DNA of 64,000 nt. Origin: Sphaerodactylus townsendi (lineage: Eukaryota). Within the stretch, counting starts at the first letter, position 1. Each line of letters begins with the position of its first letter. The notes below the pieces were generated by a model. That model searched no databases. It saw only the letters and a program-made list of their open reading frames with translations, and was not told the origin of the DNA. Of the stretch, positions 1 to 64,000 are shown piece after piece. A program made the position numbers and the translations under genes. The stretch spans positions 31,620,001-31,684,000 of the forward strand of contig NC_059438.1 in NCBI RefSeq assembly GCF_021028975.2, in the 5' to 3' direction.

Positions 1-145
1 GCAAGAAGAACAGAATGGAAGTTGAGGGAAGAGAACAGACAGTAATTGACAGAGTGGTACAGAGAGGTGCAGTGAGCAGAGAAAGCCGGAGCAAAGTGCA
101 TTCCAGATTCTCCACTCCTAGTAGTGAACTTCTGTGAAGGTTTTA

Positions 146-373
<228 letters not shown>

Positions 374-518
374 TCAGTCAGAGGATAATTAGTCTTCTAG
401 TCTCTACAAAATAACACTAATTATGACAAATCTTAGGATTTGTGAGACAGTCTCTCTGTAAATCAGTATATTCAGGAAATCAACACTGATTATATTGAAG
501 GCAAGTGAATAGTCAGCA

Positions 519-878
519 CAGTTATCCTTTCCACATAACCAGGGTTGTGGGTGCGGTGTCCCACACGGTCTGGAAATCTGTATAAAAAATTTTGGCCCTC
601 CATTTGTACCAGAGAAGTAGTCTGAATTTTCTTCCTTTTATTTTAACTGTACGAAAGAAATTGTGTAAATTTATGACACTAAAAGATAAAAATATGTTGA
701 TATTATACAACACTCTCCATATATTTTAAGCATTTCTGAGTTTCTAATAATTTTCTGCGTCATCTGGGGGGCCTTCGCATATCTAAGCTTCCACTAACAT
801 TCCCAGTTAATTTCTTATGCTGACCCACAATATATCGAAACTGTGATGGGGAAAGTCATAGTGTGGGAGGGATAACTG
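519..878. mobile_element. Tc1/mariner (pogo/Tigger-like) MITE; homologous copy at ~63240-63982
   Basis: Terminal inverted repeats CAGTTATCC...GGATAACTG followed by TA; internal sequence clearly homologous to 63340-63574. Confidence 0.65.
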
Positions 879-944
879 TATAAGAACATGAGCAGGAAAC
901 TATCTTACCTCAAGCCACTTACTATCCAGCGGTATCATCTTAAG

Positions 945-1079
945 CATAGGTGTCAAACTCACAGCCCTCCAGATGTTATGGACTACAATTCCCATCATCC
1001 CCTGCCAGCATGATGCTGGCAGGGGATGATGGGAACTGTAGTCCATAACATCTGGAGGGCCGTGAGTTTGACACCTGTG
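945..1079. mobile_element. Palindromic hAT (Charlie-like) MITE
   Basis: Near-perfect 135-bp hairpin flanked by 8-bp TSD ATCTTAAG (937-944 and 1080-1087). Confidence 0.88.
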
Positions 1080-1323
1080 ATCTTAAGAATGCTTTCCTGG
1101 CAGTAAGCTCTGAATAGATTTGTAAGCACTACTCCTAAACTGGTTTATTCAATATCCTGATGGTGGTCATCAAGTTACAACTTAGGACAACCTCAAAGTG
1201 TTTTCAAGGCAAGAGACCTTCAGAGCTAGTTGCCAGTGCCTGGCTCTGCATGGCAACCATGGTAGTCTGCCCAAATATTAACCATGGCTGACCCTGTGTA
1301 GTTGCCCAGATCTTGTGAGATTG

Positions 1324-1743
1324 GAGCAGCAGTGGCATAGTGGTTAAGAGCAGGTGTCCTCTAATCTGGAGGAACTGGGTTTGATTCCCCGCTCTGCCGC
1401 TTGAGCTGTGGAGGCTTATCTGGGGAATTCAGATTAGCCTGTACACTCCACCAGCTGGGTGACCTTGGGCTAGTCACAGCTCTACGGAGCTCTCTCAGCC
1501 TCACTTACCTCGTGGGGTGATTGTTGTGAGGAGAGGAAGGGAAAGGAGTTTGTAAGCCCCTTTGAGTCTCTGGCTCATTCCGCACATGCAGAATAATGCA
1601 CTTTCAAACTGCTTTCAGTGCTCTTTGAAGATGTGCAGAATAGCAAAATCCACTTGCAAACAGTTGCGAAAGTGGTTTGAAAACGCATTATTTTGCATGT
1701 GCGGAAGGAGAGAAACGGGGGACATAAAAACTCTTCTTCTTCT
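1324..1743 (+). mobile_element. Squam3-like tRNA/CORE SINE interrupted by a MITE
   Basis: tRNA-like head (AGTGG..TGGTTAAGAG / GGTTTGATTCCC), CORE GCTGGGTGACCTTGGGCTAGTCAC, (CTT)n tail. Confidence 0.85.
1572..1710. mobile_element. Short MITE (possibly Harbinger-type); related copy at 40570-40720
   Basis: Inverted ends TTCCGCACATGCAGAATAATGC...GCATTATTTTGCATGTGCGGAA. Confidence 0.7.
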
Positions 1744-2248
1744 AGCCTGCGCTCTCCAGGTCAGGATATTCTGAATCCTAATGTTCATTCAGTGAAGTTT
1801 ACTCCCAGAGAAGTGTTCCAAGGATGGCACTGGTAATGGTACGTGGTAGAGGGCAAATTATTCCATCAATTTTGGTTGTGAGCTTGCTGAGTGCTTCAAA
1901 ACTGCCTATTTCCAATTAGGTCATTTGTTTGCTTTAATCTGTTTAATCTTGTTCACTAAACTATTATTTATGTCCTTGCAGCTTGCTGTTGCATTGTTTG
2001 TTATCTTCATCCCGTGGAGATAAGACAATTTTTTTTCATTAAATAAACACCAGAAAACACTGAAGTAACTTCTGTGAAATTCGGCTGACCGTGAAAAGGT
2101 CTTTGAGTCCTACTTATACTGATTTACAAGCCATTCTGAAGGACAACAAATTCAAGGAGGAACAATGAAATGATCCAGCACTTGCATATGTTTAAGAAAA
2201 TACGATAAGCAGAACAACATGGGCAGATAGCTGCAGAAGGAAATCTTA

Positions 2249-2500
<252 letters not shown>

Positions 2501-2649
2501 TCACCTTCGTTTTCATGGTTCAGATCTAAATCTGTTTCCCGTCTGCACATTATATCATATTCTTGCTTCTACAGTTTCCTGTTCAATCTGTGTCTTTTAA
2601 AAGGGCTATTAAGGCCGTTTATATTTACTGAGAATAGCTTTAGTGCATT

Positions 2650-2945
2650 CATAAGAACATAAGAACAAGGCAGCTGGATCAGACCAGAGTCCATTTAGTC
2701 CAGCTCTCTGCTACTCTCAGTGACCTACCAGGTGCCTTTGGGAGCTCACATGCAGTTTGTGAAAGCAATGGCCTTCTGCGGCTGTTGCTCCCGAGCATCT
2801 GGACTGTTAAGGCATTTGCAATCTGAGATCAAAGAGGATCAGATTGGTAGCCATAAATCGACTTCTCCTCCATAAATCTGTCCAAGCCCCTTTTAAAGCT
2901 ATCCAGGTTAGTGGCCATCACCACCTCCTGTGGCAGCATATTCCA
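2650..2945 (-). mobile_element. CR1 LINE 3' end
   Basis: Minus strand encodes WNMLPQEVVMATNLDSFKRGLDRFMEEKSI (CR1 ORF2 C-terminus) and ends in (TTCTTATG)n. Confidence 0.85.
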
Positions 2946-3479
2946 TATTCATTTTCTTAAAGCCCAATCCAAAGTGGGGGAATAAAGCAGCAGCCGGGGA
3001 CAGCGCCACCTCCAAAGGGAGTATTGGTGGAATGGGCACCAGAGGAGAGGGAGAAACAGTTTCCTTGGGTAGGCTATTCTCCCAAATGTACACTCCTGGG
3101 AGGGAGTGTTCCTGGGTCAAAGTGCATTGGGAGCCACCTAACGTGAGCTCCACCTCTAGGAACCCCCTCCACGTTTGTGCGAGGATTTGCAGAAGTGGCC
3201 ATCCACCACACAGCCCAGCCTCCAGGTTTGAGTGCTGCAGTGGCTGGTCACCAGGGTAAATTCCATGTCAATTTGCATGGTAGTGGCAGAGGCACAAACA
3301 CCAATGCAATTCTTTTAATACAGCTCCAGCCCCTCCCCCCCCTTAATTACACAGTTAAAGTTAACCAGAGGTCCTTTCTCTTCTTCTTAAGAAAAGAGAG
3401 ACAAATAAGAAAGGATAAGAAAACACCAATCATTGTCCTACTTTATAATTCACTGTCATGGACTCTCTGATTATCAGTA

Positions 3480-4100
3480 TTTCTATCTAACCCTTCAATC
3501 TCGTCTTGGTTTTCATTTAACACATCTGCCTCCATTTTGAGCATTTTCAGCACTTTGACTGATAATAATGGTAGATCCATTGTAATATATCAGTAATTTA
3601 AATTTTAAAAGGAAACATTTTTGTAATCAATTTCTTCCTTTACCAACTTTCTGGTCTGAAATTAAAGTTCTTTTCTTCTTAATGTCAAGGCTGAAACAGC
3701 TTTGGCAGTTCCTGCTTATCCACTTTTAACTCTGGGTTACATATAAATATATCAAGAATATTATTTTTGCTGTTAATTTCTATGAATTTCACTAAGATAT
3801 CTCTAGGGAGGTTTGTTCGTCTTATTTCTTAGTTCTCCTATTTACTTTGAAGGCCACATCTATCTTGACTTCAGTTTGGGAGTTTGATTCAAGACCGCCT
3901 TTGAACCAATCTGTTAAGAAAGTTTTCAAATCAGATCCCTCCATCTTTCCTTCAATCCCCATATTTTAAAATTAATTTTCAGGTATTTTCATTCCCAACC
4001 ATATTTTCTCAGAAATTTTCATTTTCACCTTGGGTAGTGAAAGCATTTTCCAAACACTATCTTTTCAATAATTTTTCTGTGTTGTCCTTTAATTCTCCTA
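3480..4100 (-). mobile_element. Degenerate L1 ORF1 fragment
   Basis: Minus strand shows frameshifted NFKIWGLKE..EGSDLKTFL, LPRDILVKFI and RRKEL motifs typical of L1 ORF1. Confidence 0.6.
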
Positions 4101-4877
4101 TTTTTATATTTGTACTGTTTAAACTATTCTCTCCTTTTTTTTGCAATTTGCCCTCTCTGAGAATTTTTGATCTATTTCCAATTCCTCCCTACTTTCAAAA
4201 ATATACATATCGTAATATTAGCCGACCATGACGTTTAACATCCTTGTATTCTATAGAAAAATTCCATTTTTCTCTACATTCAATAGGAGCCTCAAAGCTG
4301 TTTTTGACTAATTATAATATATTCCTCATGACTGCTTACCTATTTTAAATAAAAGGTTATGTATCACTTCCTTAAAGCAAATTTGAATATAACTGCTAAC
4401 TCAGTAATCCTTCGAGTCCTAATCTAACAACAAATTGCAAACTGGAATGTCTAAGATATCTGTGTCTGGTAAGGGATAGGGAGAACTAATCCATACATTA
4501 TGTAGAGAAGAAATTTTAAACAATGAAAAGCAGACTAAAGAAGCTTAGACTCTTGACAACATTTGTTTCCCTTTGCACAAAGAATTTTTTTTAAATGTAC
4601 TTTATCACAAAAGTGGAAATGACTATTTGGCAAGGGATGGAAAGTCTCCAGTTTTAAAAACAAAGTAAACAGTTATATAGGAAGAAGGGGTGGAAAATAG
4701 GTATGTCTGTTCAAATCTTTACAAGAGGAATGGTTGTTGAGACAATATTTCTAGAGTACTAGAGCTCAGAAGGTAAACAATCTTTTAAAACTATTTTTAT
4801 TATAGGTCTTACACTGTTCTTATGGCATATCTGAATTTTGAAATCCACTTGAATCTCAGTGAGAAAACTGGACTATA

Positions 4878-5200
4878 AAGAAGAAGAAGAAGAAGAAGAA
4901 GAGAAGGAGGAGTTTGGATTTATATCCCCCCTTTCTCTCCTGTAGGAGACTCAAAGGGGCTTACAAACTCCTTTCTCTTCCCCCCTCATAAAAAACACCC
5001 TGTGAGGTGGGTGGGGCAGAGAGAGCTCCGAAAAGCTGTGACTAGCCCAAGGTCACCCAGCTGGCGTGTGTGGGAGTGTACAGGCTAATCTGAATTCCCC
5101 AGATAAGCCTCCACAGCTCAGGCGGCAGAGCGGAGAATCAAACCTGGTTCCTCCAGATTAGTTACACGAGCTCTTAAACCTCCTATGCCACTGCTGCTCC
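4878..5200 (-). mobile_element. Squam3-like SINE, full length
   Basis: Reverse-complement copy of the same SINE consensus with (CTT)n tail. Confidence 0.9.
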
Positions 5201-5274
5201 ATAAAATAAGTAAACAGACAGACAGACAGACAAACAAAAGCTTCCAGTCATATTTCCTACACAATAAGGACTTA

Positions 5275-5478
<204 letters not shown>

Positions 5479-6385
5479 CTAGCCAAACCACCACCTTGTT
5501 CTTTACACTCAAAAACTCAAAGCCAGAAGTCCTTGACTTTGTTGAGCTGGTCTGTCCCTGAGAATAGGTAACTGGGACAAATCAAAATGAACGCCATGGG
5601 GCAAGATCCTTTAAATCAGGGGACAGGAACCCTTTTTCTGTCGAGGGCCATTGGGTTATTTATAACATCATTCACGGGCCATTCAACATGATCAACTGAA
5701 AAATTAGCCTGCTATATTTGGCCAAACATTTCATTAACTCACCCCTAATGGGATGGCTGGAACTGTTTCTCTTTGGTGTGGCGTGTGATGTTAGCTGGTA
5801 TTGATGATGCGGCTACTTGCAACTGCTTTTCCAGACCAAATGATTTCATGGGCCTTATACTGCCCGCAGACCAGACATTCCCCACCCCCACTTTAAATAA
5901 ATGGCTGCCGTGAGAGATCAGCTGCTTGCTTTGGGTAGGAGAGGCAACAAAACAGCGGAATGTGGGGGTCACTTTCTCACATGCTCACCCTTCTCCCCCT
6001 CTGCTGAATAATTACAGTCACTGAACTGCATGCAGCTGCCTGCAGAGGAGCAGGATTGAGTTGCTCCCCATGGAAGTGTTGCGACTACTGGCAGTCGCAA
6101 CAGTACTGCTAAGTGTTGAGTGGAAAGTGGATTGAAAGTGCATTATTCTGCATGTGCGGAAGGAGCCTGTGATGGGCTAAAGTTCTCTCAGCAGGCCGAT
6201 TGTGGAGGAGTGGGAAATTGAACCCAATTTTCCAGATTACAGTCCACTGCTCCTAACCGCTTAACTACTACTCCACATCACATTAAGTGGGTGACTTTGG
6301 GCAATTCCCTCTTAGCCTAGGCTACCAAACAGGGTCATTGTGAGAACACAGGGGAGGGGGACATGTACACCAGCTTGAGTTTCTT

Positions 6386-6702
6386 GCAGCAGTGGTGCAG
6401 TGGTTAAGAGCAGGTGTACTTTAATCTGGAGGAACCAGGTTTAATTCCCCGCTCTGCCGCTTGAGCTGTGGAGGCTTATCTGGGGAATTCAGATTAGCCT
6501 GTGCACTCCAACACACGCCAGCTGGGTGACCTTGGGCTAGTCAGAGCTCTACGGAGCTCTTTCAGCCCCACCAACCTCACAGGATGTTTGTTGTGAGGGG
6601 GGAAAGGAAAGGAGTTTGTAAGCCCCTTTGAGTCTCCTACAGGAGAGAAGGGAGATATAAATCCAACTCTTTTCCTCCTCCTCCTCCTCCTCCTCCTCCT
6701 CC
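6386..6702 (+). mobile_element. Squam3-like SINE, full length
   Basis: Same consensus, (CCT)n tail. Confidence 0.9.
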
Positions 6703-7579
6703 TTGAGAGGAACAGTGAAATAAGAATGTCCAGACAGAATCTCAAAAGCTTGGGGGCTCATCGACAGAAGCAGAGAGAAGAAGGAAGTGGCAAATTCTGA
6801 GCTCACTCACTTCAGACTTGAGAAGGAGTGTCAACTTTTTAAAGCTTTCTGCGATGTAGTAAACAAGTATATCAGGTTTACAGCCTTTAGTTACAGGAGT
6901 GCAAATCCAGAGCTCAAAATTCTGGCTTAGCCATGTAAGGCAAGGAGTGGAATTAAAGGCAGGCAAGGAAGCCCAAGAAGCATTGACAAGAAAGGTATCT
7001 CACAGTAAAATGCTTTGGTTGCTTCTGGGGCTGAAACAGGCACAAATAACAGGCTGAGCCTTTCCATGGATTCTACCCAAGAAACAAGGCAAGAGAACCA
7101 TCGATAACAGCTGCTGCTTGCTTCCCTGCAACTCACCAGAACCTATAAGGGTGACTACAGAGGAAAGACTTTGGGATGAGCAGTTGATCAGTAGGAAAGC
7201 ATCTGCCTGGAACACAGGAAACGCAAAGTTCTATTCCCAGAAGTTACCTCAGGTCTTCCCTTCTATACTATTTTCAGACAGGAACTCTGGCAAAGATAAC
7301 TGAAGTTTCATAAAACATCTGAGTTTTGAAACATTTGGGGGATACGTGCACATGTCTCACTATCTTTTCTTGCCCATCCAGTCCAAAGACAAGTTCCGAA
7401 CCACCGCAAGTTTCCAGTCATGCATTGTGAATATTGGTGGGTCCTGATACAAGAATCGCACGACTGATTTTTCTTCTCTTGCTCTTTTTGTGCCAAATTT
7501 TCTCGACCATATCTTACATTTCACACCACAAGAAACCAAAACTTCCACGTCAGTTGACTTCACCACATCCTAAGAGTTA

Positions 7580-7693
<114 letters not shown>

Positions 7694-7770
7694 TTAAGAA
7701 TCTAGGCAGAAAATGCATTTTTAGTTTTCAGTACGTGCAGCAACCAAAGGAAACATTCATAAGAACACTT

Positions 7771-8131
7771 CCCTGACTCACCAACTCTTGCACTGCACCA
7801 GATTTGATAACATCAGATCTAAATATACCAACCTACATTTTTTCTTCCAATCTGGGCTGCCTGATCTGACAAGGTTATCTCTATTGTTAAACAACTCAGA
7901 CACCGGTCTTTGTGAAAAGATCGCCAATTTCACTGCGGAGATAGCTGAGAGTTCCCAGTAGAAAGTATTTGTTGTGCTCCATGTGGGGCCTTTTATCTAT
8001 CATGTATCCATGCAATTGTTCCCAATTCATGTAACTTTTTTCTGACTATGCCAATAAAGGCTTATGTATGTATGTATGTATGTATGTATGTATGTATGTA
8101 TGTATGTATGTATGTATGTATGTATGTATGT
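7771..8131 (+). mobile_element. 5'-truncated non-LTR retrotransposon (RTEX-like) with (TATG)n tail
   Basis: Encodes LTHQLLHCTRFDNIR...CEKIANF* (zinc-knuckle C-terminus), AATAAA, (TATG)n; flanked by TSD AGAACACTT (7762-7770 and 8132-8140). Confidence 0.7.
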
Positions 8132-9362
8132 AGAACACTTTTCTTCTATTAAAATATTATATTACTGACAGACTTAAATTCTGCTTGTACAATCACTAGA
8201 CTGCATTAGAATGTGGAATGGTAAAATATTGCCCGATCCTGTCAGATTTCAGAAGCTAAGCAAGGCTGTGGGACCACCAAGGAAGACAATAGTCCCTTCT
8301 GTGCATGTAACACAAAAGGGTTAATAAACCTGAGTTGCTTGTGTCGTTGTTTGCACGATGGGTGCAGGAGTCGTACGAGATCACTGGGATCCTGGCGTAA
8401 GGATGCGGCATCGTTCGGACAGGAAACGCTGTGTTTCTCTGTGAACTGCATATCCGAGAATCCCCCCCCCCACTTGACCATCCCCCCACACACTTATTGG
8501 CACAAAATGGCGGCTGCTTAGAGAATTTACTCTAATGGCAGCCGCCAGGAGAATCCACCATAATAGTGGATGGGAAGGGGGAAAATAGAACATTTCCTGC
8601 TTGCCGAAGTATGAACAGGCAAGCAGGAAGCATATGAAACCTTCGTTAAAGGGGGAAAGTCACTAATTTAGCAACATTCAGCAGGTTCGCACCACTTTGG
8701 CAGAAACGGTTGTTTAAATGATGCTTGTAAACAACCAGTTGTTGAATCCCACAACTGCTTTGAATGCCCCTTGCTGGGGCTGCCGTAAGTTAGTTGTAAC
8801 TTGACAGCACATATATACGTAGCATGGATTAATTAAGTATGCCAACCTTTGGATTGTGTTCACAGGGTCATTTCAGATTCATCTAAAGAATTACCAGCTA
8901 CTTAATGCTTATTCTATTGTGGTTAAAGTAAGGAAATTTCTTCACTTTCTATGGCTGCTCACAGAAGAATTTCCTTAAATATCCTCCTTAGACATTTTAG
9001 TTTCAAGGAAAAACAGATGCTACAACATAAAGGAAACTACAAAAGTATCACTTCAGACTCTGGGCTGGAAACTCACGGAAACACCGTACAAGAGAAAAGA
9101 ACTACAATAAATAATATAAAAGTGGCCCAATTCTATTTTAGGTTCATGTATTTATCATGCTGTAGTTCAAAATGGGATGGTTAGGCATGTGAATGTCACA
9201 TGAATGAGAGGAACATATTTTCTTAGGTTCCCTCTCCCTTTATGAGGAGAAAGAGGCAGTCACAGAAGACAATTCACTGGAACGGCATACAAACTGCTGT
9301 ATTAACTTTTTAAAGCCTGTATTAACTTTTTAAATACTTATTAACTTCTCTAATAATCTCTA

Positions 9363-9491
<129 letters not shown>

Positions 9492-10189
9492 TCAGAGGTA
9501 GAGAAACAGAAGGTCAGCTGAAATGTTGACGCAGGGAGGTGGATGCATGGATCTGGGTTTAAAACGGAAATGTGGTAGAAACGAAAACATACAAACATAC
9601 AAACAGTGTACAAAATGGGTTATGCATAATATAGCACCGTTGCTTTCGTTGCCTTTGAACCTTGTGTAAACGTACCCTCAGAGAGCCCATGCAAATTCTA
9701 CTGTTACTTCTGCAAGCCCATGAGGATTTCTCCATAACGTGAAGACGTGCCAGGAAGCTGCAGGCAATCCCAGCTCTCTGGCGTCTGCATATTTTGAGTG
9801 ATACTCCAGCCAGACATATGTTTTTGTTGCATACAACGATTACAAAGGGATGCCACGTGTCCCCTTAAAACAGAGCCATTTTACCAAAGCACAGTTCCCA
9901 AGAAAAATGTCAGCTTCAGAGAAAGAGACAGCCCTATCCATGTCTATTCAGAAGCAGAGTCCACGGTATCCTACCACCATCAGAGATAACATTTGATAAG
10001 TAATGTCTGTTATGCTTTCAGCTCAATAGCTTCCATAAAACTTCCTTTTCCAAGGATGCCAAGGTGTGATATGATACCCAGTACACCCTGTACCCACTGA
10101 AGGATGCTGAGCATCGTGTGCAGAAAGAGAGGCAGCAACCCCAGATCCTGAAAGATATGTTTCCCGCCTTACTTTTATTTTAACATGTA

Positions 10190-10483
10190 GAATAATAATA
10201 ATAATAATTTGGATTTATATCCCTTGTTTCTCTCCTGTAAGGAGATTCAAAGGGGCTTACAATCTCCTTTCCCTCCCCCCTCACAACAAACACCCTGTGA
10301 GGTAGGTGGGGCTGAGAGAGCTCCAAAGAACAGTGACTAGCCCAAGGTCACCCAGCTGGCGCGTGTTGGAGTGCACAGAATCTAGTTCACCGGATAAACT
10401 TCCACAGCTCAGGCAGCAGGGAATCAAACCTGGTTCTCCATATTAGAGTGCACCTGCTCTTAACCACTACACCACCATGGCTC
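10190..10483 (-). mobile_element. Squam3-like SINE
   Basis: Same consensus, reverse orientation. Confidence 0.85.
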
Positions 10484-11145
10484 TCTGACGACTTCTGGGT
10501 AAATCCAAAAATTTCACAACATGGCTGGTCCTAATTAAAAAAGTATTACATAAACCCAGGTGTTGGATTTTACTACCCTTAATGGTACCGCAAATCCATT
10601 GTCGGAGGCAACCACTTACGGTCAGCACTGAATGTCTTCTGCCACTTGGACTGATATTTTTTTTTTTACAAAACTAAGCTTTAAAGAGGTTCTTTCTATG
10701 CAGGGACAGACTGGCCATTAAGGCTACCAAAGACAATGCTGGTGGTGGGCTGATGCCTGGGGAGGGATCATCTCCCACCACGACCACCTGACCCAAAGAG
10801 AAAGGTGCCCACAAGCCCGTGCCATGAACCAGAAGCAAGCTCAGACTCACTGGGTCCTACCACACCCAGCAAAGGTTTGTACCAATCACACCCTGCCCAG
10901 CTGCACAGCTTGGCCTGGGAGGCTCTCCCTCCTATACTTTTTTTTTTGGGGGGGGGGGGGGCTTTTCCTGTCATCTCCCAGCTGCCCTTGCTTCAATGGC
11001 AAAACCAACCACTACTCCATGCAACCCAAGAATTAAAGGAGGCTTTTCAATCCTGGGTAGTTATTCCAATGGGTTTAGATTACAGCGGTGGTCTAAAACA
11101 GGCTTTTCAATCCTGTGCAGTTATTCCAGTGGGCTTGGACTAGAG

Positions 11146-11423
11146 AGGTGGTTAGCAACCCCTTTTCACTTGTGTACCCCCTGGCAAGCCATTTCCCTAA
11201 AATCGTACCCCCATATTAGCAAACCCATTTGTGGTTAACTGGGGACAGCAACCAGCTCACAGCGATGGACCCGGTTGCTCTCAAGGATGGCTAAACTTCC
11301 CCAGCTCACCCTTGATTCCTTCATTATATATTAGCAAACCCATGATGCAATTTTTTTCGCATAGCCCCAAAAGCTCTGGTGCATAACCCTGGGGGTAGGC
11401 GTACCCCAGATTGGGAACCACTG
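11146..11423. mobile_element. hAT non-autonomous element
   Basis: 8-bp TSD GACTAGAG on both sides; GTGGTT..AACCACTG termini. Confidence 0.7.
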
Positions 11424-12279
11424 GACTAGAGTAACCTCTGTACAGGACTGCATTTTAATCGCTCTGCAATGCCTAGTTAACACTGCTGGGGGTTGATTCA
11501 GGAGCTTCTATCCCAAAACTGGTTCCAAAGTCCTTCAGAGAAATTCCATTACCTTTTAGCCACAAATAACTGTCCTCTCTCCCAGTAGGCTCTCATGCGT
11601 TGCTTTATTGCAGTAGGTTTTGAACTTTATCCCTTTTAAAATATGAGTTAGTACAGTGAGCTGGAGATTTGCACACAGGGGAAAGTTCACCCTGAAGTCA
11701 CCCCTAGAACGAATGTTAAGTCCATGAATCTCATGCTGGCTCTCATAAGCATACGAAGGGAGTGATTGATTGTAAGCTGATTTGGGATTCTTTATGGTAG
11801 AGAAAGACAGGATGTAATAACCTACTCCTCTTGAGTGCTTGTCCTGCATACACACACATCATGTTTTAGAAAGTTTTACTGATTATTAACTGGATGGAGC
11901 TTATGTAATTTGTTATTGTGGTTTTGTATAATTTGCTCCTCTATTCAGCATTGTATGAATTTTATGTTGTACACCGCCCGGAGCCCCTCGGGGAAGGGGC
12001 GGTAAAGAAATCGAAGTAATAAATAAATAAAATAAATAACACCGTTTCTGAAAGCAAGCCTGGCCTGTTTGTCCCGGCAGATTTCACTCCCGCCCAGCTG
12101 AAGAAACCAGGTTCAGAGCAGTGGCAAACTAATCTGGAGACCCGGGTTCGATTCCCCACTCCTCCACGTGAAGCCTGCTGGAAGACCTCGGGCCAGCCAC
12201 AGTACTCTCAGGACAGTCTCAGCCCAGGCAACGGCAAACGACCTCTGAACACCTCTTCCCTTGAAAACCCAACCTAACT

Positions 12280-13030
12280 CGCCATAAACCAGCCGGGATC
12301 CGACGAGGCGATAAACTCACTGGGCGCGCTCCTTGGAGAGGGAACACGCTGCGCTTTCGGAAGAATTGCAAGGCTAGCGGGAAAGCTTGCAAGGGGGAAA
12401 CACCCGTGACCCCAGGAAAGCCGGCTGGGAGGGGAAAGGCAGCAGATCCAGAGAGCGCCCCACCCCCCAAAAAACCCCGTTCGCAGCAAACACAGCCGGC
12501 TTGCAAGCAAGAGACCTGCTCGGGGAGGCCTCGATGGAGAAGAGAGGCGCCCCAGCGCGCATGCCCTCCCAGGCCACCCGAGGGATCCAGCCGCTCTCCG
12601 GCAACGTCCAGCTTTGCTTTCCTTCCCCGAGCAACAGCCCGCAGCTGGACCGCGGAGCCAGAGGCCCCCCTGCAAGCCCCGCGCCCGATCCCGAGCTTGC
12701 AACGCGTCCTGCGCGGCGCCCCATGGCCAGCTGCGCCCCTCGCCGCGCCCGGTTGCAGCCCCCCCGACCGGCGTCACCTTGCAGTCTCTCCAGGGCGCCA
12801 TGCTGGCTCGGCTGGGTCCGGGCACCGTTTGCAAAGATCCCGGCCAGCGACCTGCCCTCTCGCCCCCGGAAGAGGGAGACGCCTCCTGCCCGCCCAGCCA
12901 GAAGCGCCGAGGCCAGGAGGGCGTGGTCGGGCAAGTCCCCAGGAGTCCCGCGGGCCCCGCCGTTGCGCCGCGTCCATCCCTTTCCGCGACAGGGCATTCT
13001 CCACTGTCCACTCGCAGCGCGGTGTCATCT
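12280..13030. promoter_or_regulatory. CpG island / TTC38 promoter, divergent from PKDREJ-like copy 1
   Basis: Very GC- and CpG-rich stretch in an otherwise CpG-poor window, spanning TTC38 exon 1. Confidence 0.8.
12778..12801 (-). CDS. TTC38: TTC38 coding exon 1 (start codon)
   Basis: ATG GCG CCC TGG AGA GAC TGC AAG/GTGACG = MAPWRDCK, in good Kozak context (agcATGG) inside a CpG island; joins exon 2 in frame; human has ...LRDCQ|AW. Confidence 0.85.
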
Positions 13031-13309
13031 TGGGAGATGAAACGACAACTGCAAAGGCCCCGTTTGATTCTTTCAAGGACGTGGATGTCTCATCTTTTCT
13101 CAGAATAAGCAACAGCCCTCTTTCCTGTAAACATCCTTTGTATTCTGCGACGTGAAACATCCTTTGTATTCAGAAATGAAGAAGGGGATTAAAGTGATGC
13201 ATTTCTCGAGAAAGATGGAAGGACAATAGGACATCTTTGGGGAGACCAAAGGTGGATGCCATAACAATGGGGGTTTGGGATTTTGGAAGATTTTGGATTG
13301 ACATCCAAC

Positions 13310-13540
13310 CTTTCTCAAGCTCCTTTCCCTTTGTCTCACCACATCAGACGCCTTGTGAGGTAGGAAGGCCTGAGAGAGCTCCGAAGAACTGTGACAAGCC
13401 CAAGGTCACCCAGCAGGAATGTAGGAGTGCGGAAACACATCTGGCTCACCAGATAAGCCTCTGCCACTCAGGTGGAGGAGTGGGGAATCAAACCCGGTTC
13501 TCCAGATTAAAATCCACCTGCTCTTAACCACTACACCACA
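13310..13540 (-). mobile_element. Squam3-like SINE (other subfamily)
   Basis: CORE and tRNA-like head recognisable. Confidence 0.75.
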
Positions 13541-13773
13541 CAGGATAAAAATAAGAGGGACACCCAGAGGCAACTGTGTTGTTTAGCATTTATTTGACCT
13601 CTGCCGAGGAAGGGAGCTCTGACTTCGAAAGCTCATAAAAGATAATAGTGTTTCGGCAGGTCCTGGACTTCTGCTTTGTTTTGCTACGACAGACTGACTG
13701 AGCTATCTCTCTGCAGTAATAGTAACGGGACACTCAGCCCCCAACAGCATCTGCACCATAACTGGAACTAGAA

Positions 13774-14160
13774 CAGGGGTCAGCAACCTTTAACACCCAA
13801 AGAGCCATTTGGACCCTTTTTCCACGGAAAAGAAAACCCTTGGAGCCGCAAATACTTTTTGACATTTAAAATGAAGATAACACTGTATATATTGTTTTTT
13901 TTTTACCTTTACGCTTTGTATAAACAATTATAGTGTGTTATGAAATCCATGAAGTGCTACATCACCGTCATCAGCCAACCAGGCAGCTGGGACAGGAAAG
14001 CCAGGAGTGTCTTGGGATAGCTGTCTCGGGCTTCGCCTCTCTAAGAACAGGGACTCTTTCCCATTAACCCTTAGGGTGACTCTCCGAAGGAGGCTGAGAG
14101 GACCCAAGCCACGCAGAGCCGCAGTACAAGGACAAAAGAGCCGCAGGTTGCAGACCCCTG
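13774..14160. mobile_element. hAT (Charlie-like) non-autonomous transposon
   Basis: TIRs CAGGGGTCAGCAACC / GGTTGCAGACCCCTG; 8-bp TSD AACTAGAA. Confidence 0.88.
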
Positions 14161-15285
14161 AACTAGAAGAATCCTTCAAGGAGGGTTGCCAGTTCTGGGT
14201 TGGGAAATACCTGGAAATTTGGGAGTGGAGAACAAGAGGATGGGGTTAAGGGAGGGGAGGGACTTCAGTGGGAAATAATATGGAGTTCACCTTCCAAAGC
14301 GGCCATTTTCCCCACCAGAACGGATCTTGGTCACTAGGAGATCTCCACATGCCACCTAGAGGTTGGCACCCCTACTTTAAAAGCAACAACAAATTAATAT
14401 ATTCTTGAGGAGTCATATGATCCACTGAAACACTTCTTAAGCCAAATTTGGATCGTCTCAGGTTGCAAAGTCCTCCCGCCCGTTGCACAGTTTGGAGTGA
14501 CTGTGTGATGGGGGATATGTTTTGTCCATCTCACAGACGCACACTAATGAAATGGCAAGTGCAGTTGTGAAGATGTTTGCAACTGCAACAGCAAATGCTG
14601 GAAATGAAGTCCACCCAGACATATTTGAGGTGGAGAAGACATATACCCCATCATATACAATCACTCCACAGTGAAGGGGCGGAGCGAGGGAGAACTGTGC
14701 CCGGGGCATGCCCTGCGCTCCTGCTGCGGCACCACCCACCTGGAACGCCCCCACCCCAACCATGCTCACGCCCCCCTGCCCGTGGGCACTACACCACTGC
14801 CATAGTGTACCACAGAGAGAAACGCATTTTACTGTGACATGCCTCTGAAGATGTCAGCCATAGATGCGGAGGAAATGTTGGGAGCTAAAACTACCAGACC
14901 ATGGCCACACAGCCCAGAAAACCCAATTGGCCATGCTGGCAGGGGCTGATGGGATTTGTAGTCCATGAACATCTGGAGAGCTGCAGGTTGCGGACCCCTG
15001 ACCTAGATGATTGCAAAGCCTTTGGTGATACTAACCATCAGTTCAAACAAAAAAAATTATAAATGACTTTATTTTTTTTATTTTTTTGCACAGCACCCAG
15101 AGAATAATGTTTTACATACACATGGACGGTGTGTTTTCCAGCCAGGAAACCAGTGTTGGCACCGTAATCAATGTAGCTTCTTGTTGCCCGGGACAACACC
15201 TGGAAGGTTCTAGAAGTAACACAGTTGGTGAGTCTCGGACAAGGTGGGCAGCCGCTCTTCAACTGAGATTCCTTTTCTCACACCA

Positions 15286-18200
15286 ATGATGCATTGCCTC
15301 ACACCTCTCCTCCTCCTCTTGTGGTATTGCTCTCAGTACACAGAGGTACTTTTAACCCTTCCTTTCCTGCCACCCCCATTGTCAGTCACCTGTTCAAACC
15401 CTCGACACCGAGTCTATCAGAGGCAGGACAGCAAACACCATGTCTCATGCTTGTGGGATGGGGACATCCAGCTGAAGTATTCAAAAGCTCCTAGACTGAT
15501 TCCAGATATCAATGGGGAAGAGAACCGTCAGCAGCCCCCTCCTCGCTGTCTCTGGTACCGAGACGCCATCTTGGTAAACACCACAAACAACTGGTCAGGT
15601 GAACTGGTGGTGGGCACAGGCTTCGTCAGGCAAGGTCCCCATCCACCTTGGATCTTCACACGTATCACCATGCACTGCGTATCGTCCTTCTGTTATGGGC
15701 CCACCTGTCTTCACCACAACCTGAGCATTGAAATGACCGTGCAGGATGTCCGTCTTTTCCTGCTTTGGCCGCACAACCTTCCCATCCGTGAATGGCAGCC
15801 GGTGCAGTGGGGTTGGTGTGCACGCCTGAAGAGCTCTACCTGGATCTACCACTTCAGGAGCCAAGGAGGAAGTCCTGCAGACCAACACATCCCTGCAAAT
15901 CAGCATAATAGACCAACTGAGTTCGCTGTTTATCCCCGTGCAGAATTGCACCAAGTGTGTGAATCGTATTATAGCTACCATACCACTGTGAAATACCCCC
16001 TGCGTGGATTCTACACGGTGTCACTCCGCATCGAGAAGGAACCTCAGTTGAGTCGAAGCCTGGACTTGTACGTGCAGCCTGCCCTGCTTCACGTCTTTAC
16101 TGCGTCTTCCAGACTGTCCAGCTTCCCCCATAAAACCCTCGGCCTTTCCTGGACCTTCCAACCTCTGACTGCCGGAATAACAGCTTTTGTGTTGGTGGAT
16201 GAACAGGGTCACGGGGACTGGTATCACTCATACAACGCATTGGCTCTGCAAAGGAATTTCTGTGCTGCACCCAAACCACAACATTCCAGGGAGAAAGTGG
16301 TAGCCAGCACCTACTTCCGTACCAACAAAAGGATATCTGGAGAACTGAGAGGCAAACTCCATTTTTCAGGTGACACCCTGATTTCCGCAGCTGGCTATAC
16401 AATGCCAACTCATCTCACCCTCAACCCACAGAAGATAAGGACTGGCACGTACATTTTTAGTAAACAGGGACTCTTCTATTCCACCCAAAAAGGCAGTGTT
16501 GTCCATGCCACCAGTGAGAACACCAGCTCCCACTACATCTTCTACCAGCAGGAGAGTTTCTCCTTCTTGATCATCCTTGAATCTGTCCAGCTGCAATGGT
16601 ATCGGTTCAACATGCATATGTATTTGAACCGCAGGGGGAGTCTATTCAGGTCGTTGGGAGAACAAGGCATAGAAGTTCATGTTTTCAGTGGTCATTCGCC
16701 TGATATAAATTTGGCTTATATTGTGTGGTTTATTCCTGTACAGCATCCTCGGCTGCAGTGTGAGTGGTCCTTCAACCTGCAACTTTTTGATTCAAAGAAC
16801 GACCATCTCCTTGCAAACAAGACTTATTCCTACAAAGACCATGTTCGAAATGCTGCCCACTTTCTCCCCCACTCTCTTCTACCTTTCAGAGCCGCTCTCT
16901 ACACGGGTTTTGTAGCAGAAGTGAATTGCGGAAGCGCTGGAATGGCTCGAGCTGTTTTAAACACTGAAGTCAGCACTCGTGGATCAAAGGTCTTAAAGCC
17001 GACGGTGCCTTGTCAAAAGAGCTACTGTCAGGAAGTGACTGCCATAATCCAGAAACCTGATCCTTCTAACTCTCTCATAAGCTATACAAGACAGTCAACA
17101 ATCACCTTGCAAGCAACTGCAAAGGCCCTGTGTAGGACAAATCTGCATATAGATATAATCTGGGAAATCTCCAGCGTTCATAGTAAAGGCTCATCAAGAG
17201 CGACCAGCAGGATTAGAACAGTCGGAGTCACATTTCATTTGCCTGGAAAACTCTTAAAGCCTGGCCTGTATCATCTTACAATGACCGTGACCGCATATCT
17301 GCCAGCATATAACATAACCATCAGAGAGTCCGATTCAGTTACCATACATGTTGTAGAAAGTGATTTGGTAGCAGTCATAGCTGGAGGCTCTTTCAGGACA
17401 GTCGGTGTTTCTGATCCTTGGACTTTGGATGCCTCTGCTTCCTTTGACCCCGATTCAGCCAACCCCCACGCAGGACTTGTATTTAACTGGCTGTGCTCCA
17501 AACGAAAACCAGACTTTTTAAAGATGAAACTGAGTACAGATGGGAAATGCCGTCCAGGTCAAGAGACTTTGAAATGGACCGATTCCCAGGAACCGGTTCA
17601 AATAGTACAAAGAGAGACACTTCTACCACAGAACACATATTATTTTATTCTGAGAATTACGAAGGGTAGAAGAACTGCAGATGCTTATCAAACAGTTCGG
17701 GTTCTGCCTGGTTCTCTTCCTGTGTTGAATTTCACCTGCGTTCGAAACTGTAGAAGAAACATTATACCAGCTGAAAGATTAACACTGTATGGGAAGTGTT
17801 TAAACTGTGAAGCTAGTCCAACTGTCTATCAGTGGTCTCTTCTTTCATCAAGCTCCAATAAAATACTTTTTGACTGGGATGCCAAAACTTCAACTGGGAG
17901 GTCGATTCCTTACCTAAGCATCAATCCGTTGGTGTTCAACACTATGCCACACAAATCTTACACTCTTAGCCTCACAACAAGCACAAAAGGGAGACAAGAC
18001 GCCACTTATGAGTATTCGTTTTCTATTAATAATCCCCCACGGATTGGGAAATGTACTATTTATCCAAGGGTAGGCACAGTGTTCCTTACAAAATTTAGTG
18101 TCCAGTGTAGTGGATGGGAAGATGAACATGGACCACTGACGTACAAAATCATAGCACATTCTGATGACATGAAAACGAGTCAAATGTTTTTTCCACAGAA

Positions 18201-21200
18201 TAGTCCATTGGGAACAATAGTATATGTAGGTCACCAACGTCAAAGTCTTCCGTGTTTTCTTCCCCTTGGCACACCATCTAAAAAGTATACCCTGATAGTA
18301 TCTGTTCAGGTGTACGATGCCCTTGGAGCATTTTCTCAAGACATTTTACAAGCCACCGTGCACGATTCAAGGAGAAACCAGTCAACTGCTCTTGTTCTCA
18401 GTGGACTTCACAATTTAATCAGCAGATCAAATGCCCCCATGTCAATTTTCTTCGAAACCAAAGATTACTTTAATATAGGTTATTATGTATATATGGTGGC
18501 CTCAGTATTGAACAATATTAGGTCATCACCAGCCATTCGTGGCTCTAAAACTTACTTGCGGGAAACTCTCCTTAACGTGTCTGCAGGGATTCCAATGACT
18601 GAGATTGGGGTAATAAGGCAAGTGATTGCCAGCGTCTGTCAAATCACACAGGAAGTCACAGAAATAAATGGGAAATCTCAGCTTCTCACAGTCAGGAAGT
18701 TCCAAGAAGCCACCAAAGCTCTACAAAGGCAAAAGGCCAAGGATCTGGATTCTAAGGAAACTGAAATCCTTCTCCACGGTATATTTAGGGGGCTATCAAA
18801 TGTGTTAACAGCTGCTCTATTGGACAGTAGGCATGTCAATATAGATTCAGTTAAGGAAACTATTGCTGTTGCAGAGATACTGGCAAACTTAGTATTGCAG
18901 GACAAAGTTCCTGGCGAGTATGAAACTAATTTAGAAGCTAAAGACTGGGCCATTCATCTACGGAAAGATGAGAAGCGGGATATTTCTCAAACGTTTAGAG
19001 AAAGAAAATGTAAGAACTGCTTCTATCCCAAACTGAAGAAGGAAAACGATACTGACTTCCCTGCGGATGCTGTGGTTTCCACCGTTTTGTATGAATTTGT
19101 TGAGAATCCCTTCCCTTGGCTTGTGGATGCAGCAGCTAATCACATGATAGTGATTGGGTTCAAAATGACCGCAGCTAAAGAAAATGGTGACACTTTAGGG
19201 ATCATACCTGAGGTTGTGGAAGTGATGATGGACATAAAAAACAAGGATTCTGACACCTTTGGCCTAACGGTAGGGCCAGATAAAAAATACCATAAGACAA
19301 CAGGTGGTTTTAGTTTTGAAGTGAGAAGAATCTCCACAGACATATTTGTCCAGATTGAGAGTAAAATAAAGGTTACTTTCAATGTCTCTCTCTATCTTGG
19401 GCTCAATGTCAGCAATCCTCCATTGATTTCTTACGTTGCTTACTTTGACAAACCTTCAGTATTAAATGGAAATTATCCCAATATTAGTGACTGTGCAGTT
19501 AAGACTCCTTATGTCCTTTGTTTTCCTCGGTCCTTGCTTTGGTCTTCAGCGGAAGGCAGCAGAGCAGACAAAAGGAACATCTCCATTGTTTTGCAGTCCC
19601 ATCCTTTTGTGAGAGTCCAAACCTCAAAGGTGGTTCGCATTACTGTTTTTACAACAGGGTGTCTAGACTTAGACAGAGTTCAGAACCAGTGGGAAGAAGA
19701 AACATGCACCCTTGGGTCTCAGACCAGCCAGTCCAAGATCCATTGCATCTGCAAATTAAAAGATACTACCATAAGAACCAAACGGCCCAGGTCAACAGGG
19801 ACCTCCAGCACTAGTGTCAGATTTGTTGCTGGTACATTTCAGATCTATCCCAATCCTTTGGATATAACAAAGGTCCTTTTAGCAGAATTTGACACAAATC
19901 CAGTGACATTGTTTACTGTGTTTTTCATCTTTGCAATCTACATCTTTCTGATTATCTGGGCCACAATGAAAGATAGACTTGACATGAAACGAAAAGACAA
20001 AATCCTTGTTTTGCCAGATAATGACCCTTTTCACAGAGTTTGCTATGTGGTCACTGTATACACAGGAAGTCGTGTCGGATCAGGAACCACAGCGGATGTC
20101 TTTATAGAACTGATAGGCCAAAACGCTGTCAGTGATGTACATCGTTTACAACACCCAACTTTTCCAATCCTCTTTCGTGCAGCTGTCAATACCTTTCTCA
20201 TAACCACCAAGAAAGACTTAGGAGACATTTTTTCTCTTCACGTGTGGCACAATAATGGTGGTTCTTCCCCTAACTGGTACCTAAGCCGAGTTAAAGTGCT
20301 CAATGTCAAAACTAAACAGTCCTGGCTGTTCTTGTGTAGAAACTGGTTTGGCCTTGGTAAGGCAGATTGCAAAATAGAAAGGTCATTTCTCGTGACTAAC
20401 CAAGATTTACCATTAAAAAAAATGGATTACTTCTTGATAAAACTTGCCAAAGACTTGGAAGACAGCCATGTGTGGCTCTCCGTCTTCTCTCAAGTTGTCA
20501 CTGGTCCTTTCAGCAGAGTTCAGAGGATATCTTGTTGCTTGGTGATCATGCTTACTAGCCTGTTATTTAACATCATGTTTTTCAGTGGCGAACAGGAAGA
20601 ACAGGTCATTTCAATACAGCTGCGTTATCTGAAATCCATCTACATTGGATTTGTGAGTGCTATGTTTTCTCTCCCTGTGCATTTGACAATCATAATTTTA
20701 TTTAGATATTCACAAGAAAAGCCTTCGGAATATGAGAATGATGAGAATGAGCAAAAACGGTGTTTCCTTTTAGTATCGGAAAGCTCTGAGGATCTCAATT
20801 TAAACTGGAATGCCCGAAGCCCGTCACGACCAAACCTCCGTAACAATTATTCGGGTGAGAAGGACACAGACACGAAGGCAGGAAGGTTAATATGCCGAGT
20901 GTTGAACTTCCTTTTTATAAGGCCAAAGTTTGCATGGTGGTGCAAGTACGTTTCTTGGACACTGGTCTTTTTAATATCTATCATTTCATCTTCTTTCATC
21001 ATCTTATATGGACTGACCTACGGTTACACAACGTCACTGGAATGGTTCATCGCATCCATGACATCCCTTTTTCAGAGTGTGTTTTTGGTTCAAATTTTGA
21101 AGATGGTTCTTTTCTCAGCTATGAGCACCGTAGTTCTCAAATACTGCAAACATATCCCCTGGATAAGCACAGAAAAATATGAACAGATGAAGCTGGAGAA

Positions 21201-22995
21201 AACGACTGTGCTTGGCAAAGACATGAAAAAGCTTCATCATGAACTTGTGCAACTTAGAGCATCCCGGGAATACCGGCCTCTAGAAGAGGACGAAGTCATC
21301 ATTATGAGGAAGAGAACAAGAGCGCAACACCTAGCTTTTGTTTTTGTAAAAGATATTATTTGTCACCTGATCTTTTCATCCTGTGTTTTAAGCATTGCCT
21401 ACTCAGTAGATACCACTACTAGCTTTCGTTACAATCAAGCAATTTATGAGAAATTCTCTGTTAATCTGTCCCAAGTAAATAGGTTGGAGGACGTGTACAC
21501 GTGGACAAGCAATGTCTTCGTGCCACTGATCCACAATGATGATCAACCAACCTATCTTTTAGACACTTGGTCTAAAATTCTTGGGTTGCCCAGAATGAGG
21601 CAAATAAGAGCCTCAAGTGCTAGGAAAACATGCTTCCATTCACACAGCTTCGTAAATAGTTTTCTGGTTAATGAAAGCCACTGCCGTTACAAATACGGAA
21701 AAGATCCAGAAGATGAAACGGATTATATTGGATCATGGACAATCCCCATGAATAAATCCACTTCCAAACACTCCAGCAGTTTTCAAGGGTTTACATTTGA
21801 GTCAGACATTGATCAGTGGGAATATAAGTCTTATGGTATTTTAAACACATATGGCCCCGAGGGGTATAGCTTTTATTTTTTCCCTAGAGAACAGCGACCC
21901 AATACCACAATGAGGCTGGATGATCTTCAAAGAAACGTCTGGCTTGACGAGAGGACCTGGGTCGTTATTTTTGAGCTGACCATTTTCAATGCAGACATAG
22001 ATCAATACTGCAGTATAACAGTCATGTTTGAGACTTCTGACATTGGAATTATTCATGCCAGCTTGTCAACACATACTTACAAACTGTCTGTTTTCCGTCT
22101 TCAAACTAAGTCCCAGATAGTGGCATATGGATTGATGACATACATTCTGATCTTTTACCTAGCCGATGAATTTAATATGTTACGTCAGGAAAGGATAGGC
22201 TACCTAAAAACAACCACCAACTTAATCAATTTTGCAATAAAGACCAGCTGTATATTTTTTATCTTGTTAATTGCACTCAAATTCAAAATGGCTTTTACCT
22301 TGATACAATTTTTTCTCCTGAATCCAGAAAAATTTGTTCCTTTTCATGTGGTTTCTCAAATTGATCAACTCTATAGGATGGTGGCAGGAGTTTTGACCTT
22401 CCTTCTGGTTTTAAAGCCTTATCGCTATTTTAGATTCATGTATAATGTCCGTCTAGCAGAAAAAACCATAGCAGCTGCTTTACCGCTGTTTGTTTCTTTG
22501 TCTGTGCTAACTGGTTTGCTCCTTTTCGCGCACATATCATTTGGATACCTTACATTTGGTGAATATCAATGGGATGATAATGATTCTATGATTCATTCTG
22601 GTGAGACTATTGTTTCATACTGTTTTCACATGATGACACTTAAGGATATTACGTTTTCATCCAATTCATGGATTGGCCTCTTGTTACGAGTTTTATTTAT
22701 TTATGCCATTATCGGTGTTCTTATTCATTTGTGGCAGTCTGTAGTTATCTTTACCTATGCATCGATGAAACAGCCAACCTACGAACTGCACTCTGACGAA
22801 GCAGAAGCAGTAAACTTTGTGGTTCATAAAATCCAAAGTCTATGGTGTCGCATAACCCATCAGACACCGTCCACAAGCAGCACTGGCCCTATGGACACTA
22901 TAATATTTGGAAAAGTGGCAAGAGGAAAGGGTAAGCATCTAGGACTCAAAAGCACCGAAGTTGAAGGCCAGAAAATGGTTTATCTTTCCGTTTAA
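15286..22995 (+). CDS. PKDREJ: PKDREJ-like paralog 1: intronless polycystin-1 family receptor (signal peptide, REJ, GAIN/GPS, PLAT, 11-TM/channel domain), ~2569 aa, divergent copy
   Basis: Uninterrupted 7.7-kb ORF; first ATG at 15286 precedes hydrophobic MMHCLTPLLLLLWYC; REJ motif LDASASFDPD; PLAT YVVTVYTGSRVGSGTTADVFIELIG...WHNNGGSSPNWYLSRVKV; LGLPRMRQIR; C-terminus KMVYLSV; position between TTC38 and CDPF1. Confidence 0.92.
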   Translation: MMHCLTPLLLLLWYCSQYTEVLLTLPFLPPPLSVTCSNPRHRVYQRQDSKHHVSCLWDGDIQLKYSKAPRLIPDINGEENRQQPPPRCLWYRDAILVNTTNNWSGELVVGTGFVRQGPHPPWIFTRITMHCVSSFCYGPTCLHHNLSIEMTVQDVRLFLLWPHNLPIREWQPVQWGWCARLKSSTWIYHFRSQGGSPADQHIPANQHNRPTEFAVYPRAELHQVCESYYSYHTTVKYPLRGFYTVSLRIEKEPQLSRSLDLYVQPALLHVFTASSRLSSFPHKTLGLSWTFQPLTAGITAFVLVDEQGHGDWYHSYNALALQRNFCAAPKPQHSREKVVASTYFRTNKRISGELRGKLHFSGDTLISAAGYTMPTHLTLNPQKIRTGTYIFSKQGLFYSTQKGSVVHATSENTSSHYIFYQQESFSFLIILESVQLQWYRFNMHMYLNRRGSLFRSLGEQGIEVHVFSGHSPDINLAYIVWFIPVQHPRLQCEWSFNLQLFDSKNDHLLANKTYSYKDHVRNAAHFLPHSLLPFRAALYTGFVAEVNCGSAGMARAVLNTEVSTRGSKVLKPTVPCQKSYCQEVTAIIQKPDPSNSLISYTRQSTITLQATAKALCRTNLHIDIIWEISSVHSKGSSRATSRIRTVGVTFHLPGKLLKPGLYHLTMTVTAYLPAYNITIRESDSVTIHVVESDLVAVIAGGSFRTVGVSDPWTLDASASFDPDSANPHAGLVFNWLCSKRKPDFLKMKLSTDGKCRPGQETLKWTDSQEPVQIVQRETLLPQNTYYFILRITKGRRTADAYQTVRVLPGSLPVLNFTCVRNCRRNIIPAERLTLYGKCLNCEASPTVYQWSLLSSSSNKILFDWDAKTSTGRSIPYLSINPLVFNTMPHKSYTLSLTTSTKGRQDATYEYSFSINNPPRIGKCTIYPRVGTVFLTKFSVQCSGWEDEHGPLTYKIIAHSDDMKTSQMFFPQNSPLGTIVYVGHQRQSLPCFLPLGTPSKKYTLIVSVQVYDALGAFSQDILQATVHDSRRNQSTALVLSGLHNLISRSNAPMSIFFETKDYFNIGYYVYMVASVLNNIRSSPAIRGSKTYLRETLLNVSAGIPMTEIGVIRQVIASVCQITQEVTEINGKSQLLTVRKFQEATKALQRQKAKDLDSKETEILLHGIFRGLSNVLTAALLDSRHVNIDSVKETIAVAEILANLVLQDKVPGEYETNLEAKDWAIHLRKDEKRDISQTFRERKCKNCFYPKLKKENDTDFPADAVVSTVLYEFVENPFPWLVDAAANHMIVIGFKMTAAKENGDTLGIIPEVVEVMMDIKNKDSDTFGLTVGPDKKYHKTTGGFSFEVRRISTDIFVQIESKIKVTFNVSLYLGLNVSNPPLISYVAYFDKPSVLNGNYPNISDCAVKTPYVLCFPRSLLWSSAEGSRADKRNISIVLQSHPFVRVQTSKVVRITVFTTGCLDLDRVQNQWEEETCTLGSQTSQSKIHCICKLKDTTIRTKRPRSTGTSSTSVRFVAGTFQIYPNPLDITKVLLAEFDTNPVTLFTVFFIFAIYIFLIIWATMKDRLDMKRKDKILVLPDNDPFHRVCYVVTVYTGSRVGSGTTADVFIELIGQNAVSDVHRLQHPTFPILFRAAVNTFLITTKKDLGDIFSLHVWHNNGGSSPNWYLSRVKVLNVKTKQSWLFLCRNWFGLGKADCKIERSFLVTNQDLPLKKMDYFLIKLAKDLEDSHVWLSVFSQVVTGPFSRVQRISCCLVIMLTSLLFNIMFFSGEQEEQVISIQLRYLKSIYIGFVSAMFSLPVHLTIIILFRYSQEKPSEYENDENEQKRCFLLVSESSEDLNLNWNARSPSRPNLRNNYSGEKDTDTKAGRLICRVLNFLFIRPKFAWWCKYVSWTLVFLISIISSSFIILYGLTYGYTTSLEWFIASMTSLFQSVFLVQILKMVLFSAMSTVVLKYCKHIPWISTEKYEQMKLEKTTVLGKDMKKLHHELVQLRASREYRPLEEDEVIIMRKRTRAQHLAFVFVKDIICHLIFSSCVLSIAYSVDTTTSFRYNQAIYEKFSVNLSQVNRLEDVYTWTSNVFVPLIHNDDQPTYLLDTWSKILGLPRMRQIRASSARKTCFHSHSFVNSFLVNESHCRYKYGKDPEDETDYIGSWTIPMNKSTSKHSSSFQGFTFESDIDQWEYKSYGILNTYGPEGYSFYFFPREQRPNTTMRLDDLQRNVWLDERTWVVIFELTIFNADIDQYCSITVMFETSDIGIIHASLSTHTYKLSVFRLQTKSQIVAYGLMTYILIFYLADEFNMLRQERIGYLKTTTNLINFAIKTSCIFFILLIALKFKMAFTLIQFFLLNPEKFVPFHVVSQIDQLYRMVAGVLTFLLVLKPYRYFRFMYNVRLAEKTIAAALPLFVSLSVLTGLLLFAHISFGYLTFGEYQWDDNDSMIHSGETIVSYCFHMMTLKDITFSSNSWIGLLLRVLFIYAIIGVLIHLWQSVVIFTYASMKQPTYELHSDEAEAVNFVVHKIQSLWCRITHQTPSTSSTGPMDTIIFGKVARGKGKHLGLKSTEVEGQKMVYLSV

Positions 22996-23016
22996 GAAAG
23001 ATGTTGCTAAAACTTG

Positions 23017-23022
23017 AATAAA
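23017..23022 (+). other. Probable polyadenylation signal of PKDREJ-like 1
   Basis: AATAAA 21 nt after the stop codon, followed by a T-rich stretch. Confidence 0.55.
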
Positions 23023-24104
23023 TTCCATATTTCTTTCCTGAACTGATATACATTTTTTTCCTAAATATGCTGTTCAATTGCCATTAGTTCCACTTCTCAA
23101 CTATTTCTACTTCTGCTATCAATTGCCAGCTTGGAGTGCTTTTCCAGATTACAAACATGCTACAGTGAACTTTGGCCAACTTAATCACTATCCAAACTAA
23201 GGTTAAGGTCAAACTAGGTATGATGGCACTCTTGTGGCTACAATGAGGACACCACTGCCATTTAAAAGTGACTTTAAAATATTGCAAGGTTCTTCAGCGT
23301 GGGGCTCAGTCTCCCTCCCCTCTCCCCACATCTTTTCATATGATGAAGCAGCTCTGGTATACTCTTTTCCATGAAAAGATGACAGTAATTTTTTATATTA
23401 ATTTGCCATTTCCTGGACCTTGTTTATAGTAGAAGAATTAGGTGAGCACTAGGACCCCTGTGGAACATTCTACTGCAAAGAAGGGTCCAGGAGATGGCAG
23501 ATTAATATACAAATGTACTGTCATCTTTTCGTGGAAAAGTTTCGTGGCAGTCGTTTTGACACTTGTACAGAGTGGGGGCAGGGGGAGCACAGATAAAAAG
23601 TGTCATGCAGAGGGGTCTGATCAGGATTGGGCCCTTGCAGCATTTGTAAATCACTTTTCAGTGGTGGTGGTACCCCCATGGTGGCCACGAGGATACTGTC
23701 ACATCTAGTTTGGCCTTAGACATTTTACCAACTTCTGTTTTTTTGAATGTCAGTGGACTTGACTTGGGAAAGGGGTGGACTGCAGTGGTTATGACTCCTG
23801 TGTGGACAGAGTTGCCAGCTCCGAGTTAAGAAATACCTAGATATTTAGAGGGTGGAGCCTCAGGAGGGTGGGGAGGAACTTCAGTGGCCAGCAAGTCCAC
23901 CTGTCATACAGTCCACCTTCCTAAGTGGCCATTTGCTCCAGCCAAACCATTTTCCCTGGTGCTTGGAGATCAGTTGTAATAGCAGGAGATCTCCAGTCAA
24001 ATCCTGGAAATTGGCAACCGTGCATATGGGTGACCATTGAGCTGCTCCTCCCCTGGCACCTAGCCTGCAGAAGCCTGTGTGAACCAGCTTTATTACTAGA
24101 GAAG

Positions 24105-24368
24105 CAAGCTAATTTTATCTCTTCATATAAGGAAATGAAGCAACCTGTCTATGAAGAATCTTTTAATGAAAATGAAGCACTATACTATCTAGGTGAAAAG
24201 TTCTACAGCTCATGTGTTTTTTGCTGCCAATAAGTGAACTGCCCATAACAGAAACGGACGTTTTATGACTTTTTATTTTATGGCAAGCCGGTGAAATTTC
24301 AAATGGAATAACTATGACCTCAAAAACACTAAAATAGTGATCAAAAAGTATGTTTATGTTTTACTTGA
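24105..24368 (+). pseudogene. Decayed 3'-terminal fragment of a third PKDREJ copy
   Basis: Translates QANFISSYKEMKQPVYEESFNENEALYYLGEKF, then a stop and frameshifts, then FLFYGKP and NYDLKNTKIVIKKYVYVLL; aligns with PKDREJ C-tail QAVIMSSYEDMKQPVYEEPSEEAEVVKFLCHKI...FLYGH...HLGLKARKINGRKMVYLVV. Confidence 0.85.
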
Positions 24369-24483
24369 CTCAGGTGTGTTGTCTGACAGCGGGAGGTATG
24401 TAAGAACACAGTCGGGGGAATGAGTAAGTGTCTGTGAAATTTGCAGTGCATTTGGGCCAGCAGGTGCAGGGTCAATCTTGAAG

Positions 24484-24689
24484 NNNNNNNNNNNNNNNNN
24501 NNNNNNNNNNNNNNNNNNNNNNNNNNNNNNNNNNNNNNNNNNNNNNNNNNNNNNNNNNNNNNNNNNNNNNNNNNNNNNNNNNNNNNNNNNNNNNNNNNNN
24601 NNNNNNNNNNNNNNNNNNNNNNNNNNNNNNNNNNNNNNNNNNNNNNNNNNNNNNNNNNNNNNNNNNNNNNNNNNNNNNNNNNNNNNNNN
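24484..24689. other. Assembly gap (further gaps at 25202-25348 and 39359-39539)
   Basis: Runs of N. Confidence 1.
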
Positions 24690-25201
24690 AGTGTGATTGG
24701 ACACACAAGGAATTTGTCTCCGGTGCATATGCTCTCAGTGTACATAAAAGAAAAATACATTTGTCAAGGAATCACTAAGGTACAGCACTTAATGATTGTC
24801 ATATAGGTCTAGTAAGCAATCAGGAAACAATCAATAGTAATAAAAACATAAAATGTAAAATCATAAAATAAAATAAAATGTCAGCACAGTCTATAGTCAT
24901 ACAGTCATAAGTGGGAGGAGATGGGTAAATACGGAATGATGAAGTAGAAAAAAAGTAGACTGCAGTAATTATATAATAAAGTATATAATAAATAGTTTAA
25001 CATTATTGAGGGAATTATTTGTTTAACAGAGTGATGGCATTCGGGAAAAAACTGTTCTTATGTCTAGTTGTCTTGGTGTGCAGTGCTCTGTAGCGACGTT
25101 TAGAGGGTAAGAGTTGAAACAGTTTATGTCCAGGATGCGAGGGGTCATTAAATATTTTCACAGCCCTTTTTTGACCCGTGCAGTATACAGGTCCTCAATG
25201 G
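24690..25201 (-). mobile_element. Rex1/Babar-like LINE 3' fragment, flanked by assembly gaps
   Basis: Minus strand encodes (one frameshift) IEDLYTARVKK..KIFNDPSHPGHKLFQLLPSKRRYRALHTKTTRHKNSFFPNAITLLN; its 3'UTR is near-identical to 41652-41870. Confidence 0.8.
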
Positions 25202-25370
25202 NNNNNNNNNNNNNNNNNNNNNNNNNNNNNNNNNNNNNNNNNNNNNNNNNNNNNNNNNNNNNNNNNNNNNNNNNNNNNNNNNNNNNNNNNNNNNNNNNNN
25301 NNNNNNNNNNNNNNNNNNNNNNNNNNNNNNNNNNNNNNNNNNNNNNNNGGAAGCTAGATAGATGGTGGAG

Positions 25371-25405
<35 letters not shown>

Positions 25406-25695
25406 GGGCTCAGCTGCTGGATTTTGGGGCTCAGCTGCTGGATTTTGGGACATATAAAATACTCAGCAGATTATGGAACATCTATTAGATATGGTGATCT
25501 CTTGCATGATTGGCTTGTGTCTAGTATATAGTTTCAAATGAAAAAGCAGAATTCACTCCAGTATGCTATGCATTATAATATGCCAAGGATTTTGGTGAAC
25601 ACCAAATGTATTTCACTTTAAGCGTGCAGGTGTGTTGTTTAACATGCTTGCTGTTAGCCCACTTTAAGCCCTTTCCTAATTAGGCGGGGGTGGGG

Positions 25696-25793
25696 CAGTG
25701 GTGGGATTCAAATAATTTAACTGGTTGTTTACAAGCACCATTTTAACAACCGGTTCTGCCAAAGTGGTGCGAACCTGCTGAATCCCGCCACTG
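25696..25793. mobile_element. Short hAT MITE
   Basis: TIRs CAGTGGTGGGATTCA / TGAATCCCGCCACTG; TSD GGGTGGGG. Confidence 0.8.
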
Positions 25794-26890
25794 GGGTGGG
25801 GAGGTGTTATAGCAGATATCTTTTCTTATTTTCAGATTTAGCTTATTACCTTGCGATAATGAAGTTGGAGGTTCAGGCAGTTATTTCCCCCTTTTTCCTA
25901 TAACTTCCATTCTGATTGCACTTTTTGTGTTGGATGAGAGTCAATGTGAAGGGTTGTTTATGTTAATCGAAAATCCGAAATAGGAAAACTGGTCTACCCA
26001 AACCTCATCCTCTAGGAGGAAGATATGTGTTGGGGAAAAATTTCTCAACTGATTATCTCCCCCACACCATAGTTCCTTACCTGCTCCCATTTTATATATT
26101 ATAAAAACCAAATTATCTTTTTTTAAAAGTTGTGTATAAGTTGCACTTTAAAAAGTGTTGTTTACTGGCAACTACCAAGACATCAAGTGCAAACCTTTCT
26201 GTTACTTTTGGGGAAGAGTCACGATTCAGTAGGACAGCCCATTTTTTTGTATGTAGAAGCTCCCACCATGGCTAGAATACCTGAAACACTGGAGAGCCAT
26301 CATCAATTAGAGCTCATTGAGACAACAGTGTACCTCAATATGAAGCAGCTCTCTCAGCCCCACCTACCTCACAGGGTGTTTGTTGTGAGGGGGGAAGGGC
26401 AAGGAGATTGTGAGCCCCTGAGTCTCCTGCAGGAGAGAAAGGGGGGATATAAATCCAAACTACTCCTCCTCTGTCTCTGCTTCTTCCTCAGATGTTTACC
26501 AATATCTGTTTCTACTGGCCAGTATTATCTCAAACGAAAGTGAAATTTTCCTTGGCCATGTCCTGCAAAGTGTGTGTTTGAGCGTGCATAATCACACACG
26601 CTTCTAAGAAAATACGTATGCAAACAGGCTTATAGTCCATTTTTACAAATAAGGACTTGGTTTCAGATGAAGGAAAGATGAGGTAGAACATTTTATGAAG
26701 ACCACAAAGGGGTTTGTAAAGAATGAGGGGCATTGCTTTTTGAGGAAGGGGGGGGGGCAGGGAAGTACAGAAACTGGTTGCCCAGCGATGCATGGGATTC
26801 TAGAACTCATGTGAAAGTTTCATGTATGGCAGTTGGGGATGATGAGTGTCAGGGGCTGCTCCTGATTCTAGCCTTTTGTGTCACCTTAAC

Positions 26891-29800
26891 ATGCACCGTG
26901 TGTCGTGCACCCTCCTCCTCTTCTGGTACTGGCGCTGCTTCCAGTACCCAGAGGCTACGGCCCCTTGTTTACTGCCATCACCATTGCTGGTCATCTGCTC
27001 AGACCCACAAACCCATTTCAGACAGCAGCAAAACTCCACCGTTAGGACTTCATGCCTATGGGACGGAGACCCCAAGCTCTACTGCCTGAGAGTCTCGGGA
27101 TTTGTGTCAAGAATTAGAAGGGGATGCACAGATTTTCCATCTTCTGATTGTAGCTGGTGCTGGAGATCAGCCTGGATGCGTAGTACGATTCTCCGGCAGT
27201 GTCGGTGGCTGCTGGGCTTCTGCCTCAAAACACATCCGCCTTGGGATTCCAGCCGGATCCCCATACAGGGTGCATCAATTTCCTGCAGAGTGCCCACGTG
27301 CCTTCACCATGACCTGAGCACTGAAGTGTTTGGCCAGGACATCCAGCTTCTCCTGCTCCAGCCACTCACATGTCCTGCCTCTAAGCAAAAACCAGTGCTG
27401 CTTGGCTGGTGTGCACGCCTCAACAGTTCAAGATGGCCTTCCCACCACAGTGGTCAAGGAGGTGAACCTGTGGTCTTGCTCCTCCCTGCTAGCTATCGTC
27501 CAGATTCTCCACACCATCATAATGGTAAATTGTACAACACGTGCATCTCCTACTTCAGCTACCACCCGAAAGTTCATGATACCCACCAAGGGCTACATGT
27601 TGCTTCCCTCCACACTGATCATGGACCTCAAGACAGCCTTAGTCTGGACTTGCTGGTGGAACCCATCCTGGTACACCTTTTTAGCATCCATTCCAAATGG
27701 CTCGCTATCACTCATAGCACCATCAATCTCTTTTGGAGCCTCTTACGTGTAAGCCCCAGAAAAATGGCCTATAGGCTGTTAGACGTTGAGAGTGGATTCT
27801 GGTCTACCTCCTACAGTCCATATGTTCTGAAGAACAATTTCTCTGTTGGCCGTATCCCACAGCATTCCAGGAAGAAGGTTGTAGCCAGCATATATTTTTG
27901 CACTGAAGAAGGGGAAACTGGGGAGCTGAGAGGGGAACTTGGGTACTCTAATGCCACCTTAAGTCTAACATCTAAGAGTGAGCCACCATTTCATTTCACT
28001 CTCAACACAAGCAAAATCAAGATGGGCACCTACCTTTTCAGTCCAGCACGGGGACTGTACTATTCCACCCAAGAAGGAAAGACTCCTGATGATCCCTCCA
28101 GCATGCACTACTTTTTCTACCAGCAGCAAACCCTCTCGTATCTATTCACCATCGAGTTTCACCAATGGCAATGGTACAGGTTGAGCATGCACACGTACCT
28201 TAACAGGAAGGGAATCCCTTTACAAAAGTTTTTCCCAGAGAAAAATATAGAAGTTCATGTTTTCAACAGCGGTCCTTCTTTTTTACAAAGTTTGATCTAT
28301 ATTGTGTGGTTTGTTCCTATACAACACCCACTATTGCAGAATGAGTGGACCTTTGAGTTGCAATTGTTTGATTCAAGAGGGGACTTCCTCCTACGAAACA
28401 ATACTTATACGTATAGGGATCGCATCAAAAATGCGGCCCATTTTATTCCTCACTTTGTTTTACCTTTCAATCCTGCCTTGTATGCGGGTTTTGTAGCACC
28501 AGTGAACTGCACTAAAAGACTGATAAGGGCTGTTTTAAAAACTACAATCAACCCTTACGCTTCAAAGGAAAGCAACTTCACAGTTCCTTGCCTTCAAAAC
28601 GATTGTTTTATTAAACATGTTAAAATACGTAAACCTGATTCTTCTAACAGTGTCTTACAGTACAGTAAAGGGACCTCGTTTACTCTGTCTGCTGACATAC
28701 AGATGAATTGCCCAAGTTCTAAACACAGAGGCAATATTTGGAAAATCTATAAAGTCTCAGATGTGAAGGCTACCCCTGACTGGTCAAAACCTTTTGATCC
28801 ACCTGGCCTTGGAAGGCAAGATCTTGTTATGTTAGATGTTCCTGGTTCTACTTTCGATGATGGTTTGTATCTCTTTAATTTCACAGTTAAATTAACCACA
28901 ACAGGTACTTCAGAGACTGTGGAGGATTCTGATTCGGTGTTTGTCCAGGTTGGGTCAGGTAGTCTTGTGGCCATCATTGCTGGAGGCAATTTTCGGACAG
29001 TTGGATTTTCTGATCAATGGACTCTAGATGGATCTTATTCCTATGATACCGAGGCAGCCCTTCCTTCTGAAAGGATCACCTTTACTTGGTACTGCACCAA
29101 ACAAAAATCAGACTACGCATCCATGACGCTAAGTTTGAAGGGAAAATGTCACCCAGATCAAGTGAATTTGAAATGGACAACATCATCTAATGAAGTCCAA
29201 ACAGTGCAGCCGGAAACCCTTCAAGCAAATATTATTTATTATTTTTGTCTCGCGGTTCAAAAAGGTGGCAGGATAGCTCGGGCTGAACAAACAGTTCATG
29301 TGCAGCCAAGCTCTGTTCCAATTCTGAACATCACATGTATTGAAAATTGTGGTCCGTCAGTCACACCCAGAGAAAGGTTGTGTCTGTCTGGCAAGTGCAT
29401 GAACTGTGGGAAATCAATCAGACTGCTCTATCATTGGTCACTTCTCACGGCAAATTTCACTGAAATAAATTTTGATTGGGATGCCAAGACTACAACTGGA
29501 CGGTCTAGTCCATACATGTGTATCAAAACTCTGAGTTTTCTAAATATGACAGAGGCAACATACGTGCTTACTCTAAAAGCAAGCATCTGGAGATACCAGT
29601 CATCTGTTTATAACTATTCATTTTTTGTAAATTCTCCTCCTCAGATCGGCAAGTGCTTGCTTAAGCCTACCACAGGAAGTGTGTTTCTAACAAAATTCAT
29701 TGTTCACTGTAGCGGGTTTAGAGATAAACATTTGCCTCTTACATATAAAGTCAAAGCAGCGTCCCACCCGTTAACAATTACTAAAGTGTTTTCTATAGAA

Positions 29801-32800
29801 AACAACACCCCGGGGACAATTGTGTATTCTGGTTATCGGTCTAAAATCCCACCATCTTTTTTACCCATTGGCATCCCCTCTAAGCAATATACCTTGACAA
29901 TACACATTGAGGCATACGATGCTCTTGGAGCATTTTCTCAAGTAACCTTACAGGCAAAGGTACACGGTCCATTCATAGGTAAGCAAACAGATTATATTCT
30001 AAATGAATTACATGGTTTATCCAGTGGGCCAAAAGCTCCAATTTCATATTTTCTTGAAAGTGGGGATTATTTTAATGCAGGATATTTTGTCTACATGGTG
30101 GCTTCTGTTTTGAACAGTATTGAAGCTTTGCAACAATTTCACTCCTCTAAGACCGAGCTTCGGGAAATCCTTCTTAACAAGTCTGCAGAAATCCCTACAA
30201 CTGGCATACTGGAACTAACCCAAATGGTTTCAGGAATTTCTCAAATAACGCAGGAAGCCGCAGAAGTAAACAGGAAGACACAACTCCTTGCCCTCAGAAA
30301 ACTCAAAGAACTGAGTAAAGAACTGAAAAGGTACAGAGATAAAAACTTGGGTTCTAGGGACATAGAAGTTCTCAGCACTGGTATTTTTGAAGGGCTGTCC
30401 AATATCCTGAAAGCATCTCTGCTAGACTACAGAAATGTCCATAAAAATGGGGTGACAGACACTCTCTCCATCACTGAGATATTAGCAGAAATAATCTTAC
30501 AAGGTAAAGTCCCTGGAGAAAATGAAACTGTTATGGAAACCAGTGACTGGACCATTAGATTCAGAAAAGACGCCAAGTGGAGTGTTCCTGGTACTTTCCC
30601 TCACAGAGGGGTCTGTAAGAATTGCTTTTATTCCAAAATCAATCAAGAGGGTCATGACGAATTGCCAGCAGATGCTGAAGTCTCCACTGTTGTTTTTGCA
30701 TTTCATAAAAACCCTTTCCCTTGGTTACCCTTTTCAAAAGATATCAGCACAACGGTGACTGGATTCAAGATGACGGGAACCAGATCTGATGGCAACATAG
30801 TGGGGGTCATACCTGACGTAGCTGAAATGATCATGACCAGAAAAGATGAGGGCCCTGCCATCTTTGAGCTGAATATTGGACACAACAGAAAACTTCACAA
30901 AAAAACTGGAGGCTTTAGTTTTGAAGTACATAGAAATTCCAAAGAAGTTTTCATCCAGATTGTAACTGAACGGAAGCTTACTTTCCAGCTATTTGTTTAT
31001 CTAGGCCTCAACATCAACCATCCTCCCATCGCATCTTTCAGTGGTTCCCATAACAAACATACAGCAACAACAGGAAAGAAGTCTAAGGGCCATGGCTGTG
31101 CAGCCCAAGATTCTTCTATATTTTGCCTTTCCCGGTCTTTGCTGAAATCCATGTTCCAAGGTAACAGTGCTGAAAAATGGAACATGTCTATTATTTTACA
31201 ATCAGATCCTTTCTTGTGGGACCCAAGAGTTCAGGTCGTTGGTGTCAGACTTTTTACCGCTGACTGCTTATACCTAGATGGAATCCAGAGTCAATGGAAA
31301 GAAGGTGTCTGCGACCTTGGCCCTCAGACGAGCTGGGAGAAATTACATTGCATCTGCAAAGCCAAACAACGTACTCCAAGAACAGCAAGTCCTCGACCGA
31401 GAAGAACTTCCAAAAATGACATGAAATTTTTGGCGGGCAAAGTCAGCGTCCACCCTGATTTGAAGGAGGTCCCGTTGGTACGCGTCAACAACAACCCAGT
31501 GACAACTGTGACGGTCCTTTTCATTTTTGTCGTATACATTTGCTTGGCTGTTTGGACCATGAGGAAAGACAGGGCTGATGTAAAAAGCGTAGACCATATC
31601 ATAGTCTTATCAGACAATGACCCCTATGACCAAGTATGTTACTTTGTCACAATATACACAGGAAGCCGCTTTGGAGCAGGAACCACAGCCGATGTTTTCA
31701 TCCAACTGATAGGCCACAGAGATGCCAGCGACATACATTGTTTGAGACACCCCGAATACCCAGTTCTTGTCCGTGGAGCAGTCAACACTTTTCTCCTGAC
31801 TAGCAAGAACGACCTTGGAGATATTTATTCCTTCCGTGCGTGGCACAATCATGGAGGTTCATCTCCTAACTGGTTCTTGAGTAGAGTCAAAGTGCAAAAC
31901 GTATTCACCAAACAATCTTGGAAGTTCATATGCCGAAAATGGTTTGCGCTCAATAAGGATGATGGTCTAATAGAAAGGTCGTTTGTTGCCACTCACCCCA
32001 CCACACCTTTAAGCAAAATGGATTTCTTCTGGATAAATCTTGCCTGTGAGTTAGCAGAGACCCACCTATGGCTTTCTGTTTTCGCTCACATCAGCACCAG
32101 TTCTTTGAAAAGGCTCCACAGGTTGTCTTCTTGCTTGGCGATGCTGTTGTGCACCCTACTTTTCAATATCATCTTCTTCAGTGCTAACAAGGATGAGCTA
32201 GTGGCTTCTCAACAGCCGTTGTATTTGAGGTCTCTACTGACTGGAATTCATAGCGCTTTCATTTTCTTCCCTCTACAGATATTGATAACCGTCTTGTTCA
32301 AGTATTCTCAGCAGAAGCCTTTGCAACAGGGCCCGTTTAACACTCAGCATCAAGGACGTTCTGCTTTCATGTCTAGAAATCTTAGGAACTGGAAGGAGCG
32401 TCTGCAGAAATGGTACCTTGCTGAAACCGCTTCAAAAGGTTTAGGCGATAGTTTCCACAAGAGCCTTTCTAGAACTCCAGATTCATACGGTTTGGAACAG
32501 TTGAAAAGAAAAAGCTGGGGGCAGGCAGCAAAGAAACAGAGTAACTGTACTGTTTCTGAGGGGGATGCAAATATAATTGCAACGGAAGAGGACATGGTTC
32601 ATGATGCCCAAGCCCCCAACAATTTTAATAACAGACATGAGAAGAAAGACCCATTTCCTCAGGTAACACCACTAAATAGTCCCATTGTGCTCTCTAATAA
32701 AAACCCACAAATAATAATCCCCTGGTGGTATGCATATGTCTTGTGGACGCTGGTCTTGGTCACTTCGACGGTGTCATCGTTTTTTATCATATTTTACGGC

Positions 32801-34774
32801 CTGTCGTATGACTATGAAACATCTTTTGAGTGGCTTATAGCCTCGAGCGTTTCATTTTGCGAGAGCGTGTTTTTGCTTCAAACCTTGAACGTTGCTTTCT
32901 TTTCAGCCTTGAGGACACTCTATCCAAAGTATTGTGATAATATCCCATGGTCAAAACGAGAAACCTACTTAGAGATTAAACTGGACAATAAAACTATGGA
33001 TGCCGATGAGATGCGCGAGTTACATTATGAGCTGGTCCGTCTTCGAGGCACCAAACAATACCAGCCCTTGGAAGAGGACGAAGTTGCACTTTTAAAGAAA
33101 AAGCAGAAGGTTGAACAACAGGCTTTTGTGTTCATAAAGGGTATCATATGTCACTTTGTCTTTTTAATTCTTATTTTAAGTATCGCCTACTCAATGGAAA
33201 ACACTGCTAGTTTTTACTACAATCAAGACATTCATAACAAATTCTCTCAGGGGCTCTCAGATATAAGCAAGCCAGAGCACATTTACAGTTGGCTGAAGAA
33301 TGTATTTCTACACTTGATCCACAACAAGAACTACCCATCTTATCTTTCAAAGTCCTGGTCCAAAATCCTGGGGTTGCCCAGAATGCGACAAATAAGAGCA
33401 ACGAATACGTCAAAGGATTGCTTTCATCCACGCAGTTTGGTAAATTTGTTTGTGATTAGTAACAGTCATTGTCTTCACCATTATGGACATGACCCAGAAG
33501 ATCAACGAGATTACCATGGGTCATGGACAAATTCTGCCAATGAATCCATTTTCAACCCTTTCAGCAATTTTTCAGGCTACACATACTATTCAGTCCCTGA
33601 ACAATGGAAATATACTTCATATGGAACACTACATGCTTATGGAGCAGGAGGATATACTTTTCATTTCCACCCAGAAGAACAACAGTCCAATTCATCAAGA
33701 AGAGTTGCTTTTTTGAAACAGAGAGGCTGGTTGGATGAAAATACATGGGCATTAATAGTTGAGCTGACAGCTTTTAATCCAGATGCAGATTTATTTTGCA
33801 GCATCTCGGTTGTTTTTGAGATGTCTGACTTAGGCCCTGTTAACACAAGCTTGTCAATCCATTCATACAAACTCCCACTTTTCAAGCAGCTAAGTAAGAC
33901 ACAAAAATTCGTGTTTGTCACTGTTGCCTATATACTCATATTTTATATCGCCGACGAAATTTGCGTGGTGCAACAACAGCGACTAAGATACGTCCGAAAT
34001 GTTTCTAACTTAATTAACTTTGGGATAAAGACAGTTTGTCTCTTTTATCTTTTGAACCATTCCTTCAAGTTCAAGTTGGCTTCCAGCTTAATACAGCTTT
34101 ATTTACTTCATCCAAAAGAATTCATTCCATTCCATAAAGTTTCTCACATCGATCAGACAATAAGGGTCGCTTTAGGTTTTTTGATCTTTCTTATCATTTT
34201 GAAAACGCTGCGATATTCTCGGTTCTTTTATGATGTGCGATTGGCTCAACGCTCTATCTTAGCAGCCCTCCCTGGAATTTGCTCCATGGCTCTTGTGGTG
34301 GCAGTATATTTCTTTGTCTACATGGCATTTGGCTACCTGGTATTTGGCCAGTATGAATGGAACTACAATACTATGATTCATTCCGCTCAAACAGTATTCT
34401 CTTACTGTGTTTCAGCTTTTAAAGACACTGCCTTTACATCCAATAGGATACTAGGAAGCCTCTATTTGTCTTCATTTATGATGGTCATGATTTGTGTGTT
34501 GATCAATTTATTTCAAGCTGTGATTATGTCTTCCTATGAAGACATGAAACAACCCGTCTATGAAGAGCCTTCTGAAGAAGCAGAAGTGGTCAAGTTTCTG
34601 TGTCACAAGATCCGCAAGATATGGTTTTTGATAAGGTGTAAAACGCCACCTGAACATGATGCCGAGCTTTTCATTCGATTTCTGTATGGGCATTCAGAAA
34701 GGAGAAACTCGCGTCACCTAGGACTCAAAGCCAGGAAAATAAATGGCCGGAAAATGGTTTATCTTGTTGTTTGA
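26891..34774 (+). CDS. PKDREJ: PKDREJ paralog 2: intronless polycystin family receptor for egg jelly, ~2627 aa, conserved (ortholog-like) copy
   Basis: Uninterrupted 7.9-kb ORF; ATG at 26891 before MHRVSCTLLLFWYW; same domain order; C-terminal channel region LKTLRYSRFFYDVRLAQR...FGYLVFGQYEWNY...QTVFSYCVSAF...MKQPVYEEPS...KMVYLVV is close to recalled mammalian PKDREJ. Confidence 0.95.
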   Translation: MHRVSCTLLLFWYWRCFQYPEATAPCLLPSPLLVICSDPQTHFRQQQNSTVRTSCLWDGDPKLYCLRVSGFVSRIRRGCTDFPSSDCSWCWRSAWMRSTILRQCRWLLGFCLKTHPPWDSSRIPIQGASISCRVPTCLHHDLSTEVFGQDIQLLLLQPLTCPASKQKPVLLGWCARLNSSRWPSHHSGQGGEPVVLLLPASYRPDSPHHHNGKLYNTCISYFSYHPKVHDTHQGLHVASLHTDHGPQDSLSLDLLVEPILVHLFSIHSKWLAITHSTINLFWSLLRVSPRKMAYRLLDVESGFWSTSYSPYVLKNNFSVGRIPQHSRKKVVASIYFCTEEGETGELRGELGYSNATLSLTSKSEPPFHFTLNTSKIKMGTYLFSPARGLYYSTQEGKTPDDPSSMHYFFYQQQTLSYLFTIEFHQWQWYRLSMHTYLNRKGIPLQKFFPEKNIEVHVFNSGPSFLQSLIYIVWFVPIQHPLLQNEWTFELQLFDSRGDFLLRNNTYTYRDRIKNAAHFIPHFVLPFNPALYAGFVAPVNCTKRLIRAVLKTTINPYASKESNFTVPCLQNDCFIKHVKIRKPDSSNSVLQYSKGTSFTLSADIQMNCPSSKHRGNIWKIYKVSDVKATPDWSKPFDPPGLGRQDLVMLDVPGSTFDDGLYLFNFTVKLTTTGTSETVEDSDSVFVQVGSGSLVAIIAGGNFRTVGFSDQWTLDGSYSYDTEAALPSERITFTWYCTKQKSDYASMTLSLKGKCHPDQVNLKWTTSSNEVQTVQPETLQANIIYYFCLAVQKGGRIARAEQTVHVQPSSVPILNITCIENCGPSVTPRERLCLSGKCMNCGKSIRLLYHWSLLTANFTEINFDWDAKTTTGRSSPYMCIKTLSFLNMTEATYVLTLKASIWRYQSSVYNYSFFVNSPPQIGKCLLKPTTGSVFLTKFIVHCSGFRDKHLPLTYKVKAASHPLTITKVFSIENNTPGTIVYSGYRSKIPPSFLPIGIPSKQYTLTIHIEAYDALGAFSQVTLQAKVHGPFIGKQTDYILNELHGLSSGPKAPISYFLESGDYFNAGYFVYMVASVLNSIEALQQFHSSKTELREILLNKSAEIPTTGILELTQMVSGISQITQEAAEVNRKTQLLALRKLKELSKELKRYRDKNLGSRDIEVLSTGIFEGLSNILKASLLDYRNVHKNGVTDTLSITEILAEIILQGKVPGENETVMETSDWTIRFRKDAKWSVPGTFPHRGVCKNCFYSKINQEGHDELPADAEVSTVVFAFHKNPFPWLPFSKDISTTVTGFKMTGTRSDGNIVGVIPDVAEMIMTRKDEGPAIFELNIGHNRKLHKKTGGFSFEVHRNSKEVFIQIVTERKLTFQLFVYLGLNINHPPIASFSGSHNKHTATTGKKSKGHGCAAQDSSIFCLSRSLLKSMFQGNSAEKWNMSIILQSDPFLWDPRVQVVGVRLFTADCLYLDGIQSQWKEGVCDLGPQTSWEKLHCICKAKQRTPRTASPRPRRTSKNDMKFLAGKVSVHPDLKEVPLVRVNNNPVTTVTVLFIFVVYICLAVWTMRKDRADVKSVDHIIVLSDNDPYDQVCYFVTIYTGSRFGAGTTADVFIQLIGHRDASDIHCLRHPEYPVLVRGAVNTFLLTSKNDLGDIYSFRAWHNHGGSSPNWFLSRVKVQNVFTKQSWKFICRKWFALNKDDGLIERSFVATHPTTPLSKMDFFWINLACELAETHLWLSVFAHISTSSLKRLHRLSSCLAMLLCTLLFNIIFFSANKDELVASQQPLYLRSLLTGIHSAFIFFPLQILITVLFKYSQQKPLQQGPFNTQHQGRSAFMSRNLRNWKERLQKWYLAETASKGLGDSFHKSLSRTPDSYGLEQLKRKSWGQAAKKQSNCTVSEGDANIIATEEDMVHDAQAPNNFNNRHEKKDPFPQVTPLNSPIVLSNKNPQIIIPWWYAYVLWTLVLVTSTVSSFFIIFYGLSYDYETSFEWLIASSVSFCESVFLLQTLNVAFFSALRTLYPKYCDNIPWSKRETYLEIKLDNKTMDADEMRELHYELVRLRGTKQYQPLEEDEVALLKKKQKVEQQAFVFIKGIICHFVFLILILSIAYSMENTASFYYNQDIHNKFSQGLSDISKPEHIYSWLKNVFLHLIHNKNYPSYLSKSWSKILGLPRMRQIRATNTSKDCFHPRSLVNLFVISNSHCLHHYGHDPEDQRDYHGSWTNSANESIFNPFSNFSGYTYYSVPEQWKYTSYGTLHAYGAGGYTFHFHPEEQQSNSSRRVAFLKQRGWLDENTWALIVELTAFNPDADLFCSISVVFEMSDLGPVNTSLSIHSYKLPLFKQLSKTQKFVFVTVAYILIFYIADEICVVQQQRLRYVRNVSNLINFGIKTVCLFYLLNHSFKFKLASSLIQLYLLHPKEFIPFHKVSHIDQTIRVALGFLIFLIILKTLRYSRFFYDVRLAQRSILAALPGICSMALVVAVYFFVYMAFGYLVFGQYEWNYNTMIHSAQTVFSYCVSAFKDTAFTSNRILGSLYLSSFMMVMICVLINLFQAVIMSSYEDMKQPVYEEPSEEAEVVKFLCHKIRKIWFLIRCKTPPEHDAELFIRFLYGHSERRNSRHLGLKARKINGRKMVYLVV

Positions 34775-34854
34775 TTCTCTGCTAACCTTAAATGCAACAG
34801 CCCTTCATCTGAAGAATTTTGTGTAGCCACGCTTGAAATATGTCTGATTTGTGC

Positions 34855-34860
34855 ATTAAA
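34855..34860 (+). other. Candidate polyadenylation signal of PKDREJ copy 2
   Basis: ATTAAA 80 nt after the stop codon with T-rich sequence downstream. Confidence 0.4.
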
Positions 34861-35341
34861 GCAGGCTTAATGATTTGTTACAGCCTTCAGTTATTATGTT
34901 TAACCCCTCCCTCCCTTTTATAGCTTTTAAAGTTTTTACTCCCCTTTAGAATTTATGTTTTTATTGTTTCCTGCCTCACAAGGTGTCTGTCGAGGTGGGG
35001 AGAGGAAGGGAAAGGAGTTTGCAAACCGCCTTGGGTCTCCTTACAGGAGAGAAAGGTGGGGTATAAATCCAGACTCTCCTTCTACGACTCTGAACACCAA
35101 GTGCATAATGTAATGGCTATATGCGCGTGCAAATGCCTGCGTTTTGCCTGCATATTCATTTCACCCATATGATTTTATTCCGATGAGACTTTAGCCCTTT
35201 TCTTCCAGGCTGTGCATTGCTTAAAACACACACACAGCTAACACCACAAGTGCTGCCTTCTGGGGAGGGTCTGTGCCCCCCCCCCCGCATGCAACTGAGC
35301 TGTCCAGAGGGGAAGGGGGACCAATCCCCAGTATGCCCCCT

Positions 35342-36732
35342 CAGTGGTGGGATCCAAAAATTTTAGTAACAGGTTCCCTAATTTGGTGGGATTAAAACGG
35401 TAGTACTTCAGCGTAATGTGGGAACTGGAAGGGGCATGGCCAGAGGGAATGGCCCGGCATTCCGGGGGCGGGGCATTAATAATTTCTCTGTAAAAAATTC
35501 TTACTGTAAAAAATTCTTACTGTAAAAAAAAAGTTCCTAATTTCCAGCTGGTATCTTTCTGTCCATAATTTAAACTCATGATAGCAAGCCCTATTGTCTA
35601 CTGCCACCAGAAACAACTACTTCTCCTCTAATTGACTGCCTGTCAAATACTTAATACTTTCAAATACTTAATTTTGTTTCTAGAAATCAAAAGAAGGATA
35701 CTTTCCTTAAACAAGGAACTTTACCATATTTCTAAAACATGTTTAAGAGCCCAACAGGGGAAATTACATTTTCTACAGCCATTTATTAACCAATACATAG
35801 GAAACGGTATGCCAACTGTGAAATCATTGAAGCGGTTCACTACAGTTTAGTGAAGATTCGCCATCACCACTGTTTGTTTAACAATATTCTGACGAGGGGC
35901 TAATACATTTCCAATACTCCAAAATAATTTTGCTTTAGATTAAGACATGAAATTCCATTAAACACGCTATGGATCCGATGGACCATTCCTACTGCATAGG
36001 CTAGATATCAAGGCTACTATGCCAGGATACACAAGGTCATGAACTTTTTTTAAAAATTGAGTAAGCATTAGTAGGCCTTAATTACCTTTAAACATTCACT
36101 TACCACAGAATGTCTTTGTAATCCTTTTGACCCACGAATACCTAAAAATCGGTCATTAACACTCCCTTTTTATTCCTGGGTGACCTTAGGCTAGTCACAG
36201 CATATTACCCACCTCACAGGGTGTTGTTTGTTTGTTGTGAGAGGGAAGGGCAACTGAGATTGTAAGCCTTTGAGTCTCCTGCAGGAAGGGAAGTAAGTCG
36301 ACTCTTCTTCTTCTTTAACCTTCTTCTGTTTTAAAGTAAAAAATAAACCAGAACATCATCCATTGTGAACGAGAATTCGCAATCCATACTGTATATTCTG
36401 CAAATATTTCACATTAATTAATCCAGGATTAGAGACACAGATTAGAATAACATTCTCACATACAGGAATACAGAGCTTTTGTGGCCAAGCAGCATGGTAA
36501 ATCACAATTTATCATAAAATGATCAGAGTGCCAAAATAAATAGCCTACCAAGCAAGTAAAGAGTCCCCTGGACCCAACAGTAGTTAAAGGGTCCCTCCTC
36601 TTACTAGCCAGCAAGCTCCGGGCTACGAGAAAGAAGAAGAGAGGGGGAGGCGAGGGCATGGAGACAGACACACACAAATAATTAGTAACCCACTCTTGGG
36701 AACTGGTGAGCACCTGCTGGATCCCACCTCTG
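35342..36732. mobile_element. Longer non-autonomous hAT element, same family as 63575-63966
   Basis: Ends CAGTGGTGGGATCCAAAAATTTT and GGATCCCACCTCTG match the reverse complement of the 63575-63966 termini; TSD not clean. Confidence 0.6.
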
Positions 36733-38003
36733 CCCCCCCACCCCCACCCCAATGTGTGCGCAACAGCTGCGCCGTCGTTCCTTTAAGGGGTGGGAAAATG
36801 CATGCAACAACCATGCTGATGTCATCCCCATGCGCCCGGAAGTGCTCCAGGCTGCCCCTGATCCTGCCTCCTCGGGAGTAAGCACCACTCACTGCAGTGC
36901 ATTGGCTTGTGCAGAAGAGACAGCGGCCGGGGCAGGTGAGAACCGCAGGGGGGAGGGTTGACTCTGCATGTAGGAAGGGGCTGGATTTGCAAAAGCAAAG
37001 ACCTCCCAGTTGCAAACTACTGTGTGCACGTATGTGTATTGGGGGGATATTGGGGAAAAGATGCATGCAGTCCCCAATCCCGCTTTGCCCCATAAAGGGC
37101 GCCCGGCTTTTCTCTGCTGCCGCCAACTCCAGGTGCAGAAATTCCTGGAGGTTGTTGGGGCGGGGAGAAGGGCAGGGTTTGGGGACGGGAGGGACCCCGG
37201 CTGGATGTCATGCCACAGAACCCACCCATTTTCCTCGAGGAGAACTGGTCTCTGCCTTCTGGAGATTCGCTGAGATATCCAGGCCCCACCTGGAGGTTGG
37301 CTACCCTAGCTGAAGCCAGGTGCTTTTGCAATTGCAACTGAAACAACAACCTGGACTCCGAATTAAATTTTTTAAAAGGGTTTCAGTCACGATTTGTAAT
37401 CTGCTGGGAGCTAAGCCTGGGCTTTGTTTTGCTTTTTGGTTTGTAGCGGGGATGCTCCGTGGGGTGGGCCCTAAAAGAGGCATCATCTTTGCTTGCCCGC
37501 ACAGTTGCCAACCTCCTCGGAGGACCTGGAGACCTCCTGCCGATTTCTGGCCTGCGGAGATCAGTTTCTCTGGAGGAAATGATAGTTTTGGCATTGGTTC
37601 CTTGCTGAGCTCCCTCCCCAAACTCCGCCTTCCCCAATTTAGGAATTTCCCAACCTAGATTTGGCAACCCTATTCAGACCTTCAGCAGGATCTGCAAAGC
37701 ATGGGACCATGTCAGAGGATGCCATGCATCTGTGGCTGTCACGGCAACATGAGCTGCCTCCAGCCATCTTTGGATTGGAGAAATTTTGTTTACTAGCAGG
37801 ATGTGGAGGGGCTGCTTCAGCACTGGTGCTGGGTTCATGCTTAAAAATCTGACTTACTCAAGGATCAGATGGGAACTGTGTGTATGTTTGCGCATGACGA
37901 CGAATGGATCAAGATGGGAAATACAGTGCTGATTGCAGTGGCGTACCTAGGGGGGATAGGGAGGGCTGGGGCCCCAGGCACCACTTGCAAGTGTCACATG
38001 AAC

Positions 38004-38303
38004 AAGAGGAGGAGGAGGAGTTTGGATTTATATCCCCCCCCTTTCTCTCCTGCAGGAGACTCAAAGGGGCTTACAATCTCCTTGCCCTTCCCCCCTCACA
38101 ACAAACACCCTGTGAGGTGGGTGGGGCTGAGAGAGCTCCGAGAAGCTGTGACTAGCCCAAGGTCACCCAGCTGGCGTGTGTGGGAGTGCACAGGCTAATC
38201 TGAATTCCCCAGATAAGCCTCCACAGCTCAGGCGGCAGAGCGGAGAATCAAACCCGGTTCCTCCAGATTAGATACATGAGCTCTTAACCTCCTACGCCAC
38301 TGC
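38004..38303 (-). mobile_element. Squam3-like SINE, young copy
   Basis: Near-identical to copies at 45648 and 47318. Confidence 0.9.
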
Positions 38304-39133
38304 GTAGAGGTTCATTTGGCTACCCCTGCCTCCCCATGAGAGCTGCTTTGCGCTGCATGCCACCATCATCTCCTCATCCTCCTGCACCCCCACCCACAAC
38401 CTCCACTAGCCTGGCTGAGAGGTAGGCAAGAAGTTGAGGGCACCCTTTTTCTCTGTCCCTCCCCGTGGGCACAATTTTGAGGGGAGGGTGCAATGAGGGG
38501 GCACAATTTCAGCACTTTTCCCAGGTGCCATTTTCTGTGGGTACACCACTGGCTGACTGTAAAGCAGAATTTGTTCCTGCTGGATCATGGCGTACAGTGG
38601 AGGTGAAAGGGCCCCCAAGTGGTGGTTTAAGTCTTAAAAAGGCAAGTATAATTGAAGTGAATAAACAATGTCTGCCTACCCTGGGCAGCTGGGGTAATGC
38701 TCAAGAGTTTATTAAAGTACATGAAAAAGTCATTAAAAGGAGCACTTGAAAAAAATCAAGAGGTTGGAACAACGTCCCAGTGAGGAAAATGATGACATTT
38801 GGGGCTTCTTCATTGCAAGAAAAGGCAAAGATGGCTCATCTGTACATGGAGAAAGACTTCTCATTGTGTTTCTCTTACCTTTCTGCGGGATTATTCCTGC
38901 AGCTTTCTTCCAGTGGTTTCAGGAGAGAGAAATGGGCAGTTGTGTTATCCCTGATGCCAAACCTGGCAACTGAAGCCTTTCCAATTTTGCCCTCTAGTGG
39001 GCAGCAGTGTTTACACATCTGCTTCTCATCTTTTGATACAACTGTACATTGGCTCTGGAAAGGAACATCAGCTTAGACAAGATTTTATTTTTATTTTTGT
39101 TAAAGAATTGCTGTGACCTGGAAGGCCCAGGTT

Positions 39134-39253
39134 AGCCTGATCTCATTACATCTCAGACGCTAAGCAGGGTTGGCCATGGTTAGTATTTGGATGGGAGACC
39201 TCCAAGGGATACCAGGGTTGCTGTGCAGAGGAAGCCAATGGAAAACCACCTCT
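39134..39253 (+). mobile_element. 5S rRNA-derived SINE head (5S-Sauria-like)
   Basis: Diverged 5S-like GCTAAGCAGGGT..GGTTAGTATTTGGATGGGAGACC followed by a non-5S body GCAGAGGAAG.CAATGG.AAACCACC; related copies at ~41961-42097 and ~1165-1765 (-). Confidence 0.7.
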
Positions 39254-39358
39254 GGGGTGCTGTCTGGTTTCCGGGCTGTATGGCCGTGTTCTAGCAGCAT
39301 TCTCTCCTGACGTTTCGCCTGCATCTGTGGCTGGCATCTTCAGAGGATCCTCTGAAGA
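39254..39358 (-). mobile_element. Penelope-like element palindromic repeat with minimal hammerhead motif, cut by a gap
   Basis: Minus strand TCCT-CTGAAGA-TGCC..GGC-GAAAC-GTC-AGGA; same family at 43290-43495, 58650-58870 and ~14843-14925. Confidence 0.75.
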
Positions 39359-41651
39359 NNNNNNNNNNNNNNNNNNNNNNNNNNNNNNNNNNNNNNNNNN
39401 NNNNNNNNNNNNNNNNNNNNNNNNNNNNNNNNNNNNNNNNNNNNNNNNNNNNNNNNNNNNNNNNNNNNNNNNNNNNNNNNNNNNNNNNNNNNNNNNNNNN
39501 NNNNNNNNNNNNNNNNNNNNNNNNNNNNNNNNNNNNNNNCCCCGCCGCGCACCCCCCCACCCCCCCCCCCACCCCCCCACCCCCCCACCCACCCCCCCCC
39601 CCAACCCCCCCCCCCCCCACCCCCCCCCCCCCCCACCCCCCCCCCCCCCCACCCCCCCCCCCCCCCACCCCCCCCCCCCCCCACCCCCCCGCCCCCCAAC
39701 CCCCTTCCCCCGCCCCCCCCCCACCCCCCCCCCCCCCCTCCCCCCCCCCGGCCCCCGCCTTCCCCCCCCCCCCCCCCCCCCCCCCCCCCAAGTTCCCATC
39801 ATCCCCTGCCAGCATCATGCTGGCAGGGGATGATGGGAACTGTAATCCATAACATCTGGAGGGCCACGAGTTTGACACCTGTGTTCAAGATGCTTCAAGA
39901 GCAACTTTACTAATTATATCTAATTCCTTGTCCTAGTTATATTTCTTTTTTCCTTGGGTTTTGAACTCAGTTATTCTGCATTTGGTAGCATGCATCAGTA
40001 GTCTGGACATCTGCAAAAGCAACATTGAGAACGTATCATGAAGGACTTTAGGGTCTGTCAAGAGGTTAAACTCCTAGCAAAGTCACTCCAGGCAGAACGG
40101 ATGCCATAAAAAGATGCATCCAGCCCCTTAAGGAATCAGTGGCCTCATCAGCAGAACAGACAGTTCCAGAGGGGGTGAAGGTGCAGGAATCCTTGCAGGG
40201 TAGCTACTGAACAGCAGCAGTCGTAGAAGGTGGGTTGCCCACTCTGGATTGGGAAATTCCTGGAGATTTGGGGTTTGAGTCTGGGAAGGGTGGGGTTGAG
40301 AAAGTCAAGAGACCTCAGTGGGGTATAATTCCAGAGTGTCCATTCTCCAAAGCTGCCATTTTCTCACCCCCCCCCCCCCCCTCCCCCCCCCCCCACCCCC
40401 CCCCCCCCCCACCCCCCCCCCCCCCCACCCCCCCCCCCCCCCACCCCCCCCCCCCCCCACCAGATTGGGAAGATGCATCTGGCCAGACAGAGTTTTGAGT
40501 TTCGAGAGGAAGCGTGGAGAGCTCTCAGCTTGTCTTCCCTTTCCCCCCAAATCCTTCACTGGGCCAGGAGCCCTTTCCGCATGTACTTTAATAATGCACT
40601 TTCAATCTACTTTCGCAATAGTTTGCAACTGGATTTCGCTATTTTGCACAGTAAAATCCACCTGCAAAGTGCATTGAAAGTGGATTGAAAGGGAATTATT
40701 CTGCATGTGCGGAAGGGGCCCCCCCCCCCATTCCTCTGCCATGTGAACATGAGCCTCTATTAGGTGACTGTGTGAACCAGTCATGTGACAGTCTGTTTGA
40801 CATCATGTGCAAACTGAACAATGTGCAAATTGATTGTAACTATGCTCACTGTGAAAGATGGGTGAGTGGTGGCGTCTCCGTCTTTGGGGGTTTTTAAACA
40901 GGCTGGACGAGCATATGTCGGGAGTGCTTCGATTGTGTGTTCCTGCATTGCAGGGGGTTGGACTTGATGGCCCTGGTGATCTCTTCCAACTCTTATGATT
41001 CTACAAGGCTGGCTGAATTTGGAATTTCACTCAGAAACATGGGGAAAAGAAGTATGCAAATGCTTCCTTCTATTTTTTGTTTGTGTTTAAGGACCCCCTG
41101 TTAGAATCCCCGCTGGGTTTCCTAACTCAAAAGGGGGTTTGCACGTGGCAGAGGACGCTGCTTTGAACTCACAGATTAAATTAGGAAAGCTCTTAATTTA
41201 CTGGCTTAATTCTACTGTTGATAGAAATGCCATTTTGACTCCATGTTGGCTGCTTTTGATGTGCTATGAAGTTAGCACCTGTGTTGAACAGACAGAAGTG
41301 TATTGAGGGGAAATGGAATCCGGGGGCAACAGCTTCTCTGGGCGCCCCCTGCACCGGGGGGCGGGCTTGGTCCAAGCCCCACCCTCGCCTCTCTGCAGGC
41401 CAACTCCTGCCTTCCCCAGGGCCTGGGGAGGGCAAAAGACGGCCTGCACGGAGGCCGGGGGGGGGGGCGAGGCTCAGCAGTGGCGAGTGGCCCAGGCGGG
41501 CAGCTGCAGCTGCCCGCCCCCAAGCCCCATCCCCTGCCTCCCTGCAAGGGGGGAGGGGTTCGGTGGCATGCACCCGGGGACATGGGAAACCCCATGTTCC
41601 TATAGGCTGTATGCCTCTGTGAGCAGATCTGTGAGCAGATCTGTGAGCAGA

Positions 41652-41912
41652 TTATGACTGTATGACTATAGCCTGTGCTGACATTTCATTTTATTTTATG
41701 ATTTTACATTTTATGTTTTTATTACTATTGATTGTTTCCTGATTGCTTACTAGACCTATATGACAATCATTAAGTGCTGTACCTTATGATTCTTGACAAA
41801 TGTATTTTCTTTTATGTACACTGAGAGCATATGCACCGGAGACAAATTCCTTGTGTGTCCAATCACACTTGGCCAATAAAGATTCTATTCTATTCTATTC
41901 TATTCTATTCTA
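41652..41912 (+). mobile_element. Rex1-like LINE 3'UTR with (TTCTA)n tail
   Basis: Reverse complement of 24690-24910; AATAAA then (TTCTA)n. Confidence 0.78.
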
Positions 41913-42248
41913 GTAGGATTAAGGGTATTAGCTAAGAATAAGGAGATGTTACGTGTGTACGATCTCAGAAGCTAAGCATGATCAGTGCTTGGAAGGGAGA
42001 CCACCAAGGAAGGCTCTGCAGAGGAAGGCAATGGCAAACCACCTGCCTTTGAAAACCCCTCACTCGGGTTGCCACAAGTCAGCTGTGACTTTGTACATCC
42101 CTGTTAGTGTGAATTTAGAATTCAGTTCCAGTGGGATACAAGGTGCAGCCCACCACAGTGTACATCTCTGCTGGATTAGATCCCCACAGTTCCGCCTTCA
42201 CTGTTTCCATAAATTGACTATCTTTTTTTGTCCTTGCAGTGTTCTAAG

Positions 42249-42361
42249 ATGGAACCCAACAGAAAGCCTCCCCTTCAGGGTACCTTTGACTGCGAGCTCT
42301 GTGGGTTGCATGTCCCATACAGCTACTATGGAAATAAACCTCCGAATGCCTACTCCGTTAC
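42249..42361 (+). CDS. CDPF1: CDPF1 first coding exon (cysteine-rich DPF motif protein 1)
   Basis: Acceptor ttgcag ending at 42239, ATG at 42249, encodes MEPNRKPPLQGTFDCELCGLHVPYSYYGNKPPNAYSV; donor GTAAGT. Confidence 0.92.
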
Positions 42362-42799
42362 GTAAGTACATCCCGTAGGTCTCTTACCATTTGTTACCAG
42401 TGGTGTTTTGTGTAACAATTGCTGCATCTCTGCCAAGCGGGCAATGCCAGTGACTGATAAAGTTGGTAGAGCTTCGACCGTTGCTGCTTTTAGTGATTTG
42501 CGGAGAGGAGCAGCAGGGCTGATTGTATGCATGAACACACCCACATCTAGTCACTTAACCCTTCCTTTGCCTGTCCCTTTCCTCCTGTTCCTTTTCTGGT
42601 TGATTTTCTTCCCATAGACTTGCCTTCCCCCCTGTCTCCATGGCAGAGGAACATCTGGCTCCTCCCTGCTTGGCCCCCACTGTATTAAACACCTCTCATG
42701 GTGGGTGGGGGCTAGAGCAGGCAGGCCACAGCAGGGACTAATAGTAGGATTGGGAGGGGAAGGGGAAAAACAGTCATGTTTTTAAAATGTATTACAGTG

Positions 42800-43249
42800 A
42801 AAAGCGTGTTATAAATCTACTGTATTTACTCCAAAAGCTCGTTATAAAACTACTGTACTTACTCCAAAAGCGGGTTATAAATCTACTGTATTTACTCCAA
42901 AAGCGGGTTATAAATCTACTGTATTTACTCCAAAAGCGGGTTATAAATCTACTGTATTTACTCCAAAAGCGGGTTATAAATCTACTGTATTTACTCCAAA
43001 AGCGGGTTATAAACCAATGTACTTACTCCAAAAGCGGGTTATAAATCTACTGTATTTACTCCAAACGCGGGTTATAAAACTACTTACTCCAAAAGCGGGT
43101 TATAAATCTACTGTATTTACTCCAAAAGCGGGTTATAAACCAATGTACTTACTCCAAAAGCGGGTTATAAATCTACTGTATTTACTCCAAACGCGGGTTA
43201 TAAAACTACTTACTCCAAAAGCGGGTTATAAATCTACTGTATTTACTCC
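42800..43249 (+). repeat. 33-bp minisatellite, 14 units, in a CDPF1 intron
   Basis: Unit AAAAGCGGGTTATAAATCTACTGTATTTACTCC with 32-bp and 28-bp variants. Confidence 0.95.
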
Positions 43250-43289
43250 AAAAGAAGATGACCTTGAATGTAAAATTATTCTCCCATAT

Positions 43290-43495
43290 ATTGTCGAAGG
43301 CTTTCACGGCCGGAATCACTGGGGTGTTGTGTGGTTTCCGGGCTGTATGGCTGTGTTCCAGTAGCATTTTCTCCTGATAGAATTCTCTATCAGAGAATCC
43401 TCTGAAGATGTCAGCCACAGATGCAGGTGAAATGTCAGAAGAAAATGCTACTGGAAAACGGCCATACAACCTGGAAACCCCACAACACCCCAGTA
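43290..43495. mobile_element. Penelope-like palindromic element, degenerate
   Basis: Inverted arms plus TTGTCGAAGGCTTTCACGGCC end; hammerhead core shows CpG decay. Confidence 0.7.
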
Positions 43496-44556
43496 TTTTC
43501 CCATATTTAATAAAGTTTATTATTGGGCATAACTGTGAACGGTATGCAAATTTAATCCTTTCATTTCTTGATGGTACATGTGAAAACAATCTATAGTCTT
43601 TCAGGTAAATCTACTAAAGACAAGTAAGTACAGTTGGGACAAGCATCGAGGTGGGGAGAAAAGGGTGTTTCTCTTTGACAGTGTGAATCAAGTCCCTCTC
43701 CCTGCCCCTTTGTGGCAGCGACACAGGGGTTGGGTTCCCAATTCTGTGTTTGCCATTGAACATAAAGCTTAGCCCTGGATGGGCTTACTTTTCACATAGT
43801 GCAAAAAGACTTGTGATTGGTTAAAGAGGAAAGCGTACCCACCCACAAATGCCAAGTGCAGGTGTGGGTAGCACCCCCCGCCCCCCCCAGAGAGCCAGGA
43901 TCAACTGCAGCTCCTTGCTGAACAATCCTTGGTGGCAAACCTGGGTTTGTTTGCCATGTCACGAATGAAGCTGTTGAGGCTGTGAAGGAGGGCAGAGGCG
44001 AATTCGTCATCTGCATGAAGTGAAGAGTGACGGTGTCGGGTCCTGGATGTATCTCAGTGGCGGCAGGGTAGGAACGGTTATGCGGGGAGAAATCAGATGA
44101 GTGCAGAGCAGTCCTACCAGCTTCATGTGTGTGAAATAAAGGGAGCTGTACAGCTGTCCCTAGATCACGTTGCACGCGTCTCCGTATGGTGGAGATACCT
44201 CTTGGGATTAACACCTCTCTGTTGACAATCCCCTTTGTACGTCCTGTCCTGTGGGATGACCCCAGACCACCTGCTTGTTCTGAAGCCATAGAGCAACTCC
44301 TCTGCCTGCCAAGACAGGTAAATCTTTCACGTGGCTGTGAGAGAACACCTGTGGAGGTCTCCTCGGAAACCCACTCAGGTCAGTCCAGTAGGGTTTAGTC
44401 CCAGGATTTGCATGCAGGTAGCTCTCCATGAAACTATTTTTCTCTAGAAGCAGTTCTTTGTTTCCTACAACTTTTACTCGTTTGCAATGAGTATCTTTCA
44501 GGTCTATTTCAGAGCCATTTAAATACTGTGGCTTCCCTCAAGGAATGATGGGAATT

Positions 44557-44828
44557 GGAGGTGATGATGGCCACTAATCTGGATAGTTTTAAAAGGGGCT
44601 TGGACAGATTGATGGAGGAGAAGTCGATCCATGGCTCCCAATCTTGATCCTCCTTGATCTCTGATTGCAAATGCCTTAGCAGACCAGGTACTCAGGAGCA
44701 GCAGCAGCAGAAGGCCATTGCTTTCACATCCTGCATGTGAGCTCCCAAAGGCACCTGGTGGGCCACTGCGAGTAGCAGAGTGCTGGACTAGATGGACTCT
44801 GGTCTGATCCAGCAGGCTCCTTCTTATG
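44557..44828 (+). mobile_element. CR1 LINE 3' end
   Basis: Encodes EVMMATNLDSFKRGLDRLMEEKSI; ends TTCTTATG; homologous to 2650-2945. Confidence 0.85.
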
Positions 44829-45647
44829 AATTGGCAAGGGTCTTGAAAAGTGTCATTTAGAATTCCCTGTCCTTCCCTGCTCATAGTATTTCTGTTCCTG
44901 GTGAAAAAGGAAGGAGTCTTAAGTATGTACAGGCATAGAAACGTGTCCGGCGAATGAGGTGGAATTTACTGCAGAGGTATCTTGGGTGCACTTTCCTGGA
45001 GCTTCTGATAGTTAACAGGACCCCAAGAAGGGGGGGGGGGGAGTCATTCTTACTTGAAATCTTTGTGTTGAGCAGAACAGAATCTCTGCTTCAACTGCAC
45101 AGTGATCTGTGAATGAATGAATGTTTCTTTGGCCTGAGCCTCAGTCCCTGGGCAACAGAATCTATTTTGGTGCCTGGCAGCATTCAGCATCTCGAGTCTG
45201 CAAGAGGGGAGCGAAAGGGGAACAGGTTCTTCTGGCGGGTTGTTTGGCATGTGAGAATGCCCTTTAGAAACATCAGGCCATTTGGGAGAGGTCACAACAC
45301 TGGAGATGAAAAGGGGAGAGAGACTTGCCAGGTCTTGAATTCCGCTGAAGCAGCTTAACTCTCAGGCAGCGTTCTTCAGAAGAAGAGTTTGGGTTTATAC
45401 CCCACCTTACTCTCCTGTGAGGAGACTCAAAGCGGCTCACAAACTCGTTTCCCCTCCTCTCCTCACAACAGACTCCTTGTGAGGTAGGTGGGGCTGAGGG
45501 AGTTCTGAGAGAACTGTGACTAGCCCAAGGTCACTGAGGTGGAATGTAGGAGTAGGAAAACAAATCCATTTCAGCGGATTAGAGTCTGCCACTAGAGTGC
45601 ACCTGGCAGCCTGGGACCTGGGTAGGTTCCTTTCTGTCCTACAGAAT

Positions 45648-45948
45648 AGAAGAAGAAGAGTTTGGATTTATATCCCCCCTTTCTCTTCTGCAGGAGACTC
45701 AAAGGGGCTTACAATCTCCTTGCCCTTCCCCCCTCACAACAAACACCCTGTGAGGTAGGTGGGGCTGAGAGAGCTCCGAGAAGCTGTGACTAGCCCAAGG
45801 TCACCCAGCTGGCGTGTGTGGGAGTGTACAGGTTCATCTGAATTCCCCAGATAAGCCTCCACAGCTCAGGCAGCAGAGCGGAGAATCAAACCCGGTTCAT
45901 CCAGATTAGATACATGAGCTCTTAACCTCCTACGCCACTGCTGCTCCT
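45648..45948 (-). mobile_element. Squam3-like SINE, young (older copy adjacent at ~45378-45592)
   Basis: Full consensus in reverse orientation. Confidence 0.9.
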
Positions 45949-46130
45949 GAATAGCCCTGATGGCAAGGATATTCCCTCTCTGCAAGTGCGTGGCTCAGCA
46001 ACTTTCTGCAGGAGCAAAAGGCCAAGCAAAGGGCTCTTTAACCCCCTCCCTGCCAGTGCGAGCAGTGAGAAAGTCTTGCCAGGTCTTGCTGCAGTAGGTC
46101 ATCCCTGCTTATTTGTAGGATGTTAAGGGG

Positions 46131-46528
46131 AATGTTAAAGGGAAAGGGGCTCTTCCAAAGCCTCTGTTGTCATTCATGGGAAGTAGAGTGGAAGCCAGAG
46201 AGCCCTTTGCCTTGGCCTTGGAGGACTAAGGATGTTAAGGAGAAAGGGGCCCTTCCAAAGCCTCTGTTGTCATTCATGGGGAGTAGAGTGGAAGCCAGAG
46301 AGCCCTTTGCCTTGGTCTTGGAGGACTAAGGATGTTAAAGGGAAAGGGACTCTTCCAAAGCTTCTGTTGTCATTCATGGGGAGTAGAGTGGAAGCCAGAG
46401 AGCCCTTTGCCTTGGCCTTGGAGGACTAAGGATGTTAAGGGGAAAGGGGCTCTTCCAAAGCCTCTGTTGTCATTCATGGGGAGTAGAGTGGAAGCCAGAG
46501 AGCCCTTTGCCTTGGCCTTGGAGGACTA
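46131..46528 (+). repeat. 100-bp tandem repeat, 4 units, in a CDPF1 intron
   Basis: Units start at 46131, 46231, 46331 and 46431 with few substitutions. Confidence 0.95.
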
Positions 46529-46764
46529 GAAGAAGAGGAGGCAGGTCAGCTCTAATCTCTTCTGTTATTCACACTGTGGGGGAAAAAGCCCTTTGCCCAC
46601 ACCTCTTCCTTTAATGGATCGGGATTGCTGAGCTCGCCGCCCTGAATACAAGCCCTGTAAAATGTTGGTTGCTGATATCAGCCACGGGTTTTGTTGTGGG
46701 CATGACTTGCTTCCAAGCTGAACGTTGAGAGCTGTGTTTCAAGCGTGGCATTCCTTTCCCCCAG

Positions 46765-46876
46765 CCTCCTGGAAGACTGCTACGTCATGAGAGATCCGTT
46801 TACCTCTGACAAGGACAAATTCCTTATCCTTGGATCGGAGTGCAGTTTGTGTAGAAAGCGCGTGTGCGTTGGCACG
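46765..46876 (+). CDS. CDPF1: CDPF1 second coding exon
   Basis: 112-nt exon encoding LLEDCYVMRDPFTSDKDKFLILGSECSLCRKRVCVGT, including the DPF motif; ccag/GTGAGT. Confidence 0.94.
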
Positions 46877-47317
46877 GTGAGTAAACATGTGACGCTTGGT
46901 CATTTATAGCTCCGAAGGGAGTTTCTCGTACAGCAACCTCGGGACCTCAGATGAAAGAGTGCCCTCCCCCACTTCCCAGGAAGCTCTGCCACAACTGTTT
47001 TTGTTCTTTGCCACCATATAATCCCACAGAGTTACAAAGGATTCGCCAAATTTTCTTTGTAACATTATGCCCTCAGCTGTCCTGTTTCTTCAGCCGTTCC
47101 CGATGGCAGCACACTCATTTTACGCCCTAGATCCTATGTAAGTTTTTGTCCAGCCGATGCCCAGTTGGTTAATTCAGAATTGCTCTATTTTCCTTCATTA
47201 TTGGACTGTTTATGAGTATCCTATAACATCACATCATCTTAATCAGTAGAGCACATGCATGTGATACTGTCTGGTATTGAAGCCAGTGGTTAAGAGTGGT
47301 ATTGAAGCCTGTGGTTA

Positions 47318-47922
47318 AGCAGTGGCGTAGGAGGTTAAGAGCTCGTGTATCTAATCTGGAGGAACCGGGTTTGATTCCCAGCTCTGCCGCCTGAGCTGTG
47401 GAGGCTTATCTGGGGAATTCAGATTAGCCTGTACACTCCCACACACGCCAGCTGGGTGACCTTGGGCTAGTCACAGCTTCTCGGAGCTCTCTCAGCCCCA
47501 TCTACCTGACAGGGTGTTTGTTGTGAGGGGGGAAGGGCAAGGAGATTGTAAGCCCCTTTGAGTCTCCTGCAGGAGAGAAAGGGGGGATATAAATCCAAAC
47601 TCCTCCTCCTCCTCCTCCTCCTCCTCCTTCTTCTTCTTCTTCTTCAGAGCAGGTGGAGTCTAATCTGGAGGACAGAGTTTGCTTCCCCACTCCTCCACCT
47701 GAGTGGCAGCGGCTTATCTGGTGAACCAGATGTGTTTCCGCACTCCTACATTCCTGCTGGGTGACCTTGGGCTAGTCACAGTTCTTCGGAACTCTCTCAG
47801 CTCCGCCTACCTCACAAGGTGCCTGTTCTGGGAAAGGGGAGGGGAGGCGAGCTTGTAAGCCACCTTGAGTTTCCTTACAGGAGAGAAAGGTGGGGTATAT
47901 ATCCCGACTCTTCTTCTTCTTC
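47318..47922 (+). mobile_element. Two consecutive Squam3-like SINEs
   Basis: Young copy 47318-47645 followed by an older-subfamily copy 47646-47922. Confidence 0.85.
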
Positions 47923-48637
47923 TAATAGGCAAGGCACTTGATATTGGCCTGTTATATAGAATAGCTTTCAATTGAAAATGGCTAATCATAGCAAGACTCT
48001 GACTTGGTTACCTGAGTTGTCCGGAGCTCTGTATAACAGATGCAAATGATCAACACACCCCTCAGTTCCAGCCAATCTCTGAACAAGAAATGCATCCGTC
48101 TGTCTCTTGAGGTCACCATGGAAAACTTCCAGGGAACTGTGAGCCTGAAGCATATTATGTCTGCTGGAACATATCCCATGGTTCCTGGGAGCTCAGTTGT
48201 AAATATTCTTTTATATACTCAACCTGTTAAGGAGATGTACTGTTTATAGAACACGGTGACAGTTTTTCAGGACTATTGCAAATTTTCAAGACTATTTCGA
48301 ATTCTTTGCTAGTGATGGTTGGCAGTGCTGTGTTCTTTGGAGAATGGAAGCGACTATCTTAACCAAAAACGCAAGACATCTGTTAACCCTTTGGATAATT
48401 CGACAGAAACAGGCCGTTTTATTTAAACCTATCTGACAGTGACTCTGAACCCTAAAAGGCATATCTCCCATATAAATTGATATTACTTTTATACTAGTTT
48501 AAGTTCCGTGATTTTCCCAAACGATCCTGGGAATTGCAGTTTGGGAAACGTTGCAAATTCTTTGCCAGTGACGGTTGGTAGTCCTGTGCCTAAACTCCTG
48601 CTCCTTGGAGAATGGGAGCGACTATGAAAACAATTTA

Positions 48638-49163
48638 CCGTATATACTCGTGTATAAGTTGACCCGAATATAAGTCGAGGCACCTAATTTTACCACAAAA
48701 AACTAGGAAAACTTATTGACTCGAGTATAAGTGTAGGGTAGGAAATGCAGCAGCTACTGGTAAATTTCAAAAACAAAAATAGACACGGTCGAGCGCTATT
48801 TGGGGGTCTCTGCCACTGACCCCCCCTCACCAATCTCAAGGTCTCTGCCACCGACCTCTCCATCCCGCAGCTTGTCCAGCTCACCCAGGTCGACTGGCTG
48901 TCACCCGCCAAGAGCCAAGGGCCAGCTGCCGCCGAGAAGAAGGCAGAGGCAGAGAAAGTGGCTGAAAGGGGGAAGGCAGAGAAGAAGACAGAGAAGGAGG
49001 CTGGAAGGGGGGAGGCACAGAAGAAGGCAGAGGAGAGTGAAGACGGGAGAGGGGGAATGCCACACAAGAATTAAGTGGGACCCTCACTCGTGTATAAGTC
49101 GAGGGGGGCTTTTTCAGCACAAAAATGTGCTGAAAAAGTAAACTTATACATGAGTATATAAGG
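48638..49163. mobile_element. Tc1/mariner (Tc2-like) non-autonomous element
   Basis: TIRs CCGTATATACTCGTGTATAAG / CTTATACATGAGTATATAAGG flanked by TA. Confidence 0.8.
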
Positions 49164-49730
49164 TACATTTGTAGTGCGGATGCGCCCTGGGGCAGAAGCT
49201 GGATCGCTTCTCAGGACTGCTTCTGCCTAGCAATTGCTGCTGATCCTACCGCTGGAGGAGAGCAGGCGCAAGCTCACTGCAGGGTTTATTTGGGTTCATA
49301 CAGAGCGTAGCAGAGTTCTTTCTTCCCTGCCAGCTGTTGTCCTGCTTTGCTTCCGTTCTGATGCAGGCTTGCGGGTTTGCTTGTTTGTGTGGCGTCACCA
49401 CATGCAGATGAAAGCCGTGCATCTTGTGTCATGACAGAGCGTTCCAGTTCACAGAGGTCTGGTTTTCCCGGCTTGTGCAACAGAGAGGCCCTTTCTTCAC
49501 ATCCCATGGGATTTTTGTGCGTGTGGCCGTGAAGCATGATTCATGACTCGTTGCTTTCACCCATCATTTGGCATGATGATGTGGCGCTGAGCTCTTTGAA
49601 GAGCAGGTACGCAGAAGGCTGTGCAGCATTGGTGCTTACAGCCTGAGTCTTGTTGGATCAGACCAGGGGCCCTTCTTGTGGTGGGTTCAGTGGTGACCTC
49701 TGGGAAGGTCATAAACAGTGCACGAAGACG

Positions 49731-50032
49731 GCAGCCAGCAGTGGTGTAGCGGTTAAGAGCAGGTGCACTCTAATCTGGAGAACCGGGTTTGATTCCTCGC
49801 TGTGCCACTCGAGCTGTGGAAACTTATCTGGTGAACTAGATTCACTTGTGCACTCCAACACATGCCAGCTGGGTGACCTTGGGCTAGTCACAGTTCTTCG
49901 GAGCTCTCTCAGCCCCACCTACCTCACCGGGTGTTTGTTGTGGGGGGGGGGGAAGGGAAAGGAGTTTGTAAGCCCCTTTGAGTGTCCTTGCAGGAGAGAA
50001 AGGGGGGATATAAATCCAAACTCTTCTTCTTC
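49731..50032 (+). mobile_element. Squam3-like SINE
   Basis: Full consensus with (CTT)n tail. Confidence 0.88.
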
Positions 50033-50855
50033 TCCTGTTGGGTGTCAGAGGTTTGCTGCTTTGTGAATCGGGTATGTGTGTTCTGTTTAGCGCTCACTGT
50101 GGCTCATTAGTCTATTCTCCATGAATGTATTTAATTCCCCCTCTCCAGCCATCTCTTGAACTTAACAGCAAAACAATTCCAAGACATTTTACACAAAATC
50201 AGCTCCAGCAACATGTGTGTACACACACACACGTGCACTTGTGCACATACGCCCCCTGTCCACTGCTGTCACTGGGGTGATCTGAGATAGGCAGTAGACA
50301 GGATCCTGCCCTCCATGGAGGAATTCAGACTCAGCTGAGAGCCTTGAGAGCCAGCGGGGTGCAGTGGTTAAGAGCGGTGGACTCTAATCTGGAGAACTGG
50401 GTTCGCTTCCCCACTCCTCCATGTGAAGCCTGCTGGGTGACCTTGGGCCAGTCACAGTTCTCTCAGAACTCTCTCAGCTCACATGGAGGCAGGCAATGGC
50501 AAACCAGCTCTGGACGTTTCTTGCCTTGAAAGCCCAATGGGGGTCTTCCTAAGTCAGCTGTGACTTGATGGTACACACTCACACTCACACACGCACACGC
50601 ACACAGACACACACACAGCTTTCCTCCTGCAGCTCATGCACCTTCACAATATTCTGACCCTGAGGAATGTCATGTAGGGTTTGCAGCAGGAAGGAGATGG
50701 AAATTGCCAATTATGTCTAGATCCAACCTGTTAGTTCTGCTGGTGGAGGGGAAGATCCTCTCTGGCCCCCGCCTCTCAGTTGAGGGCAGCAGTCAAAACA
50801 TGCCATTCCCATTCCCTCCCCACATGTGTTGCTGGGCCAGCAGAGTCTAGACCCG

Positions 50856-51159
50856 AAGAAGGAGGAGGAGGAGGAGGAGGAGGAGTTTGGATTTTTACCC
50901 CATCTTTCTCTCCTGTAAGGAGCCTCAAGGTGGCTTACACGTTCCTTTCCCTCCCTCTCCCCACAACAGGCACCTTGTGAGGTAGGTGGGGCTGAGAGAG
51001 TTCCAAAGAACTGTGACTAGCCCACGATCACCCAGCTGGAATGTAGGAGTGCGGAAACACATCTGGTTCACCAGATAAGCCTCTGCCACTCAGGTGGAGG
51101 AGTGAGGAATCAAACCCAGTTCTCCAAATTAGAATCCACCTGCTCTGAACCACTGCACC
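50856..51159 (-). mobile_element. Squam3-like SINE
   Basis: Reverse consensus with (CCT)n tail. Confidence 0.85.
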
Positions 51160-51528
51160 AGTTCACTACACTACACGCGAGCTCTCTTTAGAAGAAGCAG
51201 CAGGTCATAGTAGGGCTCTTGTTGCTTGGATTATGCGCAGTCAACAGAAGTTGGTGGCGACTGACTCACCTGAAAGCAATGGAACTTAAATTAATTGTAA
51301 GTAGCTGGTTCTTCTCTTGTTTTCTGTGGGACATACAGTGCAATGCTGTGCAGAATTACTCAAGTAAATCTGGGGCCATTGGGTTCTGAAGCCATTGTTT
51401 TCAGTTGGAATAATTCTGCGTGGGATTGCACTGTTAATTGGAGTAACAGTGCAGCATTCAAGTGTGATATGCTGTCTTGCTCTATTTACCCAGAAGGAAG
51501 GTTGGGTTTTTTGTTCAGGTGTGCTAAA

Positions 51529-51816
51529 AGAAGAGGAGGAGTTGGATTTCTATCCCCCCTTTCTCTCCTATAGGGGACTCAAGGGGGCTTACAAACTCCT
51601 TTCCCTTCCCCCCCTCACAACAAACGCCCTGTGAGGTAGGTGGGGCTGAGAGAGCTACGAAGAGCTGTGACTAGCCCAAGGCCACTTAGCTGGCATGTGC
51701 TGGAGCGCACAGGCTAATCTAGTTCCCCAGAAAACCTCCACAGCTCAGGCAGTGGGGAATCAAACCCAGTTCTCCAGATTAGAGTGCACCTGCTCTTAAC
51801 CACTATGCCACTGCTG
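51529..51816 (-). mobile_element. Squam3-like SINE
   Basis: Reverse consensus. Confidence 0.85.
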
Positions 51817-51993
51817 CGTCATACTGCATTTGTTTACAGAAGGGGGTCATTTGCTTACAACTGGTAAAAATATGTTAAACAGGGTTTTTTGGGGGGGGCG
51901 TTGTTTTACTTGCAGGATTATGTTCCTTTTAGGGTAAAAATTGTCATATGCCAAGGAAATATTGTTCAGTCCCTTTTTGCTCTTCTCTCGCAG

Positions 51994-52152
51994 GACTGTA
52001 GTTTATTCTACGCAAAACGATTCTGCCTCCCCTGTACTAACTCGCACATCGAGGAGTTTCCTTTGGAAATAAAGCAAGACCTGGAGAAAAGAGCTGGTTC
52101 CAAATCTCAGTCTTCACAGAAAAGAGATTCCAAAGGTGCAAAGAAAAAATAG
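51994..52152 (+). CDS. CDPF1: CDPF1 last coding exon (spliced CDS 384 nt, 127 aa)
   Basis: Encodes DCSLFYAKRFCLPCTNSHIEEFPLEIKQDLEKR...KKK*; polypyrimidine acceptor; in frame with preceding exons. Confidence 0.93.
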   Translation, partial: DCSLFYAKRFCLPCTNSHIEEFPLEIKQDLEKRAGSKSQSSQKRDSKGAKKK

Positions 52153-54000
52153 GATGGTTTTAACCAAAAGCAGAGCCTGACGGAGAGGGAGCCTTCTACA
52201 AGACAAAGGGGGGAAATGCTGCTTGAAGCAGAGAGAGATGGTTGAAAGCGGAACCTTGCCATTTGCTCAATGTGTTCCCATCGACAGAATCTCCTCATCT
52301 CCGGTTCAAAATCGGCATCTGGATTTGTGGCTGGAAGACTCTGGTCAGCAATGGCAGTGTCGCTATGTTGGTGTCCGATGGGCCTTTCTGGTCGCACCTG
52401 TTCAAGGCCAGGCATTTGTTGTAGGAGAAATGTTTCTGAAATACAAGACTTGTCCAACCAGCCAGCGGGCCAGATCTTTTATTTTTGTTTGGCCTTGTCA
52501 AATGAACAGTTGTACTTCATGGACCATCCCAGCAGCGGGGAGAGTTTGTGTGAGTCACTACAGGGCACGCATGCATAAAAGCCACGCATGCAATTAACTC
52601 CTCTTGGTATTTCTGGCTGGCTGTTTTCTTGGTCTCTCTGGCATTGAATTGGGACTTTCTACTGCAGTGATTGTTTTGCAGTCAGCTCTCGGGCAGAGTC
52701 GGGCCTCCTTTCAGTGGTGGCACCAGAATTGAGGAATCTCCTATTTGGAAAGATCCTACTAGCTAAAAATTCTCATTTGCCAGGCTGACTCTGCTATAAA
52801 TTTAATGTTTATGAACATACCTGAGTGTAAATCATAATTCTGCTAGCAGGATTCTACCCCTAGAAACGCTGAACAGTGAACATATATGCATGCTCAGAAA
52901 TACTCTGGGTAGGCAAACTCCTGAACTGAGATACTGACTAGATGTTAATATCAGTCAATTGAAAGTTAACAATAATTTCTGAGCAAACTAGTGTGGCACG
53001 TATTAAGCCTAATTCACTTTATGAAGTTGCTACCCAAATAACAAATCGGAATATGCATATATATATATTTAAAACCCTCTTAATTGAAACAGTCATCAAT
53101 GATTTCCTATTGTGTTAAAAAGGTGAACTGTTGAGTGTCAACCGATTCATGGTGACCTCCCCGCCTGACACGATTCTCAAAGCAACCAATAAGCAGAGAT
53201 GCTTGGCCATTGCCTTCCCATTTTGTTACAAAAGACAAATGGTACGTTGCAGCCTGTTTCATTAAAAGTACACAAAACAATTTTTAGAAATACTTTATTT
53301 GAACACGTTAAGGCAAAAATCACATTGTGAAATTACCCCTCTTTGCATACATTCATCAGTCTTACAGATGCATTTGAAGTGCACAGAAGTTCTAACAAGA
53401 TCCCAGAGTCATTAAATACATCTCATTATTCAATCCCTTATTATCTGAGCAGGAAAACTAATGTGAAATCGAAAGTTAGAAAAATACATTGTCAGTTAAT
53501 GGCCATTAGAACATGGATAGATCAGATTATTCTATTAAAAATGTTCTCATCTGTATGTTTTTTTGTTTTGCTTCGACAATGAGAAAGAAGAGAGATCAAC
53601 TTTTACATTTTTCTAGAAATGCTATGTTTACCTGAGCAGTTTCACCCTCATGTTTGAACACTACTAAATTCAGGTGCTGTTTTAAGAAATGTAACCTGAG
53701 CTAATGTGTCGTCTGTGTAGGAGACAAAGGTTTCTCCAACACAGTCAGGGGAGCCTAGAACACTAGCAAATTAAACCCCCTCAAGTGGTCCTATTCATCC
53801 CCACCTATACTGAATTTATAAGTGCTTCAAATTTTCAAAACAGCAGATGGTTTAATTTTCACTTCATATGTAAGCATGAACACAGAGAATTTACTTTAAG
53901 AATACGCCCTGCATTCCTTCTCAACAAGCTTATGGACGTGCAACCTCAGAAATTACCCCACAACTGAGCTCAAAGAAACAGACACCTTAAATGTCTAAGG

Positions 54001-54126
54001 CAGGGGTGGACAACCTATGGTGCTCCAGATGTTCATGGACTACAATTCCCATCAGCCCCTGCTGGCAGGGGCTGATGGGAATTGTAGTCCATGAGCATCT
54101 GGTGCACCATAGGTTGGCCACCCCTG
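54001..54126. mobile_element. Palindromic hAT MITE
   Basis: Hairpin with 8-bp TSD GTCTAAGG. Confidence 0.88.
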
Positions 54127-56865
54127 GTCTAAGGGTTGCCTTCCACATTAACACCATTCATTTTAACTAGTTGGTTATTTTTATCATTATTTTCTTGTTA
54201 ACATTTGCATATCATGGATTACTTTTTAGTCAAAGATTGTAACGGCCTTCACGTAATCGATCCCTGCTTGTAACCTGGGCCAGGCGAGCTGCCACGGTTA
54301 GCAGTGCTTCACGCTCTCAGTGATTGCACATATGAACCAACTCAAATTAATGTGGAACTTGAGTTATTTTTGAGCTAATATTTGAAGGGCACTTTGACTC
54401 TCAAAAGCTCATGCCCTGAAAATCGTGTTGGTCTCTAAAGTGACAATTGGTCTCAACCCTAGTTCTTCTTCTGCAGACCAACATGGCTGCCCTTGGAAAC
54501 TATCTTCTTGAACCAGTACAGTTGCCCCTCCCGCATTGCAACTTCCCTCACTGTGGTTTTGACTGATCACAGGTTGGGGTCAGACCCCACCCCCCAACAT
54601 GAGCATCCCCCCCAAAACCTCCCCAAAGTGGGCCCTGGTACCACAAGGGGGTGCCTATGAAAAGCTCCCCACGTCTGCCGCTATCAATGGGCCATCATTG
54701 CCAATGCCTCGGTCTGCTGCCTCTGCAACAGATGAATAGCTGCTGCTGCACACAGGCCACCTAAAAAACCTGCAGCTCTGATGCAATTTTACCCGGTTTT
54801 CCACATTGTGGGGGCACTGCACCTGTAACCCCAGCAACGTGGGAGGGACAACTGTAGTAGTAAAGTTAGTCTAAGGCAGCCTTGCCACAGAATACAATAC
54901 AAGATGGCTGATAACACTGGATGGGATTCTACTTCCTTCAAAATAAAAGGCATGATGACTCTGCAAGCAGTAAGAGGTGCAGCCCAAAGACACTCGTTGT
55001 TCATGTAGCACCCCCGTTTTGGATCCTTGTTTAAGGATACACTACACAGTTAGAAAGCACACTGCCAGTTTTTCAGATAACCATTTTCCCCACATCTACA
55101 TTACTTCCGCCTCAAGAATTAAACAAGTTGATGGCGTGATGTGATGAATCACATCAAGTCTTGCAACCTCTTGCCAGCAAGGATTTCCAAACTTGTGTGA
55201 ATCACTGCACGAGGAAGGATTCTCGGCGCTAACATGTTTGAGGTCACCTTGACTATACTAAGCTCACACAGGCACTTGAACAATGAGTCTGTAGGGCTAA
55301 CATTACCAGTAAATCTTTAGATGATCAATCCCTCAAACTATAGTCACAGTCCGTGAAAACTGTTCTACACAAGATGTCAGCCAGGCAGCCCAATCTGGGG
55401 CGGAGGGTGCGAATTCCACCTGAGTGCTCATTCCACCAGTGCAACAGGCAAATGTGCCAATGGAAGGGCCATTTACTCAGGCAGCCAAGCTCTGCAGTGC
55501 CTGACTCAAAAAGTGTCCTCACTTGCCCAGGCTAGCCAGCGCAGAACACTGCACCAGCGCGGCTGGGTGCATTCCAGGGACTAGGGCTGACCTTAGTCGG
55601 TCTCCAGAGCCCGATCGGCCCCCATGTGCTCACAGAGCTGCTGGTAGAGATACACCACAATTTTGGTGGCGAATCTCTATTCTCCCTTACGGGAAAGTGG
55701 TGTGTGTGTGTGTGCGTGTGGGAGGTTGGGTTTTACTTTTTCGGGCTTCCCGCACTGCAGGAGAGCCCTTTGGAGAGGGCAGTGTGGCTCCATCCCCATC
55801 CCCACCCCCCATCACCTCTGGATTGGGCTGTAAGTCTTGGTCGATTCCATTCCCATCTGTGATCGAACAAACTTCATAAGAAACATACGATAAGTTTGGG
55901 CCACAACATACTCAGAAGCAAAGCAACAGAAAATATGGTTACAGCATAGAACAGATACAGTTCACTACATCTGACTGAATTCTTTACAGGTTAAGTTTTA
56001 CTGCCGCCTCAAATTGGAAAAAAACAGTGCAGGAAAATAAACGTACAGGCTGTCATGAATAGAGTAATCTGTTCTGAAGCTTCTAAACTGCTCTACTGAT
56101 AAACATGAGGTGTAACCGTTCGTTGCAATCGTCCGTCAGTAAAAGTAGAAGTGGACACTGCCAATCACTTCAGAATGCTTCCAAATAAAACCCTCAAGTC
56201 ACATATTTAAATTAGCTGTTTCCACAGGTTCAACCCTAAGCCCCTGGATGGCTGGTACTCTTGTCATTTCTATGCTCAGCAATTGACTCTATAGAAGCTC
56301 CAGTGTTTCAAATTATTGTCCATCCCATCCAGAACTGGTGCTTTGCAACCCTCATTCGTTTTAAAGATGCTGGTGCGTGGAATCCCACAAATGCAGCTGT
56401 GAATCCAGTACACAAACAGCCCATATGTACACCTACAGTGATGGAAGGTAGGTCATGTGACCCCTACTTAGCTGGAGACCAAGTCTTCTCAATTCGGTGA
56501 AGTTTCCAACATTCGTAAACAATTCCATTACAGTACCCTTTAGACATTTACTACTCTGAGTACCTGTAGTGCAGCTTAATGGGAATTGTAACTCTAAAGC
56601 TGTGGCCTTCAACCTACAGGTTAGGTCCCTTAGGTCTGTCACAGGGTCCCGCTCCCACAAAGCTACCTTTTTCATTTTTTTCCCTGGAAGACCTGCTCCT
56701 AGTGCGCATGCATGGCCAGAAAGGGCATACTGTTGGAATTTCCAGCCTTGTTTGCATGCAGCAGAAGCAGAAGCAGCAGGGAATTCTGGGAAGCTGCATG
56801 AACATTCTAAAGGTGACAGTTAAAATCCGTTGGTAGTGTTCTGTTCCCTCACTTCACACACACTA

Positions 56866-57005
56866 CAGGGGTGGCGAGCCTTTGGCACTCCAGATGTTAT
56901 GGACTACAATTCCCATCAGCCCCTGCTGGCAATTGGCCATGCTGGCAGGGACTGATGGGAATTGTAGTCCATAACATCTGGAGTGCCAAAGGTTCACCAC
57001 CACGG
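56866..57005. mobile_element. Palindromic hAT MITE
   Basis: Same hairpin family (CAGATGTTATGGACTACAATTCCCATC arms). Confidence 0.82.
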
Positions 57006-58649
57006 CACGAGGAGACTCCCTGACTCACTAAGATGTGCTCTGTATACTGCTCTGTAAACCAAATGATATATAGAAAGTGCTCTGACTAGACTATAAGATA
57101 TCGTAACACAACCAAACTGTAACAAACCATGAGCCGTGCATGAAACTAATATTTGTAACACTTCGTTAATGTATGTACTGTATGTTTTCTCTCTCAGTTT
57201 AAGTAAAGTTCTGGTTATGTTATTATGAACTCCTGAGGAAAAACGGCTGGTCTTTTAGAGAGAGAAACTATTCTAATTTGACGTGCCGCAAAACATTAAC
57301 CTCACACCTCTTTCAGCACACCCACGAAAAGCAGGAGGTGGCAACGGTGAGACCGTGAAATTATAAAGATAATTCTTCTTTGGCACAGGCTAGTTGTGAG
57401 AATCTGACTCTTCTTTGATGTCATGTGGTGTCCTGTCACATGCTTCATGCTGCCTCCTCATGGTTAAACACCACCACCACCACCCCAAGTCTGGAACTAA
57501 AGACCACTGCTTGAAAGCAAACAGTCATTACACACTTCTGATTCCCACCCTTGATATTTTTACATCTAGGAAGGCACCCATATTGGCAATATCAGAACAC
57601 AGGATTTATGGTAGTTGTGAACATACCAGATCAACAAATAGTTTTAAATGTTAGCACAGCACTCTTTCTACATATATATTCCTGCCGATATTTTATGAAA
57701 TGAAAAATGGATGAGATACCCTATTATATTTGACTATGCAAGTAGCAGCAAATTGTCAGTTTATCTTTTAACCATCTCACTAGGGGAACAAGAATAGTGA
57801 ATGCAACATCATTAAGACAGAGGTGTGTGTCAAGTAGAAATGCCAACAAATGAAATCCAAGAGAAGACTTTGCAAACAAAGATGCACGTAAATCTGGACT
57901 CAATTCCCATTATCCCTATCAAACTTTGGTGGGACAGTAACAGTGGCAGGCTTGGGTTTTTGGGGGAGGGGCAGAACTTATCCCCTCCCACAAATAAAGC
58001 ACTGAGGTTGTGCAATTTTTGCCTAGATTGCCGAGTGCCAAAAGATTCAGTAAGGCATAGGACATAGTATGATGACAGCTCCCCCACAGCAGACCTGTAT
58101 CTTGACAGTAAGAATCAACTGGAAGGGGAATTGTAACTGCTCAGGTTACATGAAGGTTGCTAGCTACACAACCCATCCGTAACTTGGTTTTAGACCTCTG
58201 CCGTTCTTTCTGCGTAACGGAAAATATTACATTTAGAGCTGCAGAAGGTACCTTAGCCAAATGTGCACATCTTCTGCTCCAGATGAAGGCGATCTGCTAA
58301 AAGAAAGACTTTGGGGGAGGACAATGGCCCAAGTGCAGAAGACAGCCCAGGCATCCATTAAGCCCCCCAGGTGCTAATGGTAAGGACTTCGCATTTAATA
58401 GTCTCATGCGCCTCTTCCTTGATCACGAGATCTAACTAATCTGAGAACTACTGAGAATGCTTCTTTGGCTTGGACTACCAGATGATTTCCCAACTGTACC
58501 CTGTTCAGGATAAAGAGGAGGGTGCGGTCCTGCGTTCTGTACAGGAAGTGACAGCTGTCTGCTTCCGCCAGAGAAAATAGTGCCAGATCAAAATAACCAT
58601 TAAAGAACCACTTCTTATTTGCAGCTTTCCTTAAAAATATCCTTGGAAT

Positions 58650-58870
58650 GGGGTGCTGTGTGGTTTCCGGGCTGTATGGCCGTGTTCTAGCAGCATTCTC
58701 TCCGGACGTTTCGCCTGCATCTGTGGCTGGCATCTTCCATCTTCTGAAGATGCCAGCCATAGATGCAGGCGAAACGTCAGGAGAGAATGCTGCTAGAACA
58801 CGGCCATACAGTTCGGAAACCACACAGCACACCAGTGACTCTGGCCGTGAAAGCCTTCGACAATACATTA
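58650..58870. mobile_element. Penelope-like palindromic element with hammerhead motif
   Basis: Two ~90-bp inverted arms; + strand CTGAAGA (58744-58750)...GAAAC GTC (58771-58778). Confidence 0.8.
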
Positions 58871-59990
58871 AACTGGGAATATTTTAAAGAGCATTTTTGT
58901 CACCATTAACAAGCACTGGCAAAAACCTGCCTGTTTCCACTTGGAGACACTCCCCTCCATGTAGAAGCTGAACAATATTAAATGACAGATATAGAACAAT
59001 ACTAAACGTTTCATGTCTTTTACTAAGGTGCGGGGGAATTGAACCAGGCAGGCACTAGGACCCCAGTGGAGCGTTCAGCTAAGAAGTTCCAGGAAAAAGC
59101 CAGAAAGAAGCTGTGGATTGGTCTACAATTCAGTTCTCATCTTTATCCTGAACAGTGCATACCAAATTTTTCTTTTGCTCCGATCGTACATATGAGCAGA
59201 CGTTGAATTCCTTCCTCTCCTCCACCCCAACCCCCAGGCACTGTTTTGTGGCAGTACACCACTGGAGGACCAACAGGAGGCTACAGTGAAACATTCAACT
59301 GCTATTTTTCAAAGATTCCTTACACTAAAACAATCCACTGGACATGGAAAGGCACCACAGTTGCATCAGAGCTCAACCCAATTCCAGGCATTACAGTATT
59401 TTCTATCCTGTCAGATACTACAACTGTGTATTTAGGTTTGACTTCTAATTATGTAAATCTACAAAGACGCATCTCTTAGTCACCAGGGCTAATCTCAATG
59501 ACATGTTGGGTGATTCCCACTGACAAGGGTGAACAATTAAGAGATTCAGACTCATACTGGAAGGTTTTCTTATCTAAATATGTTCAGAAAAGTAGTTCTC
59601 CATCACTAGAATCCAAATCTGAAGCCATTAATATCGGATACAAATGTGCAAAATAAAAATAAAAATAAAAGAAGTGGTTTCTAAGCTGCTGAACGAAAAA
59701 CATTCCATCCTTTCGCATGACAAAAATCAGTGCAAGAACCTCCCCGTGGTTCGTTTGGGCTCGCCACAGTGGCCCTTCCATAGAAGTTGAACATTTTTTT
59801 TGAAGAATCTAAATTGTTTAGATTCACAGATTTCCATAATCTGTGGAGGTAGCAGATTTCATTTTTGGAAAACAAAACTAAGAAACAAAACATTTGTTCA
59901 ATATCGATGCTTGTGTTATTGCCCCAACCCTATGCATTTCGAAAGGTAGTGCAAACAGCTTCCCATTGAAACGACTAATATCCACTAGCC

Positions 59991-60291
59991 CAGGGGTGTC
60001 CAACTCTGGCGCTTCAGATGTTCATGGACTACAATTCCGTCAGCCCCACTGGCATGGCCAATTGGCCATGCCAGAGGCGTAGCTGCAATGGGGATATCTG
60101 GGGTGGCTCGATCCGGGTGCTGCCATTGCAGTCATGAGGGGGGGCGGGGGGTGTCGGTGGTGGGAGGGGGCACGTGTGCAGTTCATGCCCTGGGTGCAGT
60201 TCCCCCTCCCTTCGTCACTGGGCCATGCTAGCAGGGGCTGATGGGAATTGTAGTCCGTGAACATCTGAAGTGCCAGAGTTGGACACTCCTG
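59991..60291. mobile_element. Palindromic hAT MITE with a nested hAT insertion (60072-60220)
   Basis: Hairpin arms interrupted by a CAGAGGCGTAG...GTCACTG element flanked by TSD GGCCATGC. Confidence 0.82.
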
Positions 60292-62856
60292 CACGCTAGT
60301 CTATTGCTGAAGTTCCTACAAGCTCTTAGAGTTCTTTCTGCATTTGCACTTCACAAGTTGCAGCTAAGAATGGTGAAATACCTATACTGGATGAACAGAC
60401 AAACCAAAGTGGGGGGCGGGGGACACCCTGCAGAGTGCATTCTAAGTTATTTTGGACTACAAACAAACGCACTGCAGAGAAGGGCATGCGAGACAGAGAA
60501 GCACCAGAAGTACTCCTGGTCAATTAGAAACCAACAGAATGTCGACATCTGCAAAAACAAATGTGGTATGAAGTGGGTGAAAAAACATAGCTTCTCCCCT
60601 CGATCTGCAAGTCCAGAGATCAATTCTCCAGGAAAATAGTTTTCTCAGTATCTTGAGAAATCATCCTCAGCTACCATCTCTAGGCACAGGTTAATTGTCT
60701 GAATCACATTATACCAACGGAAAGCTTTTGACCTATCAAATCCTTCTGGGGACTTTAGACAAACCTGGTTATTTATTTATTTTTGGTATGCAGAGGTTAT
60801 TTTCTAAATCGATCAACTGATCACTTAGTCAATCAATCAAGAAGGCACATAGATTTATGGGGGGGGAGAACAATCTTGTAATTCCCCTCCCCACTTTTCA
60901 TTATTTAAACAAATGCCCCTGCTCCCTGCGACACACACATATCTTACTGAAAGACCATGAAAGATTAAACCTGAATACTTATCATCAACTGAAGGGATTC
61001 TGCCCCCCCCCCCCGCCCAATCAATATTGATTTACAGTTGTGAACCGTGATTCTGTAAAATGCATCACAAAATAAATAAAAGTTTCACAATCCTTTTCAG
61101 AATTGTTATCCACTCACATCAGACGGTTAGCCATAAAGGTACAGAACAAAGAAAGATTTGAATGCACACATTCTGCTAAATGTACACCTCCTAGAACAGT
61201 ACCATTTGAAAAAAACTACTTGTTTTGTCTGCTTTTTTTAAAAAAAACACCCTGGTTTATAACAGTAATATACACTAAACGCGCACACACAGCCAAAATA
61301 TAGCCACTTCAAATATTATAGCATCAGTGGCTATACTCCAGGGGTCTCTTAAGAATGCATGATGTAGCCCTTGGGGGGGGGGGGAAATCGTCTGTACGGG
61401 GAGAGTGCATGAATCTGGCACGAGGAGATCCGCCGGCAAGCCTACGTTTTAAAGTTCACGCCCACTTAAAGGCCATATCTCTCCCAAAGTATCTTGGGAG
61501 TTGTAGTACAGTGAAGGAGCAGAGAACTTTGCTAGAAATTCATGGGCACTCTGACAGAATTAGTTCCTGGGGGTCACCAGGGGGCGAGTATGACTATTAA
61601 GCCACTTCATAGATAAAGACAGCACAGGTATGTCTTAGGTAACAGCACAAGCCATGATGAAGAGCTTAAAAAACAGAATCTGTGAACACTTGGTTTAGCG
61701 TCAACTGCATAGGTTTCAGTTTGCGATAGGAGCCAAGACCCAAAAAGTTACTCTAGATGCACCTAGAGAATGGGTTGTGACCTGTGGCACATTTGAATTC
61801 TGAAGCATCCTCCGTCCTCTATCATGCCAGATCCACTTTTGAGCAAGTATCAAATGTAGTTTGCAATGCAACCTGGGATGCCACAGCTACAGGAACAGTC
61901 AGGACTGCTAGCCTTCCTACAGTAGTAACAATGAAGAGCTGAAGTGTGAGAAACTTCAAAACTCCTTATTAGTACAGTGGTCTTCAACCCCTTGGATCAG
62001 GACCCTCAAGTGCCTCATGAGGCCCCATCGGCTGGGTCATCAGGCCCTACGGAGCAGCTTTAGCTTATTTTTTTGCAGAGTTATGGAAGAATCGACTGCC
62101 TGTCCTTGGATGCATGCCAAGAGGGCATCTGATGGTCAGAATTCGTTTTTAGTCGAGGCAGATTCAAGAGCCACCCCCTCTTCTTACAAAAATGTCTCCT
62201 GCCTTTTGTCTCTGTTGCCCACGCCACTCTAAACGTGGCTCCTCTAATGTTCTGCAGTAGCTCCTCCCTGTGAAGGGTCCATGCCAGAATCAGAGAACTG
62301 GTGGGGACAGGGGACGGGGGAGAGAAGGCCAGCGATAGTGTTTGGGGTGGTACATGTGTGTCTCTCTGAAAAAGACACCTACGCTCACTATCTCTTCCGG
62401 ATGGAAATACAAGCTGAGAAAAAGCTTTCTTGATCCGCTACCTACGGCCTGGCCTCGGTGAGGTCATCACTTTGGCTCTTCCTATCATGTGACTGATGAC
62501 ATGTCCACATTGATGTCATGCCATGTGACTTCTCTCACGCTTTTGTAGCTGCTTAGCGGGTCCCATCTGGAGAGGTTGAAAACCACTGCATCAGCAGAGT
62601 TCAGATCCAGCAGAACCGATTACCCACTGCTGCCCACATTTTCAGTCAGCCCGGATTATTGCCATATTTGTACGCACGACAAATCTATCCGAAGTACAAA
62701 AATAACCCTGGCCAGAGAAATTCCAGTTAAACTCCGTTTTAGCTTCACTCATGATTCGAAATCAAAGCACAGCAGAGATCATTGTGCAAAGTCGTTTGTT
62801 CCCATCTTATCGATATTGCTAATGTCCTTTTGTTATCGCACCAATCCCCCAAGGCC

Positions 62857-63165
<309 letters not shown>

Positions 63166-63574
63166 TTATCTGAGTGGACAGCCTAGAAAAAGGTCCACAG
63201 CTTGTCCAGTGACGTTTACATTCGATATACAAATACAGATAAACACCGAGGGGGTTAGGAGCATGGCATGGCACCCCAGAAATCTGGAAATCCACGTAAA
63301 AAAAATTCGGTCCTCCCTTTGTGCCAAAGAATAAGTCTGAATTTTTTCTCTCTCTTTTAACTTTTAAAAAGTAATTGTGTATATTTATGGTATTAAAAGA
63401 TAAAATATGTTGATATTATATGATGCTAAACATATATTTTATGCATTTTTGAATTTCTAAGTTTTTTCAGTGTCGATGAAGCTTCCACAAAACTCCCTCC
63501 AAATTTCCACTTAATTTCTTATGCCGACCCACGATATATCAAAACTGCAATGGGAAAAGTCACAATGCGGAAGG

Positions 63575-63966
63575 CAGAGGTGGGATCCAGGAGGTTCTCA
63601 CAGGTTCCCGAGAGTAGGTTACTAATTATTTGTGTGTGCCGAGAGGGGGCTACTAATTGGTGATTTTGCCACGTGATTTTTGCCTTAGTTACGCCCCTCC
63701 TCTCAGCAGTAGTGCGCAGAACTTGAAGCAGTCTAGCAGGAGGTGCACCGGCGTGCATGGCAGCCTGCGCCTGCGTGCATTCGTTCCCCACCCAAGGACC
63801 GGCGCAGCGGCTGCGTCCTTGCCACAGCCCTGCCCCGGAATGCCCCGCCCCCGGAATGCCCAGTCCCACCCCCATCGTGCCCCGCCCAGCCCCATTGGCA
63901 CTACACCACAGTCTGAATCCCACCACCATGGGAACCTGTTACAAAAAATTTTGGATCCCACCACTG
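63575..63966. mobile_element. hAT non-autonomous element nested in a Tc1/mariner MITE (PPARA intron)
   Basis: TIRs CAGAGGTGGGATCC / GGATCCCACCACTG; 8-bp TSD GCGGAAGG. Confidence 0.88.
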
Positions 63967-64000
63967 GCGGAAGGGATAACTGTGTCTTAGGAGGATGGTG

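Follow-up and report, generated by a model that had tools for sequence, protein, structure and literature searches.

A conserved N-terminal region of the sperm polycystin PKDREJ, its predicted β domains, and its probable nested loss in mammals

Mammalian PKDREJ is reported to be testis-restricted, to reside on the sperm head bound to PKD2 or PKD2L1, and to modulate G-protein signalling and the timing of the acrosome reaction, with a mild knockout phenotype (PMC13218627, PMC5579115, PMC9265791, PMC12799467). Recognition is assigned to the N-terminal part in both sea-urchin REJ and ascidian s-Themis (PMC1934368, PMC7018956). The lectin domains of sea-urchin REJ1–3 are reported to be under positive selection (PMC1934368), and in s-Themis the polymorphism of a sperm/egg-coat recognition pair resides in the N-terminal hypervariable region (PMC7018956). 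The sperm polycystins s-Themis-A and s-Themis-B both carry an N-terminal recognition region and, as far as the available descriptions go, one has a channel and the other is a 5-pass protein without it. PKD repeats are listed for PKD1, PKD1L1, and PKD1L2, not for PKDREJ, in the available text of one paper (PMC1934368). PKDREJ has been reported in gar and elephant shark and as lost in teleosts (PMC5318412), squamates are reported to have three tandem duplicates, one of them absent in gekkotans (10.1101/672238), and a gene-wide dN/dS of 0.25 has been given (PMC10776941).

Here we analyse the region ahead of REJ in two PKDREJ genes of the gecko Sphaerodactylus townsendi. The protein itself is already known: public gene models named PKDREJ or PKDREJ-like contain the region. 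In the literature, among the matches listed and mostly outside subscription journals, we found no description of the domains D1–D3, their nested loss, or the reciprocal divergence of squamate paralogs; the available text of one match (PMC6660944) has the name PKDREJ only within a reference. The region is a real, conserved, ancestral architecture of a known gene that has apparently gone undescribed.

Tandem PKDREJ genes and the domains predicted ahead of REJ

The window, a stretch of 64,000 nucleotides, contains two tandem PKDREJ genes on the forward (+) strand. Copy 1 (15286–22995, 2569 aa) and copy 2 (26891–34774, 2627 aa) each read in the genomic sequence as a single long, uninterrupted, intronless ORF. 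REJ, PLAT, polycystin (TOP), and PKD-channel domains follow in this order in both, all above the Pfam cut-offs, and a whole-genome search returns two matches, copy 1 and copy 2. Both group with named PKDREJ orthologues in a quick IQ-TREE tree of PKDREJ only (51 rows out of 52, after removal of a partial protein; SH-aLRT support only), in which vertebrate relationships are recovered and gecko proteins are the nearest relatives. PKD1 matches score far below PKDREJ matches.

The nearest in-frame stop lies 18 codons (copy 1) or 15 codons (copy 2) upstream of the ATG, and a hydrophobic stretch follows the ATG in both copies. Single contigs of two DNA runs, X2 (14972–23387) and X3 (15081–23387), span the copy-1 ORF at flat depth, which rules out an assembly artefact. 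The assembly is contradicted by all four runs at 20094, a synonymous site in the ORF, and at 23125–23192, beyond the copy-1 stop, where the runs carry 16 substitutions and several indels; these are likely local consensus errors. Several public models of the locus skip parts or fuse neighbouring copies (P0140, P0006, P0013, P0023, P0064), and single-exon PKDREJ genes are therefore often mis-annotated. Downstream of copy 2, on the same strand, lie exons matching CDPF1 (PF10170; 42231–42359 and 46757–46882), which are matched by the PF10170-bearing ends of two fused bird models; we take CDPF1 to be the neighbour of PKDREJ in human synteny. A GC-rich island (64%) at 12001–13000, 2.3 kb upstream of copy 1, is possibly the promoter of the neighbouring gene, presumably TTC38 by human synteny.

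A preliminary description of this DNA, made from the sequence alone, had proposed a long N-terminal extension shared by both copies and containing β-sandwich modules. The extension is borne out by the ORFs, the DNA runs, the homologues, and an alignment of the two copies (177/441 identities, pairwise E 6e-90). All six shared blocks named there occur in both copies, and the tryptophan of the motif QWYR(F/L)xMHxYL is found at 16597 (copy 1) and 28172 (copy 2), as claimed. The modules gain support as a prediction from AF2 and structural matches. AF2 gives a pLDDT of 81.2 and a pTM of 0.65 (five models, 78–81). D1-D2-D3-D4-REJ are predicted to form a chain of β-sandwiches.

In copy 1, a predicted signal peptide (15286–15351, +; hydrophobic 8-mer 2.56 on the Kyte-Doolittle scale) precedes D1; a similar stretch stands ahead of D1 in 73/82 testable homologues, and M2 has the better Kozak context. 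D1 (residues 32–151; 15379–15738, +) is a predicted Ig-like β-sandwich with six conserved cysteines (36, 55, 88, 131, 136, and 141). D2 (residues 153–266; 15742–16083, +) is a predicted PKD-fold domain with an insertion and the conserved pair C178 and C225. D3 (residues 267–448; 16084–16629, +) is a predicted all-β domain of ~180 aa, unclassified, whose last strand is WYRFNMHMYL; the module thus ends after the WY strand, at residue 448, and not before it, as had been proposed. D4 (residues 462–578; 16669–17019, +) is a PKD/FnIII-like pre-REJ domain with an LPF-x-P insert, followed by the REJ module (PF02010, residues 616–1066, plus the start of the first Ig-like domain; 17020–18483, +). In copy 2, the signal peptide and D1–D3 occupy 26891–28201 (+); D1 and D2 are more diverged, and C131 and C326 are lost.

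The top structural match of D2 is a PKD domain, and the predicted D2 has the seven-stranded Ig-like fold of that family. The PKD-like motif noticed earlier at 15988–16035 (+), VKYPLRGFYTVSLRIE, is confirmed in copy 1 and is absent from copy 2. It forms the E-F strand pair of D2 with the PKD-type pattern Y-x-x-x-G-x-Y-x-V, and its G241 is conserved in at least 90% of 89 proteins. Sequence support for D2 as a PKD domain is weak (hhalign 5–7%): a home-made PKD HMM scores at least 10 bits on 12/89 D2 sequences (best 21.4) and on 0/89 reversed ones, and also on 8/89 D3 sequences, and PF00801 matches 0/13 members at E ≤ 1. Because of the absent Pfam match we call D2 PKD-like and do not file it under PF00801. 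The strand C motif of PKD domains is WDFGDG, seen as xDFGDG in the profile comparison; D2 has WIYHFRSQGG at the equivalent place. D2 differs from the PKD domains (PF00801) of SorCS2 and polycystin-1 in this motif, in a ~35-aa insert with a conserved cysteine pair, and in the Pfam result.

D4 matches the last pre-REJ domain of other PKD1-family proteins (hhalign 30–52%; at least 5 bits in 70/89 D4 sequences and 0/89 reversed). PKD1, PKD1L1, and sea-urchin SpREJ likewise have PKD-fold domains upstream of REJ, the last of which is the one that D4 matches, but the gecko extension has no Pfam match to C-type lectin, SUEL, LRR, or WSC domains. Pfam finds no family in the extension of either copy and no lectin family in 13 members, and thus gives no support for a C-type lectin or SUEL ligand domain. 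For D3, multi-domain fold searches return match lists filled by D1-D2 or D4-REJ, so that D3 is barely sampled; Atlas Ig-superfamily features of 0.80–0.82 are a lead only.

Distribution in jawed vertebrates and reduction in mammals

Residues 25–440 as query return 46 proteins, and every named one belongs to a squamate or a turtle. With the downstream part as query, birds, platypus, and a frog are added, and local BLAST finds the extension in these too. In a profile search of 1.84 billion representatives there are 91 matches, 20 of them named, and the full-length N-terminal profile matches proteins of sawshark (338 bits), sturgeon (422), coelacanth (479), and lungfish (579), as well as axolotl, newt, and frogs. 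The region is covered in 89 of the 226 proteins scanned. None of the D1–D3 profiles matches PKD1, PKD1L1, or any invertebrate polycystin tested, including the Styela match (D1 and D3 profiles). Since the matches span shark to birds, the extension is the ancestral jawed-vertebrate state and no reptile addition, contrary to the earlier wording 'kept in reptiles'. From the sequence comparisons, the N-terminal region is very probably the ancestral outer end of the PKDREJ ectodomain, with nested loss in mammals.

The nine cysteines of D1–D3 are almost invariant outside one paralog clade: they are kept in 16–17/17 proteins of squamate clade a, 12/12 of clade c, 5/5 turtle, 22/22 bird, and 7–8/8 anamniote proteins. 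N-glycosylation sequons are found at position 145 in 75/89 and at position 362 in 70/89. Between copy 1 and copy 2, dN/dS is 0.49 (D1), 0.24 (D2), and 0.35 (D3), against 0.27 for REJ, with dS near saturation. The tip looks constrained (dN/dS < 1), without the positive selection often seen at gamete-recognition surfaces. Clades a and c, turtles, and birds all retain both C326 (D3) and C492 (D4); C326 is lost in 15/15 and C492 in 11/15 clade b proteins, and shark has neither. The two residues may form an interdomain disulfide.

Mammals were scanned with per-domain HMMs built without mammals (reversed controls 0/22); the counts cover one monotreme, 10 marsupial sequences (nine species), and five placental species, excluding the partial placental models P0149 and P0150. 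Platypus has no D1 match, 28 bits for D2 over 48/127 columns, 107 bits for D3, and 144 for D4. In marsupials, D3 and D4 are found in 10/10 sequences, and D1 or D2 in 0/10. In placentals, D1–D3 are detected in 0/5 species, and D4 scores 10–11 bits in 2/5. The part before REJ spans 163–253 aa in five placental proteins and 577–614 aa in three sauropsids, in line with the claim that it is much longer than in mammals, and its Gly/Ala/Arg/Pro fraction is 0.38–0.64 in placentals versus 0.23–0.28 in sauropsids. Human PKDREJ presumably reaches the equivalent WY motif within ~90 aa. Placental PKDREJ (human, mouse) shares with the gecko copies the intronless gene, the REJ, PLAT, polycystin, and channel domains, the C-terminal motif, and one tree clade, but differs in the short part before REJ, with D1–D3 undetected and D4 degenerate at most.

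The claim 'lost in mammals' therefore holds for placentals and fails for platypus (part of D2, and D3) and marsupials (D3), in which mammalian orthologs do contain part of the region. We infer that loss or decay of D1 predates crown mammals, that D2 disappeared before therians arose, and that D3 went, along with most of D4, before placentals. Among egg-coat genes, ZPD is reported as lost before mammals, ZPY as present only in monotremes, and ZPAX as lost in placentals (PMC8005149). The loss of D1–D3 parallels this loss of ZP genes. The parallel is no more than suggestive, since just three events are involved, all in a single lineage, and since D3 is retained in Monodelphis, where ZPAX is a pseudogene. 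Monodelphis also has two PKDREJ copies (P0142 and P0219), 94% identical, whose differences lie chiefly in the first Ig-like domain of REJ; this domain is also unusually diverged there (22–23 bits vs 76–87 in Australian marsupials and Dromiciops).

Squamate paralogs and short passerine proteins

The tree contains three squamate PKDREJ clades (off-tree proteins being assigned by similarity); the gecko has two copies, copy 1 in clade a and copy 2 in clade b. This matches the three tandem squamate copies of the RELEC paper (10.1101/672238), where the duplicates serve as phylogenetic markers and the available text mentions neither domains nor reciprocal divergence. In D1 and D2, clade a resembles turtle more than clade b does in 10/10 pairs (eight from the same species, two from the same genus or family). 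The clades are equal in D3, and clade a is the more distant in D4, REJ, PLAT, TOP, and S2–S6. In S2–S6, mean identity to turtle is 0.75 for clade b and 0.44 for clade a, with clade b closer in 10/10 pairs. The ten pairs are not independent because they share two stem branches. In three clade b sequences, two of them from named colubroid snakes, D1 is down to 5–16 bits. The Pfam channel score is 107 bits for copy 1 vs 182 bits for copy 2, whose channel is conserved; S2–S6 of copy 1 (22096–22785) is a drifted channel half that keeps an open frame.

All 16 short bird proteins examined (14 named passerines and two unnamed; P0100–P0102, P0105–P0108, P0110, P0113, P0116–P0118, P0121, P0122, P0126, and P0129) stop before TOP and the channel half. 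Passerine PKDREJ is ~1980–2050 aa when complete; the parrot, falcon, and pigeon proteins are full length. The 14 named passerine proteins keep D1–D3 and thus have the tip but no pore of their own. The short protein would be a 5-pass form like s-Themis-A. The channel difference between s-Themis-A and s-Themis-B resembles both the split between copy 1 and copy 2 and these short proteins, but the N-terminal region of s-Themis is hypervariable where the vertebrate tip is conserved, and the likeness is one of description.

Run X3, from another sample under the same species label, differs from the window at 13 positions within 398 bp (15656–16053, +), at the end of D1 and in D2; 8/13 are common to run X4 of a second species (species B). 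The rest of the copy-1 ORF in X3 (7.7 kb) has one difference, at the site where all four runs differ, and the 8.3-kb contig has 30 in all (13 + 1 + 16 beyond the stop). The block holds seven non-synonymous (six codons) and six synonymous changes, with no excess, and its divergence is 3.3% vs about 2–2.5% to species B. This suggests an old allele under balancing selection, or introgression; as one collapsed contig, it is a lead only.

Possible role of the N-terminal tip

The explanation that we favour, as a reasonably probable one, is an ancestral three-β-domain tip, likely egg-coat-contacting, that was shed stepwise in mammals and split between squamate copies. D1 (Ig-like), D2 (PKD-fold), and D3 (larger, unclassified) would form the egg-coat-contacting tip of a sperm polycystin, projected from the sperm head by the D1-D2-D3-D4-REJ chain. 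Reasoning by analogy, we lean towards D1–D3 binding an egg-side ligand, which could be an egg-coat or jelly component. REJ/GAIN and the membrane part might then relay the signal to a PKD2-type channel partner or to G proteins and so set when the acrosome reaction occurs, the effect reported for mouse PKDREJ. In mammals the tip would have disappeared in three nested losses. Between the squamate duplicates the functions would have been divided, with the clade of copy 1 retaining the tip and that of copy 2 the channel. Against this explanation we count that the tip looks constrained, with no non-synonymous excess in the X3 block either, that sequence support for D2 as a PKD domain is weak, that the first AF2 model gave D2 a pLDDT of 25–50, that the squamate pairs are not independent, that the mammal losses all fall on one lineage and come from gene models with Gly/Ala/Arg/Pro-rich N-termini, that placental PKDREJ affects acrosome-reaction timing though it lacks the tip (PMC9265791, PMC5579115), and that the PKD and REJ domains of PKD1 are described as extensible elements (PMC1934368).

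Another role, which we regard as doubtful, is mechanical: D1–D3 may sense stretch or act as a spacer or spring that keeps the receptor beyond the sperm glycocalyx, with ligand contact elsewhere, for instance in REJ. PKD and Ig folds are common spacers and generic stalk units, and the loss proceeds from the tip inwards, leaving a Gly/Ala/Arg/Pro-rich linker. PKD repeats and REJ reportedly unfold reversibly under force (PMC1934368), and one review places the important segment in human REJ (PMC5579115). For a spacer, changes in the number of repeats would be expected; instead, the three domains differ from one another and retain both their order and their cysteines from shark to bird. D3 is no simple repeat, and the clade-specific conservation of D1-D2 in squamates accompanies lost conservation of the channel.

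More improbable is a far-reaching version of the egg-coat proposal, in which D1–D3 are an egg-coat-binding head, with D3 an undescribed domain family; in mammals, the disappearance of the three domains kept step with that of ZPD (before mammals), ZPY (after monotremes), and ZPAX (in placentals), so that human PKDREJ is a relic without its head; receptor and channel came apart independently in squamates and in passerines, as in s-Themis-A/B; and D2 carries old balanced alleles in the gecko.

We consider it distinctly improbable that the tip binds a partner carried by the sperm or by the oviduct wall, in sperm transport or storage. Oviductal sperm storage is found in many of the lineages with the tip, but sturgeon, lungfish, and most frogs are external fertilisers and keep the whole tip. 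Knockout mouse sperm are reported to arrive late at the egg (PMC9265791). We give practically no credence to an untranslated open frame or a functionless reptile-specific insertion: some public models start later or skip the extension (P0067, P0069, P0091), and in one, nearly identical to copy 2, part of it is spliced out (P0140), but from shark to birds both the reading frame and the sequence are maintained, along with invariant Cys and Trp, a signal-like stretch, sequons, and a confident fold, and this conservation already refutes the idea.

We know of no ligand of PKDREJ, and to our knowledge ligand and knockout have been studied only in placentals, that is, without the ancestral tip. If the tip is a binding head, a 430-aa soluble construct (chicken, Xenopus, or axolotl) should allow its ligand to be found, and the mild phenotype of knockout mice would have an explanation. 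Whether a polycystin-1-type receptor depends on a pore half of its own is a question for which there are three natural experiments: the nested loss in mammals, the reciprocal divergence in squamates, and the passerine form without a channel.

Before TM1, neither copy has a Pfam GPS match. A GPS-like site at ~19800–19880 (copy 1) and 31400–31480 (copy 2) has W..HCxC, followed by HL(T/S) in 0/96 proteins. R-x-x-R occurs within 30 aa after the site in 54/96 proteins, both copies included, a count taken without a control. Furin-type cleavage possibly replaces self-cleavage there.

What the first reader, a model, noticed from the sequence alone, without database searches (positions are those of the whole stretch)
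15286..34774. Tandem pair of intact, deeply diverged intronless PKDREJ genes where mammals have one
Seen: two collinear, stop-free ORFs of 7.7 and 7.9 kb with the same REJ-GAIN-PLAT-11TM architecture. Neither carries a TE insertion although the flanks are full of them, and they differ extensively at the protein level, so this is not a haplotype or assembly duplicate. Known: mammalian PKDREJ is a single, intronless, testis/sperm-expressed, fast-evolving gene between TTC38 and CDPF1. Inference: an old duplication retained under selection, possibly a two-receptor polycystin system for sperm-egg-coat or oviduct signalling in squamates.
Basis: partly seen in the sequence, partly recalled or inferred. 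Interest (0 to 1): 0.8.

Follow-up and report, generated by a model that had tools for sequence, protein, structure and literature searches.

The report
Two tandem PKDREJ genes in a gecko
This gecko carries two intact, selected copies of the sperm receptor-channel gene PKDREJ side by side, the remains of a three-copy squamate cluster that is already published and annotated; what is new here is that only one copy has kept the ancestral channel pore.

Summary
Two same-strand, stop-free, single-exon ORFs (15286-22995, 2569 aa; 26891-34774, 2627 aa) carry REJ, PLAT, polycystin and PKD-channel domains and are 46% identical. Both assembly gaps lie in the spacer, not in an ORF. The interpretation (old duplicate kept under selection) is supported:
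- Both copies have orthologues across squamates.
- dN/dS is about 0.3 for each.
- RNA-seq reads of a close relative cover copy 1 up to an AATAAA signal 22 nt past its stop.

It is not new. Karin et al. 2020 (PMC7038749) report three tandem PKDREJ duplicates in squamates, with PKDREJ_B absent in gekkotans, and NCBI annotates PKDREJ plus PKDREJ-like in this and many other squamate genomes. Copy 2 is their PKDREJ_A and copy 1 their PKDREJ_C.

Added here:
- Both duplications fall on the squamate stem, before geckos split off (AU tests).
- A roughly 200-bp relic at 24105-24311 is probably the lost middle copy.
- In S5-pore-S6, copy 2 type has omega 0.02-0.03 and 88% identity to turtle, kiwi and caecilian. 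Copy 1 type has omega about 0.3 and 48% identity. The ectodomains are equally diverged.

Copy 2 expression and the tissue of expression were not tested. The scan's earlier notes on this gene are all on this same window.

The parts
15286..22995 (+). PKDREJ copy 1 (PKDREJ_C of Karin et al.; 'PKDREJ-like' in NCBI), 2569 aa, single exon
   Evidence: Intact ORF. Pfam REJ, PLAT, Polycystin_dom, PKD_channel. Falls in the copy 1-type clade with Euleptes, Paroedura, Eublepharis, Tiliqua, Podarcis, Elgaria, Pogona, Sceloporus and Vipera. dN/dS 0.27-0.31. RNA reads of a relative cover 18484-~23083 with no splice joints.
23017..23022 (+). AATAAA polyadenylation signal of copy 1
   Evidence: The motif lies 22 nt after the stop. 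RNA-seq depth falls to zero after the 22884-23083 bin.
24105..24311 (+). Relic of a PKDREJ C-terminal tail with three in-frame stops, probably the 3' end of the lost middle paralogue (PKDREJ_B of Karin et al.)
   Evidence: tblastn E about 1e-6 to middle-type proteins of Phrynocephalus and Pogona over 64 aa, about 3e-5 to A-type over 32 aa, and 3e-4 to 8e-3 or weaker to copy 1-type. Identity 0.33 / 0.30 / 0.28 to middle / A / copy 1 type. It ends early like the middle-type proteins of the two agamids. It sits between the two genes, where the middle copy lies in Rhineura. Confirmed by a DNA contig with no differences.
24484..24689 (.). Assembly gap in the spacer
   Evidence: N run. Outside both ORFs.
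25202..25348 (.). Assembly gap in the spacer
   Evidence: N run. Outside both ORFs.
26891..34774 (+). PKDREJ copy 2 (PKDREJ_A of Karin et al.; the conservative copy), 2627 aa, single exon
   Evidence: Intact ORF. Pfam as for copy 1 plus Ion_trans. 82% identical to Euleptes PKDREJ. Falls in clade A. dN/dS 0.24-0.33 overall and 0.02-0.03 in S5-pore-S6.
42249..44774 (+). Start of the downstream gene CDPF1
   Evidence: A called gene in this genome's record whose 127-aa product hits PF10170 C6_DPF (locus position 25359 maps to window 42249). Same neighbour in Paroedura.
7580..9491 (-). Exon-like blocks of the upstream TPR gene (TTC38-like)
   Evidence: Collinear tblastx blocks with the Paroedura and Eublepharis regions, where a 466-aa minus-strand gene with faint TPR hits is called. 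Open minus-strand frames at 9363-9491 and 7580-7693. The name TTC38 rests on my memory of the human protein and on size and position. It was not tested (Atlas busy).

Best explanation
The region holds two of the three members of the squamate PKDREJ tandem cluster. The ancestral order, read in Rhineura, is TPR gene (TTC38-like) on the opposite strand, then the copy 1-type gene, the middle gene, and the copy 2-type gene; in the two geckos read (this window and Paroedura) CDPF1 follows the copy 2-type gene. Two duplications on the squamate stem, after the split from turtles and birds and before geckos branched off, turned the single amniote PKDREJ into three co-orthologues. Geckos then lost the middle gene, and a ~200-bp stub of its 3' end probably survives at 24105-24311. 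Both remaining genes are functional protein-coding genes under purifying selection. Inferred mechanism: both are polycystin-1-type 11-TM receptor proteins of sperm, with a large REJ ectodomain as sensor, a PLAT domain on the first cytoplasmic loop, and a TRPP-like six-helix channel module. Such proteins presumably assemble with a PKD2-family subunit, as PKD1/PKD2 and PKD1L3/PKD2L1 do. Copy 2 keeps the ancestral pore almost unchanged and is the likely conducting or gating subunit. Copy 1 keeps the ectodomain, PLAT and TOP domains at the usual constraint but has lost the special constraint on S5-pore-S6 and the C-tail. It most likely acts as a sensor or partner subunit with altered or no conduction of its own. 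Shown: structure, orthology, timing, selection, transcription of copy 1, and the pore asymmetry. Inferred: sperm location, partner subunits, and functional consequence.
For: The ORFs are intact and share one domain set. They are 46% identical.

Gene trees under LG+G4 (51 proteins) and LG+C20 PMSF (34 proteins) agree. All squamate PKDREJs form one clade sister to turtles plus birds. Inside it are three clades: A, copy 1 type (including four geckos), and middle type (no gecko). All have support of 100.

AU tests reject 'middle copy arose after the gecko split' (delta lnL 378, p 6e-43). They also reject 'duplication older than the squamate/turtle-bird split' (delta lnL 168, p 2e-63).

Gene order in Rhineura on CM057612.1 is TPR gene(-), copy 1 type, middle, A. 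In Eublepharis, Paroedura and this genome it is TPR gene(-), copy 1 type, A; CDPF1 then follows A in Paroedura and this genome.

Long ORFs are intact in all seven related genes read. dN/dS is 0.27-0.31 and 0.24-0.33.

In S5-pore-S6, omega is 0.02-0.03 (bootstrap 0-0.07) in copy 2 type against 0.29-0.35 (0.14-0.57) in copy 1 type. Mean pairwise identity among squamates is 0.95, 0.53 and 0.70 for A, copy 1 type and middle type. Identity to two turtles, kiwi and a caecilian is 0.88, 0.48 and 0.53. In the ectodomain all three stand at 0.46-0.51.

RNA-seq run X7, from a species about 2% diverged, covers copy 1 at depth ~5-30 with 6% of the run read. Coverage stops about 90 nt after the stop codon, next to AATAAA. 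Two other RNA samples show almost nothing. The relative has an in-frame 3-nt deletion, and its fixed differences are 18 synonymous to 6 non-synonymous.

Literature: three tandem duplicates in squamates, PKDREJ_B absent in gekkotans, and transcripts of all RELEC loci found in a crested-gecko transcriptome (PMC7038749). The closest solved structures are PKD1, PKD1L3, PKD2L1 and PKD2.
Against: Expression of copy 2 was not tested here (one read-laying run only). The tissue of the positive RNA sample is coded, so 'sperm/testis' is carried over from mammalian PKDREJ. No tuatara, dibamid or crocodilian protein was among the listed hits, so 'squamate stem' could be 'lepidosaur stem'. Early gene conversion between tandem copies could mimic a squamate-specific origin. 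The AU test under the mixture model did not finish, and the completed one uses LG+F+G4, which can over-reject. Omega of 0.3 in the copy 1 pore is still well below 1, so a working but re-tuned pore is not excluded. The relic is short and its clade assignment is weak (0.33 vs 0.30 vs 0.28 identity).
Confidence: 0.85

Rival explanations
1. Copy 1 is a decaying or unexpressed duplicate, in effect a young pseudogene that merely has not yet acquired a stop.
For: Its channel module is much less conserved than that of copy 2, and it gives no Pfam Ion_trans hit.
Against: A 7.7-kb frame is open in four species from geckos to an amphisbaenian. dN/dS is 0.27-0.31 in every pair and 0.11-0.16 in TM1+PLAT. 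It is transcribed to a proper poly(A) signal in a relative, which carries an in-frame indel and 18 synonymous to 6 non-synonymous differences.
Confidence: 0.03
2. The pair is a gecko-specific or recent duplication, or an assembly or haplotype artefact.
For: Two assembly gaps lie between the genes.
Against: Protein identity is 46%. Each copy has its own orthologues across squamates. The same tandem pair is present in gap-free Paroedura and Eublepharis loci. DNA contigs of an independent run confirm the 3' part of copy 1 and the spacer up to the gap.
Confidence: 0.01
3. The duplicates are older than squamates (amniote or sauropsid age) and were lost elsewhere. The squamate-only clade is then an effect of gene conversion or rate artefacts.
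For: Copy 1 is as far from copy 2 (46%) as copy 2 is from birds (46-48%). Tandem genes can undergo conversion. Tuatara and crocodilians were not sampled here.
Against: Squamate monophyly has support 100 under two models, and the alternative is rejected by the AU test. Turtles, most birds, mammals and amphibians each appear with one type only in the hit lists. Karin et al. list PKDREJ_B and PKDREJ_C as 'not present' in human, chicken, painted turtle, crocodile and Xenopus.
Confidence: 0.07
4. Copy 1 still forms a working pore that has been re-tuned (new selectivity or gating) under diversifying selection, rather than a pore that has lost its role.
For: Omega in S5-pore-S6 is 0.3, not 1. The hydrophobic helices are kept. 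A two-residue insertion in the pore loop is present in all four gecko copy 1 proteins.
Against: Only 11 of 101 S5-pore-S6 columns are invariant among ten copy 1-type proteins, against 89 of 101 in A. A re-tuned pore would be expected to settle on a new conserved sequence.
Confidence: 0.3

Closest known systems
Squamate PKDREJ_A / PKDREJ_B / PKDREJ_C tandem duplicates (Karin et al. 2020, Mol Biol Evol 37:904, PMC7038749)
   Same: This is the same locus and the same genes. Copy 2 is PKDREJ_A, the one they equate with the human, chicken, turtle and crocodile gene. Copy 1 is PKDREJ_C by elimination. The missing middle gene is PKDREJ_B, which they report as absent in gekkotans and in an anguid. Elgaria, another anguid, also showed only two types here.
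   Different: That paper uses the genes as phylogenomic markers and gives no gene order, timing test, selection analysis by domain, or function. By the tree, A, B and C are all co-orthologues of the single amniote gene, and A is simply the conservative one.
Mammalian PKDREJ (single, intronless, sperm-head polycystin-1 family protein)
   Same: Domain set, single coding exon, position next to CDPF1, and an elevated but sub-neutral dN/dS. A paper on Gekko japonicus gives omega 0.25 for PKDREJ among sauropsids (PMC10776941).
   Different: Mammals have one copy. Therian proteins (~2250 aa) lack the N-terminal ~430 residues that both gecko copies share with turtle, bird, amphibian and platypus proteins.
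PKD1/PKD2 and PKD1L3/PKD2L1 heteromeric channels (PDB 6a70, 7d7e)
   Same: These are the best solved matches over PLAT and the channel module. A 1:3 complex in which the polycystin-1-type subunit contributes an atypical pore helix set is the working model for both gecko proteins.
   Different: No partner, stoichiometry or current is known for any PKDREJ paralogue here. Resemblance is by sequence only, at E 1e-37 to 1e-12.
Sea urchin REJ family (10 SpREJ genes, PMC1934368)
   Same: Another case where the sperm REJ/polycystin-1 family expanded by duplication (title and abstract seen).
   Different: An independent, much older expansion with varied architectures. Not read in detail here.

Membership tests
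PKDREJ (polycystin-1 family receptor for egg jelly) | REJ domain in the ectodomain | tested here: met
   PF02010 at E 2.7e-90 (copy 1) and 5.7e-96 (copy 2).
PKDREJ (polycystin-1 family receptor for egg jelly) | GPS/GAIN region before the first TM helix | tested here: inconclusive
   No Pfam GPS hit at E 0.01 or better. The C..W..C..C-x-C pattern is present, but the H-L-T/S cleavage triad is absent in both copies. It is also absent from every PKDREJ aligned, including turtle, bird, platypus, monkey and amphibians.
PKDREJ (polycystin-1 family receptor for egg jelly) | PLAT domain after TM1 | tested here: met
   PF01477 at residues 1587-1693 and 1584-1690. This is the most constrained part of copy 1 (omega 0.11-0.16).
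PKDREJ (polycystin-1 family receptor for egg jelly) | 11 TM helices ending in a polycystin (TOP) domain and a TRPP-like channel module | tested here: met
   PF20519 and PF08016 in both copies. Matches PKD1L3, PKD2L1 and PKD2 chains. Hydropathy shows 9-10 strong segments, so the exact count of 11 was not established.
PKDREJ (polycystin-1 family receptor for egg jelly) | Single coding exon | tested here: met
   Uninterrupted ORFs. RNA reads show no joints over the last 4.5 kb of copy 1. The 5' part of copy 1 and all of copy 2 are judged from the ORF only.
PKDREJ (polycystin-1 family receptor for egg jelly) | Orthology to named PKDREJ genes and conserved neighbours (TTC38, CDPF1) | tested here: met
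   Both copies nest inside the PKDREJ tree, rooted on amphibians. The C6_DPF gene is downstream. A 466-aa TPR gene is upstream on the opposite strand; its name TTC38 was not verified.
PKDREJ (polycystin-1 family receptor for egg jelly) | Testis or sperm expression | not testable with these tools
   Copy 1 is transcribed in one of three RNA samples of a relative, but sample identities are coded.
Squamate PKDREJ_C (copy 1) and PKDREJ_A (copy 2) sensu Karin et al. 2020 | Three squamate paralogue clades, with the one absent in geckos being PKDREJ_B | tested here: met
   Three clades with support 100. The clade without geckos contains the Anolis carolinensis UniProt entry G1KQX6 (P0024). Equating it with the Ensembl gene that Karin et al. 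list for A/B is my assumption, and the assignment of the labels A and C is by elimination.

The most novel reading that the evidence does not exclude
After the squamate-stem triplication only the CDPF1-proximal copy kept the ancestral ion-conducting pore. The other two became pore-free (or pore-rewired) sensor subunits that share the conserved ectodomain architecture. Squamate sperm would then carry a modular receptor set: one conducting PKDREJ plus one or two alternative sensing PKDREJs. Such a set might be tied to long-term sperm storage and sperm competition. Geckos would run the minimal two-part version.
Probability: 0.3. Interest if true: 0.55.

Novelty: already known. Interest (0 to 1): 0.3.

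Why it matters
PKDREJ is one of the few candidate sperm receptor-channels in vertebrates, and its function is still poorly understood even in mouse. Squamates offer a natural experiment: three old co-orthologues, or two in geckos, that share the sensor part but differ sharply in the pore. This separates 'sensor' from 'channel' constraints within a single gene family. It also points to clear experiments on which copy conducts and which only senses. The existence of the paralogues themselves is already published and annotated, so the value lies in the domain-specific asymmetry, not in the pair.

Tried and rejected
- The AU test inside treekit under the C20 mixture model did not finish in three runs. 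I replaced it with iqtree2 LG+F+G4 (after a thread-number error).
- The protein Atlas was tried three times to name the upstream exons as TTC38. One attempt failed on my wrong frame and two because the machine was busy. The name stays unverified.
- I looked for more of the third copy in the spacer and in the Eublepharis and Paroedura spacers. Only the 24105-24311 piece was found, and nothing in the other two geckos.
- I first guessed that a conserved Asp in the pore loop was the selectivity-filter residue. The HMMER alignment to PKD2L1 places the LGD filter two residues earlier, opposite V-S-A in copy 2, so I make no claim about filter residues.
- I considered that the relic might be the displaced original tail of copy 1. 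I rejected this because copy 1 has its own version of that segment.
For that reason one stretch could not cover both genes, and copy 2 expression is untested.
- The third word search and the large representative search were not used, because the family was not in doubt.
Full report
**1. Observation.**
The window holds two long open frames on the + strand. They run 15244..22995 and 26846..34774, with first ATGs at 15286 and 26891. The proteins are 2569 and 2627 aa with no internal stop.

The N runs are at 24484-24689, 25202-25348 and 39359-39539. The two flagged by the scan's program lie in the 3.9-kb spacer between the stop of the first gene and the start of the second. Neither ORF touches a gap, so frame continuity across a gap does not arise. 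Only the true length and content of the spacer are uncertain.

Pfam finds REJ, PLAT, Polycystin_dom and PKD_channel in both proteins, and Ion_trans only in the second. They are 46% identical. The best solved relatives are polycystin-1, PKD1L3, PKD2L1 and polycystin-2.

**2. What organism, and is the pair annotated?**
The word search with copy 2 returned the window's own protein from a 48.6-Mb record. The next best hits were geckos: Euleptes europaea 82%, Paroedura picta 72% and Eublepharis macularius 75%. The record is GCA_021028975.2, CM037627.2, and the window corresponds to about 31,620,001-31,684,000. From memory only, this is the Sphaerodactylus townsendi assembly. The tree position next to the gecko Euleptes (a sphaerodactylid, by my knowledge) fits that.

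Both genes are called in that record, with products of 2568 and 2627 aa. NCBI names a 'polycystin family receptor for egg jelly' and one or two '-like' genes on the same chromosome in many squamates. These include Rhineura, Eublepharis, Paroedura, Elgaria, Tiliqua, Podarcis, Zootoca, Pogona, Phrynocephalus, Sceloporus, Anolis and Vipera.

**3. Gene tree and timing.**
I built a tree of 51 PKDREJ proteins rooted on amphibians (LG+G4) and a 34-protein tree under LG+C20 PMSF. They give the same picture.
- All squamate proteins form one clade (support 100), sister to turtles plus birds.
- Inside it are three clades, each with support 100.
- Clade A contains window copy 2.
- The 'copy 1-type' clade contains window copy 1 and three other geckos. 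It also holds a skink, Rhineura, Podarcis, Elgaria, Pogona, Sceloporus, Phrynosoma and Vipera.
- The 'middle-type' clade contains Rhineura, Zootoca, Pogona, Phrynocephalus and Anolis, with no gecko.
- Copy 1 type and middle type are sisters.

AU tests under LG+F+G4 reject two alternatives. The first is that the middle type arose after geckos split off (delta lnL 378, p 6e-43). The second is that the duplication predates the squamate/turtle-bird split (delta lnL 168, p 2e-63). The mixture-model version of the test did not finish.

So two duplications occurred on the squamate stem. It could be the lepidosaur stem, because tuatara was not sampled. Geckos lost one copy later.

**4. Gene order.**
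On Rhineura floridana CM057612.1 the order is: a 480-aa TPR gene on the opposite strand, the copy 1-type gene, the middle-type gene, then the A-type gene, the three PKDREJ genes all on one strand. In Eublepharis and Paroedura it is the 466-aa TPR gene, copy 1 type, A type. Paroedura, and this window's genome, then have a gene with a C6_DPF domain, which is CDPF1. In the window it starts near 42249.

The window's upstream 15 kb is collinear with the Paroedura and Eublepharis TPR-gene regions. It has open minus-strand exon-like frames at 9363-9491 and 7580-7693. These recall the N-terminus of human TTC38, but that is memory only and I could not verify the name.

**5. Literature.**
Karin et al. 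[quoted passage not shown] Their supplement lists PKDREJ_A in human, chicken, painted turtle, Anolis, crocodile and Xenopus. It lists PKDREJ_B and PKDREJ_C as 'not present' outside Anolis. They also report transcripts of all their loci in a crested-gecko transcriptome.

Hence copy 2 is their PKDREJ_A and the middle type is their PKDREJ_B. Copy 1 is their PKDREJ_C, by elimination.

A Gekko japonicus genome paper reports omega 0.25 for PKDREJ, the highest among TRP genes (PMC10776941). I found no functional work on the paralogues.

**6. Selection.**
All seven related genes that I read as DNA are intact single frames of 2557-2666 codons. One, the Eublepharis A-type gene, is cut by the end of the locus at 1692 codons. 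Nei-Gojobori dN/dS between window, Paroedura, Eublepharis and Rhineura is 0.27-0.31 for copy 1 type and 0.24-0.33 for copy 2 type. Neither is near 1.

By region, the two are alike except in the channel module, where omega is 0.06-0.08 for copy 2 type against 0.21-0.27 for copy 1 type. The contrast is sharpest in S5-pore-S6, as the table shows.

| Measure in S5-pore-S6 | Copy 2 type (A) | Copy 1 type | Middle type |
|---|---|---|---|
| Omega (bootstrap 95%) | 0.02-0.03 (0-0.07) | 0.29-0.35 (0.14-0.57) | not computed |
| Mean pairwise identity among squamates | 0.95 | 0.53 | 0.70 |
| Invariant columns of 101 | 89 | 11 | 49 |
| Identity to two turtles, kiwi and a caecilian | 0.88 | 0.48 | 0.53 |

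The TOP domain is equally conserved in all three (0.68-0.70). In the N-terminal, REJ and post-REJ regions all three stand at 0.46-0.51 identity to the outgroups.

So the asymmetry is specific to the pore module and the C-tail. It is shared by both derived paralogues, so it probably began on their common stem.

**7. Expression.**
The run search found DNA runs that hold the gene and three RNA-seq runs of a species sharing 54% of the sampled 31-letter words, which I take as about 2% divergence. I laid 18484-24483, a stretch with no N.
- X1 is DNA. Its contig depth is flat at about 79 across gene and spacer. It agrees with the assembly except at 20094 and 21462, both synonymous, and in a cluster of small differences at 23125-23192.
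- RNA run X7 covers copy 1 continuously from 18484 to the 22884-23083 bin, at depth about 5-30 with only 6% of the run read. It shows nothing unique beyond that point.
- An AATAAA lies at 23017, 22 nt past the stop.
- No splice joints were seen in the RNA.
- RNA runs X8 and X9, from other samples, show essentially no unique reads.
- The relative carries an in-frame 3-nt deletion at 22580. Of the 24 best-supported fixed differences, 18 are synonymous and 6 non-synonymous.

Copy 1 is thus a transcribed, sample-restricted mRNA. The tissue is not known to me. Copy 2 was not tested because only one laying call is allowed.

**8. The relic.**
At 24105-24311 one frame reads a PKDREJ post-S6 tail with three stops.
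- tblastn E values are about 1e-6 to middle-type proteins over 64 aa and about 3e-5 to A-type over 32 aa. They are 3e-4 to 8e-3 or weaker to copy 1 type.
- Identity is 0.33, 0.30 and 0.28 to middle, A and copy 1 type. In the distal half it is 0.22, 0.10 and 0.15.
- It shares a double Tyr and a Lys-x-Tyr with middle-type proteins. It also ends a few residues after Gly-Lys-Pro, as the middle-type proteins of the two agamids (Pogona, Phrynocephalus) do, while A and copy 1 types run on for about 20 more residues.
- It lies where the middle gene lies in Rhineura.

I take it as the probable 3' stub of the lost middle copy, at about 60%. The rest was replaced by high-copy repeats, with word depths of thousands to 170,000 at 23284-23683, 23884-24083 and 24284-24483. 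Paroedura and Eublepharis keep no such piece.

**9. Mechanism.**
Shown: two intact, selected, polycystin-1-type genes, one of them transcribed, and one with an almost frozen pore.

Inferred from the family (PKD1/PKD2 and PKD1L3/PKD2L1 structures, mouse PKDREJ on the sperm head): both are sperm-surface receptor subunits that pair with a PKD2-family channel. Copy 2 contributes a conserved pore helix set. Copy 1 keeps the sensor, PLAT and TOP parts but has a free-running pore region. It therefore probably senses or scaffolds rather than conducts. The rival reading, a re-tuned pore, is not excluded because omega there is 0.3, not 1.

**10. Verdict.**
The claim of novelty is not: the paralogues are published and annotated, and the gecko pair is the reduced form of a squamate triplet. 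The pore-specific asymmetry, the transcript evidence and the relic are modest additions. The scan's earlier notes on this gene are all on this same window, and a word search found nothing elsewhere.

Noticed in passing
window 15286-16596 and 26891-28180: The N-terminal ~430 residues of both copies are not a squamate extension. They align with turtle, stork, caecilian, salamander and platypus PKDREJ (E 1e-17 to 1e-128) but gave no hit in three therian proteins. The short therian N-terminus is therefore the derived state, or a gene-model artefact.
   Followed up: partly
window ~19690-19860 (copy 1) and ~31300-31470 (copy 2): The GPS-like region has the Cys/Trp pattern but no H-L-T/S triad. Instead a variable, basic-rich linker of about 20 residues follows C-x-C. 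This holds for all three squamate clades and for the turtle, bird, mammal and amphibian PKDREJ aligned, so it is family-wide, not a peculiarity of copy 1.
   Followed up: partly
window ~22560-22580 (copy 1 pore loop): All four gecko copy 1-type proteins carry a two-residue insertion in the pore loop (after S-Y-C-x) that no other PKDREJ in the alignment has.
   Followed up: no
window 23125-23192: The DNA contig of run X1 differs from the assembly by a cluster of substitutions and small indels just downstream of copy 1, while matching perfectly elsewhere. This is either a second haplotype or a local polishing problem.
   Followed up: no
window 23284-23683, 23884-24083, 24284-24483: Very high-copy repeats in the spacer (summed word depth 2,500 to 174,000 against about 79 for unique DNA). 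RNA reads from all three RNA runs also pile up at 23884-24083, so a transcribed repeat family sits there.
   Followed up: no
window 12000-14000: A G+C-rich block (0.55 against about 0.42 around it) with long overlapping open frames on both strands at 12274-13160. It lies between the TPR gene and copy 1 and could be a CpG island or a repeat.
   Followed up: no
P0076 (Vipera latastei, 4393 aa); P0128 and P0130 (Lagopus muta): The viper 'uncharacterized protein' is long enough to be a fused model of two tandem PKDREJ genes. The ptarmigan has two PKDREJ-like entries on one chromosome, which may be isoforms or a separate bird duplication.
   Followed up: no
L002 (Rhineura, 9986-17731): The Rhineura copy 1-type gene is annotated as a 2135-aa product, but the locus holds an uninterrupted frame of 2582 codons, so the public model is probably too short.
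   Followed up: partly
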